Assembly: GCA_964647565.1 (NCBI GenBank) | Contig: CAZYIM010000031.1 | Coordinates: 1 to 35,497, forward strand | Length of the DNA stretch: 35,497 nt | From: an uncultured Methanosarcinales archaeon | Lineage (GTDB): Archaea > Nanobdellota > Nanobdellia > Woesearchaeales > CAZYIM01 | Direction of reading: 5' to 3' | Part shown: piece after piece, positions 1 to 35,497 of the stretch | Layout of the letters: the number at the start of each line of letters is the position of its first letter | Numbering within the stretch: the first letter of the stretch is position 1 | Translations under genes and position numbers: made by a program | The notes under the pieces: generated by a model | Seen by the model: only the letters and a program-made list of their open reading frames with translations | What the model was told of the DNA's origin: nothing | The model's database searches: none

Positions 1-475
1 CTTCCACCTCAGGCTCAACTGCAGGTTCAGCTTCAGGCTCCTCAGCAACAGGCTCAGCAACTTCAGGCTCCTCAGCAACTTCTTCAACTACCTCTTTCAA
101 AGGCTTTTCTTCAGCAGCAGGAGTGTCATATTCAGTCTTGACCACAACCTCTTCAGGATTCTGTGCTCGCTCCAGCATCTCTTTTCTATTCTCCTCTTTA
201 GCATTAAAATCAGATGTTTCAGCATCTTCCCCTGGTATCGATTTAGGAGCTTCAACAGGCTGACTAGCTTCGGGAGCAGGTTCAACTGCCTTCGCCTCAT
301 CAGGTTTTTTCATAGTGGCAGCTTCCATTTTATCCTGGAAATCAGAATTAACCTTGTTTGCAGTTTCCAGCATACTCTTAGCCATCCTCAATGCTTCTGA
401 ATCAGAGCTAGCTAATCCATTTCCTTTCAGTGTCTCAACCAATTTTTTTAGATTATCATCCATTTCTTCAGCCAT
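1..475 (-). CDS. Acidic Glu/Pro/Ala/Val-rich hypothetical protein, truncated by the window edge
   Basis: Not in the ORF track. Manual translation from ATG 475: MAEEMDDNLKKLVETLKGNGLASSDSEALRMAKSML...EEPEVAEPVAEEPEAEPAVEPEVE, open to base 1. SD AGGTGA upstream (482-487). Confidence 0.85.
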   Translation of the reverse strand, partial: MAEEMDDNLKKLVETLKGNGLASSDSEALRMAKSMLETANKVNSDFQDKMEAATMKKPDEAKAVEPAPEASQPVEAPKSIPGEDAETSDFNAKEENRKEMLERAQNPEEVVVKTEYDTPAAEEKPLKEVVEEVAEEPEVAEPVAEEPEAEPAVEPEVE

Positions 476-529
476 AATTATTCACCTTAAAACAAAATTA
501 AGAGAAAAACATCGAGTTTATAAGTCTTT

Positions 530-1018
530 TTATAATCCTCGAAACCTAACCTCTTCTTGATGATATATTCGTTTTCCAGTCTTTTTTCGGGTGGAATTTA
601 AAATCTTACCGATAAAAATGAAATGATCCCCCACTTCCATCTCCTCCACAACCTCACATTCGATAAAAGCCAAAGCTTCTTTTATCCTGCCACAATCTAT
701 CTTCTCTGCTTCATCCATGACAAGACCACTCTTCTTGAACTTGTCAATATGCTCCCCGCTGTTCCGATTACAGAACATAACAGCTTCTTTTTGTTCGTAA
801 GACATAAAATTAACTACAAACGCCTGACTTTTCTTGATCAACCTATAGGAAAAATTTGATTTTCCAATAGAAAAGGCGTAAAAAGGGGGTTTTAGGCTCA
901 CAGGCATATGCCAATCAACAACTACCAAGTCGTCTTTCAATATCTCTTTGCCAAAAGAATCTATTTTTGATCTGCAGGAAATAAGAACACTCTGCCTATA
1001 GCCAAAAATCGGAAACAT
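530..1018 (-). CDS. Flavin reductase-like FMN-binding protein (DIM6/NTAB family)
   Basis: WHMPVSLKPP, FVVNF, SGEHIDKF, IECEV...GDHFIFIGKI motifs. Confidence 0.85.
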   Translation of the reverse strand: MFPIFGYRQSVLISCRSKIDSFGKEILKDDLVVVDWHMPVSLKPPFYAFSIGKSNFSYRLIKKSQAFVVNFMSYEQKEAVMFCNRNSGEHIDKFKKSGLVMDEAEKIDCGRIKEALAFIECEVVEEMEVGDHFIFIGKILNSTRKKTGKRIYHQEEVRFRGL

Positions 1019-1803
1019 TACTTCTCACCCATACCAAATATTTCTTCAGACTTATTCTTGGGTTCAATCCTCTTTTTAGACTTGGTAAAGATCTTATCGC
1101 CAACAATAAAAACAGCAATAGCAAATACGATCAGATATAATATTAGAGGGATGAAAAAAGGAACATGATATTTAAAAAATGCAAGATCGATAATCAGCAT
1201 AGACGTAATTGAATAAAACGATATCTTCAGCAAGTTAGAGTATCTTATTTTGTATCTGATTAGTCTAGTCATAAAAAATCCTATGCCTGCAAGCAGATAG
1301 ACGAATACCATATATTTCACAAATGAATAGACAAGGAATAATACTGCCAAAGAAGGAAGTATTAACCAAAAAAGGATGCTGATATAACTCTTGATTTGCT
1401 CTTTATTCGACAAGACATCCTTAAAATCTGCAAATGAGACGATACCTTTTTTAAAAAAGGTCTTATAGAAAACAGAATCCTTTGTAATCAACACCTTTTC
1501 ATCTTCCTGCAGGGTCTTTTCACTGTCGACAACCACAATGGGCTGTTTGCTTAACATCACCGGCGCATTGGTTTTAAGGGATATATCTACCTTCAACTCT
1601 TCAAATTCAGCAAATTTGTTATCCAGATAACCAGAAAAACCAAAAAGAGTTGGGATAAAAAACAGTCCCATCACAACATAACAAATGATGAAGATAAAAC
1701 TAAAATATTTGAAGGCTTGTACAACACTATCAGTCACTAGTTGTTTATAGCTATCCGGACTCAAACTCCTTATTATGGTAAAAAAATACTGCCATATTTT
1801 CAT
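1018..1803 (-). CDS. Multi-pass membrane protein, DUF1189-like
   Basis: N-terminal TM helix, extracellular loop, several C-terminal TM helices; 'YSNLLKISFYSIT' resembles DUF1189. Confidence 0.65.
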   Translation of the reverse strand: MKIWQYFFTIIRSLSPDSYKQLVTDSVVQAFKYFSFIFIICYVVMGLFFIPTLFGFSGYLDNKFAEFEELKVDISLKTNAPVMLSKQPIVVVDSEKTLQEDEKVLITKDSVFYKTFFKKGIVSFADFKDVLSNKEQIKSYISILFWLILPSLAVLFLVYSFVKYMVFVYLLAGIGFFMTRLIRYKIRYSNLLKISFYSITSMLIIDLAFFKYHVPFFIPLILYLIVFAIAVFIVGDKIFTKSKKRIEPKNKSEEIFGMGEK

Positions 1804-1828
1804 AGAGTTTTTTTAGGGAGGCTAGTAT

Positions 1829-2308
1829 TTAAATCTTTTTGCAAAAGAATATCAGGTCTTGTTCTTCTTCAATGTAGTCTATAATTGAGAAATAGTTGTT
1901 AACCAATTCCCTGATCTTATCCACGCGAGCACTCTTCTTGAGAACAGAGAATGCAAATAAGTCCTTGCCAACCTTTTTCATCCCGGCCAGGCCATTTTCA
2001 ATATCTGTAAAATTATGGATGGCAGTCACACTGATAACTGCATCAAAAGAAGCGTCCTTGAAGGGCAGATGCTCAGCAACAGCACAGACAACTGGACCTT
2101 GGGCTTGTTTTAGCAATTTGACAGAGGGATCAACACCAAAACATTTATTTTTAAAAAACTCTAATGAATAACCCGGACCGCATCCCACATCAAGAAGAAG
2201 CTGATTCTTGCCTAGATTCAGACGCTCCTTGATTAGTTTCAGCTTTCTGAACTGCTCTTCCCTGTGAAGTTCAATATAACCTGAGGCAATCTCATCATAA
2301 TAGGTCAT
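1829..2308 (-). CDS. Class I SAM-dependent methyltransferase
   Basis: LLDVGCGPG, GVDPS, AEHLPFKDASFDAVIS. Confidence 0.9.
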   Translation of the reverse strand: MTYYDEIASGYIELHREEQFRKLKLIKERLNLGKNQLLLDVGCGPGYSLEFFKNKCFGVDPSVKLLKQAQGPVVCAVAEHLPFKDASFDAVISVTAIHNFTDIENGLAGMKKVGKDLFAFSVLKKSARVDKIRELVNNYFSIIDYIEEEQDLIFFCKKI

Positions 2309-2341
2309 AACAAAAAAAAGAAGCTGCTTTTTATAAAGTTT

Positions 2342-3004
2342 TTACCTGATTGGATCCATGCGGTTTACTGCCTGTACCCTGTAGACACCGTCAATCTGCA
2401 ATATCTTCTTTTCTTCAATCCCCTGTTGCAGTATTTCTTCATATTTCTTCTGAATATCTTCTTCAGTGTCATAAGGCGGGAAAAATCTCACCTTATCCTC
2501 AAATTCATCTAATTTACCCTCCCCACCTTCATCAATATTCTTAAGCACCTTCATCACATTGCCTCTCTTCCTGATATAGAATTCATTATAAGGCGGATCA
2601 AGCAGAGGATCAGAACTTATTATATAAAACTGGGTCATTTTTACTCTGGCAAGGTATACAAAAGCCCATTCTACTTCCTTTACCTGGCCAAGGGCATTGG
2701 CCCTGTCCAGGCCAAATTTATACATCTTTTCAATCTCTTCTTTGTTTCCCTCCACGACTGCATCAATTGTTCCATCAAAGTAATCATCACGTGCATTTAT
2801 GTCTTTGCCAGTAATATGATTATAAGGAATTTTTTTATCAGGATAACTCTCGATTAATACCTCTATTTTTTCATTGTTCTGTTCATAATAAAACTGAAAA
2901 GATGCATATGGCTCTCTTTTTTCTGAGAGTCGAGAAGACGCGCAACCCAACCAAAATAGCGAACTGATAAGAACTGAACCCACCCAAGCCTGCCATTGTT
3001 TCAT
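2342..3004 (-). CDS. Putative lipoprotein, paralog of 3073..3726, two internal repeats
   Basis: Signal peptide with lipobox WLGC; ARDDYFDGTID and DEGGEGKLD acidic loops; SD GAGGTG. Confidence 0.75.
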   Translation of the reverse strand: MKQWQAWVGSVLISSLFWLGCASSRLSEKREPYASFQFYYEQNNEKIEVLIESYPDKKIPYNHITGKDINARDDYFDGTIDAVVEGNKEEIEKMYKFGLDRANALGQVKEVEWAFVYLARVKMTQFYIISSDPLLDPPYNEFYIRKRGNVMKVLKNIDEGGEGKLDEFEDKVRFFPPYDTEEDIQKKYEEILQQGIEEKKILQIDGVYRVQAVNRMDPIR

Positions 3005-3072
3005 TTAAACCACCTCGCAAATAATAGGTTTTATTGTACCATATGAATTCATGGCTCGAGACTTTCCAAAAT

Positions 3073-3726
3073 CTATCTTAGTCCCATCGGATTAGTATCG
3101 GTCTCCACAAGATAGATTCCATCTGTTTCGATAATCCTACCTTCCTCAATACCTGCATCCAATACTTTGTTGTATCTCAATTGGATCTCTCCTATTGAAT
3201 AGGGATCCCCTTCCACTATTTCATCTATGCTACCATCTCTCTCCATATCAATGGCTTTTAATGGTGCAAACGGTCTTTCAAATGTTCGGGATATGAAAAA
3301 AACATTACGAGGCGTACCTGCAGTATAGCTTCTTATTTCATAGATATAGGATCCTTCTTGATATGTATAAGTGAAGGGCCATTTGTTAGTCCGTATCCTA
3401 CCCAAAATCTCGGCTTGTCTCAATCCAGCATCATATATTGCCTGTATTTTTTCCTTTGAGAATTTCCCCTTCGCATAATCAACTATTTTATTCTGTCCAT
3501 CGTCTCGCGCCGTAAATTTAAACATCTGTTCTTTGCATTCAATGATTGTATACGCTTCTTGACCAGGATCATTAATTGATTTTATTAAAATCTTATGTGT
3601 TTTGTTGTCTTCTGTTTTATAGTTAAAGGAAAAAGTAGACCTCGGCCTCACTCCAGAAAACATTGTACAGCCCGTAAACATTAAGGGTATTAATGAACTT
3701 AGTGCAACTTTCTTTGTAAATTTCAT
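3073..3726 (-). CDS. Putative lipoprotein, paralog of 2342..3004
   Basis: Lipobox FTGC; ARDDGQNKIVD and DMERDGSID loops; C-terminus GIEEGRIIETDGIYLV matches GIEEKKILQIDGVYRV; SD AGGTGA. Confidence 0.75.
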   Translation of the reverse strand: MKFTKKVALSSLIPLMFTGCTMFSGVRPRSTFSFNYKTEDNKTHKILIKSINDPGQEAYTIIECKEQMFKFTARDDGQNKIVDYAKGKFSKEKIQAIYDAGLRQAEILGRIRTNKWPFTYTYQEGSYIYEIRSYTAGTPRNVFFISRTFERPFAPLKAIDMERDGSIDEIVEGDPYSIGEIQLRYNKVLDAGIEEGRIIETDGIYLVETDTNPMGLR

Positions 3727-3786
3727 TCATATCACCTAACAGTCAGTTATTCTTCACAAATATTTAAGTGTTCTATAAATTAAAAC

Positions 3787-5208
3787 TTAATCATACTCAA
3801 ACCATGGAGGGATCTGCTGTGCTTCCCATAACCTATAATAAGCATCAGCACCCACACCAATTGGATCGTAAAAATAAAACTTATAATACGGCGTGAATTT
3901 AAAACTATGATAGTATTGCCAAATCTTATAGGGCCTGCTTTCGCGAGGCATAGTCTCATAAATTATTTCATCTGGAGGGCCACAACAAATCCAGACAATA
4001 CCCATATGACTGTCACTGCCTTTTAATCCACCAGCACTAAAATTTTCATTAGCAAAATGAACTCTTTTGGCAAATTCATCTAAAAACTCATTTTCTCTTG
4101 TATCAGAAGTCGGATCAAACTCTTTCCAGAATTCATACCAGGTATTCTCCCGAGATTCTCCAGGTTTGGATTTTTTTAGTTGCTCATACAATTCTGAATC
4201 ATATTGAATAAAATTTTTTACCAGTTTAAGAGTAAAATCAAAATCATCTGCAAGATCAAACTCTGCTTTGTAAATCCCAAACTGTTTGCTAATACCTGTG
4301 CTAAGATTATCAGATTTTGCCTCAATACCAAGAAGGTACACTCCATTTGCGAATTCACCAAGATCAAAGCGCGCAGTCTTTATGTCTTCAACTGATTCGG
4401 TTCGTAAGGAGTCTGGAAGAAGTTGGTTGCCTTTAGCGTCGAATATCGAATACTCAATATTGACAGGATTTTTGTTATTATAGATCATATAGGATATGTC
4501 CAGGACATCCTTGAACCTCCTATTTGAATATTGTAGGAGTTTTATCCTAGCTATAGAAGAAGTATCTTGTTCATCTCCAAATAAATCTTTCTTATATTCA
4601 GGAAAGCCAATGTCGCTCAGCACCAAATCATCCTCTTTGAAGGATTCCACAATAACATTTTCTCTTTCAACTTTTGCCTTCTGCTTTGAATTGTGATCCT
4701 CAAAATTGACAACAAGCATATATTCTCCGGGCGCAATCTGAAAAGACTTCCTTCTTATAATCGCATTATCTGCTTTTGTCGATTCAAAATTGTCAAAGGT
4801 GAGTGTTTCATCCCAGATCTTATCAAAAACATATTCACCGTCTTTATCATAACATTGTAAACCGACAGTAAATTCAGAGCGATATTTCTCGCCTTCAGTT
4901 TTAACAAACTGTTGATCATTGGTATTTAGGGAGTAAAAAAGCTCAACATCATATACACCCTCTTTCCACGTGCCTTGGAAATCTACAAAGAAATCAATAT
5001 CTCCCTCTGCATCAGGAGGCACTTGATAAAAAGGAGATGTTTGCTTATACTTAGGGAAAAGGATCTCATCTTGGTTCAAAATTTCATCCAATCCTTGTTT
5101 TAAGGCAGCACAAGAAACCAAACCGCCTAAAGCCAAAACTAAGGCCACACCTTTTGTTTTACCCCACAAACTATTTAACAAGCTCGTTTGGATCCCCTCC
5201 ATCATCAT
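3787..5208 (-). CDS. GWxTD-domain-like lipoprotein with divergent motif
   Basis: Lipobox LVSC; C-terminal FWKEFDPTSDTRENEFLDEFAKRVHFANENFS...KGSDSHMGIVWICCGPPDEI...PYKIWQY follows the GWxTD domain pattern. Start may be ATG 5202 or 5205. Confidence 0.8.
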   Translation of the reverse strand: MMMEGIQTSLLNSLWGKTKGVALVLALGGLVSCAALKQGLDEILNQDEILFPKYKQTSPFYQVPPDAEGDIDFFVDFQGTWKEGVYDVELFYSLNTNDQQFVKTEGEKYRSEFTVGLQCYDKDGEYVFDKIWDETLTFDNFESTKADNAIIRRKSFQIAPGEYMLVVNFEDHNSKQKAKVERENVIVESFKEDDLVLSDIGFPEYKKDLFGDEQDTSSIARIKLLQYSNRRFKDVLDISYMIYNNKNPVNIEYSIFDAKGNQLLPDSLRTESVEDIKTARFDLGEFANGVYLLGIEAKSDNLSTGISKQFGIYKAEFDLADDFDFTLKLVKNFIQYDSELYEQLKKSKPGESRENTWYEFWKEFDPTSDTRENEFLDEFAKRVHFANENFSAGGLKGSDSHMGIVWICCGPPDEIIYETMPRESRPYKIWQYYHSFKFTPYYKFYFYDPIGVGADAYYRLWEAQQIPPWFEYD

Positions 5209-5221
5209 CTAGCAAATTTAG

Positions 5222-5241
5222 TATTTAAACTTTCGCAATAG
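5222..5241 (-). promoter_or_regulatory. Archaeal promoter (BRE/TATA) with upstream CTATTG box for the GWxTD-like gene
   Basis: Minus strand reads CTATTG CGAAAG TTTAAATA; same layout as promoters at 21067-21086 and 21117-21136. Confidence 0.6.
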
Positions 5242-5302
5242 GGATTCTATAATGGAAAAATAAATAAAGGCGCATTAAATTACGTTAAAAGGGTGCTAAA
5301 AA

Positions 5303-5734
5303 ATAGTTAAGATTCATATCCAAAAAATTCGCGATGTCAAATCTCCAAATTATGCTCATATAGGAGATGCGGGCATGGACATCTTTTCTGCTATTGATCA
5401 TATCCTTAAGCCAGGAGAACGCAAGCTGATTCCAACAGGCATTAAGTTTGCTATACCTTTAGGTTATGAAGCTCAAATCCGACCTAAATCAGGCCTTGCC
5501 TTGAAGCACGGCCTTTCCATCGTCAACACACCAGGCACACTTGATGCGGGTTATAGGGGTGAACTTGGAGTAATCCTTATTAACCATGGTAATGAAACAT
5601 TCTCAATTGAAAAGAACACTAAGATCGCCCAGATGGTCATAACCAAGGTAGAACAAGCAAATGTTGTTGAAGTATCTGAACTTGACGAAACCACTAGAGG
5701 CGATGGTGGTTTTGGCAGTACAGGCCTAGAATAA
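5303..5734 (+). CDS. dut: Trimeric dUTPase
   Basis: GDAGMD, RPKSGLA, PGTLDAGYRGE, KIAQMV, RGDGGFGSTG motifs. The frame extends upstream of ATG 5375 to ATA 5303, with an in-frame stop at 5297-5299. Confidence 0.95.
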   Translation: MVKIHIQKIRDVKSPNYAHIGDAGMDIFSAIDHILKPGERKLIPTGIKFAIPLGYEAQIRPKSGLALKHGLSIVNTPGTLDAGYRGELGVILINHGNETFSIEKNTKIAQMVITKVEQANVVEVSELDETTRGDGGFGSTGLE

Positions 5735-7078
5735 TCAAGCAGTTCTAAGAAATTTTCTTGTGCTTAGTTTTAGCCATATTGAACTAATGACTCCGCTTAT
5801 TACATTTGCTACAAGAATCGATATGAATATCGCTTCAATTCCATATCCATAAACATCCATCAAGACCAGGGATATCAATAATACTATCACAATGGTTCGG
5901 AGGGTATTCATCACCATACCTGGTAAGCCCCGGCCTATACCCTGAAATATGGCTATAGATATTATACCCAACGCTGCGAATGGAAATGAAAAGACAACAA
6001 AACGTAGATAGTTAGTACCTGTCAATATCACCTCAGGATTATTGATAAAAAAGCTTATCATGGGTTTTGCAAAAATAAAAAGCAATATTCCTGACAAAGT
6101 CATCCATGCAGTTGAAATTGAAAATGAGAAATTGATTATTGATTTCAGTTTTTTATATTCCTTCGCACCCTTGAAATAACCTGCAACTGTGATAGCACCC
6201 GCAGAAAGGCCAATCAAAGGAAGTATAATAAGAGATTCCACTCTGTGACCTAAACCAATTGCAGATATACCTATTGCTCCAAATCTTGAGACCAACCAGT
6301 TAAGGATCATAAAACCAACCACCATAGTCATCTGAGATATTGATGTGGGTACACCCACTATTAAAATATTCTTTAAAGTGTTCCAGGAATATTTAAAATG
6401 TTTTAATCGGATATCAAATCCTGATTTCTTTTTGATCAAGATGTGGTTGATTATAAGCAAGGCGGTAATGAACCGGGATATCACTGTTGCAATCGCAGCA
6501 CCTTTTACACCTAAACCAAGCACAAAAATAAAGATTGGATCCAGAGCAATATTTATCAGCATTGCAATTATCATGAATTTCATCGGATTCTTGGTATCAC
6601 CTTCACCTCGTAGGACTGAGTTGGCAATAAAGTCAAAGAACATGAATAGGCTTCCCAGAAAAATCACTGTCAGATATTGAATGCCATATTCAAGATAGTT
6701 CCCTTTTGCACCCATCAGTAGCAGGATAGGTTTTGTCAGGATGATGCCCAGGATTGTAATTAAGATACCTACTATAACACTAAAAACAATTGCATGTTCA
6801 GCAGCTTTATTTGCAGCTCGTTTGTTCTTTTCACCAAGCCTGCGAGATATCAATGAAGTTGCACCCACTCCAATTCCTCCTCCAAGAGCTATAAGCAAGA
6901 ACTGCACTGGAAAAGCCATGGTCAATGCTGCAACGGCATCTGCCCCCAATCTCCCAACAAAAAAGGTATCCACGATATTAAACAAAGTGTGAACTGAGAA
7001 TGCTATAATCATGGGTAACGAAAGCATAAGAAGACCCTTTCTGGGCTGCTTGATTAGTTGCTTTAATTTATCACTCAT
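5735..7078 (-). CDS. MATE family efflux transporter
   Basis: NIVDTFFVGRLG, LRGEGDTKNPM, NIALDPIFIF, GVKGAAIAT; about 12 TM helices. Likely start MSDKL at 7078 (track extends to 7156). Confidence 0.93.
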   Translation of the reverse strand: MSDKLKQLIKQPRKGLLMLSLPMIIAFSVHTLFNIVDTFFVGRLGADAVAALTMAFPVQFLLIALGGGIGVGATSLISRRLGEKNKRAANKAAEHAIVFSVIVGILITILGIILTKPILLLMGAKGNYLEYGIQYLTVIFLGSLFMFFDFIANSVLRGEGDTKNPMKFMIIAMLINIALDPIFIFVLGLGVKGAAIATVISRFITALLIINHILIKKKSGFDIRLKHFKYSWNTLKNILIVGVPTSISQMTMVVGFMILNWLVSRFGAIGISAIGLGHRVESLIILPLIGLSAGAITVAGYFKGAKEYKKLKSIINFSFSISTAWMTLSGILLFIFAKPMISFFINNPEVILTGTNYLRFVVFSFPFAALGIISIAIFQGIGRGLPGMVMNTLRTIVIVLLISLVLMDVYGYGIEAIFISILVANVISGVISSIWLKLSTRKFLRTA

Positions 7079-7193
7079 AATCTGCAAATCTAGAGCAAGA
7101 TTTATAACACTTTTGCAACAGTATTTTTTCATTTCGCAGTGGTAACAAAACAACAAACTTTATAAAGGGTGAATGGTTTTTTCGACGCATAAG

Positions 7194-8585
7194 ATGATGA
7201 AGTTAATCAAGATCACAGATAAGAGCACAAGAGTAGTGCCTCACGACAGATTCAAAAGCAGGGAAAAAGGCCTTCAAAAGCTGGTTGAAAAGGCCATGAG
7301 TGAGCTTCTCGACCTTAATTTTGTTGGCACAGAGATGACCATCAGCTATGGAGGAAGAATCGATTCAATCGGCATAACAGATGAAAACAGACTAACCCTG
7401 GTCGAATACAAAGAAAGAGTTTCTAAAGACATATTTTCACAGGGCCTATTCTATGTGGATTGCGCAATAAATAGCCCTGACGAGTTTGCAAAATGGGTCA
7501 GAGATCAAAGTGGAGCCGAGATAAACAAACAGCTAGATCCCAAACTAATTCTAGTATCAAAATCATTTAACACATTTCAGAAATTTGCATTCAACAGGGT
7601 GAATAATGAACAGGAGCTACTATTCAAAGAGTATGAAGTGTTCAAAGGAAGAGGGCAAAGATATCTAGCCCTTCGAAACTGTCCTCTACCCCAAGATTTC
7701 ACAGATGGTCAAGAGTTTGATGAAGACTTAAGATTGATTAAAGATAATGGCAAAGTAGAAAGGCTCCAAGAAATAATAAATGAAATTGATCATGAAGAGA
7801 TACGAACTCTTATATTCAAGCATGCACCCCTTTTAATTAACTCCAGATGCTTCAAGAGAGAGATCAAAGAGGGATATAAAGGAATCAATTCCATTTTCAA
7901 TACAGCCCTGGATTTATCAACAGATAGGTTCATGATATTGGAATATGACTCAATCCATAATTTCCTTGATGATGCTATAATTAAAAAAACCTGGGCCATT
8001 AACCATAAGGAACGAATGGAAGAAGCCATCGGTGAAAAAGGCGTCATAAATTGGAATTATGAACCCAGAATCTTAATTTTTGCAAATAAGCTAACACCTC
8101 TAGAGAAAATTGCAATAGACAGTATTCCAAGTCAAATCATACCCTTCGAATATAAGATGTTCAGTGAAAAAGATGGCAGCAGATACCTTCTTCTTGAACA
8201 GGCCACACTTCCCAGAGATTTCCACACATTCCCAAAATACAGAATCTATGGAATAGACGATACAATCAAGAATATCGATAATCCGCAAACCAAGAAAGCT
8301 CTTGGAGAAATAGTTTCTGAAATCAATGGTCTTGGCAATGATGTGAAGATCAAATACAGGAAGAGCAGCATAAGCATTCATCGAAAAAATTTATTTTGCA
8401 GGATAAAACCTTATCGCGAGCATATCAATATCAAGATTAAGATAGGCTCACAGCTCCAGGATCCAACACATCAAACTGAAAACCACAAGATGGATGAAAA
8501 CTACAGACGATTCAATATAATTAGAAAAGCTGATGTACCCTATGCACTCCAGTTGGTAAAACAAGCTTATGATATCAATAAGTGA
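7194..8585 (+). CDS. PD-(D/E)xK (NucS/DUF91-like) nuclease with a duplicated degenerate nuclease domain and C-terminal DUF5655-like domain
   Basis: EKGLQKLVE...GRIDSIG...LVEYK...QGLFY in repeat 1; second homologous block; C-terminal KIKYRKSSISIHRKNLFCRI...YALQLVKQAY. TATA at 7159-7166 suggests a start near 7194. Confidence 0.75.
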   Translation: MMKLIKITDKSTRVVPHDRFKSREKGLQKLVEKAMSELLDLNFVGTEMTISYGGRIDSIGITDENRLTLVEYKERVSKDIFSQGLFYVDCAINSPDEFAKWVRDQSGAEINKQLDPKLILVSKSFNTFQKFAFNRVNNEQELLFKEYEVFKGRGQRYLALRNCPLPQDFTDGQEFDEDLRLIKDNGKVERLQEIINEIDHEEIRTLIFKHAPLLINSRCFKREIKEGYKGINSIFNTALDLSTDRFMILEYDSIHNFLDDAIIKKTWAINHKERMEEAIGEKGVINWNYEPRILIFANKLTPLEKIAIDSIPSQIIPFEYKMFSEKDGSRYLLLEQATLPRDFHTFPKYRIYGIDDTIKNIDNPQTKKALGEIVSEINGLGNDVKIKYRKSSISIHRKNLFCRIKPYREHINIKIKIGSQLQDPTHQTENHKMDENYRRFNIIRKADVPYALQLVKQAYDINK

Positions 8586-8684
8586 TTGCAATAAATTCCA
8601 CAAACTCTTGTTCTGAATCACGAAATTATTTTTAAACCAGTGCGTCTTACAACTAGATTGTAGCAAAAAAATTCACAATAAAGA

Positions 8685-9248
8685 ATGAACTCGAAACAAC
8701 AAGACTATTGGGCCACTTTATGGAAGAATCCTAAACAAAGGAAACAGATACTAGATGAAGCTATGGCTTATGCAAAACAGGGGCAGAGGGGTGTTGAAGA
8801 TGTCGCGCAATATATTGCCGACAGGCTGGGGGTTGGTAAATTATTCAAGTCTTACGGCAAATTCGAGAAGGCAGTAGCAGGAAATCAGACAGCAATGTCG
8901 TACATGAACCGGCCAATCAATCCATTTCTTGCCATGTCACAGGATGAACTAAAGCTGCCTGCCAATGAGCTAGAAGACAAAGCTACCCAAGAGTATTATC
9001 GCATCCATCAGGAACTGCTAACCGCAGTTCCTGATCTTGGTGAAGAAGAACTTAAAAACCTTTCAATGAAAGATTCGCAATCAGCCTATTCTGTCTTTAA
9101 AGCTCTCTACAAAGAAGGCGCATTCCAGCCAATACCGCAGTTAGCCCAATACTTGAAAAACAATTCTAATATCCAATCTGAACAAGCTTCTGAGTTTTTA
9201 TGCGATGCAATATTCAGACTGCAAAAAGCAGATTTCAAATTAGTGTAA
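8685..9248 (+). CDS. Hypothetical helical protein
   Basis: 187-aa ORF with an upstream TATA-like element and a downstream T-rich tract; no recognised motif. Confidence 0.7.
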   Translation: MNSKQQDYWATLWKNPKQRKQILDEAMAYAKQGQRGVEDVAQYIADRLGVGKLFKSYGKFEKAVAGNQTAMSYMNRPINPFLAMSQDELKLPANELEDKATQEYYRIHQELLTAVPDLGEEELKNLSMKDSQSAYSVFKALYKEGAFQPIPQLAQYLKNNSNIQSEQASEFLCDAIFRLQKADFKLV

Positions 9249-9374
9249 AACAGCAATTTTTTTATTTATTTTTTTATACCAGCCATCATAAGTCGCCAAT
9301 AAACTCCCTATTTTTATTACTTTAGAGTGATAAAAAACGAAAGCTTTATAAAGAAAAATAGCTTATTTCTGCAC

Positions 9375-10676
9375 ATGTATCCTCATACAAAAAAACTAAC
9401 AAGAGGTCAGAAGACTAGACGAGCAATTAGCACTTTAGTTGTAGCAGGAATAGGTGTATTTGGAATAAAGTATGCAGTAACAATCAATAATTACCTTAAA
9501 CCCTTTGAAAACACTTCTGGTAAGAAAAATGTCGTTTTAATTTCCCCTCATAAAACAGCAGATCCTGACAGTTTCTTGCAAAAAAGAGCAAAAAAATTCA
9601 AGAAAATACTGTGTAAAAGAGAACCATTTCGTGAAATGAAATCTCCCTTTGACACGACAAAAGCCAACTATTTCTGTCATACAATAAAGGTTCCTGCCGA
9701 AGCATTAAAACCAAACAATAGCATGTTATCTTTCGATAGAATTATTAAATGGCAGATAGACTCAGTATTAACAGCAGTTGCAAAAAAACATGGCTCAATA
9801 GATCTTGGCATGTTACTTAATCACTCCTCCCCTGACACAAGCGCACTTGCCAAAGTATACCAACAAACAATTATTAAAGAAACACCAACAAAAACCCCTG
9901 GAGTAACTATATGCCAAACAAGATGCCAAAAAAAGACAGCCACCATATCTAATGAGGACATAGAGTTCATTGCAAGAATCAATCCATACTCACAAAAAAT
10001 ATTCAACAACAACTCAAATTTTATATATTATGGCTGCTCTGCAGGAAGAGAGGCAGATCTTGACTCTTTAGGTTCTGCTAAGGGATCCTCTATTGCAAGG
10101 CAGTTAAGTGAGTCATATGGAGTTACTGTTGAAGCACCAAGACATATCTACATGGGATCGATAATAAGGGACGGTGAAAAGATTTTTTTAACATCAAGCA
10201 AACACCCGAAATACCTTGAACATATTCCAATCTCAGATGGTGATGTCATCAAAGATGAAGCATTCAGTATCAAAGGTCCTGACAACAGAGAATATGTTGT
10301 TATATGTAAGAGGGAAATTCTAGACAAGACAACAAATATTGTACATGCATGCAGCGATATCAACAGGATAGTCAGCCTTCGAAACCAAATGACAATGGAT
10401 GAGGATGAGAAAAGAATATCTGAACTCTATGATCACGGGATTAACAAGTTCGATATTAATAAATTAGAAGAACTAGGCTACACAAACTACAAAGAACATC
10501 CTGGCCACACATATTTCATGGACACCAGAACATTTTACAGGCCAAGCAAGTTCAAAAGAATATGCAACAAGGTTGCGCTTGATATTGAAAGATTCACAGA
10601 GATTAAAAAAGCAGAATATGGTATATTGAAAACCAAACTTCTTCTGCAGTACTACAAACTGATTGATAAATATTAG
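9375..10676 (+). CDS. Membrane-anchored protein with possible caspase-fold (DUF4347-like) His/Cys dyad
   Basis: N-terminal TM (RRAISTLVVAGIGVFG); LLNHSS and IYYGCSAG...SIARQLSESYGVTVEAP; TATA at 9345-9352 supports ATG 9375. Confidence 0.6.
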   Translation: MYPHTKKLTRGQKTRRAISTLVVAGIGVFGIKYAVTINNYLKPFENTSGKKNVVLISPHKTADPDSFLQKRAKKFKKILCKREPFREMKSPFDTTKANYFCHTIKVPAEALKPNNSMLSFDRIIKWQIDSVLTAVAKKHGSIDLGMLLNHSSPDTSALAKVYQQTIIKETPTKTPGVTICQTRCQKKTATISNEDIEFIARINPYSQKIFNNNSNFIYYGCSAGREADLDSLGSAKGSSIARQLSESYGVTVEAPRHIYMGSIIRDGEKIFLTSSKHPKYLEHIPISDGDVIKDEAFSIKGPDNREYVVICKREILDKTTNIVHACSDINRIVSLRNQMTMDEDEKRISELYDHGINKFDINKLEELGYTNYKEHPGHTYFMDTRTFYRPSKFKRICNKVALDIERFTEIKKAEYGILKTKLLLQYYKLIDKY

Positions 10677-10729
10677 GTAAAGTAATAACTGATTTCTAAC
10701 CTTTCAACATCTTTCTCAGAAGTAAAAAA

Positions 10730-10862
10730 TGGGCCCGCCCGGACTTCCATCAAAGATATCGATTGAACTACATCTTGTTTTGAACCGGGGACATCCACCT
10801 TGTGAAGGTGGCGTCATCTTCCGCACATCTCTTCAATGTGTACCGGACTAGACCACGGGCCC
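10730..10862 (-). tRNA. tRNA-Val(CAC) with two non-canonical introns (20/21, 24 nt, 10818-10841; 59/60, 35 nt, 10744-10778)
   Basis: Removing both introns gives a 74-nt cloverleaf: GGGCCCGTGGTCTAGTCCGGT^ATGACGCCACCTTCACAAGGTGGATGTCCCCGGTTCAAA^TCCGGGCGGGCCCA. Anticodon at 10802-10804; BHB-like junctions; CCA not encoded. Confidence 0.92.
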
Positions 10863-10961
10863 AAAAAATATAATTTTCCGTGGGACTGAGCCTGAAGCGA
10901 ACGTCGCACATTCCCGATCAAACCTGAAAAGGTTTGCCGCGACTAGACCACGGGCCCAAAA
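10846..10961. repeat. 21-bp perfect direct repeat covering the tRNA-Val 5' end (10846-10866 and 10941-10961)
   Basis: gactagaccacgggcccaaaa occurs twice, 95 bp apart. Confidence 0.95.
10878..10957 (-). ncRNA. tRNA-like structured element or 5' tRNA fragment
   Basis: Starts with the first 17 nt of tRNA-Val, then a CAAACCT/AGGTTTG hairpin, a GTCGC/GCGAC pairing, and CAGGCTC(A), which can pair 6/7 with the acceptor 5' strand. Confidence 0.4.
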
Positions 10962-10964
10962 GCA

Positions 10965-12092
10965 TCATAAAAATTCCACTTCTAACTCTAGTTCGTCGTA
11001 AGTAGGATATTCGTGAATGATGGCAGCTTTAAATTGTTTTTCCTTTATCTTAGAAGCCAGTTTCTTGACCATTTTAACCGACATCAACAACCGAGGTTTG
11101 TGCTCATCAATAAGACAATCCTTTGACTTTAATTTAAGCAACTTCTTCAGTTCACCCAATTGAACAAGGCATTTTTTCCGTTTACCAGTCTTCAGATTTC
11201 TTATCGATTCATTGTAGCCAAAGCCAGGAGCCAGATCTTCAGGATATACCGCACCCCTAATCAATGTACCGCCAACCATGATCCTATCAAAAAGCTTGGC
11301 AATGCCTTGAGCCCGTTTCTTTATCCTCTCAGCTAACTGAACCCTATCTTTCAATGTAGTGGTACAATAGTGGACATTAATGCCTTTTTTTTCACAATAT
11401 TTTAACAATTTCAAAGCAATTTCTTGACTACCCTTAACACCATAAGATATTCTATCTTTTGTCCTAAATCCTTGATCAACCAGATGATTGGCGTTTGAAT
11501 CAGATATCTCAAGTTCATTAATATTTAAGAATTCGATATTAGGTGCAATGAAATCGATCAGCTTTTTGGTCTGTTGTAGTTTACCTGGAATTGAGGGGAT
11601 CTCGACACCCACAGACCAATCAAACTGTTTTGCAAGCCTTATCTTTTTCCATAACCTATCATCACTAATATCTGGATGAAATCGTATCTCGTCAAGACCT
11701 GCATTATAGAGTTGCCTTAACTTTTTTTGATCAACCAAATTAAGGGGTGTATAGAGATGTATATGAAATTTTTTTCCAAATGCCTTTTTCAGGCTTCTTA
11801 TATTAAAACAGGTTCTCCAAAGCTTGCACAATGGATCACCACCAGTAATGCCCGCACCCTTTGCACTGCATAGCTTGGCCTCTTTAATTATATTTTTTAT
11901 ATTCCTAGTTGGCATCTCATTGGCATAAACTACATCCTTATCCTTCTTAAGATCAGAAATAGGGCAGTATAGGCACTGTTTAGAACAAAGACCTGTTATA
12001 AAAAGTACCAATTTCTCACCCTTAACGCAGAGCTGACATCCTTTTGACAGACTACCGATCTTCCAAGAATAATAAGCTGTCTTCTTGATCAT
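10965..12092 (-). CDS. Archaeal radical SAM protein (COG2108-like, PFL-activating-enzyme related)
   Basis: GCQLCVKGEKLVLFITGLCSKQCLYCPIS (CxxxCxxC), GITGGDP, LDEIRFHP, LNINELE. Start MIKKT at 12092 avoids overlap with the divergent gene. Confidence 0.88.
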   Translation of the reverse strand: MIKKTAYYSWKIGSLSKGCQLCVKGEKLVLFITGLCSKQCLYCPISDLKKDKDVVYANEMPTRNIKNIIKEAKLCSAKGAGITGGDPLCKLWRTCFNIRSLKKAFGKKFHIHLYTPLNLVDQKKLRQLYNAGLDEIRFHPDISDDRLWKKIRLAKQFDWSVGVEIPSIPGKLQQTKKLIDFIAPNIEFLNINELEISDSNANHLVDQGFRTKDRISYGVKGSQEIALKLLKYCEKKGINVHYCTTTLKDRVQLAERIKKRAQGIAKLFDRIMVGGTLIRGAVYPEDLAPGFGYNESIRNLKTGKRKKCLVQLGELKKLLKLKSKDCLIDEHKPRLLMSVKMVKKLASKIKEKQFKAAIIHEYPTYDELELEVEFL

Positions 12093-12153
12093 TCGACGAT
12101 AAAACCAAGGTTTATTAATAAAGTTTATTAATAAATTCATCTTCCCACTCCTC

Positions 12154-13002
12154 ATGAAACAGGCAAAGATTGGAATGATAGGATTTCCAGTTGAAGCAAA
12201 GAGCTGGCGCCTAGATGTCGAAAATATGGATTTTGGACTTGATGATTTTCTCATACCTGAAAAAACCAACCGAGTCAGAGAGCATATCAAAGAAAAACAT
12301 CCAGATATAACTGATCTTGGGGAATATGATTTCGGATATGACTTTAGCGATATCCACTATCGGCAAATGCCAAATATTCTTTATCAAAGTTGGCTACGCC
12401 AATATAAAACTATTACTAACGAACAAGTCTGGGAAGCAAGAGATCATGTGCTGAATGTAAAGAAAGATTTCGACAAATTTCTCTGCATAGCACCATCCCA
12501 CATTCTGGGCGTAACCCTTTATGAAGATGATGATTTTGTAGCCAGATTAGATGCTCATGGAGACTATTTCCCTCTCAGCGATAGGGAGAAAGAGGACAAC
12601 CCCATCGGGTTAAGTCATGCAAGATATATGAATCATGTTGAACAAAAGTTCCCGCATGCAACCATATATAACTACGGAGTTCTTGACTTCAAGAAAATTG
12701 CCGAAGAGGAAGGAAGAGAGCTCGTAGGGGGCGACATGACCTATTATGGTGAGTTAAAAAACATATCAGAAATAGATTTCCCATTCAACCACATCGATAT
12801 TGATATGGATGCATTTGAAAGTAAGAATGGTTTTACAAGAAGTCATTTCTATTCTGACCTTGAGCCAGAGCAATTATTTGAGTTGGTAACTCTTTCAAAT
12901 CCAAGTAAAATAGGACTTTATGAGTTTTCTACAATGTGGGGAACATCGGTTTTAAAGTTCGCAGACCTGCTCATTACCACCTGGAAAGAAGCAGACAATT
13001 AG
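12154..13002 (+). CDS. Divergent arginase/ureohydrolase-fold protein
   Basis: RLDAHGD and HIDIDMDAF metal-ligand motifs; APSH in place of GGDH. Confidence 0.6.
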   Translation: MKQAKIGMIGFPVEAKSWRLDVENMDFGLDDFLIPEKTNRVREHIKEKHPDITDLGEYDFGYDFSDIHYRQMPNILYQSWLRQYKTITNEQVWEARDHVLNVKKDFDKFLCIAPSHILGVTLYEDDDFVARLDAHGDYFPLSDREKEDNPIGLSHARYMNHVEQKFPHATIYNYGVLDFKKIAEEEGRELVGGDMTYYGELKNISEIDFPFNHIDIDMDAFESKNGFTRSHFYSDLEPEQLFELVTLSNPSKIGLYEFSTMWGTSVLKFADLLITTWKEADN

Positions 13003-13778
13003 AGAAACAGGTTCTGGTAATTCATGAAGATATTATTGGCAACTTCTTCTGGATCCATACCCTTGATCTCTGCCATCTTTTTTATGGTCTCGATCACAAA
13101 TCTGGGCTCGTTCCTCCTGATATCAGGATAAGGACTGATAAATGGCGCATCTGTCTCAGTGAACAACTGAGCAATTGGTGCCATAGTAACAATGTTCTGG
13201 AAGTGCTCTGACTTGATTATGTTACAGGGGATCGAAAGATACCATTTATTTTCTATTATTCTCTTGATAAGATGTTTCCTACCTGAGAAACAATGCATCA
13301 CAATCTTCTTATAATCGAATTCCTCCAACAACTCAACCACTTCTAGTTCGGCCTTCCTAGAATGAACAATTATCGGAATATTTTTTTTCATAGCCAATGC
13401 AACAAACTTACGCAGATAGTTCTTCATTTTCTCTTTGCGCTCTTCTGTAAGCTCTTCCTTATGCTCTGAATATGGTCCAAGAAAGTAGTCAAGACCGCAT
13501 TCACCTATTGCAATTATATCCTGCTGCTCAATGAACTGAAGCTCTTGCTCAATCTCTTCATCTGTCATCTCAAGAATATGTGTCGGGTAAATACCAAGGG
13601 CAGGCTTAATCAGGTCATATTTTTCTGCCAGTTCAAGGGTTTTCCTATTGCTTTTCACATCTACCCCATTATTGATGACGAACTTTACATCTGAATCTTT
13701 ATTTTTTTGTATAACCGCATCTAGATCATCCTTGTAATCATCAAAATCCAGGTGCGCATGAACATCTATTAGCTGCAT
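12999..13778 (-). CDS. tatD: TatD family deoxyribonuclease
   Basis: DVHAHLD, AIGECGLDY, IVHSRKA, VMHCFSG, TETDAPF. Confidence 0.95.
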   Translation of the reverse strand: MQLIDVHAHLDFDDYKDDLDAVIQKNKDSDVKFVINNGVDVKSNRKTLELAEKYDLIKPALGIYPTHILEMTDEEIEQELQFIEQQDIIAIGECGLDYFLGPYSEHKEELTEERKEKMKNYLRKFVALAMKKNIPIIVHSRKAELEVVELLEEFDYKKIVMHCFSGRKHLIKRIIENKWYLSIPCNIIKSEHFQNIVTMAPIAQLFTETDAPFISPYPDIRRNEPRFVIETIKKMAEIKGMDPEEVANNIFMNYQNLFL

Positions 13779-13887
13779 GAATGGTTGAATTGCCTAGGAG
13801 TTTTTATGTTTTACCGATATTGTTAACCACTCTTCAGTGATAAAATAACCGAAAACTTTAAAAAAGGTAGAAGATGACAACCTGTTA

Positions 13888-14700
13888 ATGGACATAAAAA
13901 AATATCTGAATGTCGGATTATTTTCAGTACAAGAAGCAGAGAAGATAATAAGAAAAGGAAAATCTCTGCATGGAAAAATACCATATGAAAGAAAGGCAGA
14001 TGGAACTCCTGTAACAAAATATGATGTTGCAGCTGAAAAAAGAATGAAGGCAATCATATGCCCCATTTTTCCAACCCACACAGTTCACGGAGAAGAAACC
14101 AAAGAGAAAAAAGGCACAAGCCTTTACAGATGGGATATAGATCCTATTGATGGCAGCTGGGCTTATATTAAAAACGATCCAAATGTTGCAACTTCACTCT
14201 CATTGTCATATGATAATAAGGTCATCCTCTATATCATTAACAATCCATTAACACAAGACTTGTTCTATGGGGGACAAGGCCTTATAAGCAAGCTAGATGA
14301 TCAACCACTCCCCTTTGATAGAGAAGAAGGACTACAAAATGCAGTCTGTCAATATCAGTTTTCTGGATCAAAAAATCAAGAACGCATGAAACTTTATGAG
14401 CTGCTTGTTGAAGAAAAGATCGGTAAATTGGTCAACAATGGAGGTTCAATCGCATATCATCTTGCACAAATTGCTGCTGGTACACAGGCAGCCTACATAC
14501 TGAATGTGAATTATGATGTAAATCCATTTGCAAAAGCAGGCATTGCACTGGTAAGAAGCGTTGGAGGGCTTGTTACTGATTTAGATAGAAAAAATGTTGA
14601 TATTTCAGGACCCTGCAAATTCTTAGTTGCATCCAATAATCCTAGTGTCCATGATCAACTCTTAAATCAACTTTCAGTAGTTGGTTTTAACAAGAACTAA
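13888..14700 (+). CDS. Inositol monophosphatase family protein
   Basis: PVTKYDVAAE, HGEE, WDIDPIDGS, GGLVTDLD. Confidence 0.85.
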   Translation: MDIKKYLNVGLFSVQEAEKIIRKGKSLHGKIPYERKADGTPVTKYDVAAEKRMKAIICPIFPTHTVHGEETKEKKGTSLYRWDIDPIDGSWAYIKNDPNVATSLSLSYDNKVILYIINNPLTQDLFYGGQGLISKLDDQPLPFDREEGLQNAVCQYQFSGSKNQERMKLYELLVEEKIGKLVNNGGSIAYHLAQIAAGTQAAYILNVNYDVNPFAKAGIALVRSVGGLVTDLDRKNVDISGPCKFLVASNNPSVHDQLLNQLSVVGFNKN

Positions 14701-14708
14701 CAAAAACT

Positions 14709-15095
14709 CTAAACTTCATCACCAGGCCCTTTCTTGAAACTCTCAATCAAGTCAATCATATATTTACCATCTTCAAGCCTGTAAATCAAGGGCTTTTTCT
14801 TGAACAGGCTAACAAGATCCAATTCATATTTCCCGGGCTTTAAAATCCGAATCGATTCCAAATCCAGAACAATAGGTTTCTCTCTATCTATCTCATCACC
14901 AAGGATATCCAGAACATCCTTCTCAATCTGTTCCTTTTCTTTTTTAGTCAGCTTAAATAAAGGCTCTTCCTTTGCCTTCTTCATGGTTTCTTTCTTGATA
15001 TAGAAAAAGAACTTTCCACCACACTTGCAACCACTAAGTATTTCCTGAGCACCATCTTCATAGAATGATCCGCATTTGACGCATTGATGTGGCAT
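14709..15095 (-). CDS. oapC: Zn-ribbon protein OapC (DUF2072/COG3364)
   Basis: MPHQCVKCG...ILSGCKCGGKFFFY, ESIRILKPGKYELDL; third gene of the oap operon. Confidence 0.88.
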   Translation of the reverse strand: MPHQCVKCGSFYEDGAQEILSGCKCGGKFFFYIKKETMKKAKEEPLFKLTKKEKEQIEKDVLDILGDEIDREKPIVLDLESIRILKPGKYELDLVSLFKKKPLIYRLEDGKYMIDLIESFKKGPGDEV

Positions 15096-15120
15096 TATTA
15101 ATCCTCCTATTCACTCTTAT

Positions 15121-15516
15121 TTATTTTTTCTTTTTTTTAGAAGCAGTAATCTCCTCAGTTAAGAGCTGTATCTTATCAGGATCTTTCTTTATTTCCTTAA
15201 TAATACTGGCAGGCCCAATAATAGTGAGTCCTTTCCGGTCTCCAAGCAGGAGATTGATTAGTGATGATTTGATTTTCTTTAGGAAAGGGTCTGCATCCCG
15301 ATTCTCAGGATAGACAACACTCAGTTCAATACCTTTGAACTGGTCATTTATCTGCTCCATGGTCTTTCTAATCAACTCAGTCTCCTCATAGGACTTGAGT
15401 TTTCCTTCTAGAAGAACTATCTTCTCCTCTTTGACAATCCTTAATAATTTATTGATCCTCTTCTGAGAACTCAGATTCTCAATATCTCGATAAGGCACGA
15501 ATTGTAGTGTTAACAT
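15121..15516 (-). CDS. oapB: OapB, DUF2073 protein (COG3365)
   Basis: IVLLEGKL..EETELI..TM..I...FKGIE, GLTIIGPA. Confidence 0.88.
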   Translation of the reverse strand: MLTLQFVPYRDIENLSSQKRINKLLRIVKEEKIVLLEGKLKSYEETELIRKTMEQINDQFKGIELSVVYPENRDADPFLKKIKSSLINLLLGDRKGLTIIGPASIIKEIKKDPDKIQLLTEEITASKKKKK

Positions 15517-15517
15517 T

Positions 15518-16150
15518 TTACTTCACAACCCTAAATAAAGCTTCATAAAACTCATCTATGTTATTCCCAAATTTAGCACTTATACCAATTACTTCATACT
15601 GAGGGAAAGCTGACTGAAGCTTCTTAAGATCCGACTTCTTGAGATCAATCTTATTCCCGACGATCAACACAGGGATTTTTCTGGCTTCTAGATTACCAAT
15701 TATCGTAATATTGACCTGCGTATAAGGATCTTTGGTACTATCAAGAACAATCACCACCGCATCCATGTCATCTAACCATTTAATAGAATCGATGACACCT
15801 TTCGTCGCCTCTTTCGCTCTAGACTTGGCCTCTGTCTCTTTCAAACCTAGTTTCATAAAGTCCTCGTAGTCAATTTTCGTCGCTATACCTGGCGTATCAA
15901 CAAGATTAAAAGCCAGCTCCTTTCCCTTGCTCTTGATGGAAATCTGCTCTTTGATCTGTATCTCTCGCGTCTCATGCGCAACATTAGACACAGAACCCAT
16001 CTCTTCACCTAGCCAATCCAAACAAACCTTATTGGCCAAGGTTGTTTTTCCACCATTAGGAGGACCATAGAGGCCCATTTTTATCTGTTTTTTCTTATTA
16101 AAAAGATTCCTGAAGAACTTTTTTATAAAAAACTTAAACGAACTAATCAT
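15518..16150 (-). CDS. oapA: Era-like GTPase OapA
   Basis: GPPNGGKTT, HETR, DTPG, DPYTQVN, NKID, ISAK. Confidence 0.9.
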   Translation of the reverse strand: MISSFKFFIKKFFRNLFNKKKQIKMGLYGPPNGGKTTLANKVCLDWLGEEMGSVSNVAHETREIQIKEQISIKSKGKELAFNLVDTPGIATKIDYEDFMKLGLKETEAKSRAKEATKGVIDSIKWLDDMDAVVIVLDSTKDPYTQVNITIIGNLEARKIPVLIVGNKIDLKKSDLKKLQSAFPQYEVIGISAKFGNNIDEFYEALFRVVK

Positions 16151-16416
16151 AAAGAAATTTCTGAATTAAGGAATATATAAAGATTGTGCTTTTTTAGTCT
16201 ATATTTCTCGTTTTTTCGCATATGATATAAGGTGTTTATTAAGCCTGAATCCCTTTTTAATTTGATACGTTTTGTGTCAATCTCGGCCAGTTTAAAATCA
16301 CAATATGCCTAATTCTCCACCATAATATATCGGCAATTCAGCAACATATGAACGTAAGTTTAATAAATCATCCCGCACATTAATAGTATTGTAAGCTATC
16401 AGATATAGGGGACACA

Positions 16417-16605
16417 ATGATACGCGACAACCAAAGGCTAGAAAACAAATGTCAATACATTAAGGCAATGGTTAAAGGTGAATTTGAGCCTAAAGCTGGA
16501 GAATTTGGTTTCTGGAACCCCGAGGGTGTGCTGGTTTATCAGCAAAGATATATAACATCAATAGATTCCAGACCAAAATACCGAACCAGAAGATCACGAC
16601 CTTAA
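16417..16605 (+). CDS. Small hypothetical protein
   Basis: 62-aa ORF with SD-like AGGGGA and an upstream TTTAATAA; no recognised motif. Confidence 0.45.
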   Translation: MIRDNQRLENKCQYIKAMVKGEFEPKAGEFGFWNPEGVLVYQQRYITSIDSRPKYRTRRSRP

Positions 16606-16698
16606 TTCAATTGCCATTAATGTTTCAAGATTTAATGTTTTACCAGAATATCATTCTTTATCTTCAGAATCTGTTGATTGTGTAAGTTAAGAAATTTA

Positions 16699-17073
16699 TT
16701 AAAATTTCTTTTTCTTCTTCTCATAATTCTTTATGGCTTCCCTTAGGGCATCGGCTGCCAGATTGCTACAGTGCATCTTCATAGGAGGCAGACCGTCCAA
16801 AGATGCTGCAACCTCATCTTTTGAAATATTTTTTGCAGCCTCCAAGGTTTTGCCTTTGGCTATCTCAGTGATTACGCTGCTAGTAGCAATTGCAGCTCCG
16901 CAACCAAAGGTCTTGAACTTTATATCCGCAATTTTATTATCTTTGACCTTGATCTGGATTTTCATCAAATCACCACAGACAGGATTGCCGACTTCCCCTT
17001 CTCCATCAGGATTTTCCATCTCACCTACATTTTTAGGATTTGTAAAATGTTGCATAACTTTATCGCTGTACAT
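16699..17073 (-). CDS. iscU: Fe-S cluster scaffold IscU/NifU
   Basis: YSDKVMQHFTNPKNVG, NPVCGD, TFGCGAAIA, LPPMKMHCS; SD AGGTGG 7 nt before ATG 17073. Confidence 0.95.
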   Translation of the reverse strand: MYSDKVMQHFTNPKNVGEMENPDGEGEVGNPVCGDLMKIQIKVKDNKIADIKFKTFGCGAAIATSSVITEIAKGKTLEAAKNISKDEVAASLDGLPPMKMHCSNLAADALREAIKNYEKKKKKF

Positions 17074-17095
17074 GTTCATACCACCTTTGCTTTTT

Positions 17096-18286
17096 TTATT
17101 CTTCTTCATGTTCATGCCCATGATCAGTTGTTTTAGGTATATAACCTTCTTTAATCGGACTTAGCGCCCTGAGCTTGACAATTATCTCTTTTAAAGCCCC
17201 AATAGTGTAATCCAGTTCCTCTTTAGTTGTATATCTGGATAAGGTAAACCTGATGGTCCCGTGTGCAACTTCATGCTTTAATCCTATGGCAAGTAACACA
17301 TGACTGGGTTTTAGCGACTGACTAGAGCATGCAGAGCCTGTTGAAACTGCAATGCCTTTCATATCTAGCTGCAACAATATAGATTCTCCCTCTATAAAGT
17401 TAAATGAAATACTGGCATTATTGCATAATCTTTGTTCCCTATGCCCATTTAGCTGAGTATGAGGAAACTTTAGCAATTCATCTATAAGATAATTCCTAAG
17501 TTCAGTCAGTTGTTCAACATGATTTTCATTTGCCAACTCTACTGCTTTTGCAAAGCCAACTGCACCAGGTATGTTTTCTGTCCCTGCGCGTATATCGTGC
17601 TCATGATGACCGCCATGAATCATTTTTTTCAGTTTCAGACCTTTTCTGATATAAAGCGCACCAATACCTTTTGGACCGTGTATCTTATGAGCAGATAGTG
17701 CTGCTAATGCAATGTTCATCTTCTTTACATCAAAGGGAACCTTAGTGAAGCTCTGGACTGCATCTGTATGCAAAAGTACATTTTTTCCAGCACAGATCTT
17801 GCCTATTGCCTCCATATCTTGGATCACGCCAATTTCATTATTGGCATGCATTATTGAAACCAAGATTGTCCTATCTGTTATTGCGTTCTCCAACTGTTGT
17901 AGATCAATCAAACCATCTTTATCAACTTTCAAATAAGTTATCTCAAACCCATCCTTAGTTAATTCTTTGCAGGTTGAAAGGATTGCAGGATGTTCAATAT
18001 CAGTGGTTACTATATGATTGCCTTTATCTTTATTACTATATGCAATGCCCTTTAGAGCCAGATTGTCGGATTCAGAGCCTCCAGATGTGAATATGATCTC
18101 AGAAGGATCTGCATTAATCTTATTCGCTATGACCTCCCTACTATCTTCAAGAGCTTGTTTAGCATCTCTTCCAAATTGATGAAGAGAGGAAGCATTGCCA
18201 TACTTCTCTGAATATATAAGTGTCATAGCATCTACTGCTTCTTTGGCAACCATCGTGGTAGCTCCATTATCGAGATATGCCTTCAT
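17096..18286 (-). CDS. iscS: Cysteine desulfurase IscS/NifS
   Basis: YLDNGATT, FTSGGSESDN, HTDAVQ, SAHKIHGPKG, STGSACSS. Confidence 0.97.
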   Translation of the reverse strand: MKAYLDNGATTMVAKEAVDAMTLIYSEKYGNASSLHQFGRDAKQALEDSREVIANKINADPSEIIFTSGGSESDNLALKGIAYSNKDKGNHIVTTDIEHPAILSTCKELTKDGFEITYLKVDKDGLIDLQQLENAITDRTILVSIMHANNEIGVIQDMEAIGKICAGKNVLLHTDAVQSFTKVPFDVKKMNIALAALSAHKIHGPKGIGALYIRKGLKLKKMIHGGHHEHDIRAGTENIPGAVGFAKAVELANENHVEQLTELRNYLIDELLKFPHTQLNGHREQRLCNNASISFNFIEGESILLQLDMKGIAVSTGSACSSQSLKPSHVLLAIGLKHEVAHGTIRFTLSRYTTKEELDYTIGALKEIIVKLRALSPIKEGYIPKTTDHGHEHEEE

Positions 18287-18643
18287 TTATTTACCTCCGA
18301 GTTTTCTCTGCAAGCGAGGTCCCAGCAAGCTTTGCTTACTCTGGACCCTCGCACAGCATTCTGAGCAGCAATATTTTTTTGTGTGTTTGTCAACAAGTTT
18401 CATTAAAGGAAGAATAGTCTCTTTATTCAGGGAATATATCCTTTTCTTACCATCTTGCTTGACATCAAGGAAATGACAGTCAGTCAGCTTCTTTAGATTG
18501 TGTGATATTTTACTCTGCTCCTCGTCAAGCCTTTCACAAATATCACTGACACAAAGCGATTCTGCCATCAACAGTTCAAGTATCCTTACCCGTATCTTCG
18601 AAGCCATGACTTCAAAAAATACGTTATATGAAACACACCTCAT
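18287..18643 (-). CDS. ArsR/SmtB family regulator heading the iscSU operon
   Basis: RVRILELL...CVSDIC....EEQSKISHNLKKL...KKRIYSLN; Cys-rich tail. Confidence 0.9.
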   Translation of the reverse strand: MRCVSYNVFFEVMASKIRVRILELLMAESLCVSDICERLDEEQSKISHNLKKLTDCHFLDVKQDGKKRIYSLNKETILPLMKLVDKHTKKYCCSECCARVQSKQSLLGPRLQRKLGGK

Positions 18644-18673
18644 ATGATGTAGGATTCATATGTTATTTATAAA
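18641..18673 (-). promoter_or_regulatory. Leaderless promoter and ArsR-type inverted-repeat operator
   Basis: CATATGA-N8-TCATATG (18641-18662) overlaps the start codon; TTTATAAA at 18666-18673. Confidence 0.7.
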
Positions 18674-18733
18674 GTTTTCTATTGCGGAGCAAGAGAAAAC
18701 TCAAGGAACGACAGTGACAGAGCCTATTAAGAA

Positions 18734-18997
18734 CTATTTGATGCTCATCCTGCAGGCCTGCACCCTCTCTCCTCTGCAACCAGGACACTTGCTGGGCGTC
18801 TTGATCTTGCTCCTTTCCTTAAAGACAAAACCGCAGACTAAACAGACAGCAGGATCAATTTTAATCTTATTCGATATTCTAATATGATCAATATCTTCAA
18901 GAATATCTGCAAGAGTGGTCTTATATTGATTAGCAATTTCCTGGGCAGAAATAGGCCCATCTTTTAGCATTAGTTCGATCTCTTCTCTTCTCGTCAT
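18734..18997 (-). CDS. HTH + Zn-ribbon transcriptional regulator (COG3357)
   Basis: MTRREEI...DIDHI...PAVCLVCGFVF...PSKCPGCRGE. Confidence 0.88.
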   Translation of the reverse strand: MTRREEIELMLKDGPISAQEIANQYKTTLADILEDIDHIRISNKIKIDPAVCLVCGFVFKERSKIKTPSKCPGCRGERVQACRMSIK

Positions 18998-19000
18998 TTT

Positions 19001-19645
19001 TTAAGAAAATAGTGCAGTACCAATACGGATCATGTTTGAGCCCTCTTCAAGAGCCACCTTGTAATCATTAGACATACCCATGCTCAAATATTTCATCTCT
19101 ACATTAGAGATGCTTTCCACTTTTATCTTGTCAAATATAGATTTCATTCGTTTAAAATATTGACGAGTTTCTTCAGGCTCTACAAAGGGCGCCATACACA
19201 TTAAACCCAAAACCTTAATATTTTTCAGATGCGCAATATTTTCGATAAAAGAAAGCACATCATCAGGAGATACACCATATTTCTGGGGTTCTTCTCCAAT
19301 ATTCACCTCAACGAGAATAGACATGACCTTACCAACATTCCTTGAACGTTTGTCAATCTCCCTAGCAAGCTTCTCAGAATCAACACTTTGAATCATATCA
19401 AATATCTCGACCACTTTTTTTACCTTGTTTGTCTGAAGGTGACCAATCATATGCCATTTGACAGAACTTCCAATATGAGGATATTTTTCCAAAGCTTCAT
19501 GAATCCTGTTCTCGCCAATATCACTAACACCCAGAAAGATAGCCTGATTTATCTCTTTTAGAGATCTCGTCTTGGTAACTACCACCAACTTAGCTCTATC
19601 ATTAATCTGCCTTTTCAACTCAGCCAAGTTATTATCAATGCCCAT
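19001..19645 (-). CDS. yggS: PLP homeostasis protein YggS
   Basis: VVVTKT, IGENRIHE, WHMIGHLQTNKVK, LSMGMSNDY, IRIGTALF; start at ATG 19645 or TTG 19651. Confidence 0.95.
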   Translation of the reverse strand: MGIDNNLAELKRQINDRAKLVVVTKTRSLKEINQAIFLGVSDIGENRIHEALEKYPHIGSSVKWHMIGHLQTNKVKKVVEIFDMIQSVDSEKLAREIDKRSRNVGKVMSILVEVNIGEEPQKYGVSPDDVLSFIENIAHLKNIKVLGLMCMAPFVEPEETRQYFKRMKSIFDKIKVESISNVEMKYLSMGMSNDYKVALEEGSNMIRIGTALFS

Positions 19646-19659
19646 TTTCAAGAAGAATT

Positions 19660-20265
19660 TTAGAATGTTTTTGTATTTTTCGGTCGAGAATATTGATCAT
19701 GTGAAAACCCATTTTTTTTAAAGATTTGCGCGATATCCTCTTTAAGTCTTGAAGTGTCAGGGCCATTATTTTTAATACCAAATGAAATAATTGCGGAATT
19801 AGAAGCTCCTGCAATATAAAACTCCAATAAAGAATCATGAAGCTTGAATTTCAATTCAACTATATATCCAAGATAAGGCTGCTTGTTATAGTTCAGAACA
19901 GCAGAAACAGAATACGGTCTTTGCGTGATAGCAAGATTCTTCTCATCTAAAGGTCGTAAATAAAGCAGGCCGTTTTCATATAGGGATTTCACACTCTTTT
20001 TTAGCCTCTGGCTCTTTTGACTGTTCTTTTTAACTTCAAGTTCAGTCAGACAGCCGGTTATATAATTAAGTTTTACTCTTTCACGAAGATTTTCAAGCTG
20101 TAGTTCTTCATGATTGTATTCATAGAACAATTTAAGGCTATCAACAACAGCATCTAGAAAACTTTCAAAAGTCTTATCTGTCTGGCAATAAAGCAGTTCC
20201 TCTAAAGAACTCCCCTCTTCAACAAATTTTATTTTTTTAAGATGGATTTCGCAAAGATAACTGAT
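19660..20265 (-). CDS. Hypothetical protein, start uncertain (ATC 20265 or TTG 20130)
   Basis: Frame is open upstream of 20130 to the preceding gene's stop; GGGGGGA lies 5 nt before ATC 20265. Confidence 0.55.
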   Translation of the reverse strand: MSYLCEIHLKKIKFVEEGSSLEELLYCQTDKTFESFLDAVVDSLKLFYEYNHEELQLENLRERVKLNYITGCLTELEVKKNSQKSQRLKKSVKSLYENGLLYLRPLDEKNLAITQRPYSVSAVLNYNKQPYLGYIVELKFKLHDSLLEFYIAGASNSAIISFGIKNNGPDTSRLKEDIAQIFKKNGFSHDQYSRPKNTKTF

Positions 20266-20331
20266 TAAAATCCCCCCATTATGATTAAAAAAAGGGAGTT
20301 CATTTTTATTTTTTACGAAAAAAAAGAAAAA

Positions 20332-21033
20332 TCAACGTTTTCTGTTTAGGTTCACTGCAGGAGTTTGTGCCTGATATTTCCTTTCAGAAGGTAAATATTT
20401 CCTCAATGACTTGGTCTTATCAGCCTCCATGATTTTTACACTTTCCCTAAAATCCTCCAGCAGTTCTGGCTCAACATTCGATTCAACCAAATCATACATT
20501 TTCTTGGAAAGATAAAGAGGATTCCACGAGGAAGGAAGATCATCTTTTCGAAGCCGTTTAGGATCTCTTTTCTGAATGTTAAACTCGCCACCAGGACTCT
20601 GTTTACCTACACTGTTCAGCCAAAGATAAATGTCTACATAAGTATCTTCATTTTTTGAGTGGTAGAATATATCAGAAAGCGCCCAAATATAATCATCCCC
20701 GTCCCAAAGAGAAGCCTCAAGACCATAATCTCCGGGAGGCACAAACTTAAACCAAAAATTGATAGGATTGTAGTCTATAGTCTTATAGTAACCGACAATG
20801 TCCCCAGGTTCAAAGCCATACATATTATCTTCAAACGTCAGGATCACTTCAATATCTTCGTCAGTATAGTCGTCTGTCCCAAATTCCCCATCCCGTTCAT
20901 ATTCTGCGTTACCTAATACATGCGGATAGGTTTCATAGACATATTCAACTACAGTGTTTTCCCTCACACAGCCAGGTACTGTAAGCATACCTGCAACCAA
21001 CAGCCATTTTGTTAAACGTCCCAAAGATTTCAT
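20332..21033 (-). CDS. Putative lipoprotein, hypothetical
   Basis: MKSLGRLTKWLLVAGMLTVPGC signal/lipobox; acidic, aromatic beta-rich domain; SD GGGGTGA. Confidence 0.75.
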   Translation of the reverse strand: MKSLGRLTKWLLVAGMLTVPGCVRENTVVEYVYETYPHVLGNAEYERDGEFGTDDYTDEDIEVILTFEDNMYGFEPGDIVGYYKTIDYNPINFWFKFVPPGDYGLEASLWDGDDYIWALSDIFYHSKNEDTYVDIYLWLNSVGKQSPGGEFNIQKRDPKRLRKDDLPSSWNPLYLSKKMYDLVESNVEPELLEDFRESVKIMEADKTKSLRKYLPSERKYQAQTPAVNLNRKR

Positions 21034-21066
21034 GCTTTCACCCCTATTTTTAACCAGGAATTGTAT

Positions 21067-21136
21067 TATTTATATTTTTGCAATAGTGTGGGCAATATTG
21101 TCCCAGAATAGGGACACTATTGATAAAATTTAAATA
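21067..21136. promoter_or_regulatory. Divergent promoter pair with nested inverted repeats and CTATTG boxes
   Basis: (-) CTATTG CAAAAA TATAAATA at 21067-21086; (+) CTATTG ATAAAA TTTAAATA at 21117-21136; internal IR caatattgtccc/gggacactattg. Confidence 0.7.
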
Positions 21137-21168
21137 GTTTCTGAAGCTATTTATAGAGGGTGAAAAAA

Positions 21169-22953
21169 ATGGATGGCCATGCTTTGGGGAACAAATTAGG
21201 TAATATTCTGAAAAGAGGAGTTCTTTGGGCAGCAACAACTGTTTTTTGTTTATCTACAATGAGCTGCTATACACAGGTTGCAGTACCTTATGCAAAAAGA
21301 CGACCTGTCGAAAGAGTAATACAAGAAAAAGAGACTGATGTGCAGACTCTTATGGAACAAGAGTATACAACAGAAGATGCACGCTCTTTTACAGCCTATG
21401 TAACTAAAGCTGATGATCCGAACAATCCTGATCTGGAGTTCAGGATGAGGTACAATGCAGAAGGCGAAAATGACAAGAGACTTTATGATATTGTTGTCAA
21501 AGAAAAGGCTGATGATTCAAATGAGAAAAATCTCGAACGCGTCGGACAGATGTTAGACATTGGCGACCTGGTCTATGTAAGAGGTGAGTACACCAAGACA
21601 GGAGAATACTCTGATGATGTAGGACCTGTTGAAATAGGATTCATGGATCCATTCTATGTTGGAGAGGTTGATGCCCAAACAGGCCAAACAACACCAATTT
21701 TTACTGAGAGCCAAGCATCCAAACTTTATGCCCTTGAAGACGAACATCTAGTCGAGTATCTGTTATGGGAACCTTCAGGAGTTATTATTGATCTTGATTT
21801 GAATTGGAGATACTATCCCAGTTATTTTGATTGGAATCCCAGCTGGGACTGGGATGGTGACGGCATAATGAACTGGAGAGATCCCTGGCCTCATAGCTTC
21901 GGTCCCTATGTGGACACCAATCATAATGGCAGGATTGATGCCTGGGATATCAGGGCAGGAGGTTCCTGGGGATGGTACGGCTGGTATTGGCAGGACTTTT
22001 ATCATCATGATATGTGGTGGCACATGCATGATCATATGTATGGGTATGGAGGCTGGAATCATTACTGGTCAAGACCCATAATTGTATATGACACTCATCA
22101 TCACCACAAAAACCATAAGAGAGATTTTACCAGGCATCAAAAAAGGTTCTTGGATATTGAAAGGAGAGGTCGTAGAGGCGGCGAAGCTCCAGGTCTAAGA
22201 AGACCCACAGGGCTAAAAGACAGATATGCCAATGTCAGACCTGACAACAGGAGAATAAGAAAGGATTACTACAAGAAAACCCTGAGCGGCGAGTATAGCC
22301 AAGATAGGCGCAGAACTGCAACAAGATTATTGACACCAGTTAAAAAGGATGTTGCGAGAGAAAGGGCAAGAACCTTAGAAAACAGGTTTGGAAGCCGAAG
22401 CTCTGAAGTAACTAGGAATAAAAGAGTGCGTTCTGGTAGTCAGGACAGAGGCTATGAAGGAAACAGAAGCACACAACAAGGAACTCGAAGTAGAAGTAGC
22501 AGCGGATCAAGTAGAGTGGGTAAAAGTCAATCAGGAAGCAGTAATAGAGGCAGCTCAACTAGAGGCCGTTCTGGTAGCAGTAGCAGGTCTAAGGGGAGTT
22601 CTGGAAGCAGAACAAGAAAAAAAGATAGTCAAGACTTATCTATGGATCGCATTATTCAGTCCAGCCCAAGACAAGTTCAACCCAGGCAACCCAAACGAAC
22701 GACAACAAAACAATATCAACCTAAAATAAAGCAGAACTCTCGAGCCAGGAACTATTCATCACCTAAAACGTCCACACCCAAATCAACCTATAAGCCAAGA
22801 ACTCAATCAAGAAGCAGTTCTGGCTCTAGCAGCAGGGTAAGCAGAAGCAGCGGGTCAAGTTCGCGTGGTAGCAGTGTTTCCAAAAGTAGTGGATCTCGCT
22901 CGCGTTCAAGCTCCAGCAAAAAATCAAGTGGTTCAAGAACAAGAAAAAAATAA
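21169..22953 (+). CDS. Lipoprotein with Ca-binding-like loops, a Trp/His/Tyr-rich segment and a long duplicated Ser/Arg/Gly tail
   Basis: TMSCYTQ lipobox; DWDGDGIMNWRDPWP and DTNHNGRIDAWD; two SSGSRTRKK-ending blocks. Start at ATG 21169 (SD GGGTGA) or GTG 21160. Confidence 0.8.
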   Translation: MDGHALGNKLGNILKRGVLWAATTVFCLSTMSCYTQVAVPYAKRRPVERVIQEKETDVQTLMEQEYTTEDARSFTAYVTKADDPNNPDLEFRMRYNAEGENDKRLYDIVVKEKADDSNEKNLERVGQMLDIGDLVYVRGEYTKTGEYSDDVGPVEIGFMDPFYVGEVDAQTGQTTPIFTESQASKLYALEDEHLVEYLLWEPSGVIIDLDLNWRYYPSYFDWNPSWDWDGDGIMNWRDPWPHSFGPYVDTNHNGRIDAWDIRAGGSWGWYGWYWQDFYHHDMWWHMHDHMYGYGGWNHYWSRPIIVYDTHHHHKNHKRDFTRHQKRFLDIERRGRRGGEAPGLRRPTGLKDRYANVRPDNRRIRKDYYKKTLSGEYSQDRRRTATRLLTPVKKDVARERARTLENRFGSRSSEVTRNKRVRSGSQDRGYEGNRSTQQGTRSRSSSGSSRVGKSQSGSSNRGSSTRGRSGSSSRSKGSSGSRTRKKDSQDLSMDRIIQSSPRQVQPRQPKRTTTKQYQPKIKQNSRARNYSSPKTSTPKSTYKPRTQSRSSSGSSSRVSRSSGSSSRGSSVSKSSGSRSRSSSSKKSSGSRTRKK

Positions 22954-22957
22954 ATAA

Positions 22958-25858
22958 CTAGTTCCAAGGAATATATTTTTCAACGAGCTCCTTCTGGAGT
23001 TCAGTTTTTCTCTTAAATTCAGGTACATACTCCAATAAAGTTTTCTCACTGACTAAAGTTATGTCATAGAAATCATCATAAAATTCGTTGTTAGAACCTT
23101 TGAATTTCATATATCCCTTTGCACTTGGGCTAATGCCTATTTGATCAACAAAAGGACTGGTAGATTGATTTCCGGGAGGCATCACATACCATCTCTTGCC
23201 TGATTTAGCAAAGTTAGGCCTGTGAGTATCAAAAGCAACAACACCTTTTGCAGGCGACCTCATGGCATTGACCTGATCAATAGTTGGACCTAACTCATCA
23301 TCCTTTCTGGCTTTTGTCTTATGAGCAGTATATATTATCATATTATTAGGCATCCTGACATGACCACTTCCATAATCCTCGCCAGGAGCTGCAATAGGTA
23401 TGATCTGCTCACTGACCTCAGTGGGCATAAGAGATTTGAAATCAATTGCCTCATCAAGAAGACCAAATGTGGTCCTGCCATAATGGTTGCCACTAGGATA
23501 TACCACCAAGTTACTGTTGGATTGTAAAATTTCCTTTATGAAAGGTTCTACCAGTCTCTTGAAGTTCACTTTCTGCTGACTGACAGAAGGAACAGTACCA
23601 AGACCAGTCTGCATGCTGGTTAGTTCGGCCAATAATTCAATCCTCTTCTCATTATCAATTGTATTATCAGTCTTTATCCTTTCGATAGCAGTATCAACTT
23701 GATACGAAAGCAACTGATAATTCACCCTATCACTGGCAAAGGACCTTATTGAACCATGCAACCACTCGCTTAAGAAGAACCAATGAGGAGTCTGATTAAG
23801 ATCCTCTTTATTGTCTTGAAGTATGTGGGACATAATTGCCTTGGCACCATCAGAAGAGGATGGTCTGCCTGGAAATGTAAATGATCCGAGGTGAGTATCT
23901 CCTGCAGCAATTATTGTATACAAATCATCCAACTCAAGCATTTTTTTATATCGAGCAATCTCATTTTTCAGGAATTTTCGGCGCGTTTTACCCAGATTTT
24001 TATTAGAAAGTCTTTTAGTATATAGATCCATTTTCTTAACATAAAGACCAATCCTGGATAAGTTTTTAGTGCTCAATCCAAATGTTCTAGGCTTTCCCTC
24101 AGGAGACAACATCTCGAAAACAACTCCTTGTTCCTGTGGTGAATCTGCATATCTCTTAAGATGATCAACCCTAGTCAACCGGTTCCTAAGACCATACTCG
24201 AGTTTTCTTGCAGAATAAAATGTGGGAAGCGTCATAGTTATTTCAAGCTCATCAGGTTCTTGCCTGTATTCACCAAGAATAGTATTCTCACGTTCAAGAA
24301 GATCAAATTTCACCTTTAAAGGCTCTTTGCTATGGGCACTTACATTAAGGTTGCTAAGCTGTCTATCTCTTTCATTATCCAAAGCCAATCGTTTCCTTAG
24401 AAGTCTAATGACATTCTTTCTGGGTGCATAAGAAAAGATATTCGGATTATATTCAATCCTGACTGAAAATCCATTGATAGTAATATCTTTCCTTGCCTCA
24501 GAATGAACCCTAAAGTCATATTTTTCCCCAATTGGTGCGAGATAGGTATCATAATACTCCTTGCTGACCATATGCCAAACCATCACTTCTTCGTCAGGAC
24601 TTATCTGGATCCTTCTTGTGAACTTAAAGAACTGAGATGCTTCGGCCTGCCTTTTGGCTGCCAGTATCTTGTCATTGTAACTCTTAAGATCTCTATCTGT
24701 TACCTGAGCTTTATCTTCAATCTTCTTTCGTTCTGTCTCTGCTTTTTTAATCACCTTCTCAAGCTTGCCAAGACCTTTTTCAGTTGTCTTAACACTGTCC
24801 CGTATTTGCCTAAAAAAGTTTCTAAGCTCTGAACCTCCAGCTCCCAATTCCTGAAATTTTTCTTTTTGACCTTTAAGTACAGAACCATTAATAAACATAT
24901 TAAAGTCCATCTTGGCAGGATCGTCATAGCTTATATACTCATCCATCATCTGTATTATTGTGTTAAGCAAGTCCACTTTTTTTCTGATTAATTCTGACTT
25001 GATTTCATATTCAGAAAGATTATTAGTTAACTTCTCAATTTTTTCTTCTGTTCTCTGAACGAACCTACTTCTTTCTTGCAAATCAGTTATTTTCATCTCA
25101 TGCAACTGGATCATGTTCTCAACATCCTCATTTCCAGCAAATAAATGCACTGGCTGTTTATAATCATCGCCCAGTATGGTTTCAATGCAAACCTTGGCTG
25201 TTGAGGCTGCTTCAGACTTGGTAAGAATTTTTTTATAGGCATGCTTTTGGTAGAATTCAATAACACTTGGATGAATATCTGAGTCCTTAAGCTCTTTTAG
25301 CTTCCTCTTTCTCTCACCCATGTCCTCTATATCTCCAAGATTCTTACCCAACACTCTCATATAATCCGAGGCGCGTTTAGTATAAAACTCCGGAACAAAA
25401 GGAATTGCACCTCCTACAAACATAGAACCATCTAAAGCATCGATTAGAGGTTTTCCCTGGTATTTGTTATTGTAAAGAAAATAGTTCAATCCGACCAAAG
25501 CCCTATGATCAACAAAAATAGTGCCCCAGCCAAGAGAACCAAGCCACATCAACAAGGTCTCTTTTTTTTCCGGTTTGGGAATATGTTCCTTGAGTTTAGG
25601 GTTATAGATAGGATCTATTCCAAAGCCCATTCTACCAGTTTGGATTGACTCAGTAGAGTCTATTGAAACCCCAATTTTCCCCAGTTTTTTCTCAAGAGAG
25701 CGGATTCTACCCCTCATATGATTCAGTATATTCACACCTTTACTCTTAAGCTCTAATTTATTATAGAGCTCAGGGTATGAAAAGTATTTATCAGGATCAT
25801 GGTATCCTGAGCGGGTAAGAACTCGAATTAGGTCTAATTCCTTCTCTGTAAATTCCAC
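22958..25858 (-). CDS. Large protein with tandem calcineurin-like metallophosphoesterase domains and a coiled-coil insert
   Basis: C-terminal GDTHLGS, SEWLHG, SGNHY, TAHK, FDTH motifs; degenerate N-terminal copy GSLGWGT, GGAIP, AGNED, SAHS; heptad-rich insert. GTG 25858 follows SD GAGGTG (track start 25867). Confidence 0.75.
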   Translation of the reverse strand: MEFTEKELDLIRVLTRSGYHDPDKYFSYPELYNKLELKSKGVNILNHMRGRIRSLEKKLGKIGVSIDSTESIQTGRMGFGIDPIYNPKLKEHIPKPEKKETLLMWLGSLGWGTIFVDHRALVGLNYFLYNNKYQGKPLIDALDGSMFVGGAIPFVPEFYTKRASDYMRVLGKNLGDIEDMGERKRKLKELKDSDIHPSVIEFYQKHAYKKILTKSEAASTAKVCIETILGDDYKQPVHLFAGNEDVENMIQLHEMKITDLQERSRFVQRTEEKIEKLTNNLSEYEIKSELIRKKVDLLNTIIQMMDEYISYDDPAKMDFNMFINGSVLKGQKEKFQELGAGGSELRNFFRQIRDSVKTTEKGLGKLEKVIKKAETERKKIEDKAQVTDRDLKSYNDKILAAKRQAEASQFFKFTRRIQISPDEEVMVWHMVSKEYYDTYLAPIGEKYDFRVHSEARKDITINGFSVRIEYNPNIFSYAPRKNVIRLLRKRLALDNERDRQLSNLNVSAHSKEPLKVKFDLLERENTILGEYRQEPDELEITMTLPTFYSARKLEYGLRNRLTRVDHLKRYADSPQEQGVVFEMLSPEGKPRTFGLSTKNLSRIGLYVKKMDLYTKRLSNKNLGKTRRKFLKNEIARYKKMLELDDLYTIIAAGDTHLGSFTFPGRPSSSDGAKAIMSHILQDNKEDLNQTPHWFFLSEWLHGSIRSFASDRVNYQLLSYQVDTAIERIKTDNTIDNEKRIELLAELTSMQTGLGTVPSVSQQKVNFKRLVEPFIKEILQSNSNLVVYPSGNHYGRTTFGLLDEAIDFKSLMPTEVSEQIIPIAAPGEDYGSGHVRMPNNMIIYTAHKTKARKDDELGPTIDQVNAMRSPAKGVVAFDTHRPNFAKSGKRWYVMPPGNQSTSPFVDQIGISPSAKGYMKFKGSNNEFYDDFYDITLVSEKTLLEYVPEFKRKTELQKELVEKYIPWN

Positions 25859-25987
25859 GGCAACCACCTCACCAAAGATATAAAATCTTGAATATATAGA
25901 TTTTCGGGTTGTGAATATTTAAGCTTTTAGGTAGTAAAAGAATTGGTTAGAAAACTAGCTGTTACAAAATATATATTAAAGAACAAT

Positions 25988-26233
25988 TTACTTTTCTTTC
26001 TTATTAATCGCAACATTAATATCCTTCACAAGCGTGTCTGCATTGACGCCATGAACTTCTGCACCTTGTTCAATAGTTTCCCAAGCGGCAACATGACACC
26101 CTATGCAATGAAGACCATGCTTAAACATAACCTCTGCAGACTCAGGGAATTTCTGAACAACATCCCCCAAAGTCATATCTTTTGTGACAGGTCCTTTTGA
26201 CTTTTCTGCTTTCTTTGTTGTTTTCTTAGCCAT
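25988..26233 (-). CDS. DUF1858 / hybrid-cluster-protein-associated redox disulfide domain protein
   Basis: VTKDMTLGDVVQKFPE...GLHCIGCHVAAWETIEQGAEVHG. Confidence 0.9.
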   Translation of the reverse strand: MAKKTTKKAEKSKGPVTKDMTLGDVVQKFPESAEVMFKHGLHCIGCHVAAWETIEQGAEVHGVNADTLVKDINVAINKKEK

Positions 26234-26244
26234 AATATCCCTCG

Positions 26245-28782
26245 TTAGCTTAATTTTTTCTTCATTTCCTCAAGCTCTGTTAAAAAACGTTTAATAGTAT
26301 TATTCAAGTGTTCTGGTTGAGTATTTAAGCATATCGCTGTAATATTGAGGATATCGCCTGAAGACACTTCTTTCGAAACTAGCTCAAGCTCTTTAATATC
26401 AATTTTTTTATTCTTTTTAACAGCTTTTCTGGCTGTTTTCCATTTCTCAAATAACTCCTTAGCTCTTGCAGGCACTTGGTTGGTGGCGCAGCCTAAAATA
26501 TTCGCAGTCTCCTCAAGAACATTCTTATCTCTCAAAAAGAAATTCTCAGCCGCTTTTCCTGCAGCAAACTCTATACGAACAACACCGTCTTGTATTTTAG
26601 AGGTTTTAAGAATCCTAATGTTCTGACATTCTCCAGTCGTATTAAGATGAGTACCTCCACACGCTTCGATATCAAAGCCCGGAATCTCAACAACTCTAAT
26701 CTTTTTACCAGGAACAGCACCCCCCTGATATAACCGAAAACCATATTTGATCTCCGCAAGGTTTCTTGGCATAAAGCTCTTGTAAACTGGAAGATTTTTC
26801 TTCACTAGGTCATTAGCGAGGTCTTCGATGTTTTTTAAGTCCTCCTCTGAAAGCTGAGAAAAATGAGTAATGTCAAGTCGCGCTTTTTCCAAAGACTTAG
26901 ATGCTCCTGCCTGCCAAATATGATTCCCTAAAAGCTTCCTAGCAGCCCCATTAATAATATGTGCTGCAGTATGATGTTGGGCAAGCTGAAGTCTCCTGTC
27001 TATATCAACCTCACCTTTAATCATATCACCCTCCTTAAACTCAGGTTTTTCAGCTAAAGCATGGATAATTATCGCGCCCTGCTTGAAAACATTCAAGACT
27101 CTCTGCCCATTTAGAGTACCTAAATCATGCAGCTGGCCGCCCGAAGTAGGATAAAAAACAGTCTTATTCAGGATAATGTTATTATCGAGTATCTTTAGAA
27201 CAAAAGATTTTGAATTGATCAAATCATAATGGTCAAAATATAGTGCTTCTGTAGGCTCTACACCTTTAAGGTCTAATTCCTCAGTTTGTTTGGTCTGTGT
27301 CGGTTGTTCACTTGCCTCATGTAACGCTGCAATCTTACCATAGAAATTTTCAGGAATTGAAAGCTCGATATTTGCCGCATCTGCCTCAGATGTTACAAGT
27401 TCGGGATTAATGCCGTGAGTATCATAAAGCTCGACAAGTTTTTTTTCATCAATCTTTTTTGATATGATCTGGCGGATTATCTGTTTGCTTCTTTTTTTGG
27501 TCTCCCGATATTTTTTCTTCTCAATGTCCAAAATATTTGATACATCATTCAGGCTTTCTTTTAATTCTGGGAAAATAGGTTTTAGATAATCCGCATGCCA
27601 ATTGCAGACTTCGGGTAAGGAAACATGCCAGTTAAACCTGTCTATAAAAGCTAAAGCGCGCCTAAGCATAACCCTTAGATTATAGCCACCTCCAACATTA
27701 CTTGGAAGGGCACCATCAGAAAGTGCAAAAAGCAGGGAACGGCTATGCTCAGCAACTGAATAGATTCCTGAAAGGGGAATTATGATCTTTTTCAAATCTT
27801 CAACATCCATCCCAACCTGTTTGGACACCTGCTGCCATGCCTTGTTAATATCATCAACCTCATCAAGGTTCAGCAAACCTGCATAAGGAACAAATTTCTT
27901 AAGCAAAGCCTCATCAACCTTAAAACCAGTCACAGTCTTGAGCTTTTTTATAACATTAGGAAAGATAGCATCATAGATGGTGTTAGAACCTTGGGAGAAC
28001 CATGCATTTCGTTCCATACCCATACCCATATCCAGAACCTTGATTTTCAGATCCTTGACTCCCTTGGGAGTTTGCTCATAGAGCATATAGACCTGATTAC
28101 CAAGCTCACAACCTCTCGAAAAGAACTCCATACAGCATCCCAGATTGCCTCCGCCAGCCCAAGCATCCTCATGATAGACTACTTCCTTGTTGGGAAGACC
28201 CAACCCATCTTTGATCCATGTCTGGATGTCCCTAAATACCCTATTTTGGTCCCAGTCTTCAGGTTCTACAAACATGTGCTGACCAATCATAACAAAACCA
28301 GTGTTATGGGACATAGTGATTCCCACATTATCAATATCTCCAAATCTCAAACAGAACTGAGGGATAACCAAAGGATTCGCAGGAGGATCCACCTCTCCTG
28401 AAATAACATAAGGTTGAAATGCAGCAATAGATGCATTTGTATACTCCATGGTCGGATTCCATCTGGCTACTACAGGATATCTCTTGATAGGGGCATATCC
28501 TAATTTCTTGAACATTTTGGCAAATTCCTGCCAGATCTCAACATAAGTCATAGGCTTTTTTGCAGGTGTCTTGCCAATAAATGAGAAACTCTCACCTTCG
28601 ATGCACGCAGGGTCGCCACAGAACGATCTGTTCGCATCTGTACTCCAGAAGGGCTTGTGGCATTTCTCACAGATACCTCTAATATAACCTTGTTCTTTAA
28701 GCACCTCTGTAGCGAAGTATTTATCAGGATCCTTCCAGAAGATCGGCTTGTACTTCTTTTTAATATCTTTATCAGAGAGCAT
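26245..28782 (-). CDS. alaS: Alanine--tRNA ligase, archaeal type
   Basis: CEKC/CGDPAC N-terminus, RYPVVARW, QFCLRF, WAGGG, GGQLHD, HHTAAH and EACGGTH editing motifs. Confidence 0.97.
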   Translation of the reverse strand: MLSDKDIKKKYKPIFWKDPDKYFATEVLKEQGYIRGICEKCHKPFWSTDANRSFCGDPACIEGESFSFIGKTPAKKPMTYVEIWQEFAKMFKKLGYAPIKRYPVVARWNPTMEYTNASIAAFQPYVISGEVDPPANPLVIPQFCLRFGDIDNVGITMSHNTGFVMIGQHMFVEPEDWDQNRVFRDIQTWIKDGLGLPNKEVVYHEDAWAGGGNLGCCMEFFSRGCELGNQVYMLYEQTPKGVKDLKIKVLDMGMGMERNAWFSQGSNTIYDAIFPNVIKKLKTVTGFKVDEALLKKFVPYAGLLNLDEVDDINKAWQQVSKQVGMDVEDLKKIIIPLSGIYSVAEHSRSLLFALSDGALPSNVGGGYNLRVMLRRALAFIDRFNWHVSLPEVCNWHADYLKPIFPELKESLNDVSNILDIEKKKYRETKKRSKQIIRQIISKKIDEKKLVELYDTHGINPELVTSEADAANIELSIPENFYGKIAALHEASEQPTQTKQTEELDLKGVEPTEALYFDHYDLINSKSFVLKILDNNIILNKTVFYPTSGGQLHDLGTLNGQRVLNVFKQGAIIIHALAEKPEFKEGDMIKGEVDIDRRLQLAQHHTAAHIINGAARKLLGNHIWQAGASKSLEKARLDITHFSQLSEEDLKNIEDLANDLVKKNLPVYKSFMPRNLAEIKYGFRLYQGGAVPGKKIRVVEIPGFDIEACGGTHLNTTGECQNIRILKTSKIQDGVVRIEFAAGKAAENFFLRDKNVLEETANILGCATNQVPARAKELFEKWKTARKAVKKNKKIDIKELELVSKEVSSGDILNITAICLNTQPEHLNNTIKRFLTELEEMKKKLS

Positions 28783-28865
28783 AATATAAAGTTAAAATAT
28801 AACATTTATATATATTATCCTTTTTTGGGAAAAAGTTTTATAGAACAGGAGGCTAACAGATTACT

Positions 28866-30332
28866 GTGACCTATCTAAAAGCAAGATTTGAAGGGAAGAT
28901 ATTCAATTTCAACTATCTCGCTGGAAGTGAGACATTCCCAATACAAAAAAAGCTTTTTGGAATGACAATTGGTCAGTTAATTGGAATTCAAAAACCTGAA
29001 TACTATTGGCTAGTTATGGATAAGGAAAAATTAGAGGCTTTGGGGATCAATCTTCTAAACAAATTCATTAAAAAACCAGAAAAGTTCGATATCTTTCTAA
29101 AAGACTGTGCAAAACAAAACAAACAATTTAGAGTTATAAGTTCCGCCTTTGAACAAGTGGACCTTAGGGCATGTTCAGACATAGAACTCATCAAATGGTA
29201 TAATAAATTTAGAAAAAAAGCAGTCGAAATATTTTCCTTATTTTTTCCACTTTGCGAATCAATATGTTTAATCATAAGAGGAACAATAAAAAAACTTATC
29301 GAGCAACATAATCAACTAGTTAACGATAAGCAATTTGATGCTCTAATCTCCCCAAATTGGAAATCTTATATCCAGGAAGCAGAAGAAAATATTACTCTTA
29401 TTGCAGATATGATAAATAAAAAAAAGCCTACCTTCTTCAAATTAGAACCTCGAAAGATGTTAGCAAAACTGAAAGTTGACGCTCCAGAAATATATAACCT
29501 GCTCGAAAGGCACACCAATCTATTCTGGTTTAGCTACTCATCATATCAAAACATAACCCGTGCAGACAGCATATTCTTCATAAAACTTTTAAAACATATG
29601 AAAAACAATCAGCAACTAATAAGTTCTCCCAAAAAAAATAAGAAAGCGCTATTGAAATCTATCAAAGCTTCAAAAGAACTTATAACATGTATAAACGTAT
29701 TAGATAAAACAGGCGCTATTCACGATCAAAGAAAAAGCATCATGATTAGAGTGGCGTATTATTTCAAACAGATTCTTGATGAACTTGGAAATAGGCGAAA
29801 TATGACTTTTGACCAACTCACATTTCTTCGTCCAGAGGAAATAATAGAGATCGCAAAGAACAAGAATTTTTCAAGATTAAAAATGCAACAGATCATAAAA
29901 AATCATAAAAATTCCATTGTTACTTTTAACATCAAGGGCACTAAAATACTAACTGGAATAGAAGCAAGAAAAGAAGAGAAGAAATTTTTCCAATTTGAAC
30001 AAAAAAACACTCTCAAAGGCACATCCGCGGCTCCAGGTAGTATAAAAGGAATTGTAAAAATCATACTGTCAATCAAGGATAAAAATAAGCTAAAAAAAGG
30101 AGAAATACTTGTCACCAGCCATACAACTCCCGATTGGATAGTCATCATGAAAAAAGCTAAAGCTATCCTTACAGAAAGAGGAGGCATAACTAGCCATGCA
30201 GCTATTGTATCCAGGGAATTAAACATACCCTGTATTGTTGGAATCAGAAATGTAACCGCTCAACTGAAGGATGGTCAACTCATCGAAGTAGATGCTGACA
30301 AGAACAAAATTAAGATCATAAAGCAATCCTAA
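28866..30332 (+). CDS. PEP-utilising enzyme mobile-domain protein lacking an ATP-grasp domain (PPS/RPH-like)
   Basis: C-terminal LKGTSAAPG, GEILVTSHTTPDW, TERGGITSHAAIVSRELNIPCIVG; helical N-terminal region. Confidence 0.88.
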   Translation: MTYLKARFEGKIFNFNYLAGSETFPIQKKLFGMTIGQLIGIQKPEYYWLVMDKEKLEALGINLLNKFIKKPEKFDIFLKDCAKQNKQFRVISSAFEQVDLRACSDIELIKWYNKFRKKAVEIFSLFFPLCESICLIIRGTIKKLIEQHNQLVNDKQFDALISPNWKSYIQEAEENITLIADMINKKKPTFFKLEPRKMLAKLKVDAPEIYNLLERHTNLFWFSYSSYQNITRADSIFFIKLLKHMKNNQQLISSPKKNKKALLKSIKASKELITCINVLDKTGAIHDQRKSIMIRVAYYFKQILDELGNRRNMTFDQLTFLRPEEIIEIAKNKNFSRLKMQQIIKNHKNSIVTFNIKGTKILTGIEARKEEKKFFQFEQKNTLKGTSAAPGSIKGIVKIILSIKDKNKLKKGEILVTSHTTPDWIVIMKKAKAILTERGGITSHAAIVSRELNIPCIVGIRNVTAQLKDGQLIEVDADKNKIKIIKQS

Positions 30333-30385
30333 TAAAAAAAACTTAAAATTTTCAATCTTGAATATTTGTAAAATTTTTATTTTAC

Positions 30386-30528
30386 GGCTCTGTCAAGAAT
30401 GCTTACACTGAAAATTTTCCCGCGCTTCGCATCCATTATGTTATCGACTGTAAACCGATTCTATTTTAATCAGATCCTGCACACTTGGCTACGCTAGGCG
30501 GGATAAATCCTCCTTTCTGAATAGAGCC
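30386..30528. mobile_element. MITE-like element, 143 bp, GGCTCT terminal inverted repeats
   Basis: Left end GGCTCTGTCAAGAA vs reverse-complemented right end GGCTCTATTCAGAA (11/14); inner IR TTTTCCCGC/GCGGGATAAA; GC-richer than flanks; no clear TSD. Confidence 0.5.
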
Positions 30529-30573
30529 AGTTTTTCAAAATCTTTATAAACTTCTATCAATCTCTCGCAAACA

Positions 30574-31152
30574 ATGCTAAGAAGAATCCAACGAAGAAAA
30601 GAGAAACGCAACAAGATAATCATAGGTATTGTAATGGCATTCCTGATGGTCATGAGCATAGGAGGTATCATGATAGGCAGTATTGGCGGCAACGAACTAG
30701 AGTACAATGGCGTCAAATTCACACAGCAGGAGAATGTTTATGTTGCCCAGTTTGGAGATGAGACGTTGGGTTTTAACTATTTACCTTATCAAGTAGAAGA
30801 CATGAATGTTTCAAAAGAGGCGCTTGACCTTTGGAAAAACGCACAGGTATTGATCATAACCTTTGATCCGGATTCTGCTGATGTTACATTTACCGACCTT
30901 CTCAGGTTTGACTTAGAAACAACTTCCGGCAAGTTTATCGTAGGTGCAACCAACAAGGAAACTGACAAATATGATTTGCCTGTGTTAAACTGCGAAAATG
31001 CAACTGCAAGCCAGCCAGTATTATTCCTTAAGAGCGAAGAATTGACTACTATTGAACTAGAAGGTAATTGCATTATTGCCACTGCTAATAATTTTGAATT
31101 TTTAAAGATACGAGACAGATTACTTTATGATTTATTCGGTGTGATGGAATGA
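30574..31152 (+). CDS. Membrane-anchored hypothetical protein, paralog of the next gene
   Basis: N-terminal TM; YNGVKF, FNYLP, ITFDP, LNCEN, GNCII; ends DRLLYDLFGVM. Confidence 0.8.
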   Translation: MLRRIQRRKEKRNKIIIGIVMAFLMVMSIGGIMIGSIGGNELEYNGVKFTQQENVYVAQFGDETLGFNYLPYQVEDMNVSKEALDLWKNAQVLIITFDPDSADVTFTDLLRFDLETTSGKFIVGATNKETDKYDLPVLNCENATASQPVLFLKSEELTTIELEGNCIIATANNFEFLKIRDRLLYDLFGVME

Positions 31153-31784
31153 AAGAACAAATTATAGAAGAGGAAAAGAAGTTATCTGACAAGCCATTAA
31201 TAGGCGCTATATTGATTCTAGTAATAATCGCAGGCATTTTCATAATTGCCATTAATATCCAAAAGTCAATACAAAAAAAGATCGTACTGGAGAACGCCTA
31301 CAACAACTTTCCGTTTGTTGAAAGCGAGGGTAAGTGGTATACAGAAGTAGATATAGGCGGCCAAGCCTATGTTATACCTTTCTATTATCATCCAAGAGAT
31401 CTTGAAGATATTAAGTATGAACCCAATGTAGAAAAAAAACTGACTGTCAACAAACCAGAACAAATCTATATTACTTTAGATCCTGATCTTCCAGCTATTG
31501 CAACTGTTGCAGGAGTCCAGATATCAAGAATTACTGGAGAAAGATACCAGATGATGAACATCTTGACTAAAAGTGCTTTTACAAGGTATCCTGGCTTTGT
31601 AAGTAAATCACCAATAATCACTTGTGAAGATTCCAACAGCAAGATAGCGGTTATAAAGATGCATTATGGAGATGAGACCAGTATCAGTTCTGAGGATAAT
31701 TGCATCATACTTACAGTTGATGAAGCAAATGAGACAGTCAGGCTTGCTGAAAGACTGACATTAGAAATGTTAGGAATTATGTGA
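31149..31784 (+). CDS. Membrane-anchored hypothetical protein, paralog of the previous gene
   Basis: N-terminal TM; YNNFPF, FYYHP, ITLDP, ITCED, DNCII; ends ERLTLEMLGIM; ATGA overlap with the previous gene. Confidence 0.8.
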   Translation: MKEQIIEEEKKLSDKPLIGAILILVIIAGIFIIAINIQKSIQKKIVLENAYNNFPFVESEGKWYTEVDIGGQAYVIPFYYHPRDLEDIKYEPNVEKKLTVNKPEQIYITLDPDLPAIATVAGVQISRITGERYQMMNILTKSAFTRYPGFVSKSPIITCEDSNSKIAVIKMHYGDETSISSEDNCIILTVDEANETVRLAERLTLEMLGIM

Positions 31785-31785
31785 T

Positions 31786-33681
31786 CTATTTCTGATTCTT
31801 CAGTTCAACCATTTTATCATAGATTCTCCAGGGTCCCCTAACATCATCCTGGTTGTACTCGATCATAACTTTCTTTAGAATTTCTTTTTCTGCTTTAGGA
31901 GTTGCCTTATTTGTAAATTGTTTGTACAGGACTTCAAATTCTGCACCATCCACCTTACCTATTCTCTCGTCTTCCCGCCAATGAAAATCAAAAACCTTTG
32001 GAAGCAGTACTTTAATTGAGTTTGAATGTATGGGTGCTGCAAGACATTTCCTGGCATAGGGCAAAAGATCAACCAGGTTATCCATGATCTTATCTTCAAT
32101 ATCAAATAAGTCATTGCCATACTCCTTTAGCAATTTGTTATAATGGGTGTCAAACATATATTGAAAATGAGTCTTTTCATAATGCGAGTAATGGAAGAAC
32201 TTGACATCATCATCGATTTCTTTTACAAAATCACAGAACTCTTTTAAAATCTTAAATTCATCAGAGGGTTTTTCTGCAAAAAGAGTAAGCTCTTTAAGCT
32301 TCGAATATCCTCTAATATCCTGGCCTATCATGATGATATTATTTGAAGCTTCATCCTCCTCAAAATCGATCTGAATAGCCACTTTGGGCTCGGGTATGTC
32401 GGGAAACTCCAAGGGCGTACCATCATATTTTTCAATTTCAGCATTATCTTTGTAAGAGAGTACAGCTTTCTTTTTCCAAGCAAGAGCGCCTCTTCGAATA
32501 TTCTTGATTGTCTTTTCACCAAGTTTATAAGGTACTCTAAGCGTAGTAAGATCTTCAACTTCAAGCATGTCATCAACAGTCATTACTCCTTTTTCATTCA
32601 GTGCGACTTTTTTGGACTTGCCGACACCAGATACAATAGAGATATCCTGATTTTTAACGGCCATGTCATAACAATGATGTATATATTCACACATAACGCA
32701 ATCAGAACAGATGGTTGGCGTGGGTCTTTCTTTAGGAGATTTTATATCTCTAATTGCTGAAAGAATATTAGGATATTCTTTTTCAATCAGATCACTTTTT
32801 TCTGTAATTTTTATCTGGTACTTGACTGGCTCCTCTTTGTGCTGTGCAGCTCTATATTTCTTTCTAAGATCCATCAATTGGCTTCTAAGTTCTCTTCGAG
32901 TCTCATAGTATTGAGTATCTTTTCTCTGGTCTTGATAAGTCTCTTTGAGTGAAGTAATATCATCTTCAACAGCTTCGACTTCTTTTTTTAGATCTAGCCG
33001 CTTTCGACTTAAGCGTTTAAGCTTCCTTTCTAATTTGTCCAAACCACCATTCTCAAAAGAAAATATCTCAAAGACCTTTCTTGGGCCTCTACTTTGGTTA
33101 TATAGGAAAGCATTCTGTGGCCTTGAGCCTTGCATGGATTCCAACAGATGCAGATAGTGTACAACCTGGGCAATCTGTTCTCCTTTAGGTTCATGAGAAC
33201 TTTTGATATCTATTGGTTGGTATTGATAATTTCGTTTTTTCCCACCAATCTTGCTCTTGATTCCATCAATCCTGATCAAAAGGTCAGGGATTCCCATGGT
33301 ATGATTTTCATGATCCATAAGATTTGCTTGATATATGTACTTATGCCCTTCTTGCATCAAATGGATAGTATGGTCATATCTGGCTTGTTCACCAGAACCT
33401 CTGACTTTAGGAACATCCTCGCCTTTTTTAACAAGTTTGTCAACAACCTTAGTCTCAAACCTTTTACCCTCTGACATCAGAAACTGGATAAAGGCCTTCA
33501 TAGGTTCTTTGATAGAATATTTCTTTTCGTCGTCGTATAGAAATTCATTGCTGAGTTTGGTCCAGCAGAAGTTATAAAGGAATAAATCGCTACCTGAAAT
33601 CCACTCAATCTTCTCTTCATGAGTCTTTTTCTTCCTCTTTTTCAAGGCATCTTTTACAATACCAGTTAGCTTATTAGCCAT
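31786..33681 (-). CDS. TM0106-family RecB-like nuclease (PD-(D/E)xK + HhH + RNase H-like domain) with a coiled-coil insert
   Basis: GIPDLL..PIDIKSS..QVVHY, CSDCVMCEYIHHC, VSGVG, IDFEED, HYSHYEK, SIKVL, YNQDDV. Confidence 0.87.
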   Translation of the reverse strand: MANKLTGIVKDALKKRKKKTHEEKIEWISGSDLFLYNFCWTKLSNEFLYDDEKKYSIKEPMKAFIQFLMSEGKRFETKVVDKLVKKGEDVPKVRGSGEQARYDHTIHLMQEGHKYIYQANLMDHENHTMGIPDLLIRIDGIKSKIGGKKRNYQYQPIDIKSSHEPKGEQIAQVVHYLHLLESMQGSRPQNAFLYNQSRGPRKVFEIFSFENGGLDKLERKLKRLSRKRLDLKKEVEAVEDDITSLKETYQDQRKDTQYYETRRELRSQLMDLRKKYRAAQHKEEPVKYQIKITEKSDLIEKEYPNILSAIRDIKSPKERPTPTICSDCVMCEYIHHCYDMAVKNQDISIVSGVGKSKKVALNEKGVMTVDDMLEVEDLTTLRVPYKLGEKTIKNIRRGALAWKKKAVLSYKDNAEIEKYDGTPLEFPDIPEPKVAIQIDFEEDEASNNIIMIGQDIRGYSKLKELTLFAEKPSDEFKILKEFCDFVKEIDDDVKFFHYSHYEKTHFQYMFDTHYNKLLKEYGNDLFDIEDKIMDNLVDLLPYARKCLAAPIHSNSIKVLLPKVFDFHWREDERIGKVDGAEFEVLYKQFTNKATPKAEKEILKKVMIEYNQDDVRGPWRIYDKMVELKNQK

Positions 33682-33729
33682 ATAGAGGTTAAAAACGCGT
33701 ATGAATTTATAAATGTTTTGAAAAAAAGA

Positions 33730-33915
33730 CTACTTCGGAGTGGTGATGATTCGAGCAACACTTTTTTTAGCATCAATCTCAACCAAATCACCGTCCTTAA
33801 AGACCTTTGTAGCTTTTTTCGTACCAATCAAACCAGGAATTTTCATCTCTCTTGTTATGATAGCTGCATGGCAGGTTATTCCGCCTACGTCTGCACAAAA
33901 AAATATTGAGTCCAT
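33730..33915 (-). pseudogene. C-terminal remnant of a PEP-utilising mobile domain
   Basis: DVGGITCHAAIITREMKIPGLIGTKKAT..DGDLVEIDA only; in-frame stop 5 codons upstream of the ATG. Confidence 0.7.
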
Positions 33916-33972
33916 ATTTCTTTCTGTTCATTAATGTTCATCAAAGGCCAAATAGATGGAACAGTTAGAAAT

Positions 33973-34713
33973 TTATTTTTTAGCTAAACACCACAACAAA
34001 TCAAAATTTGTCCGATATGCTTTTGCCACATCTTTACTTCTAATTAGTGTTGCAATTGGTTGTTCACTCCAAACCAATATTGCAACCATATCTCCAAAAA
34101 TCCAAGTGTTCGCAGGAGTTTCAAAATGATTAGGTAAGTATTTAATTTCAATATCATTTAATTCTTTATGTCTTTTTTTCATTCTGACTTTTTCATTATA
34201 TATTATTTTCATAGGTATTTCCCTTTCTTTTCTTTTTCTGTGGAAGATATGATAGTAAACAGGAAAAGTTTGTTTTAGTTTGCCTTCAGCACCAAAAATG
34301 TACATCGGTTTGCCAAGCCTAATAACATCTTCTGCAATTGTTTTAATTGCTCTTTTACCTTTAAAAACCGTTGCTTCCTGTGCTTCTTTAGATAGTTTTC
34401 GTTTCATATTAAGCTCAGGCAATATTTTTTCAATTTCTTTTTTATAATCATCAAGTTCATCCTTTTTTTGATCAAGATAGTTTAAAAGTTGGTGAGGTTC
34501 AACAACTTCAAAGTGTTTAATTTTCGATATCATAACATAGGTCACTATACCTTTTTCTATTAACCTCTCAAGCATATCATAAACTGCAGTCCTATGTAGC
34601 TCTACTTTTTTAATAAGAGCTCCAGCAGATGTTGAACCCATTTCTAATAAAGTCAAATAAACTTTAACTTCATTTCTTGTTAAACCAATTCTTAATAAAA
34701 TATCTGAATTCAT
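33973..34713 (-). CDS. TrmB family transcriptional regulator
   Basis: IGLTRNEVKVYLTLL..G...HRTAVYDMLERLIEKGIV; C-terminal effector domain (IFGDMVAI, FDLLW). Confidence 0.92.
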   Translation of the reverse strand: MNSDILLRIGLTRNEVKVYLTLLEMGSTSAGALIKKVELHRTAVYDMLERLIEKGIVTYVMISKIKHFEVVEPHQLLNYLDQKKDELDDYKKEIEKILPELNMKRKLSKEAQEATVFKGKRAIKTIAEDVIRLGKPMYIFGAEGKLKQTFPVYYHIFHRKRKEREIPMKIIYNEKVRMKKRHKELNDIEIKYLPNHFETPANTWIFGDMVAILVWSEQPIATLIRSKDVAKAYRTNFDLLWCLAKK

Positions 34714-34748
34714 ATAACTAGTTTTATTTCGTTCTATTTAAATTTTTC

Positions 34749-34777
34749 TTTTGTTATAATATTTCTTTATAACAAAA
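34749..34777. promoter_or_regulatory. Perfect 11-bp inverted repeat between divergent trmB and ABC binding-protein promoters (candidate operator)
   Basis: TTTTGTTATAA-N7-TTATAACAAAA. Confidence 0.55.
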
Positions 34778-34822
34778 ATTAATATACCCTCCCACAGTAC
34801 TGACTACTATTAGGTGAACAAA

Positions 34823-35497
34823 ATGAAGAAAACATCGAAAACATCATTACTCTTGATTAGTATTATTGTGTTGATTGCCCTAGTATGTTCAACACTATAC
34901 TTGTTAAAAGATTCAGAAAGTACAATTACAGGAAACGCCATATACGATGAAAAAGAATCAGTGAAAATTGGTTATAGAGGTCACTTATTATATTTGCCAG
35001 CGTATGTTGCTGAAGCCAAAGGCTATTATCAAGATGAAGGACTCAGAGTTGACTTAATCAAATTCGCATCTACAAATCAACTTGTTGAAGCAGTTTTGGC
35101 AGGTGAAATTGACGCAGGTGTTGGCGGAGTCAATGCCTTAGTGCCCTTGATGATTGAAGGAAAAACACAGGGATCCTTGAAAATATTCAATTTAGGCATC
35201 TTCACCAAAGAGTTCAGTGCACTTCTTGTAGAAAAAGATTCAGATATTCAATCAGTTCAAGACTTAAAAGATAAGACAATATCGTCTTTTCCGGGAACAG
35301 CAGCAAAAGTCTGGGTGGAATTAATGCTTGAACAAGAAGGATTGGACGGCAAAGTGACTGTTGTTCGAACAGCACCCTCTCAACAATTAAATGCATTAGG
35401 TTCAGGTAGTGTAGATGCAATCTTTGTTTTAGAACCGCTTGCCACAATAGGTGAATCTAGAGGAATTTCAAGAACTCTTATCGAAGGTCCAATTTCA
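34823..35497 (+). CDS. ABC transporter substrate-binding protein, NMT1/THI5/TauA-like, truncated by the window edge
   Basis: Not in the ORF track. Manual translation MKKTSKTSLLLISIIV...ITGNAIYDEKESVKIGY...LPAYVAEAKGYYQDEGL...QDLKDKTI..PGT...VDAIFVLEP; SD AGGTGA. Confidence 0.9.
   Translation, partial: MKKTSKTSLLLISIIVLIALVCSTLYLLKDSESTITGNAIYDEKESVKIGYRGHLLYLPAYVAEAKGYYQDEGLRVDLIKFASTNQLVEAVLAGEIDAGVGGVNALVPLMIEGKTQGSLKIFNLGIFTKEFSALLVEKDSDIQSVQDLKDKTISSFPGTAAKVWVELMLEQEGLDGKVTVVRTAPSQQLNALGSGSVDAIFVLEPLATIGESRGISRTLIEGPIS

Follow-up and report, generated by a model that had tools for sequence, protein, structure and literature searches.

Five lipobox proteins encoded on an archaeal contig probably belong to the archaeon's own surface lipoproteome

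Lipoproteins of bacterial appearance in an archaeal genome raise the question of whether they were taken from a bacterial partner or belong to the archaeon itself. We examined this for five proteins (P0001–P0005) encoded between positions 2,342 and 22,953 of a 35,497-nt contig, referred to as a whole as the window, from a marine archaeon recorded as an uncultured member of the Methanosarcinales. A sequence-only reading had described them as a dispersed set in two clusters of a DPANN-type archaeon, acquired from a bacterial partner for use at the cell-contact interface and able to point to the host lineage. All five open reading frames (ORFs) are real at the coordinates below.

2342..3004, minus strand: P0001, lipoprotein precursor of 220 aa, WLGC with Cys21; tandem paralog of P0002 (translation)
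3073..3726, minus strand: P0002, lipoprotein precursor of 217 aa, FTGC with Cys20; member of a near-orphan family
3787..5208, minus strand: P0003, lipoprotein precursor of 473 aa, LVSC with Cys33; first gene of a co-directional trio (translation)
3910..4197, minus strand: GWxTD domain of P0003, aa 339–433 (TIGR04514 match)
20332..21033, minus strand: P0004, lipoprotein-like precursor of 233 aa, VPGC with Cys22 (translation and composition)
21034..21168, no strand: divergent intergenic region of P0004 and P0005, with AT-rich TATA-like boxes and both Shine-Dalgarno motifs, read from the sequence
21169..22953, plus strand: P0005, lipoprotein precursor, TMSC; the ORF opens at GTG 21160
21847..21948, plus strand: two DxDxDG loops of P0005, DWDGDG and DTNHNG, aa 230–263 in GTG numbering (regular expression; EF-hand/dockerin-like)
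22096..22950, plus strand: basic low-complexity tail of P0005, aa 313–597

All five N-termini, as had been read, have the make-up of a bacterial-type lipoprotein: a K/R-bearing n-region, then an uncharged hydrophobic stretch, then a Cys after G or S within about 40 residues. ORFs were called and lipoboxes scored with crude patterns of our own in place of a dedicated signal-peptide predictor. Four of the five fit a relaxed, PROSITE-like pattern; P0004, with Pro at −2, falls outside it. The strict lipobox [LVI][ASTVI][GAS]C, as defined in PMC12462473, fits LVSC of P0003 alone. Lipidation of the five proteins is predicted from these signal peptides. Genome-wide, 31 (strict), 69 (own pattern) or 82 (relaxed) of 2654 ORFs were lipobox-like, spread over 18–38 contigs. 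Cys, which makes up 1.35% of residues, followed an h-region and [GAS] in 69 of the 2654 ORFs, and the control residues Trp (1.07% of residues) and His (1.99%) held the equal position in 13 and 10 ORFs; the Cys excess at the lipobox position is about five-fold relative to residues of similar frequency and is above chance. The two-cluster layout is correct but not distinctive, with larger clusters on other contigs, for example seven in tandem on C41. PMC12462473 predicts lipoproteins to be prevalent in DPANN archaea.

The same genome encodes the bacterial-type maturation pathway. Lgt, on contig C8, scored 211 bits with the NCBIfam equivalog TIGR00544 (cut-off 118.9), and LspA, on contig C61 beside an aIF-1A gene, scored 91.7 bits with the equivalog TIGR00077 (cut-off 73.95), placing Lgt and signal peptidase II in one organism; the Pfam controls for this search matched 10 bacteria and none of 4 archaea. 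In the order sample, Lgt was present in 140 and LspA in 139 of 151 genomes (~92%), one-contig genomes among them, or in 137 and 136 of 148 when three unpublished genomes were set aside. Counted over the phylum sample, the 140 of 151 genomes with Lgt are this genome, 113 of 116 from the same order and 26 of 34 from the same class. DUF63 (PF01889), presumably the AliA family (the column head 'COG01967' and the control pattern support a link from PF01889 to arCOG02177), occurred in 3 of the 151 phylum-sample genomes, all three without Lgt, was not found in this genome (86.9% complete) and among controls matched 3 euryarchaea only. Lgt and DUF63 are mutually exclusive across the 151 genomes sampled, and the Lgt/LspA machinery is of old bacterial origin. 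Because both enzymes occur in ~92% of order genomes and most of the class, the lipobox signal would be the lineage's normal means of surface anchoring, and lipobox proteins would look bacterial without import. The signal peptides are no sign of import: they belong to a genome-wide trait, and the order-wide enzymes can process them. If the pathway is functional, the finding also cautions against reading a lipobox in genomes of this kind as evidence of gene transfer.

We propose that the precursors would be exported by Sec, lipid-modified at the lipobox Cys by Lgt and freed of the signal peptide by LspA, enzymes whose genes are present and whose chemistry we infer, leaving the mature protein anchored on the outside of the cytoplasmic membrane. 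The five ORFs are thus read as probably ordinary members of the archaeon's own surface lipoproteome and no recently imported bacterial kit. A broader proposal is more tentative, and we hold it at slightly less than an even chance: throughout a small-genome, DPANN-like archaeal class, AliA-type lipidation may have been replaced by bacterial Lgt/LspA, with the five proteins among the substrates. In PMC12462473, a table gives arCOG02177/arCOG02178 as 0/0 in 7/7 Woesearchaeota genomes and the supplement has lipoproteins there without AliA, rows that the absent AliA beside lipoproteins in our genome matches. The recent literature reports that no archaeal Lgt/Lsp homologs are known, and our literature search found no text tying Lgt or Lsp to DPANN lineages, although database annotations may already list the genes.

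The five proteins fall into four unrelated families, with GWxTD as the sole known domain, and domain searches detected no enzymatic domain in any of them. P0001 and P0002 share 31% identity over 210 aa (E 7e-19) and have no further paralogs elsewhere in the genome; P0002 shows an internal two-fold repeat of beta-meander, D-G loop and helix (model pLDDT 69.9), and both paralogs are taken to have a duplicated beta-sheet/helix fold. P0004 joins an acidic, D/Y/E-rich domain (pI 4.1) to a basic C-terminal segment (pI 9.7). Its only relative found was a 243-aa lipobox protein of G021, another genome of the order, with 39% identity over aa 39–151, and in a word-based search of 5.8 billion proteins it was its own sole match. 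P0005 runs from an acidic N-domain through a double DxDxDG loop module and a W/Y/H-rich segment (residues 206–312: W 14%, D 13%, Y 10%, H 7%) to a 285-aa S/R/K/G tail (residues 313–597: S 22%, R 18%, K 9%, G 8%; pI 12.0, net charge +60), a composition that bears out the aromatic-rich layout and 'SRG tail' reported earlier. Its paired 12-residue loops, of the Ca2+ type, start at aa 230 and aa 252, 22 residues apart; the loop pair recurs in 6/6 relatives examined, and equivalent basic tails in 6/6 relatives examined and in a protein of G127. Relatives of the N-domain are P0019–P0022 (32–42% identity), and those of the module are P0024, P0026 and the G127 protein.

Direct reading found boxes resembling TTTAAATA upstream of the genes, along with Shine-Dalgarno motifs of the GGTGA type, in agreement with the archaeal TATA/SD signals seen before; a GGTGA motif lies 7 nt before the ATG of P0002. 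For P0005, ATG 21169, 7 nt after GAGGGTGA, is the likelier start over GTG 21160. The region between P0004 and P0005 holds a perfect 9-nt inverted repeat, CAATAGTGT at 21081–21089 and ACACTATTG at 21114–21122.

The P0001/P0002, P0004 and P0005 families are near-orphans, and lipoproteins of G021 and G127, both archaea of the same order, are the only relatives whose origin is known. The three families are rare, occurring in 2, 2 and 3 of 201 order genomes, respectively, and among the genomes sampled three of the four families co-occur in this genome and G021 only. The lipobox Cys is found in the G021 and G127 relatives too (ALYSC, FLTSC, LIASC). By sequence, no demonstrable bacterial homolog came up for the three families in a word-based search over 5.8 billion proteins and, with P0005, in an exhaustive search over 1.84 billion representatives, a library without taxonomy. 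Together with GWxTD, these families look like accessory genes, rare in the order and phylum samples, that may conceivably have arrived horizontally.

P0003 is the member with bacterial ancestry. The GWxTD domain claimed for it is real (TIGR04514, 75.5 bits, or 78.8 bits when the whole genome was searched, with a cut-off of 28), while Pfam GWxTD_dom gave no match at E <= 0.1 in P0003 itself; its relatives P0007 and P0008 (full-length, 49% and 45% identity) have precomputed PF20094. A low-confidence model (pLDDT 42.8) places two predicted beta-sandwich regions before the C-terminal GWxTD domain, and Pfam matches to Wzt_C and Por_Secre_tail were weak and below cut-off. The name-giving motif is degenerate, reading G-S-D-S-H-M-G in place of G-W-x-T-D; it is G-Y-L-T-D in the G021 copy and GWKTDRG or GWETDRG in the bacterial-type P0009–P0012. 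The bacterial type is borne out by an Atlas search, in which the nearest clusters were bacterial (447–461 aa, commonest phylum Gemmatimonadota), by L019, a full-length match with GWxTD_dom at 71.5 bits whose gene adjoins an Omp85/POTRA gene, and by the rarity of the domain in the archaeal phylum sample (4/301 genomes). The G021 copy, P0013, shares 37% identity with P0003 over query aa 283–472, as measured on L005, which encodes an identical protein. In the tree, P0003, the G021 copy and three metagenome proteins form a clade with support 100/99, and P0003 is 25–26% identical to L019 (428 aa) and L006 (429 aa), its closest full-length counterparts from bacteria. Given this ~26% identity and a separate archaeal clade, any transfer would be old, which counts against recent capture; the gene is best read as descending from a bacterial family by old transfer, common to one further order member, G021. 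No paper mentioning GWxTD was found in our literature search.

We then considered where the DNA itself comes from. The organism is archaeal, with SSU_rRNA_archaea (1405 bits) and LSU_rRNA_archaea both clan-best and TBP present (archaea only in the control); McrA was found in 0/26 genomes. The DPANN-type label stands as to archaeal identity and small-genome relatives, which span more than 130 families and genomes of 0.5–2.3 Mb (0.6–2.3 Mb in the order; 0.5 Mb in the same class only), but the bin itself, at 2.68 Mb, is larger than every sampled relative. This size, the 0.32–0.50 range of contig GC and a rise to 0.42 at 21–23 kb might suggest that bacterial and archaeal DNA were joined in assembly or binned together, an explanation that we regard as very improbable. 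The contig has 37% GC against a mean of 39% over the GC values of 86 contigs, and the local rise falls where P0005 has its Ser/Arg/Gly-rich tail. Both clusters lie on one contig between archaeal or order-typical genes, including OapB, OapC and TrmB: AlaRS is 63% identical to its counterparts in G022 and G053, with full-length matches of 44–63% in most of 101 order genomes searched, IscS is 61% identical to that of G022 and a GTPase 77% identical to that of G021. Logan unitigs from 4 runs of 2 studies covered 30/30 bins of 3001–23000 with zero differing letters at an even depth of 1–5, bridging 4786–6325 and 20766–21477, and three of the families have homologs in a further archaeal genome whose GC content differs. 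The contig is native to the archaeon.

It seems unlikely that the genes came by capture from a bacterial partner, perhaps one of the FCB group, and that the envelope proteins they encode serve attachment or mimicry at the contact interface, with a phylogeny that points to the host. In favour of this reading, P0003 shares its whole architecture with L019 and L006, and the rarity and co-occurrence of the families speak for it as well. Atlas leads add a weak echo of the FCB idea: beside Gemmatimonadota for P0003, the nearest clusters to P0002 are unnamed, bacterial and of equal length (scores 0.91–0.93), with Balneolota and Fidelibacterota as the commonest phyla, yet the recognition value of 1749, below 2300, makes this weak evidence, and the KSB1-labelled genome G403 had no match to the P0001/P0002 family. 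Some Woesearchaeota and Pacearchaeota are suspected in PMC8204110 of having bacterial hosts. Against capture, three families have no bacterial homolog by sequence, their relatives of known origin are archaeal, a finding that the earlier reading had itself named as adverse to its idea, and the lineage's own enzymes account for the lipobox. Bacterial acquisition is thus upheld in the ancestry of GWxTD and not as a recent event; no donor phylum, and hence no host, can be named. Still less probable, in our view, is that the Cys-containing N-termini act simply as signal peptides or signal anchors, with the proteins secreted or transmembrane-anchored without lipid and the lipobox resemblance incidental. 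Four of the five do deviate from the strict lipobox, and the Cys is missing in P0019, P0020 and P0013; set against this are the genome-wide Cys enrichment, the conservation of Lgt and LspA across the order, and a Cys kept at 30–45% identity in the G021/G127 relatives, P0007, P0016, P0022, P0024 and P0026.

Within the archaeon's own surface lipoproteome, a non-enzymatic role in cell-surface binding or adhesion is suggested by composition and domain context, at roughly even chances. The polycationic tail of P0005 would be suited to polyanions, for example DNA, acidic glycans or the envelope of a second cell, and its DxDxDG loops are of a type that could bind Ca2+. GWxTD may be a ligand-binding module, since it is also placed after an M56 (BlaR1-type) domain in two distant relatives, where it is presumably extracellular. 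Alone, the five proteins are unremarkable, lineage-specific surface lipoproteins, and it is their context that counts. The weightiest outcome would be that archaea across a class have a lipoprotein pathway of bacterial type, distributed in a manner complementary to DUF63; if true, it would explain the published AliA 'gaps' in DPANN lineages with predicted lipoproteins. Bacterial Lgt draws its lipid from phosphatidylglycerol, so these archaea would either contain glycerolipids of bacterial type, whether of their own making or scavenged from partner bacteria, or have an enzyme adapted to ether lipids. In the former case the lipoproteome would bear the trace of an association with bacteria, a deeper form of the original idea. 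A functional pathway would open the membrane lipids and partner dependence of these uncultured archaea to direct tests.

Several known systems invite comparison. The bacterial Lgt/LspA pathway is matched by enzymes that pass equivalog cut-offs and by substrates in which n- and h-regions precede a Cys that follows G or S, but the host is archaeal, the lipoboxes are mostly relaxed and the lipid donor would be ester-linked phosphatidylglycerol or an archaeal ether lipid. The AliA/AliB-dependent lipoproteins of Haloferax volcanii (PMC12462473) are likewise lipobox, Cys-anchored archaeal surface proteins, in contrast to a genome here without detected DUF63 and a phylum sample with 3/151. P0003 resembles bacterial GWxTD proteins of ~430–460 aa (TIGR04514/PF20094) in length, N-terminal export signal and order of parts (one or more beta-sandwich regions that match Wzt_C weakly, then GWxTD at the C-terminus); it differs in its 25–26% identity, degenerate motif, archaeal carrier, lipobox anchor and a clade otherwise limited to G021 and three metagenome proteins. 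Giant contact-mediating surface proteins have been proposed for small-genome archaea with bacterial hosts, and share a bacterial-type domain on the surface, whereas the five proteins here are small lipoproteins with no enzymatic domain detected. Finally, the paired DxDxDG loops of P0005, each followed by a short hydrophobic stretch, resemble Dockerin type I, EF-hand and bacterial TSP3 repeats, and its giant module relatives carry TSP3_bac, FG-GAP or Dockerin_1 domains elsewhere along the chain. P0005 itself scores below the Pfam cut-offs (Dockerin_1, 14 bits against 22.9, E 0.06; EF-hand_6, 16.9 against 25, E 0.005), and, unlike those repeats, its module is joined to an aromatic/His segment and a polycationic tail.

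All five ORFs proposed by the sequence-only reading are present in the window with stop-free translations. Each has Lys or Arg in its N-terminus, then a hydrophobic stretch free of charged residues, and after this a Cys preceded by Gly or Ser. These lipobox-type precursors fall into four families:

2342-3004, minus strand: P0001, lipobox end WLGC
3073-3726, minus strand: P0002, lipobox end FTGC
3787-5208, minus strand: P0003, the GWxTD protein, lipobox end LVSC
20332-21033, minus strand: P0004, lipobox end VPGC
21169-22953, plus strand: P0005, lipobox end TMSC

The P0005 ORF opens at GTG 21160; translation more probably begins at ATG 21169, which stands 7 nt past GAGGGTGA. Four of the five genes have a GGTGA-type motif ahead of the start codon, and AT-rich TTTAAATA-like boxes were found upstream of 5208 and inside the divergent P0004/P0005 spacer (21034-21168); the archaeal TATA/SD signals claimed for these genes held up to that extent. 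The same spacer contains a perfect 9-nt inverted repeat, CAATAGTGT (21081-21089) and ACACTATTG (21114-21122), a candidate operator through which P0004 and P0005 might be co-regulated. A 969-aa ORF (22958-25867) was rejected as a member of the set because it has no signal peptide and gave only weak coiled-coil-type matches. Neither this ORF nor the adjoining P0017 had any match in the same-order genomes G021, G022 and G053.

The window is the entire contig C31 of a 2.68-Mb bin (G000; 86 contigs, completeness 86.9%, contamination 1.85%). The organism is clearly an archaeon: the best models for the rRNA operon of the bin are archaeal SSU and LSU, and the bin contains a TBP gene with two repeats, a search whose control was positive in the four archaeal control genomes only. 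This part of the "DPANN-type archaeon" description therefore stands, and the DPANN placement itself is plausible. Relatives of G000 span more than 130 families with genomes of 0.5-2.3 Mb, all of the sampled ones smaller than this bin, and McrA was found in none of 26 genomes searched. Eight short contigs of the bin have a GC content of 0.44-0.50 against a mean of 0.39 for the contigs' GC values, and some of them may be foreign.

The contig carries the order-typical genes OapB, OapC and TrmB. Of the 101 order genomes searched with its AlaRS (26245-28782), most are listed with a full-length match, at 44-63% identity and with G022 and G053 highest (63%). Roughly one in three order genomes, among them G021, lacks a full-length AlaRS match and shows only AlaX-like pieces, and in a few (G046, G060, G080 and G098) the gene appears as two adjacent pieces, so that divergent or split AlaRS forms may occur within the order. 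The origin-associated genes OapC, OapB and a small GTPase occupy 14709-16150, and the next 548 bp (16151-16698) are intergenic; a search for repeats at 16100-16750 gave nothing convincing, and no tRNA lies within the window. Two marine or seawater studies contributed four runs, whose Logan unitigs covered 30 of the 30 bins of 3001-23000 with zero differing letters; these unitigs are at most 1.5 kb long, and one of the runs is possibly the source sample of the window. Depth was even (1-5), and unitigs bridged 4786-6325 and 20766-21477. The higher-depth bins 13006-13672 and 17675-18341 lie within conserved genes, where contigs of other organisms add to the depth, and the GC increase at 21-23 kb coincides with the Ser/Arg/Gly-rich tail of P0005. 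With both lipoprotein clusters lying amid order-typical genes, these results support the contiguity of the assembly, short of proof.

We then consider whether, as had been proposed, the five proteins are bacterial envelope proteins captured from a partner. The bacterial character of the set was retained for the GWxTD protein but not for the other three families. P0003 scored 75.5 bits against the GWxTD model TIGR04514, although its name-giving motif is degenerate (G-S-D-S-H). Pfam GWxTD_dom (PF20094) gave no match to P0003 at E <= 0.1 and is precomputed on close relatives; the degenerate motif of this clade may lie outside the Pfam model. The closest Atlas clusters are bacterial, with lengths of 447-461 aa and Gemmatimonadota as the commonest phylum, and bacterial proteins sharing the P0003 architecture show 25-26% identity. 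Full-length relatives were found in the metagenome proteins P0007 (49%) and P0008 (45%) and at locus L018 (47%), where the GWxTD gene is followed by an unrelated 129-aa lipoprotein gene; the P0003/P0002/P0001 trio is therefore not conserved there. The genome-contig scan returned zero loci with P0003 alone and two with alignment A1, and the metagenome scan returned six. Within the archaeal phylum sample the GWxTD domain is rare, with 4 of 301 genomes carrying it, three of them above the cut-off, and the G021 copy is a domain-only protein of 192 aa that lacks the Cys. The following loci bear on its origin:

L006: bacterial GWxTD protein of the P0003 architecture, from a KSB1-labelled MAG
L019: bacterial GWxTD protein of the P0003 architecture on an 866-kb contig, adjoining Omp85/POTRA
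G092:C14:5186-5503 (L024) and 7258-7581 (L026): GWxTD pair in a same-order archaeal genome, neighbouring genes of 310 and 649 aa with the domain N-terminal

In a 16-row domain tree, which is small and unrooted and has long branches, the copies of G000, G021, P0007, P0008 and L018 formed one clade (100/99) beside the bacterial rows. The two G092 copies were placed elsewhere and, scoring 119 and 115 bits, are nearer the bacterial consensus, which suggests at least two entries of GWxTD into the order, with the G092 pair an apparent separate acquisition. The term "GWxTD" was mentioned in no paper found outside subscription journals.

Relatives of the tandem paralogs P0001 and P0002 (31% identity) are limited to the lipobox-like P0016 (205 aa) and, in G021, a lipobox protein of 186 aa; the family occurs in 2 of 201 order genomes and had no match in the KSB1-labelled G403. 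P0002 gave weak Atlas leads to Balneolota/Fidelibacterota clusters (scores 0.91-0.93), with a recognition value of 1749, below the tool's mark of 2300. Its predicted model (pLDDT 69.9) had no Foldseek hit in the PDB at E <= 0.001, and the best wide VIA-align result, a cryptic polo box (Z 5.8, rmsd 9.1), lay below the level that the tool regards as meaningful, so that no fold was assigned. For P0004 the sole relative found comes from G021, a lipobox protein of 243 aa, and this family likewise occurs in 2 of 201 order genomes. Searching 1.84 billion representatives exhaustively with P0005 yielded 34 matches. Four of these are related through the N-domain (32-42% identity). The double DxDxDG module is all that the others have in common with P0005; they comprise short lipoproteins, such as P0024 and P0026, and giant repeat proteins. 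A 268-aa lipobox protein of the same-order genome G127 combines a P0005-type module, an aromatic stretch and a basic tail, and a basic low-complexity tail ends every P0005 relative examined. Similarity of P0005 to Pfam EF-hand and dockerin was sub-threshold in both cases.

Three observations argue against a recent capture from a bacterial partner. In the three other families every relative of known origin (P0016 and P0019-P0026 thus set aside) is archaeal; P0003 has low identity to its bacterial GWxTD counterparts; and lipobox machinery is native to the lineage. A bacterial connection does exist for GWxTD and, at a deeper level, for the maturation enzymes. Among the genomes sampled, three of the four families were found together in G000 and G021 only. 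G021 was initially read as a distant relative, with no full-length AlaRS match and 33% identity in IscS (61% to G022), against 77% in the origin-associated GTPase, the best of five genomes compared. These markers disagree on how close the two genomes are, and co-transfer of the three families is therefore not claimed.

Nor does the lipobox itself, taken by the sequence-only reading as a bacterial sign, point to import. A crude ORF call on G000 combined with a lipobox pattern scan gave 69 lipobox-like ORFs among 2654 by our own pattern, 31 by a strict one and 82 by a relaxed one, which we take to be that of PROSITE, spread over 18-38 contigs. The residue after the h-region was Cys in 69 ORFs versus Trp in 13 and His in 10, residues of similar frequency. 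Within the window only P0003 has a strict lipobox, and P0004 fails the relaxed pattern too. Larger tandem arrays of lipobox genes lie elsewhere in G000, at C41:14490-18873, C12:20621-25243 and C34:24729-26199; in one array the signal ends of seven consecutive genes (~165-435 aa) are almost the same, LFLAGSAxxWMAC, and C8 has a comparable array. The genome also encodes both maturation enzymes:

C8:41012-41722 (L012 1480-2247): Lgt, PF01790 231 bits, TIGR00544 211 bits (cut-off 118.9), adjoining a thioredoxin gene
C61:8620-9000 (L013 1465-1965): LspA, PF01252 99.8 bits, TIGR00077 91.7 bits (cut-off 73.95), adjoining an aIF-1A gene

The Lgt and LspA models were positive in ten bacterial controls and in none of four archaeal ones. 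In a sample of the order, one-contig genomes among them, 140 of 151 genomes had Lgt and 139 of 151 had LspA; leaving out three unpublished genomes (G111, G120 and G131) lowers these figures to 137 and 136 of 148. A separate sample of the phylum also had Lgt in 140 of 151 genomes, made up of G000, 113 of 116 genomes from the same order and 26 of 34 from the same class. Almost the whole order thus has Lgt and LspA, which are also common across the class, and the lipobox is a lineage trait and no mark of import.

The five precursors would be exported, Lgt would lipid-modify the lipobox Cys and LspA would remove the signal peptide, yielding surface-anchored proteins; the genes for both enzymes are present, and the chemistry is predicted. 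No enzymatic domain was detected in any of the five proteins. In P0003, for which a 4-row alignment gave a poor predicted model (pLDDT 42.8), beta-sandwich regions are joined to GWxTD, and in P0011 and P0012 GWxTD follows an M56 (BlaR1-type) domain. Part of M56 proteins after this domain lies outside the cell, which by analogy suggests that the GWxTD domain of P0003 may bind a ligand. P0005 combines Ca2+-type loops with a tail of charge +60, which would stick to polyanions. Taken together, these features favour binding or adhesion, a role to which we would give about an even chance for the five proteins.

We compared this machinery with the archaeal family DUF63 (PF01889), which we take to be the arCOG02177/AliA-type family and whose control was positive in three euryarchaeal genomes only. 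DUF63 had no match in G000 (86.9% complete) and was found in 3 of 151 phylum-sample genomes (G221, G239 and G242), all three among the 11 without Lgt. According to PMC12462473, Lgt/Lsp homologs are not known from archaea; its supplementary tables list predicted lipoproteins in Woesearchaeota (e.g., 12 of 42 secreted proteins) and score arCOG02177/arCOG02178 as 0/0 for all 7 of the 7 Woesearchaeota genomes. No link of Lgt or Lsp to DPANN lineages was found in the accessible literature outside subscription journals and database annotations, including PMC8204110 and a 2026 aliA/aliB preprint. As a descriptive pattern among relatives that are not independent, the mutual exclusion of Lgt and DUF63 across the 151 genomes is consistent with one lipidation system having replaced the other.

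Follow-up and report, generated by a model that had tools for sequence, protein, structure and literature searches.

Immediately upstream of a tRNA-Val(CAC) gene, in a 35,497-nt stretch of an archaeal metagenome-assembled genome of the Woesearchaeales (contig CAZYIM010000031.1; the whole stretch is referred to here as the window), lies a 95-nt feature (10867-10961, minus strand) that begins as a copy of the tRNA 5' end and continues as something else. The question raised by this locus is whether the feature is a piece of a gene, such as the 5' part of a split tRNA, or the trace of an insertion. A preliminary description, made from the letters of the DNA alone, had recognised a tRNA-sized element copying the 5' end of tRNA-Val and had listed explanations of both kinds; the copy and its sequence are as described there.

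The repeat, the insert and the tRNA gene

A repeat search of the whole window recovered the exact 21-nt direct repeat noticed at the outset (10941-10961 and 10846-10866, minus strand; spacing 95), which spans tRNA positions -4 to +17. Only two direct-repeat families of at least 16 nt within 300 nt were found in the window, the other being a coding tandem repeat (28-87). Alignment of the flanks showed that, after a 1-nt insertion, imperfect similarity extends for 3 nt more (CGG = C17a-G18-G19). Between the two repeat copies, directly upstream of the two-intron tRNA-Val(CAC), is a 74-nt insert that represents one copy of an element that we call E (about 56-65 nt; two hairpins and a variable A/T-rich tail). 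The features of the locus are as follows.

10941..10961, minus strand: DR1, upstream copy of the 21-nt repeat; dead stub of tRNA-Val(CAC), positions -4 to +17 (exact repeat, spacing 95)
10937..10940, minus strand: linker GCGG, imperfect continuation of the duplication (tRNA CGG = C17a-G18-G19, with one extra G; pairwise flank alignment)
10919..10936, minus strand: E hairpin 1, CAAACC / loop / GGUUUG; base CAA...UUG conserved, stem interior covarying (RNAalifold)
10910..10918, minus strand: joining segment between the E hairpins, AUCGGGAAU (alignment of E copies)
10880..10909, minus strand: E hairpin 2; outer stem GUGCGAC/GUCCCAC with a C-C mismatch; further in, GUUC / UCA as internal loop, then an inner hairpin that is short and variable
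10867..10879, minus strand: A/T-rich tail of the insert, GGAAAAUUAUAUU (comparison of the tails of copies)
10846..10866, minus strand: DR2, 21-nt repeat, downstream copy; contains the true 5' end of the tRNA gene and 4 nt of leader
10730..10862, minus strand: tRNA-Val(CAC) gene, interrupted by two intervening segments (ARAGORN after their in-silico removal; sequence reading)
10965..12290, minus strand: radical-SAM protein gene, the upstream neighbour, outside the element and given for context only (ORF list; Pfam PF04055, E-value = 9e-14)

The stop codon of the radical-SAM gene lies 3 nt ahead of DR1. On the other side, 13 nt downstream, is the intact tRNA-Val(CAC), which carries intervening segments of 22 nt in the D-loop (within 10821-10845) and 34-37 nt in the T-loop (about 10745-10779). 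ARAGORN and Rfam both missed this gene, with no tRNA call by either in the window; once both segments were removed in silico, ARAGORN called tRNA-Val(CAC). A tRNA was called for 2,496 of 10,368 combinations of boundaries, and the eight commonest categories (1,916 calls) were all Val(cac) of 71-78 nt. In the window's genome as a whole (2.7 Mb, 87% complete), the tRNA genes called numbered 18 with ARAGORN and 11 with the Rfam tRNA model.

E is a conserved two-hairpin family

Our model of the element (R1) matched the window at 10874-10945 with 76.4 bits. The fold was seen with RNAalifold on seven copies, as two hairpins, and covariation in related genomes, which the preliminary description had named as a check, was found: across 80 copies, compensatory changes occur in all 17 base pairs (7/7 in helix 1; 10/10 in helices 2 and 3). 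In the same 80 copies, 89.6% of cells were paired compared with 67.4% in shuffles (0/500 reach the observed value) and with at most 40.2% in slid controls, and helix 1 was paired in 91%. The joining segment AUCGGGAAU is identical in the copy of G034, a genome belonging to a different family, and 5' halves of E that agree over 30 nt without a difference are found in different families. The CGG of the linker is found again in two other copies of the window's genome (contigs C36 and C8). The tail varies in both length and sequence from copy to copy.

Some of the structural suggestions made for the window feature did not hold. Folded as a single sequence, it does no better than shuffles (z = -0.97), and the proposed closure of an acceptor-like stem is not conserved, being absent from the paralogues. 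A tRNA mimic is likewise not supported, since the conserved fold consists of two hairpins and forms no cloverleaf. The motif ATGTGCG is indeed common to the insert and the D-loop intron of the adjoining tRNA, but an origin from that intron is not needed to explain it, as it falls within the stem GUGCGAC/GUCCCAC, which is conserved in all family members.

The window had no match in Rfam at the gathering score, and 18 E-bearing loci compared with Rfam 15 at an E-value of up to 1 gave matches to tRNA and one sub-threshold match to a snoRNA, and nothing else. Full-text searches of the literature on archaeal tRNA introns, tRNA gene duplication and mobile elements brought up no description of E. The 74-nt insert has no ORF and no inverted termini and represents a mini form without terminal inverted repeats; larger relatives, which are multi-copy, structured and non-coding elements that contain the E domain, are closed by terminal inverted sequences of 12-14 bp. 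The terminal helices of these larger forms differ by compensatory changes that are compatible with G-U pairing, which argues for pairing in RNA rather than for protein-binding sites. A TATA-like box is often visible by eye 17-35 nt upstream of the larger elements.

E copies at tRNA gene ends

Model R1 gave 11 matches in the window's genome at an E-value of up to 0.003 (these copies were first found by blastn and nhmmer). Five are in sense orientation directly upstream of different tRNA genes (in the window and on C36, C8, C26 and C21), each of them preceded by a perfect copy of the first 14-33 nt of its own tRNA. The remainder comprise one copy antisense past a tRNA 3' end on C8, where the flanks repeat 22 nt of the tRNA end, one in a tRNA T-loop, one in the 3'-terminal part of a protein gene on C12, between repeats of 46-57 nt, and three inside 225-nt elements. 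This single genome has E inserts at six tRNA ends, belonging to five different tRNA genes.

Across genomes, 20 tRNA gene ends have an E that is bordered by 11-33 nt copied from the end in question (11 sense and upstream; nine antisense and downstream), and in 20/20 the 3' tail of E points toward the intact tRNA. Over all copies the flanking repeat measures 11-57 nt. Its outer boundary lies at tRNA positions -6 to +1 in the 5' copies, the zone where transcription is expected to start, and in the T-rich trailer in the 3' copies. In at least eight alignments, the mismatches and indels of the upstream repeat gather at the end nearest to E. In the window's genome, all six repeat-flanked copies at tRNA ends have an upstream repeat whose tRNA-derived portion is perfect, even though the E copies themselves differ by 10-30%; a perfect stub beside a diverged E could reflect selection or gene conversion, so that the stub is possibly functional. 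Three tRNA-adjacent copies (G034b, G037a, L052) have no flanking repeat, and stacked repeat-E-repeat-E arrays occur at one tRNA end in each of three genomes (G019, G035 and G036). We also considered an outward extension of the repeats into the A/T-rich tail. With 20 of 22 cases computed, the extension was no better than composition-matched shuffles in 18/20 rows (73-486 of 500 shuffles reach it) and borderline in the other two (C12, 46/500; G034a, 41/500), so the exact repeat boundaries were kept.

A search of 151 genomes belonging to the window's order detected E in 36, including one unpublished genome (G131); the public records that bear it are titled Woesearchaeota or Nanoarchaeota. As far as searched, the family is confined to one archaeal order. 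Its copy number ranges from 0 to 23 between related genomes, with the 23 copies in a 1-Mb genome, and one genome has eight copies of identical score, many of them at contig ends. The settings of E are four: tRNA introns, repeat-flanked copies at tRNA 5' ends (sense) and 3' ends (antisense), some non-tRNA sites, and a domain of the larger elements.

E as a tRNA intron

E is itself a tRNA intron in five further genomes or contigs. ARAGORN called a 75-nt anticodon-loop intron that consists of E (L096), and deletion of T-loop copies restored one tRNA-Ala, two tRNA-Glu and one tRNA-Arg. Half of the ten intron candidates were confirmed in this way, and the other five gave no ARAGORN call after deletion of E. 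Copies in the D-loop directly follow G18G19 (L091 and L102), and by eye, pairing is apparent between the 3' extensions of intron copies and the 8-11 nt with which E begins. Related sequences thus intervene in different tRNAs and at different positions, as in an intron family; the window copy itself lies outside the tRNA.

The window feature as a probable insertion footprint

We interpret the 95-nt feature as the insertion footprint of a member of a non-autonomous, mobile, intron-like family, with target duplication, and not as a piece of a gene. We give this reading a probability of roughly 0.75, an estimate that covers only the insertion of a mobile family member and excludes the copying mechanism considered below. 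E would have inserted in the 5' part of tRNA-Val(CAC), in the D-loop just past G18G19, and the duplicated target would reach into the D-loop from about -4, a position close to where transcription is expected to start. The outcome would be a dead 5' tRNA stub (DR1), E, and an intact tRNA gene from DR2 onward. Transcription may still begin at the old promoter ahead of DR1 and proceed through stub and E into the tRNA; the normal promoters of this genome have TATA at about -35 to -25. Stub and E would then form a 5' leader, and a cut by RNase P at the true +1 would allow the insertion to be tolerated. RNase P RNA was identified in the window's genome (89 bits). Against this reading, a T6 run immediately 5' of tRNA-Val could terminate read-through from stub and E.

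Two of the initial options, an intron-mobility intermediate and an insertion scar at the tRNA 5' end, came near to this reading, because the family is a tRNA intron elsewhere and here stands outside the tRNA between target duplications. The scar is not of the integrase att type, because the insert is 74 nt long, non-coding and recurrent at many different tRNAs.

With regard to movement, we tentatively favour target-primed or template-switch-like copying over cut-and-paste by a transposase, at somewhat less than even odds. A free E molecule, in the simplest case the excised intron RNA, would pair through its A/T-rich tail with a genomic 3' end at a transcription-unit border; E would be copied up to its own 5' end, and synthesis would resume on the chromosome behind the point of exit, at a distance of a few to a few dozen bases. 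Re-entry behind the exit point would produce a target duplication of variable length together with a fixed polarity. Copying is favoured because repeat length varies (11-57 nt) and polarity is strict, because tails are A/T-rich and variable, and because the outer boundaries fall at tRNA -6 to +1 or in the T-rich trailer, with mismatches at the E-proximal repeat end. A more specific version, which we consider speculative and on the unlikely side, makes E an RNA-mediated mobile tRNA intron, the excised RNA (5' end CAA, A/T-rich 3' tail) being copied back by a cellular polymerase with no element-encoded or canonical reverse transcriptase. Priming would be by 3' ends at transcription-unit borders or in tRNA loop-coding DNA, and the site of re-entry would decide whether the product is a new intron or a copy next to the gene, flanked by repeats.

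Candidate enzymes and empty sites

Of 41 genomes searched for the reverse transcriptase domain RVT_1, six had a match, and none of the 15 that bear E was among those six; separately, RVT_1 matched one of five multi-copy genomes. Divergent or host-supplied reverse transcriptase activity is conceivable. The TnpB Zn-ribbon (PF07282) and Cas1 (PF01867) were each found in 0/5 genomes, and Y1 transposase (PF01797) was found in 10/41 with no correlation to E (2/15 E-bearing vs 8/26 without E). The window's genome lacks all four, and none of them is co-distributed with E. Because no mobilising enzyme emerged among these families, the RNA-templated step would be one without a known polymerase.

No transposase was seen near the 225-nt copies and the larger elements, the neighbours of which are housekeeping or unknown genes. 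The radical-SAM neighbour was considered as a mobiliser and rejected: the radical-SAM genes of the window and of C12 have only the generic core in common (24% identity over 107 aa), so we regard the adjacency as coincidence. A 37-nt pattern of flank plus repeat, representing the empty site, had no match in metagenome contigs, and no alternative joint at the repeat was seen among Logan contigs. Among eight sequencing runs from two studies, none was listed as RNA. In the one congener examined (G150), the orthologous tRNA of one antisense copy has no E; the tRNA alone aligns (90% over 157 nt) and the flanks do not, so that this is no clean empty site. Two E patterns were without a match in viral contigs.

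Alternative explanations

E could instead move as DNA in the manner of a miniature inverted-repeat transposable element (MITE). A transposase or nuclease acting in trans would recognise the hairpins and cut targets at transcription-unit edges, the stagger being long and variable, and gap repair would leave the repeats. We consider this unlikely, although it is the strongest of the alternatives. It would suit a small, non-coding, multi-copy element of which many copies have target duplications, it would suit the 12-14-bp inverted termini of the larger relatives, and the distribution of RVT_1 given above (absent from 15/15 E-bearing genomes of the 41 searched; a match in 1/5 multi-copy genomes) is also on its side. 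However, terminal inverted repeats are missing from the mini form, the compensatory changes at the ends of the larger forms point to RNA pairing, and duplications of 11-57 nt differ from the fixed short length left by transposases. In addition, the 20/20 polarity would require a target-directed machine, and TnpB, Cas1 and Y1 transposase do not track E.

It is less probable, to a degree that we would call improbable, that E is not actively mobile and has a function as a small RNA or leader module, selected near tRNA genes for processing, stability or regulation, with the stub as part of the unit. The strongly conserved and covarying fold, the frequent association with tRNA genes, the upstream repeats that stay perfect beside diverged E copies and the TATA-like boxes often seen (by eye) 17-35 nt ahead of the larger elements would all agree with a function. 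Against this, about half of the tRNA-end copies are antisense and downstream, where a leader role is excluded, and others lie in a protein gene end or serve as introns at three tRNA positions. Copy numbers of 0-23 between related genomes, identical copies at contig ends and stacked arrays at a single site also speak against such a role.

A direct repeat of a tRNA end with a reconstituted tRNA is a hallmark of archaeal integrative elements, as outlined in the relevant portion of PMC3293823, and the repeat might accordingly be the attL/attR pair of an integrase-type element (of the SSV or pNOB8 kind) later stripped of nearly all its DNA. This seems very improbable given that only 74 nt, with no ORF or integrase gene, lie between the repeats, that the same two-hairpin module recurs at 20 different tRNA ends and as introns, and that a single genome has inserts at six tRNA ends in five tRNA genes. 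The repeats also vary in length, and the two E patterns are unmatched in viral contigs.

The suggestion that stub and E form a split-tRNA 5' half, which trans-splicing would connect with a remote 3' half as in Nanoarchaeum equitans, we hold to be extremely improbable. The stub does have a correct 5' end through the D-loop followed by non-tRNA sequence, the phylum is the one in which split tRNAs were discovered, and many tRNAs of this genome are missed by standard tools (18 found by ARAGORN, 11 by Rfam). Nonetheless, a complete tRNA-Val(CAC) follows directly, and no Val isoacceptor is missing (GAC on C32, UAC on C15, CAC in the window). The proposed 3' fragment with a complementary leader was sought by blastn-short against the whole genome (87% complete) and by a pattern search for an orphan 3' half; the trailer has no relatives other than paralogues in the same sense that share its repeat architecture, and the assembly has no orphan T-arm and acceptor strand matching GGGCCCG. 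The same architecture also occurs antisense at tRNA 3' ends, where a half tRNA is impossible. Finally, a collapsed or chimeric repeat, conceivable in a metagenome-assembled genome and with two Logan assemblies ending at the repeat, has a negligible probability, because one independent Logan contig (run X3, record 8, 552 nt; X3 may be the source sample of the window's genome) spans 10769-11200 and bridges both repeat copies with zero differences, and the architecture recurs at other loci and in many independent genomes.

Implications

The gain and movement of archaeal tRNA introns is an open question; in its portion on the subject, a preprint on archaeal tRNA introns leaves the manner of their arrival open (10.64898/2026.10.13.758758). 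The E family is seen in two states, as an intron at three tRNA positions and as a recognisable insertion with duplications and strict polarity at tRNA ends, and may show how tRNA introns spread. Its copies provide testable footprints of the insertion step in the form of junctions, polarity and duplicated lengths. If E were an RNA-mediated intron, this would be the first mechanistic trace of the arrival of an archaeal bulge-helix-bulge intron and an archaeal counterpart to the SINEs that target tRNA genes.

For annotation, E insertions explain the failure of tRNA finders in these genomes (18 and 11 calls in 2.7 Mb, as above). A survey of complete Nanobdellota genomes lists 'missing' Trp and Val tRNAs without explanation in the section concerned (10.64898/2026.05.13.725050). 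Stubs such as the one in the window should not be annotated as split tRNA halves.

Comparison with known systems

MITEs and REPIN-like elements of prokaryotes are short, hairpin-forming, multi-copy and intergenic. E is likewise short, hairpin-forming and multi-copy, but the mini form lacks the inverted termini of MITEs, its duplications are long and variable, and no partner transposase was found among PF07282, PF01867 and PF01797, with Y1/RAYT uncorrelated. Among eukaryotes, SINEs and the non-LTR retrotransposons TRE5 and TRE3 of Dictyostelium, which target tRNA genes, offer an A-rich 3' tail, variable target duplications and orientation-specific insertion at tRNA gene ends for comparison. E agrees with them in being small and non-coding, in its variable duplications and in its oriented insertion at both ends of tRNA genes. 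Judged as a SINE retroposon, it has the variable duplication, the 3' tail (A/T-rich, not pure poly-A) and the polarity, and lacks an accompanying reverse transcriptase (RVT_1 in 0/15 E-bearing genomes of 41 and in 1/5 multi-copy genomes). It differs further in having an archaeal host and in doubling as a tRNA intron.

Split tRNA genes were reportedly described in Nanoarchaeum equitans by Randau et al. 2005. As these are summarised in 10.64898/2026.05.13.725050, the window resembles them in belonging to the same phylum and in showing a stand-alone 5' tRNA piece followed by non-tRNA sequence. Unlike those genes in that summary, the window stub has no complementary 3' half and adjoins a full gene, and its trailer is a conserved structured module with no GC-rich pairing arm.

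Closer in layout is the tRNA-Thr fragment of Caldiarchaeum, for which Sugahara et al. 2012 set out a model alongside integration of the SSV1 and pNOB8 types (PMC3293823, in the portion dealing with it). There too a reconstituted tRNA with an intron is preceded by a partial copy of a tRNA end, and the window stub, as in that model, ends where an intron of the intact copy starts. In contrast to the Caldiarchaeum insert as given there (1.8 kb with a recombinase gene), the E insert is 74 nt, non-coding and found at many tRNAs, with repeats of variable length and strict polarity.

The transposed bulge-helix-bulge tRNA introns of Thermoproteales reported by Fujishima et al. 2010 are known to us as summarised in PMC10714607 and 10.64898/2026.10.13.758758. 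Compared with that summary, E belongs to a Woesearchaeota-type lineage and has a conserved, covarying two-hairpin core. It also occurs outside tRNAs, between duplications of tRNA ends and antisense at 3' ends, as well as in a protein gene end and in larger multi-copy structured elements. What E has in common with the Thermoproteales introns so summarised is the presence of its sequences in different tRNA species and positions, which implies copying of introns between genes.

A duplicated tRNA 5' end upstream of tRNA-Val(CAC)

The preliminary description placed an exact 21-nt repeat in both the tRNA and the element upstream of it, and our repeat search of the whole window recovered this pair at a spacing of 95 nt. 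In the 35.5 kb, only one other family of direct repeats reaches ≥16 nt within 300 nt. The repeated sequence consists of TTTT and the initial 17 nt of a tRNA, and the downstream copy opens a tRNA gene:

10941-10961, minus strand, upstream repeat copy (the stub)
10846-10866, minus strand, downstream repeat copy (the true tRNA 5' end)
10862-10730, minus strand, tRNA-Val(CAC) gene, called by ARAGORN after in-silico removal

As it stands, this gene is called by neither ARAGORN nor Rfam, because two intervening segments lie in it (22 nt in the D-loop and 34-37 nt in the T-loop). When both were removed in silico, ARAGORN called tRNA-Val(CAC); a tRNA call was obtained for 2496 of 10368 boundary combinations, and the eight commonest call categories (1916 calls) were all Val(cac) of 71-78 nt. 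Elsewhere in the window, three overlapping copies of a 30-nt direct repeat (28-87; 70-100% identity, 15-nt spacing, CAGCTTCAGGCTCCT-like units) are probably coding repeats.

A Logan contig (record 8) from the public sequencing run X3, which was the best-covering run and may be the sample of origin of the window genome, is identical over 10769-11200 and spans both repeat copies. Two further Logan assemblies end at the 21-nt repeat, and none of the Logan contigs contains an alternative joint there. The bridging contig is weak but sufficient evidence to disfavour an assembly artefact.

A covarying two-hairpin module

The insert between the repeat copies belongs to a family of ~65-nt non-coding modules, here called E. 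Hairpin 1 of its core is constant at its base, CAA...UUG(A), and covaries in its interior; hairpin 2 is built of a 6-7-bp outer stem (GUGCGAC/GUCCCAC in the window copy), an internal loop of AUUC or GUUC opposite UCA, and then a variable inner hairpin. When 80 copies taken from 70 sources were aligned, compensatory changes were found in 17/17 model pairs. Paired cells amounted to 89.6%, compared with 67.4 ± 0.8% in column shuffles (0/500 reached the observed value) and 32-40% when the partner was slid by 1-3 columns; this alignment was fitted to the model, which favours pairing, but the slid controls come from the same alignment. The acceptor-like closure proposed earlier did not hold up, as the single-sequence fold of the window copy, closure included, was no better than shuffles (z = -0.97) and the closure is absent in the paralogues. 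Rfam families match neither the E core nor the larger elements that contain it.

Within G000, the genome of the window (assembly of 2.68 Mb in 86 contigs, 87% complete), a blastn-short search with the 91-nt element detected the non-tRNA part twice more, on contigs C36 and C12. The C36 locus consists of an 18-nt copy of another tRNA's 5' end, a conserved ~65-nt core, an A-rich tail and a complete tRNA, in that order. A search with an nhmmer profile and then with R1, a covariance model built from 7 copies, gave 11 matches at E-value ≤0.003. Five of them lie in sense directly upstream of five different tRNA genes (window, C36, C8, C26, C21), each preceded by a perfect 14-33-nt copy of its own tRNA from -2..-6 to +12..+28, and three are part of 225-nt elements (a pair on C2 and one on C11). 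The remaining three are:

C8, antisense, just past the tRNA-Ser 3' end, flanked by 22 nt copied from this end and its trailer
C26, in the T-loop of a three-intron tRNA (C26:32968-33220)
C12:52330-52512 (loci L005 and L011), antisense to a 425-aa ORF at its 3' end, between 46-57-nt direct repeats

The stop codon of the C12 ORF is now inside the tail of E, so that the insertion altered the protein's C-terminus.

Distribution of E among genomes

R1 matched 15/41 relatives at E-value ≤0.01 and 36/151 genomes of the window's order at ≤0.001, a tally that takes in one unpublished genome (G131) on which our other claims do not rest. In a phylum-level sample, 24/151 genomes matched at ≤1e-4, and all 24 are listed in the same order as the window. 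Scanning 185,579 species genomes for an exact pattern returned 22 loci, against an estimated chance expectation of ~4. A single MAG with the title Candidatus Woesearchaeota accounts for twelve of them and a second Woesearchaeota MAG for one; a Nanoarchaeota MAG contributed two, and records titled 'archaeon' and Archaeon GW2011_AR15 one each. Three more (contigs L099, L104, L113) came from a MAG titled Candidatus Aminicenantes bacterium, a bin that probably carries a wrong label or contamination from a Woesearchaeota-type genome. The two Planktomarina matches, a number close to the chance expectation, lie in apparent coding sequence and are without the E fold. Judged by these record titles, the order is probably the Woesearchaeota group of DPANN archaea.

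Copy number varied widely between genomes, with none at one extreme and 23 matches in the 1-Mb genome G053 at the other. Another genome, G057, carries eight copies that score identically; several of them lie at contig ends, a pattern expected if the repeats multiplied recently. G034, which belongs to another family, has 30-nt 5' halves that match the window copy exactly.

Repeat-flanked copies at tRNA ends

Among the loci inspected, 11 copies upstream of tRNAs in sense and 9 downstream in antisense each lie between direct repeats (11-33 nt) that copy the adjoining tRNA's own end (one more antisense case, with a mere 8-nt repeat, was left out of the count). In 20/20, the 3' tail of E adjoins the repeat copy that runs on into the intact tRNA. 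Selection can account for this polarity upstream, because the reverse orientation puts a T-run before the tRNA, but it cannot account for it downstream; the polarity is thus probably mechanistic. The outer repeat boundary of upstream copies is at -6 to +1 of the tRNA, approximately the transcription start expected from normal tRNA promoters of G000, whose TATA-like box sits at about -35 to -25. In downstream copies it is a few nucleotides past the tRNA 3' end, in the T-rich trailer. The inner boundary follows G18G19 in ~7/11 upstream copies and is in or beside the T-loop for most downstream copies, and these positions coincide with the sites of the intron copies described below.

In at least eight alignments the repeat is perfect in its outer part and runs on towards E with small indels or mismatches; in the window, there is one additional G before CGG at the E-proximal end. 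Outward similarity into the tails was no better than shuffles (20/22 cases computed). Stacked repeat-E-repeat-E arrays occur at one tRNA end in three genomes (G019, G035, G036), and three tRNA-adjacent copies (G034b, G037a, L052) have no flanking repeat.

E as a tRNA intron

E also occurs inside tRNA genes. At locus L096 it constitutes the anticodon-loop intron of a Val-like tRNA, which ARAGORN called directly with a 75-nt intron at position 35 and a differently named anticodon. At L091 and L102 it begins directly after the conserved G18G19 of the D-loop, and in several genomes after position ~58, in the T-loop. Deletion of E restored canonical tRNA-Ala(CGC), tRNA-Glu(UUC) and tRNA-Glu(CUC), and tRNA-Arg(UCG) was restored once E and a second intron were deleted. 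With L096 counted, ARAGORN thus confirmed 5/10 intron candidates; the other five (L091, L102, L116, L072 and the C26 copy of G000), which gave no call after E deletion, probably hold further introns. In most T-loop copies and in the D-loop copy L102, a 3' extension is, by eye, complementary to the first 8-11 nt of E, a pairing that would close the intron beside the putative splice sites.

In the 2.68 Mb of G000, ARAGORN found 18 tRNA genes and the Rfam tRNA model 11; most tRNA genes of this genome carry two or three intervening segments at the D-, anticodon- and T-loops and are missed by standard finders. Several ARAGORN calls share, in their 3' flanks (C1:106831-106953, C3:26110-26603, C4:66107-66259, C63:5433-5572), the motif (A)ACGAAGUGAA, followed by the complement of their own tRNA 3' end. 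This flank may represent an intron or a processing stem that went unrecognised, or reflect wrong ARAGORN 3' ends; the motif is also the end of the 225-nt elements of G000.

Larger elements containing E

Three non-coding 225-nt copies in G000 are 90-94% alike, with a 14-bp terminal helix and one E module each; one has a 60-nt insertion inside hairpin 2:

L001:190-411 (C2:59789-60010)
L002 (C2:77729-78021)
L003 (C11:14900-15125, minus strand)

They lie between unrelated genes with no transposase nearby. In G053, E is an internal domain of a ~300-nt element with at least 14 copies (L045-L063; e.g., L046:290-590) and no Rfam match. RNAalifold on six copies gave nested long-range helices with compensatory and G-U-compatible changes (both-side changes in 18/80 pairs), and a TATA-like box was seen by eye 17-35 nt upstream of most copies. 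A further genome, G130, carries at least four identical copies, 110 nt long and with a perfect 12-bp closing helix. The neighbours of these larger elements are housekeeping genes.

Reading of the window locus

The simplest reading is that a copy of E inserted at the D-loop of the tRNA-Val(CAC) gene, with duplication of -4..G19, leaving a dead upstream stub and a whole gene downstream. Upstream, a radical-SAM gene ends with its stop codon 3 nt from the stub. Since the stub retains the old upstream context, transcription should enter through the stub and E and run into the tRNA, where RNase P would cut at the true +1; G000 encodes an archaeal RNase P RNA (C4:43480-43776, 89 bits vs. a threshold of 84). 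A six-T run directly before the mature tRNA 5' end (window 10867-10872 with 10863-10866) might act as a partial terminator if transcription enters upstream of the stub.

The preliminary description had also proposed the 5' piece of a split, trans-spliced tRNA. This candidate fails four tests: an intact tRNA-Val(CAC) gene lies directly downstream; all three Val isoacceptors were found (GAC on C32, CAC in the window, and UAC at C15:46152-46268, which ARAGORN miscalled as Thr(tgt) and which reads as Val(UAC) with two introns); the trailer's only relatives in G000 are same-sense paralogues; and no orphan 3' half whose acceptor strand matches GGGCCCG occurs in the assembly.

How E may move

Duplications of variable length, a variable A/T-rich 3' tail, a 5' end placed precisely at CAA, a strict polarity, errors beside the 5' junction and stacked arrays are the footprints, and a copy mechanism fits them best. 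In such a scheme, a chromosomal 3' end at a transcription-unit border would prime synthesis on a free E template, running from the tail of E to its 5' end, before copying resumed on the chromosome behind the point of departure. The obvious candidate for the template is the excised intron RNA, which would have exactly these ends. This route needs an activity for RNA-templated DNA synthesis, and a gene for one was not found among the families searched.

The main rival is a DNA transposase with a long, variable stagger. Y1 transposase matches occur in 10/41 genomes (2/15 bearers of E and 8/26 non-bearers), TnpB Zn-ribbon and Cas1 each in 0/5 genomes, and RVT_1 in 6/41 genomes, with none among the 15 bearers, and in 1/5 multi-copy genomes. 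None of reverse transcriptase, TnpB, Cas1 and Y1 transposase tracks E, and viral contigs had no match to two E patterns. Ectopic recombination between intron-bearing and intron-less alleles could account for the upstream copies but does not explain the antisense downstream ones.

Comparison with known systems

Our full-text literature searches found no description of E. A 2026 preprint on Asgard tRNA introns treats their arrival route as still open (10.64898/2026.10.13.758758), and another of the same year, a survey of complete Nanobdellota genomes, describes 'missing' Trp and Val tRNAs that it leaves unexplained (10.64898/2026.05.13.725050). The nearest concept is the 'intron transposition' proposed for Thermoproteales (cited in PMC10714607 and 10.64898/2026.10.13.758758), followed by the integrase-based model for a tRNA-Thr fragment of Caldiarchaeum (PMC3293823).
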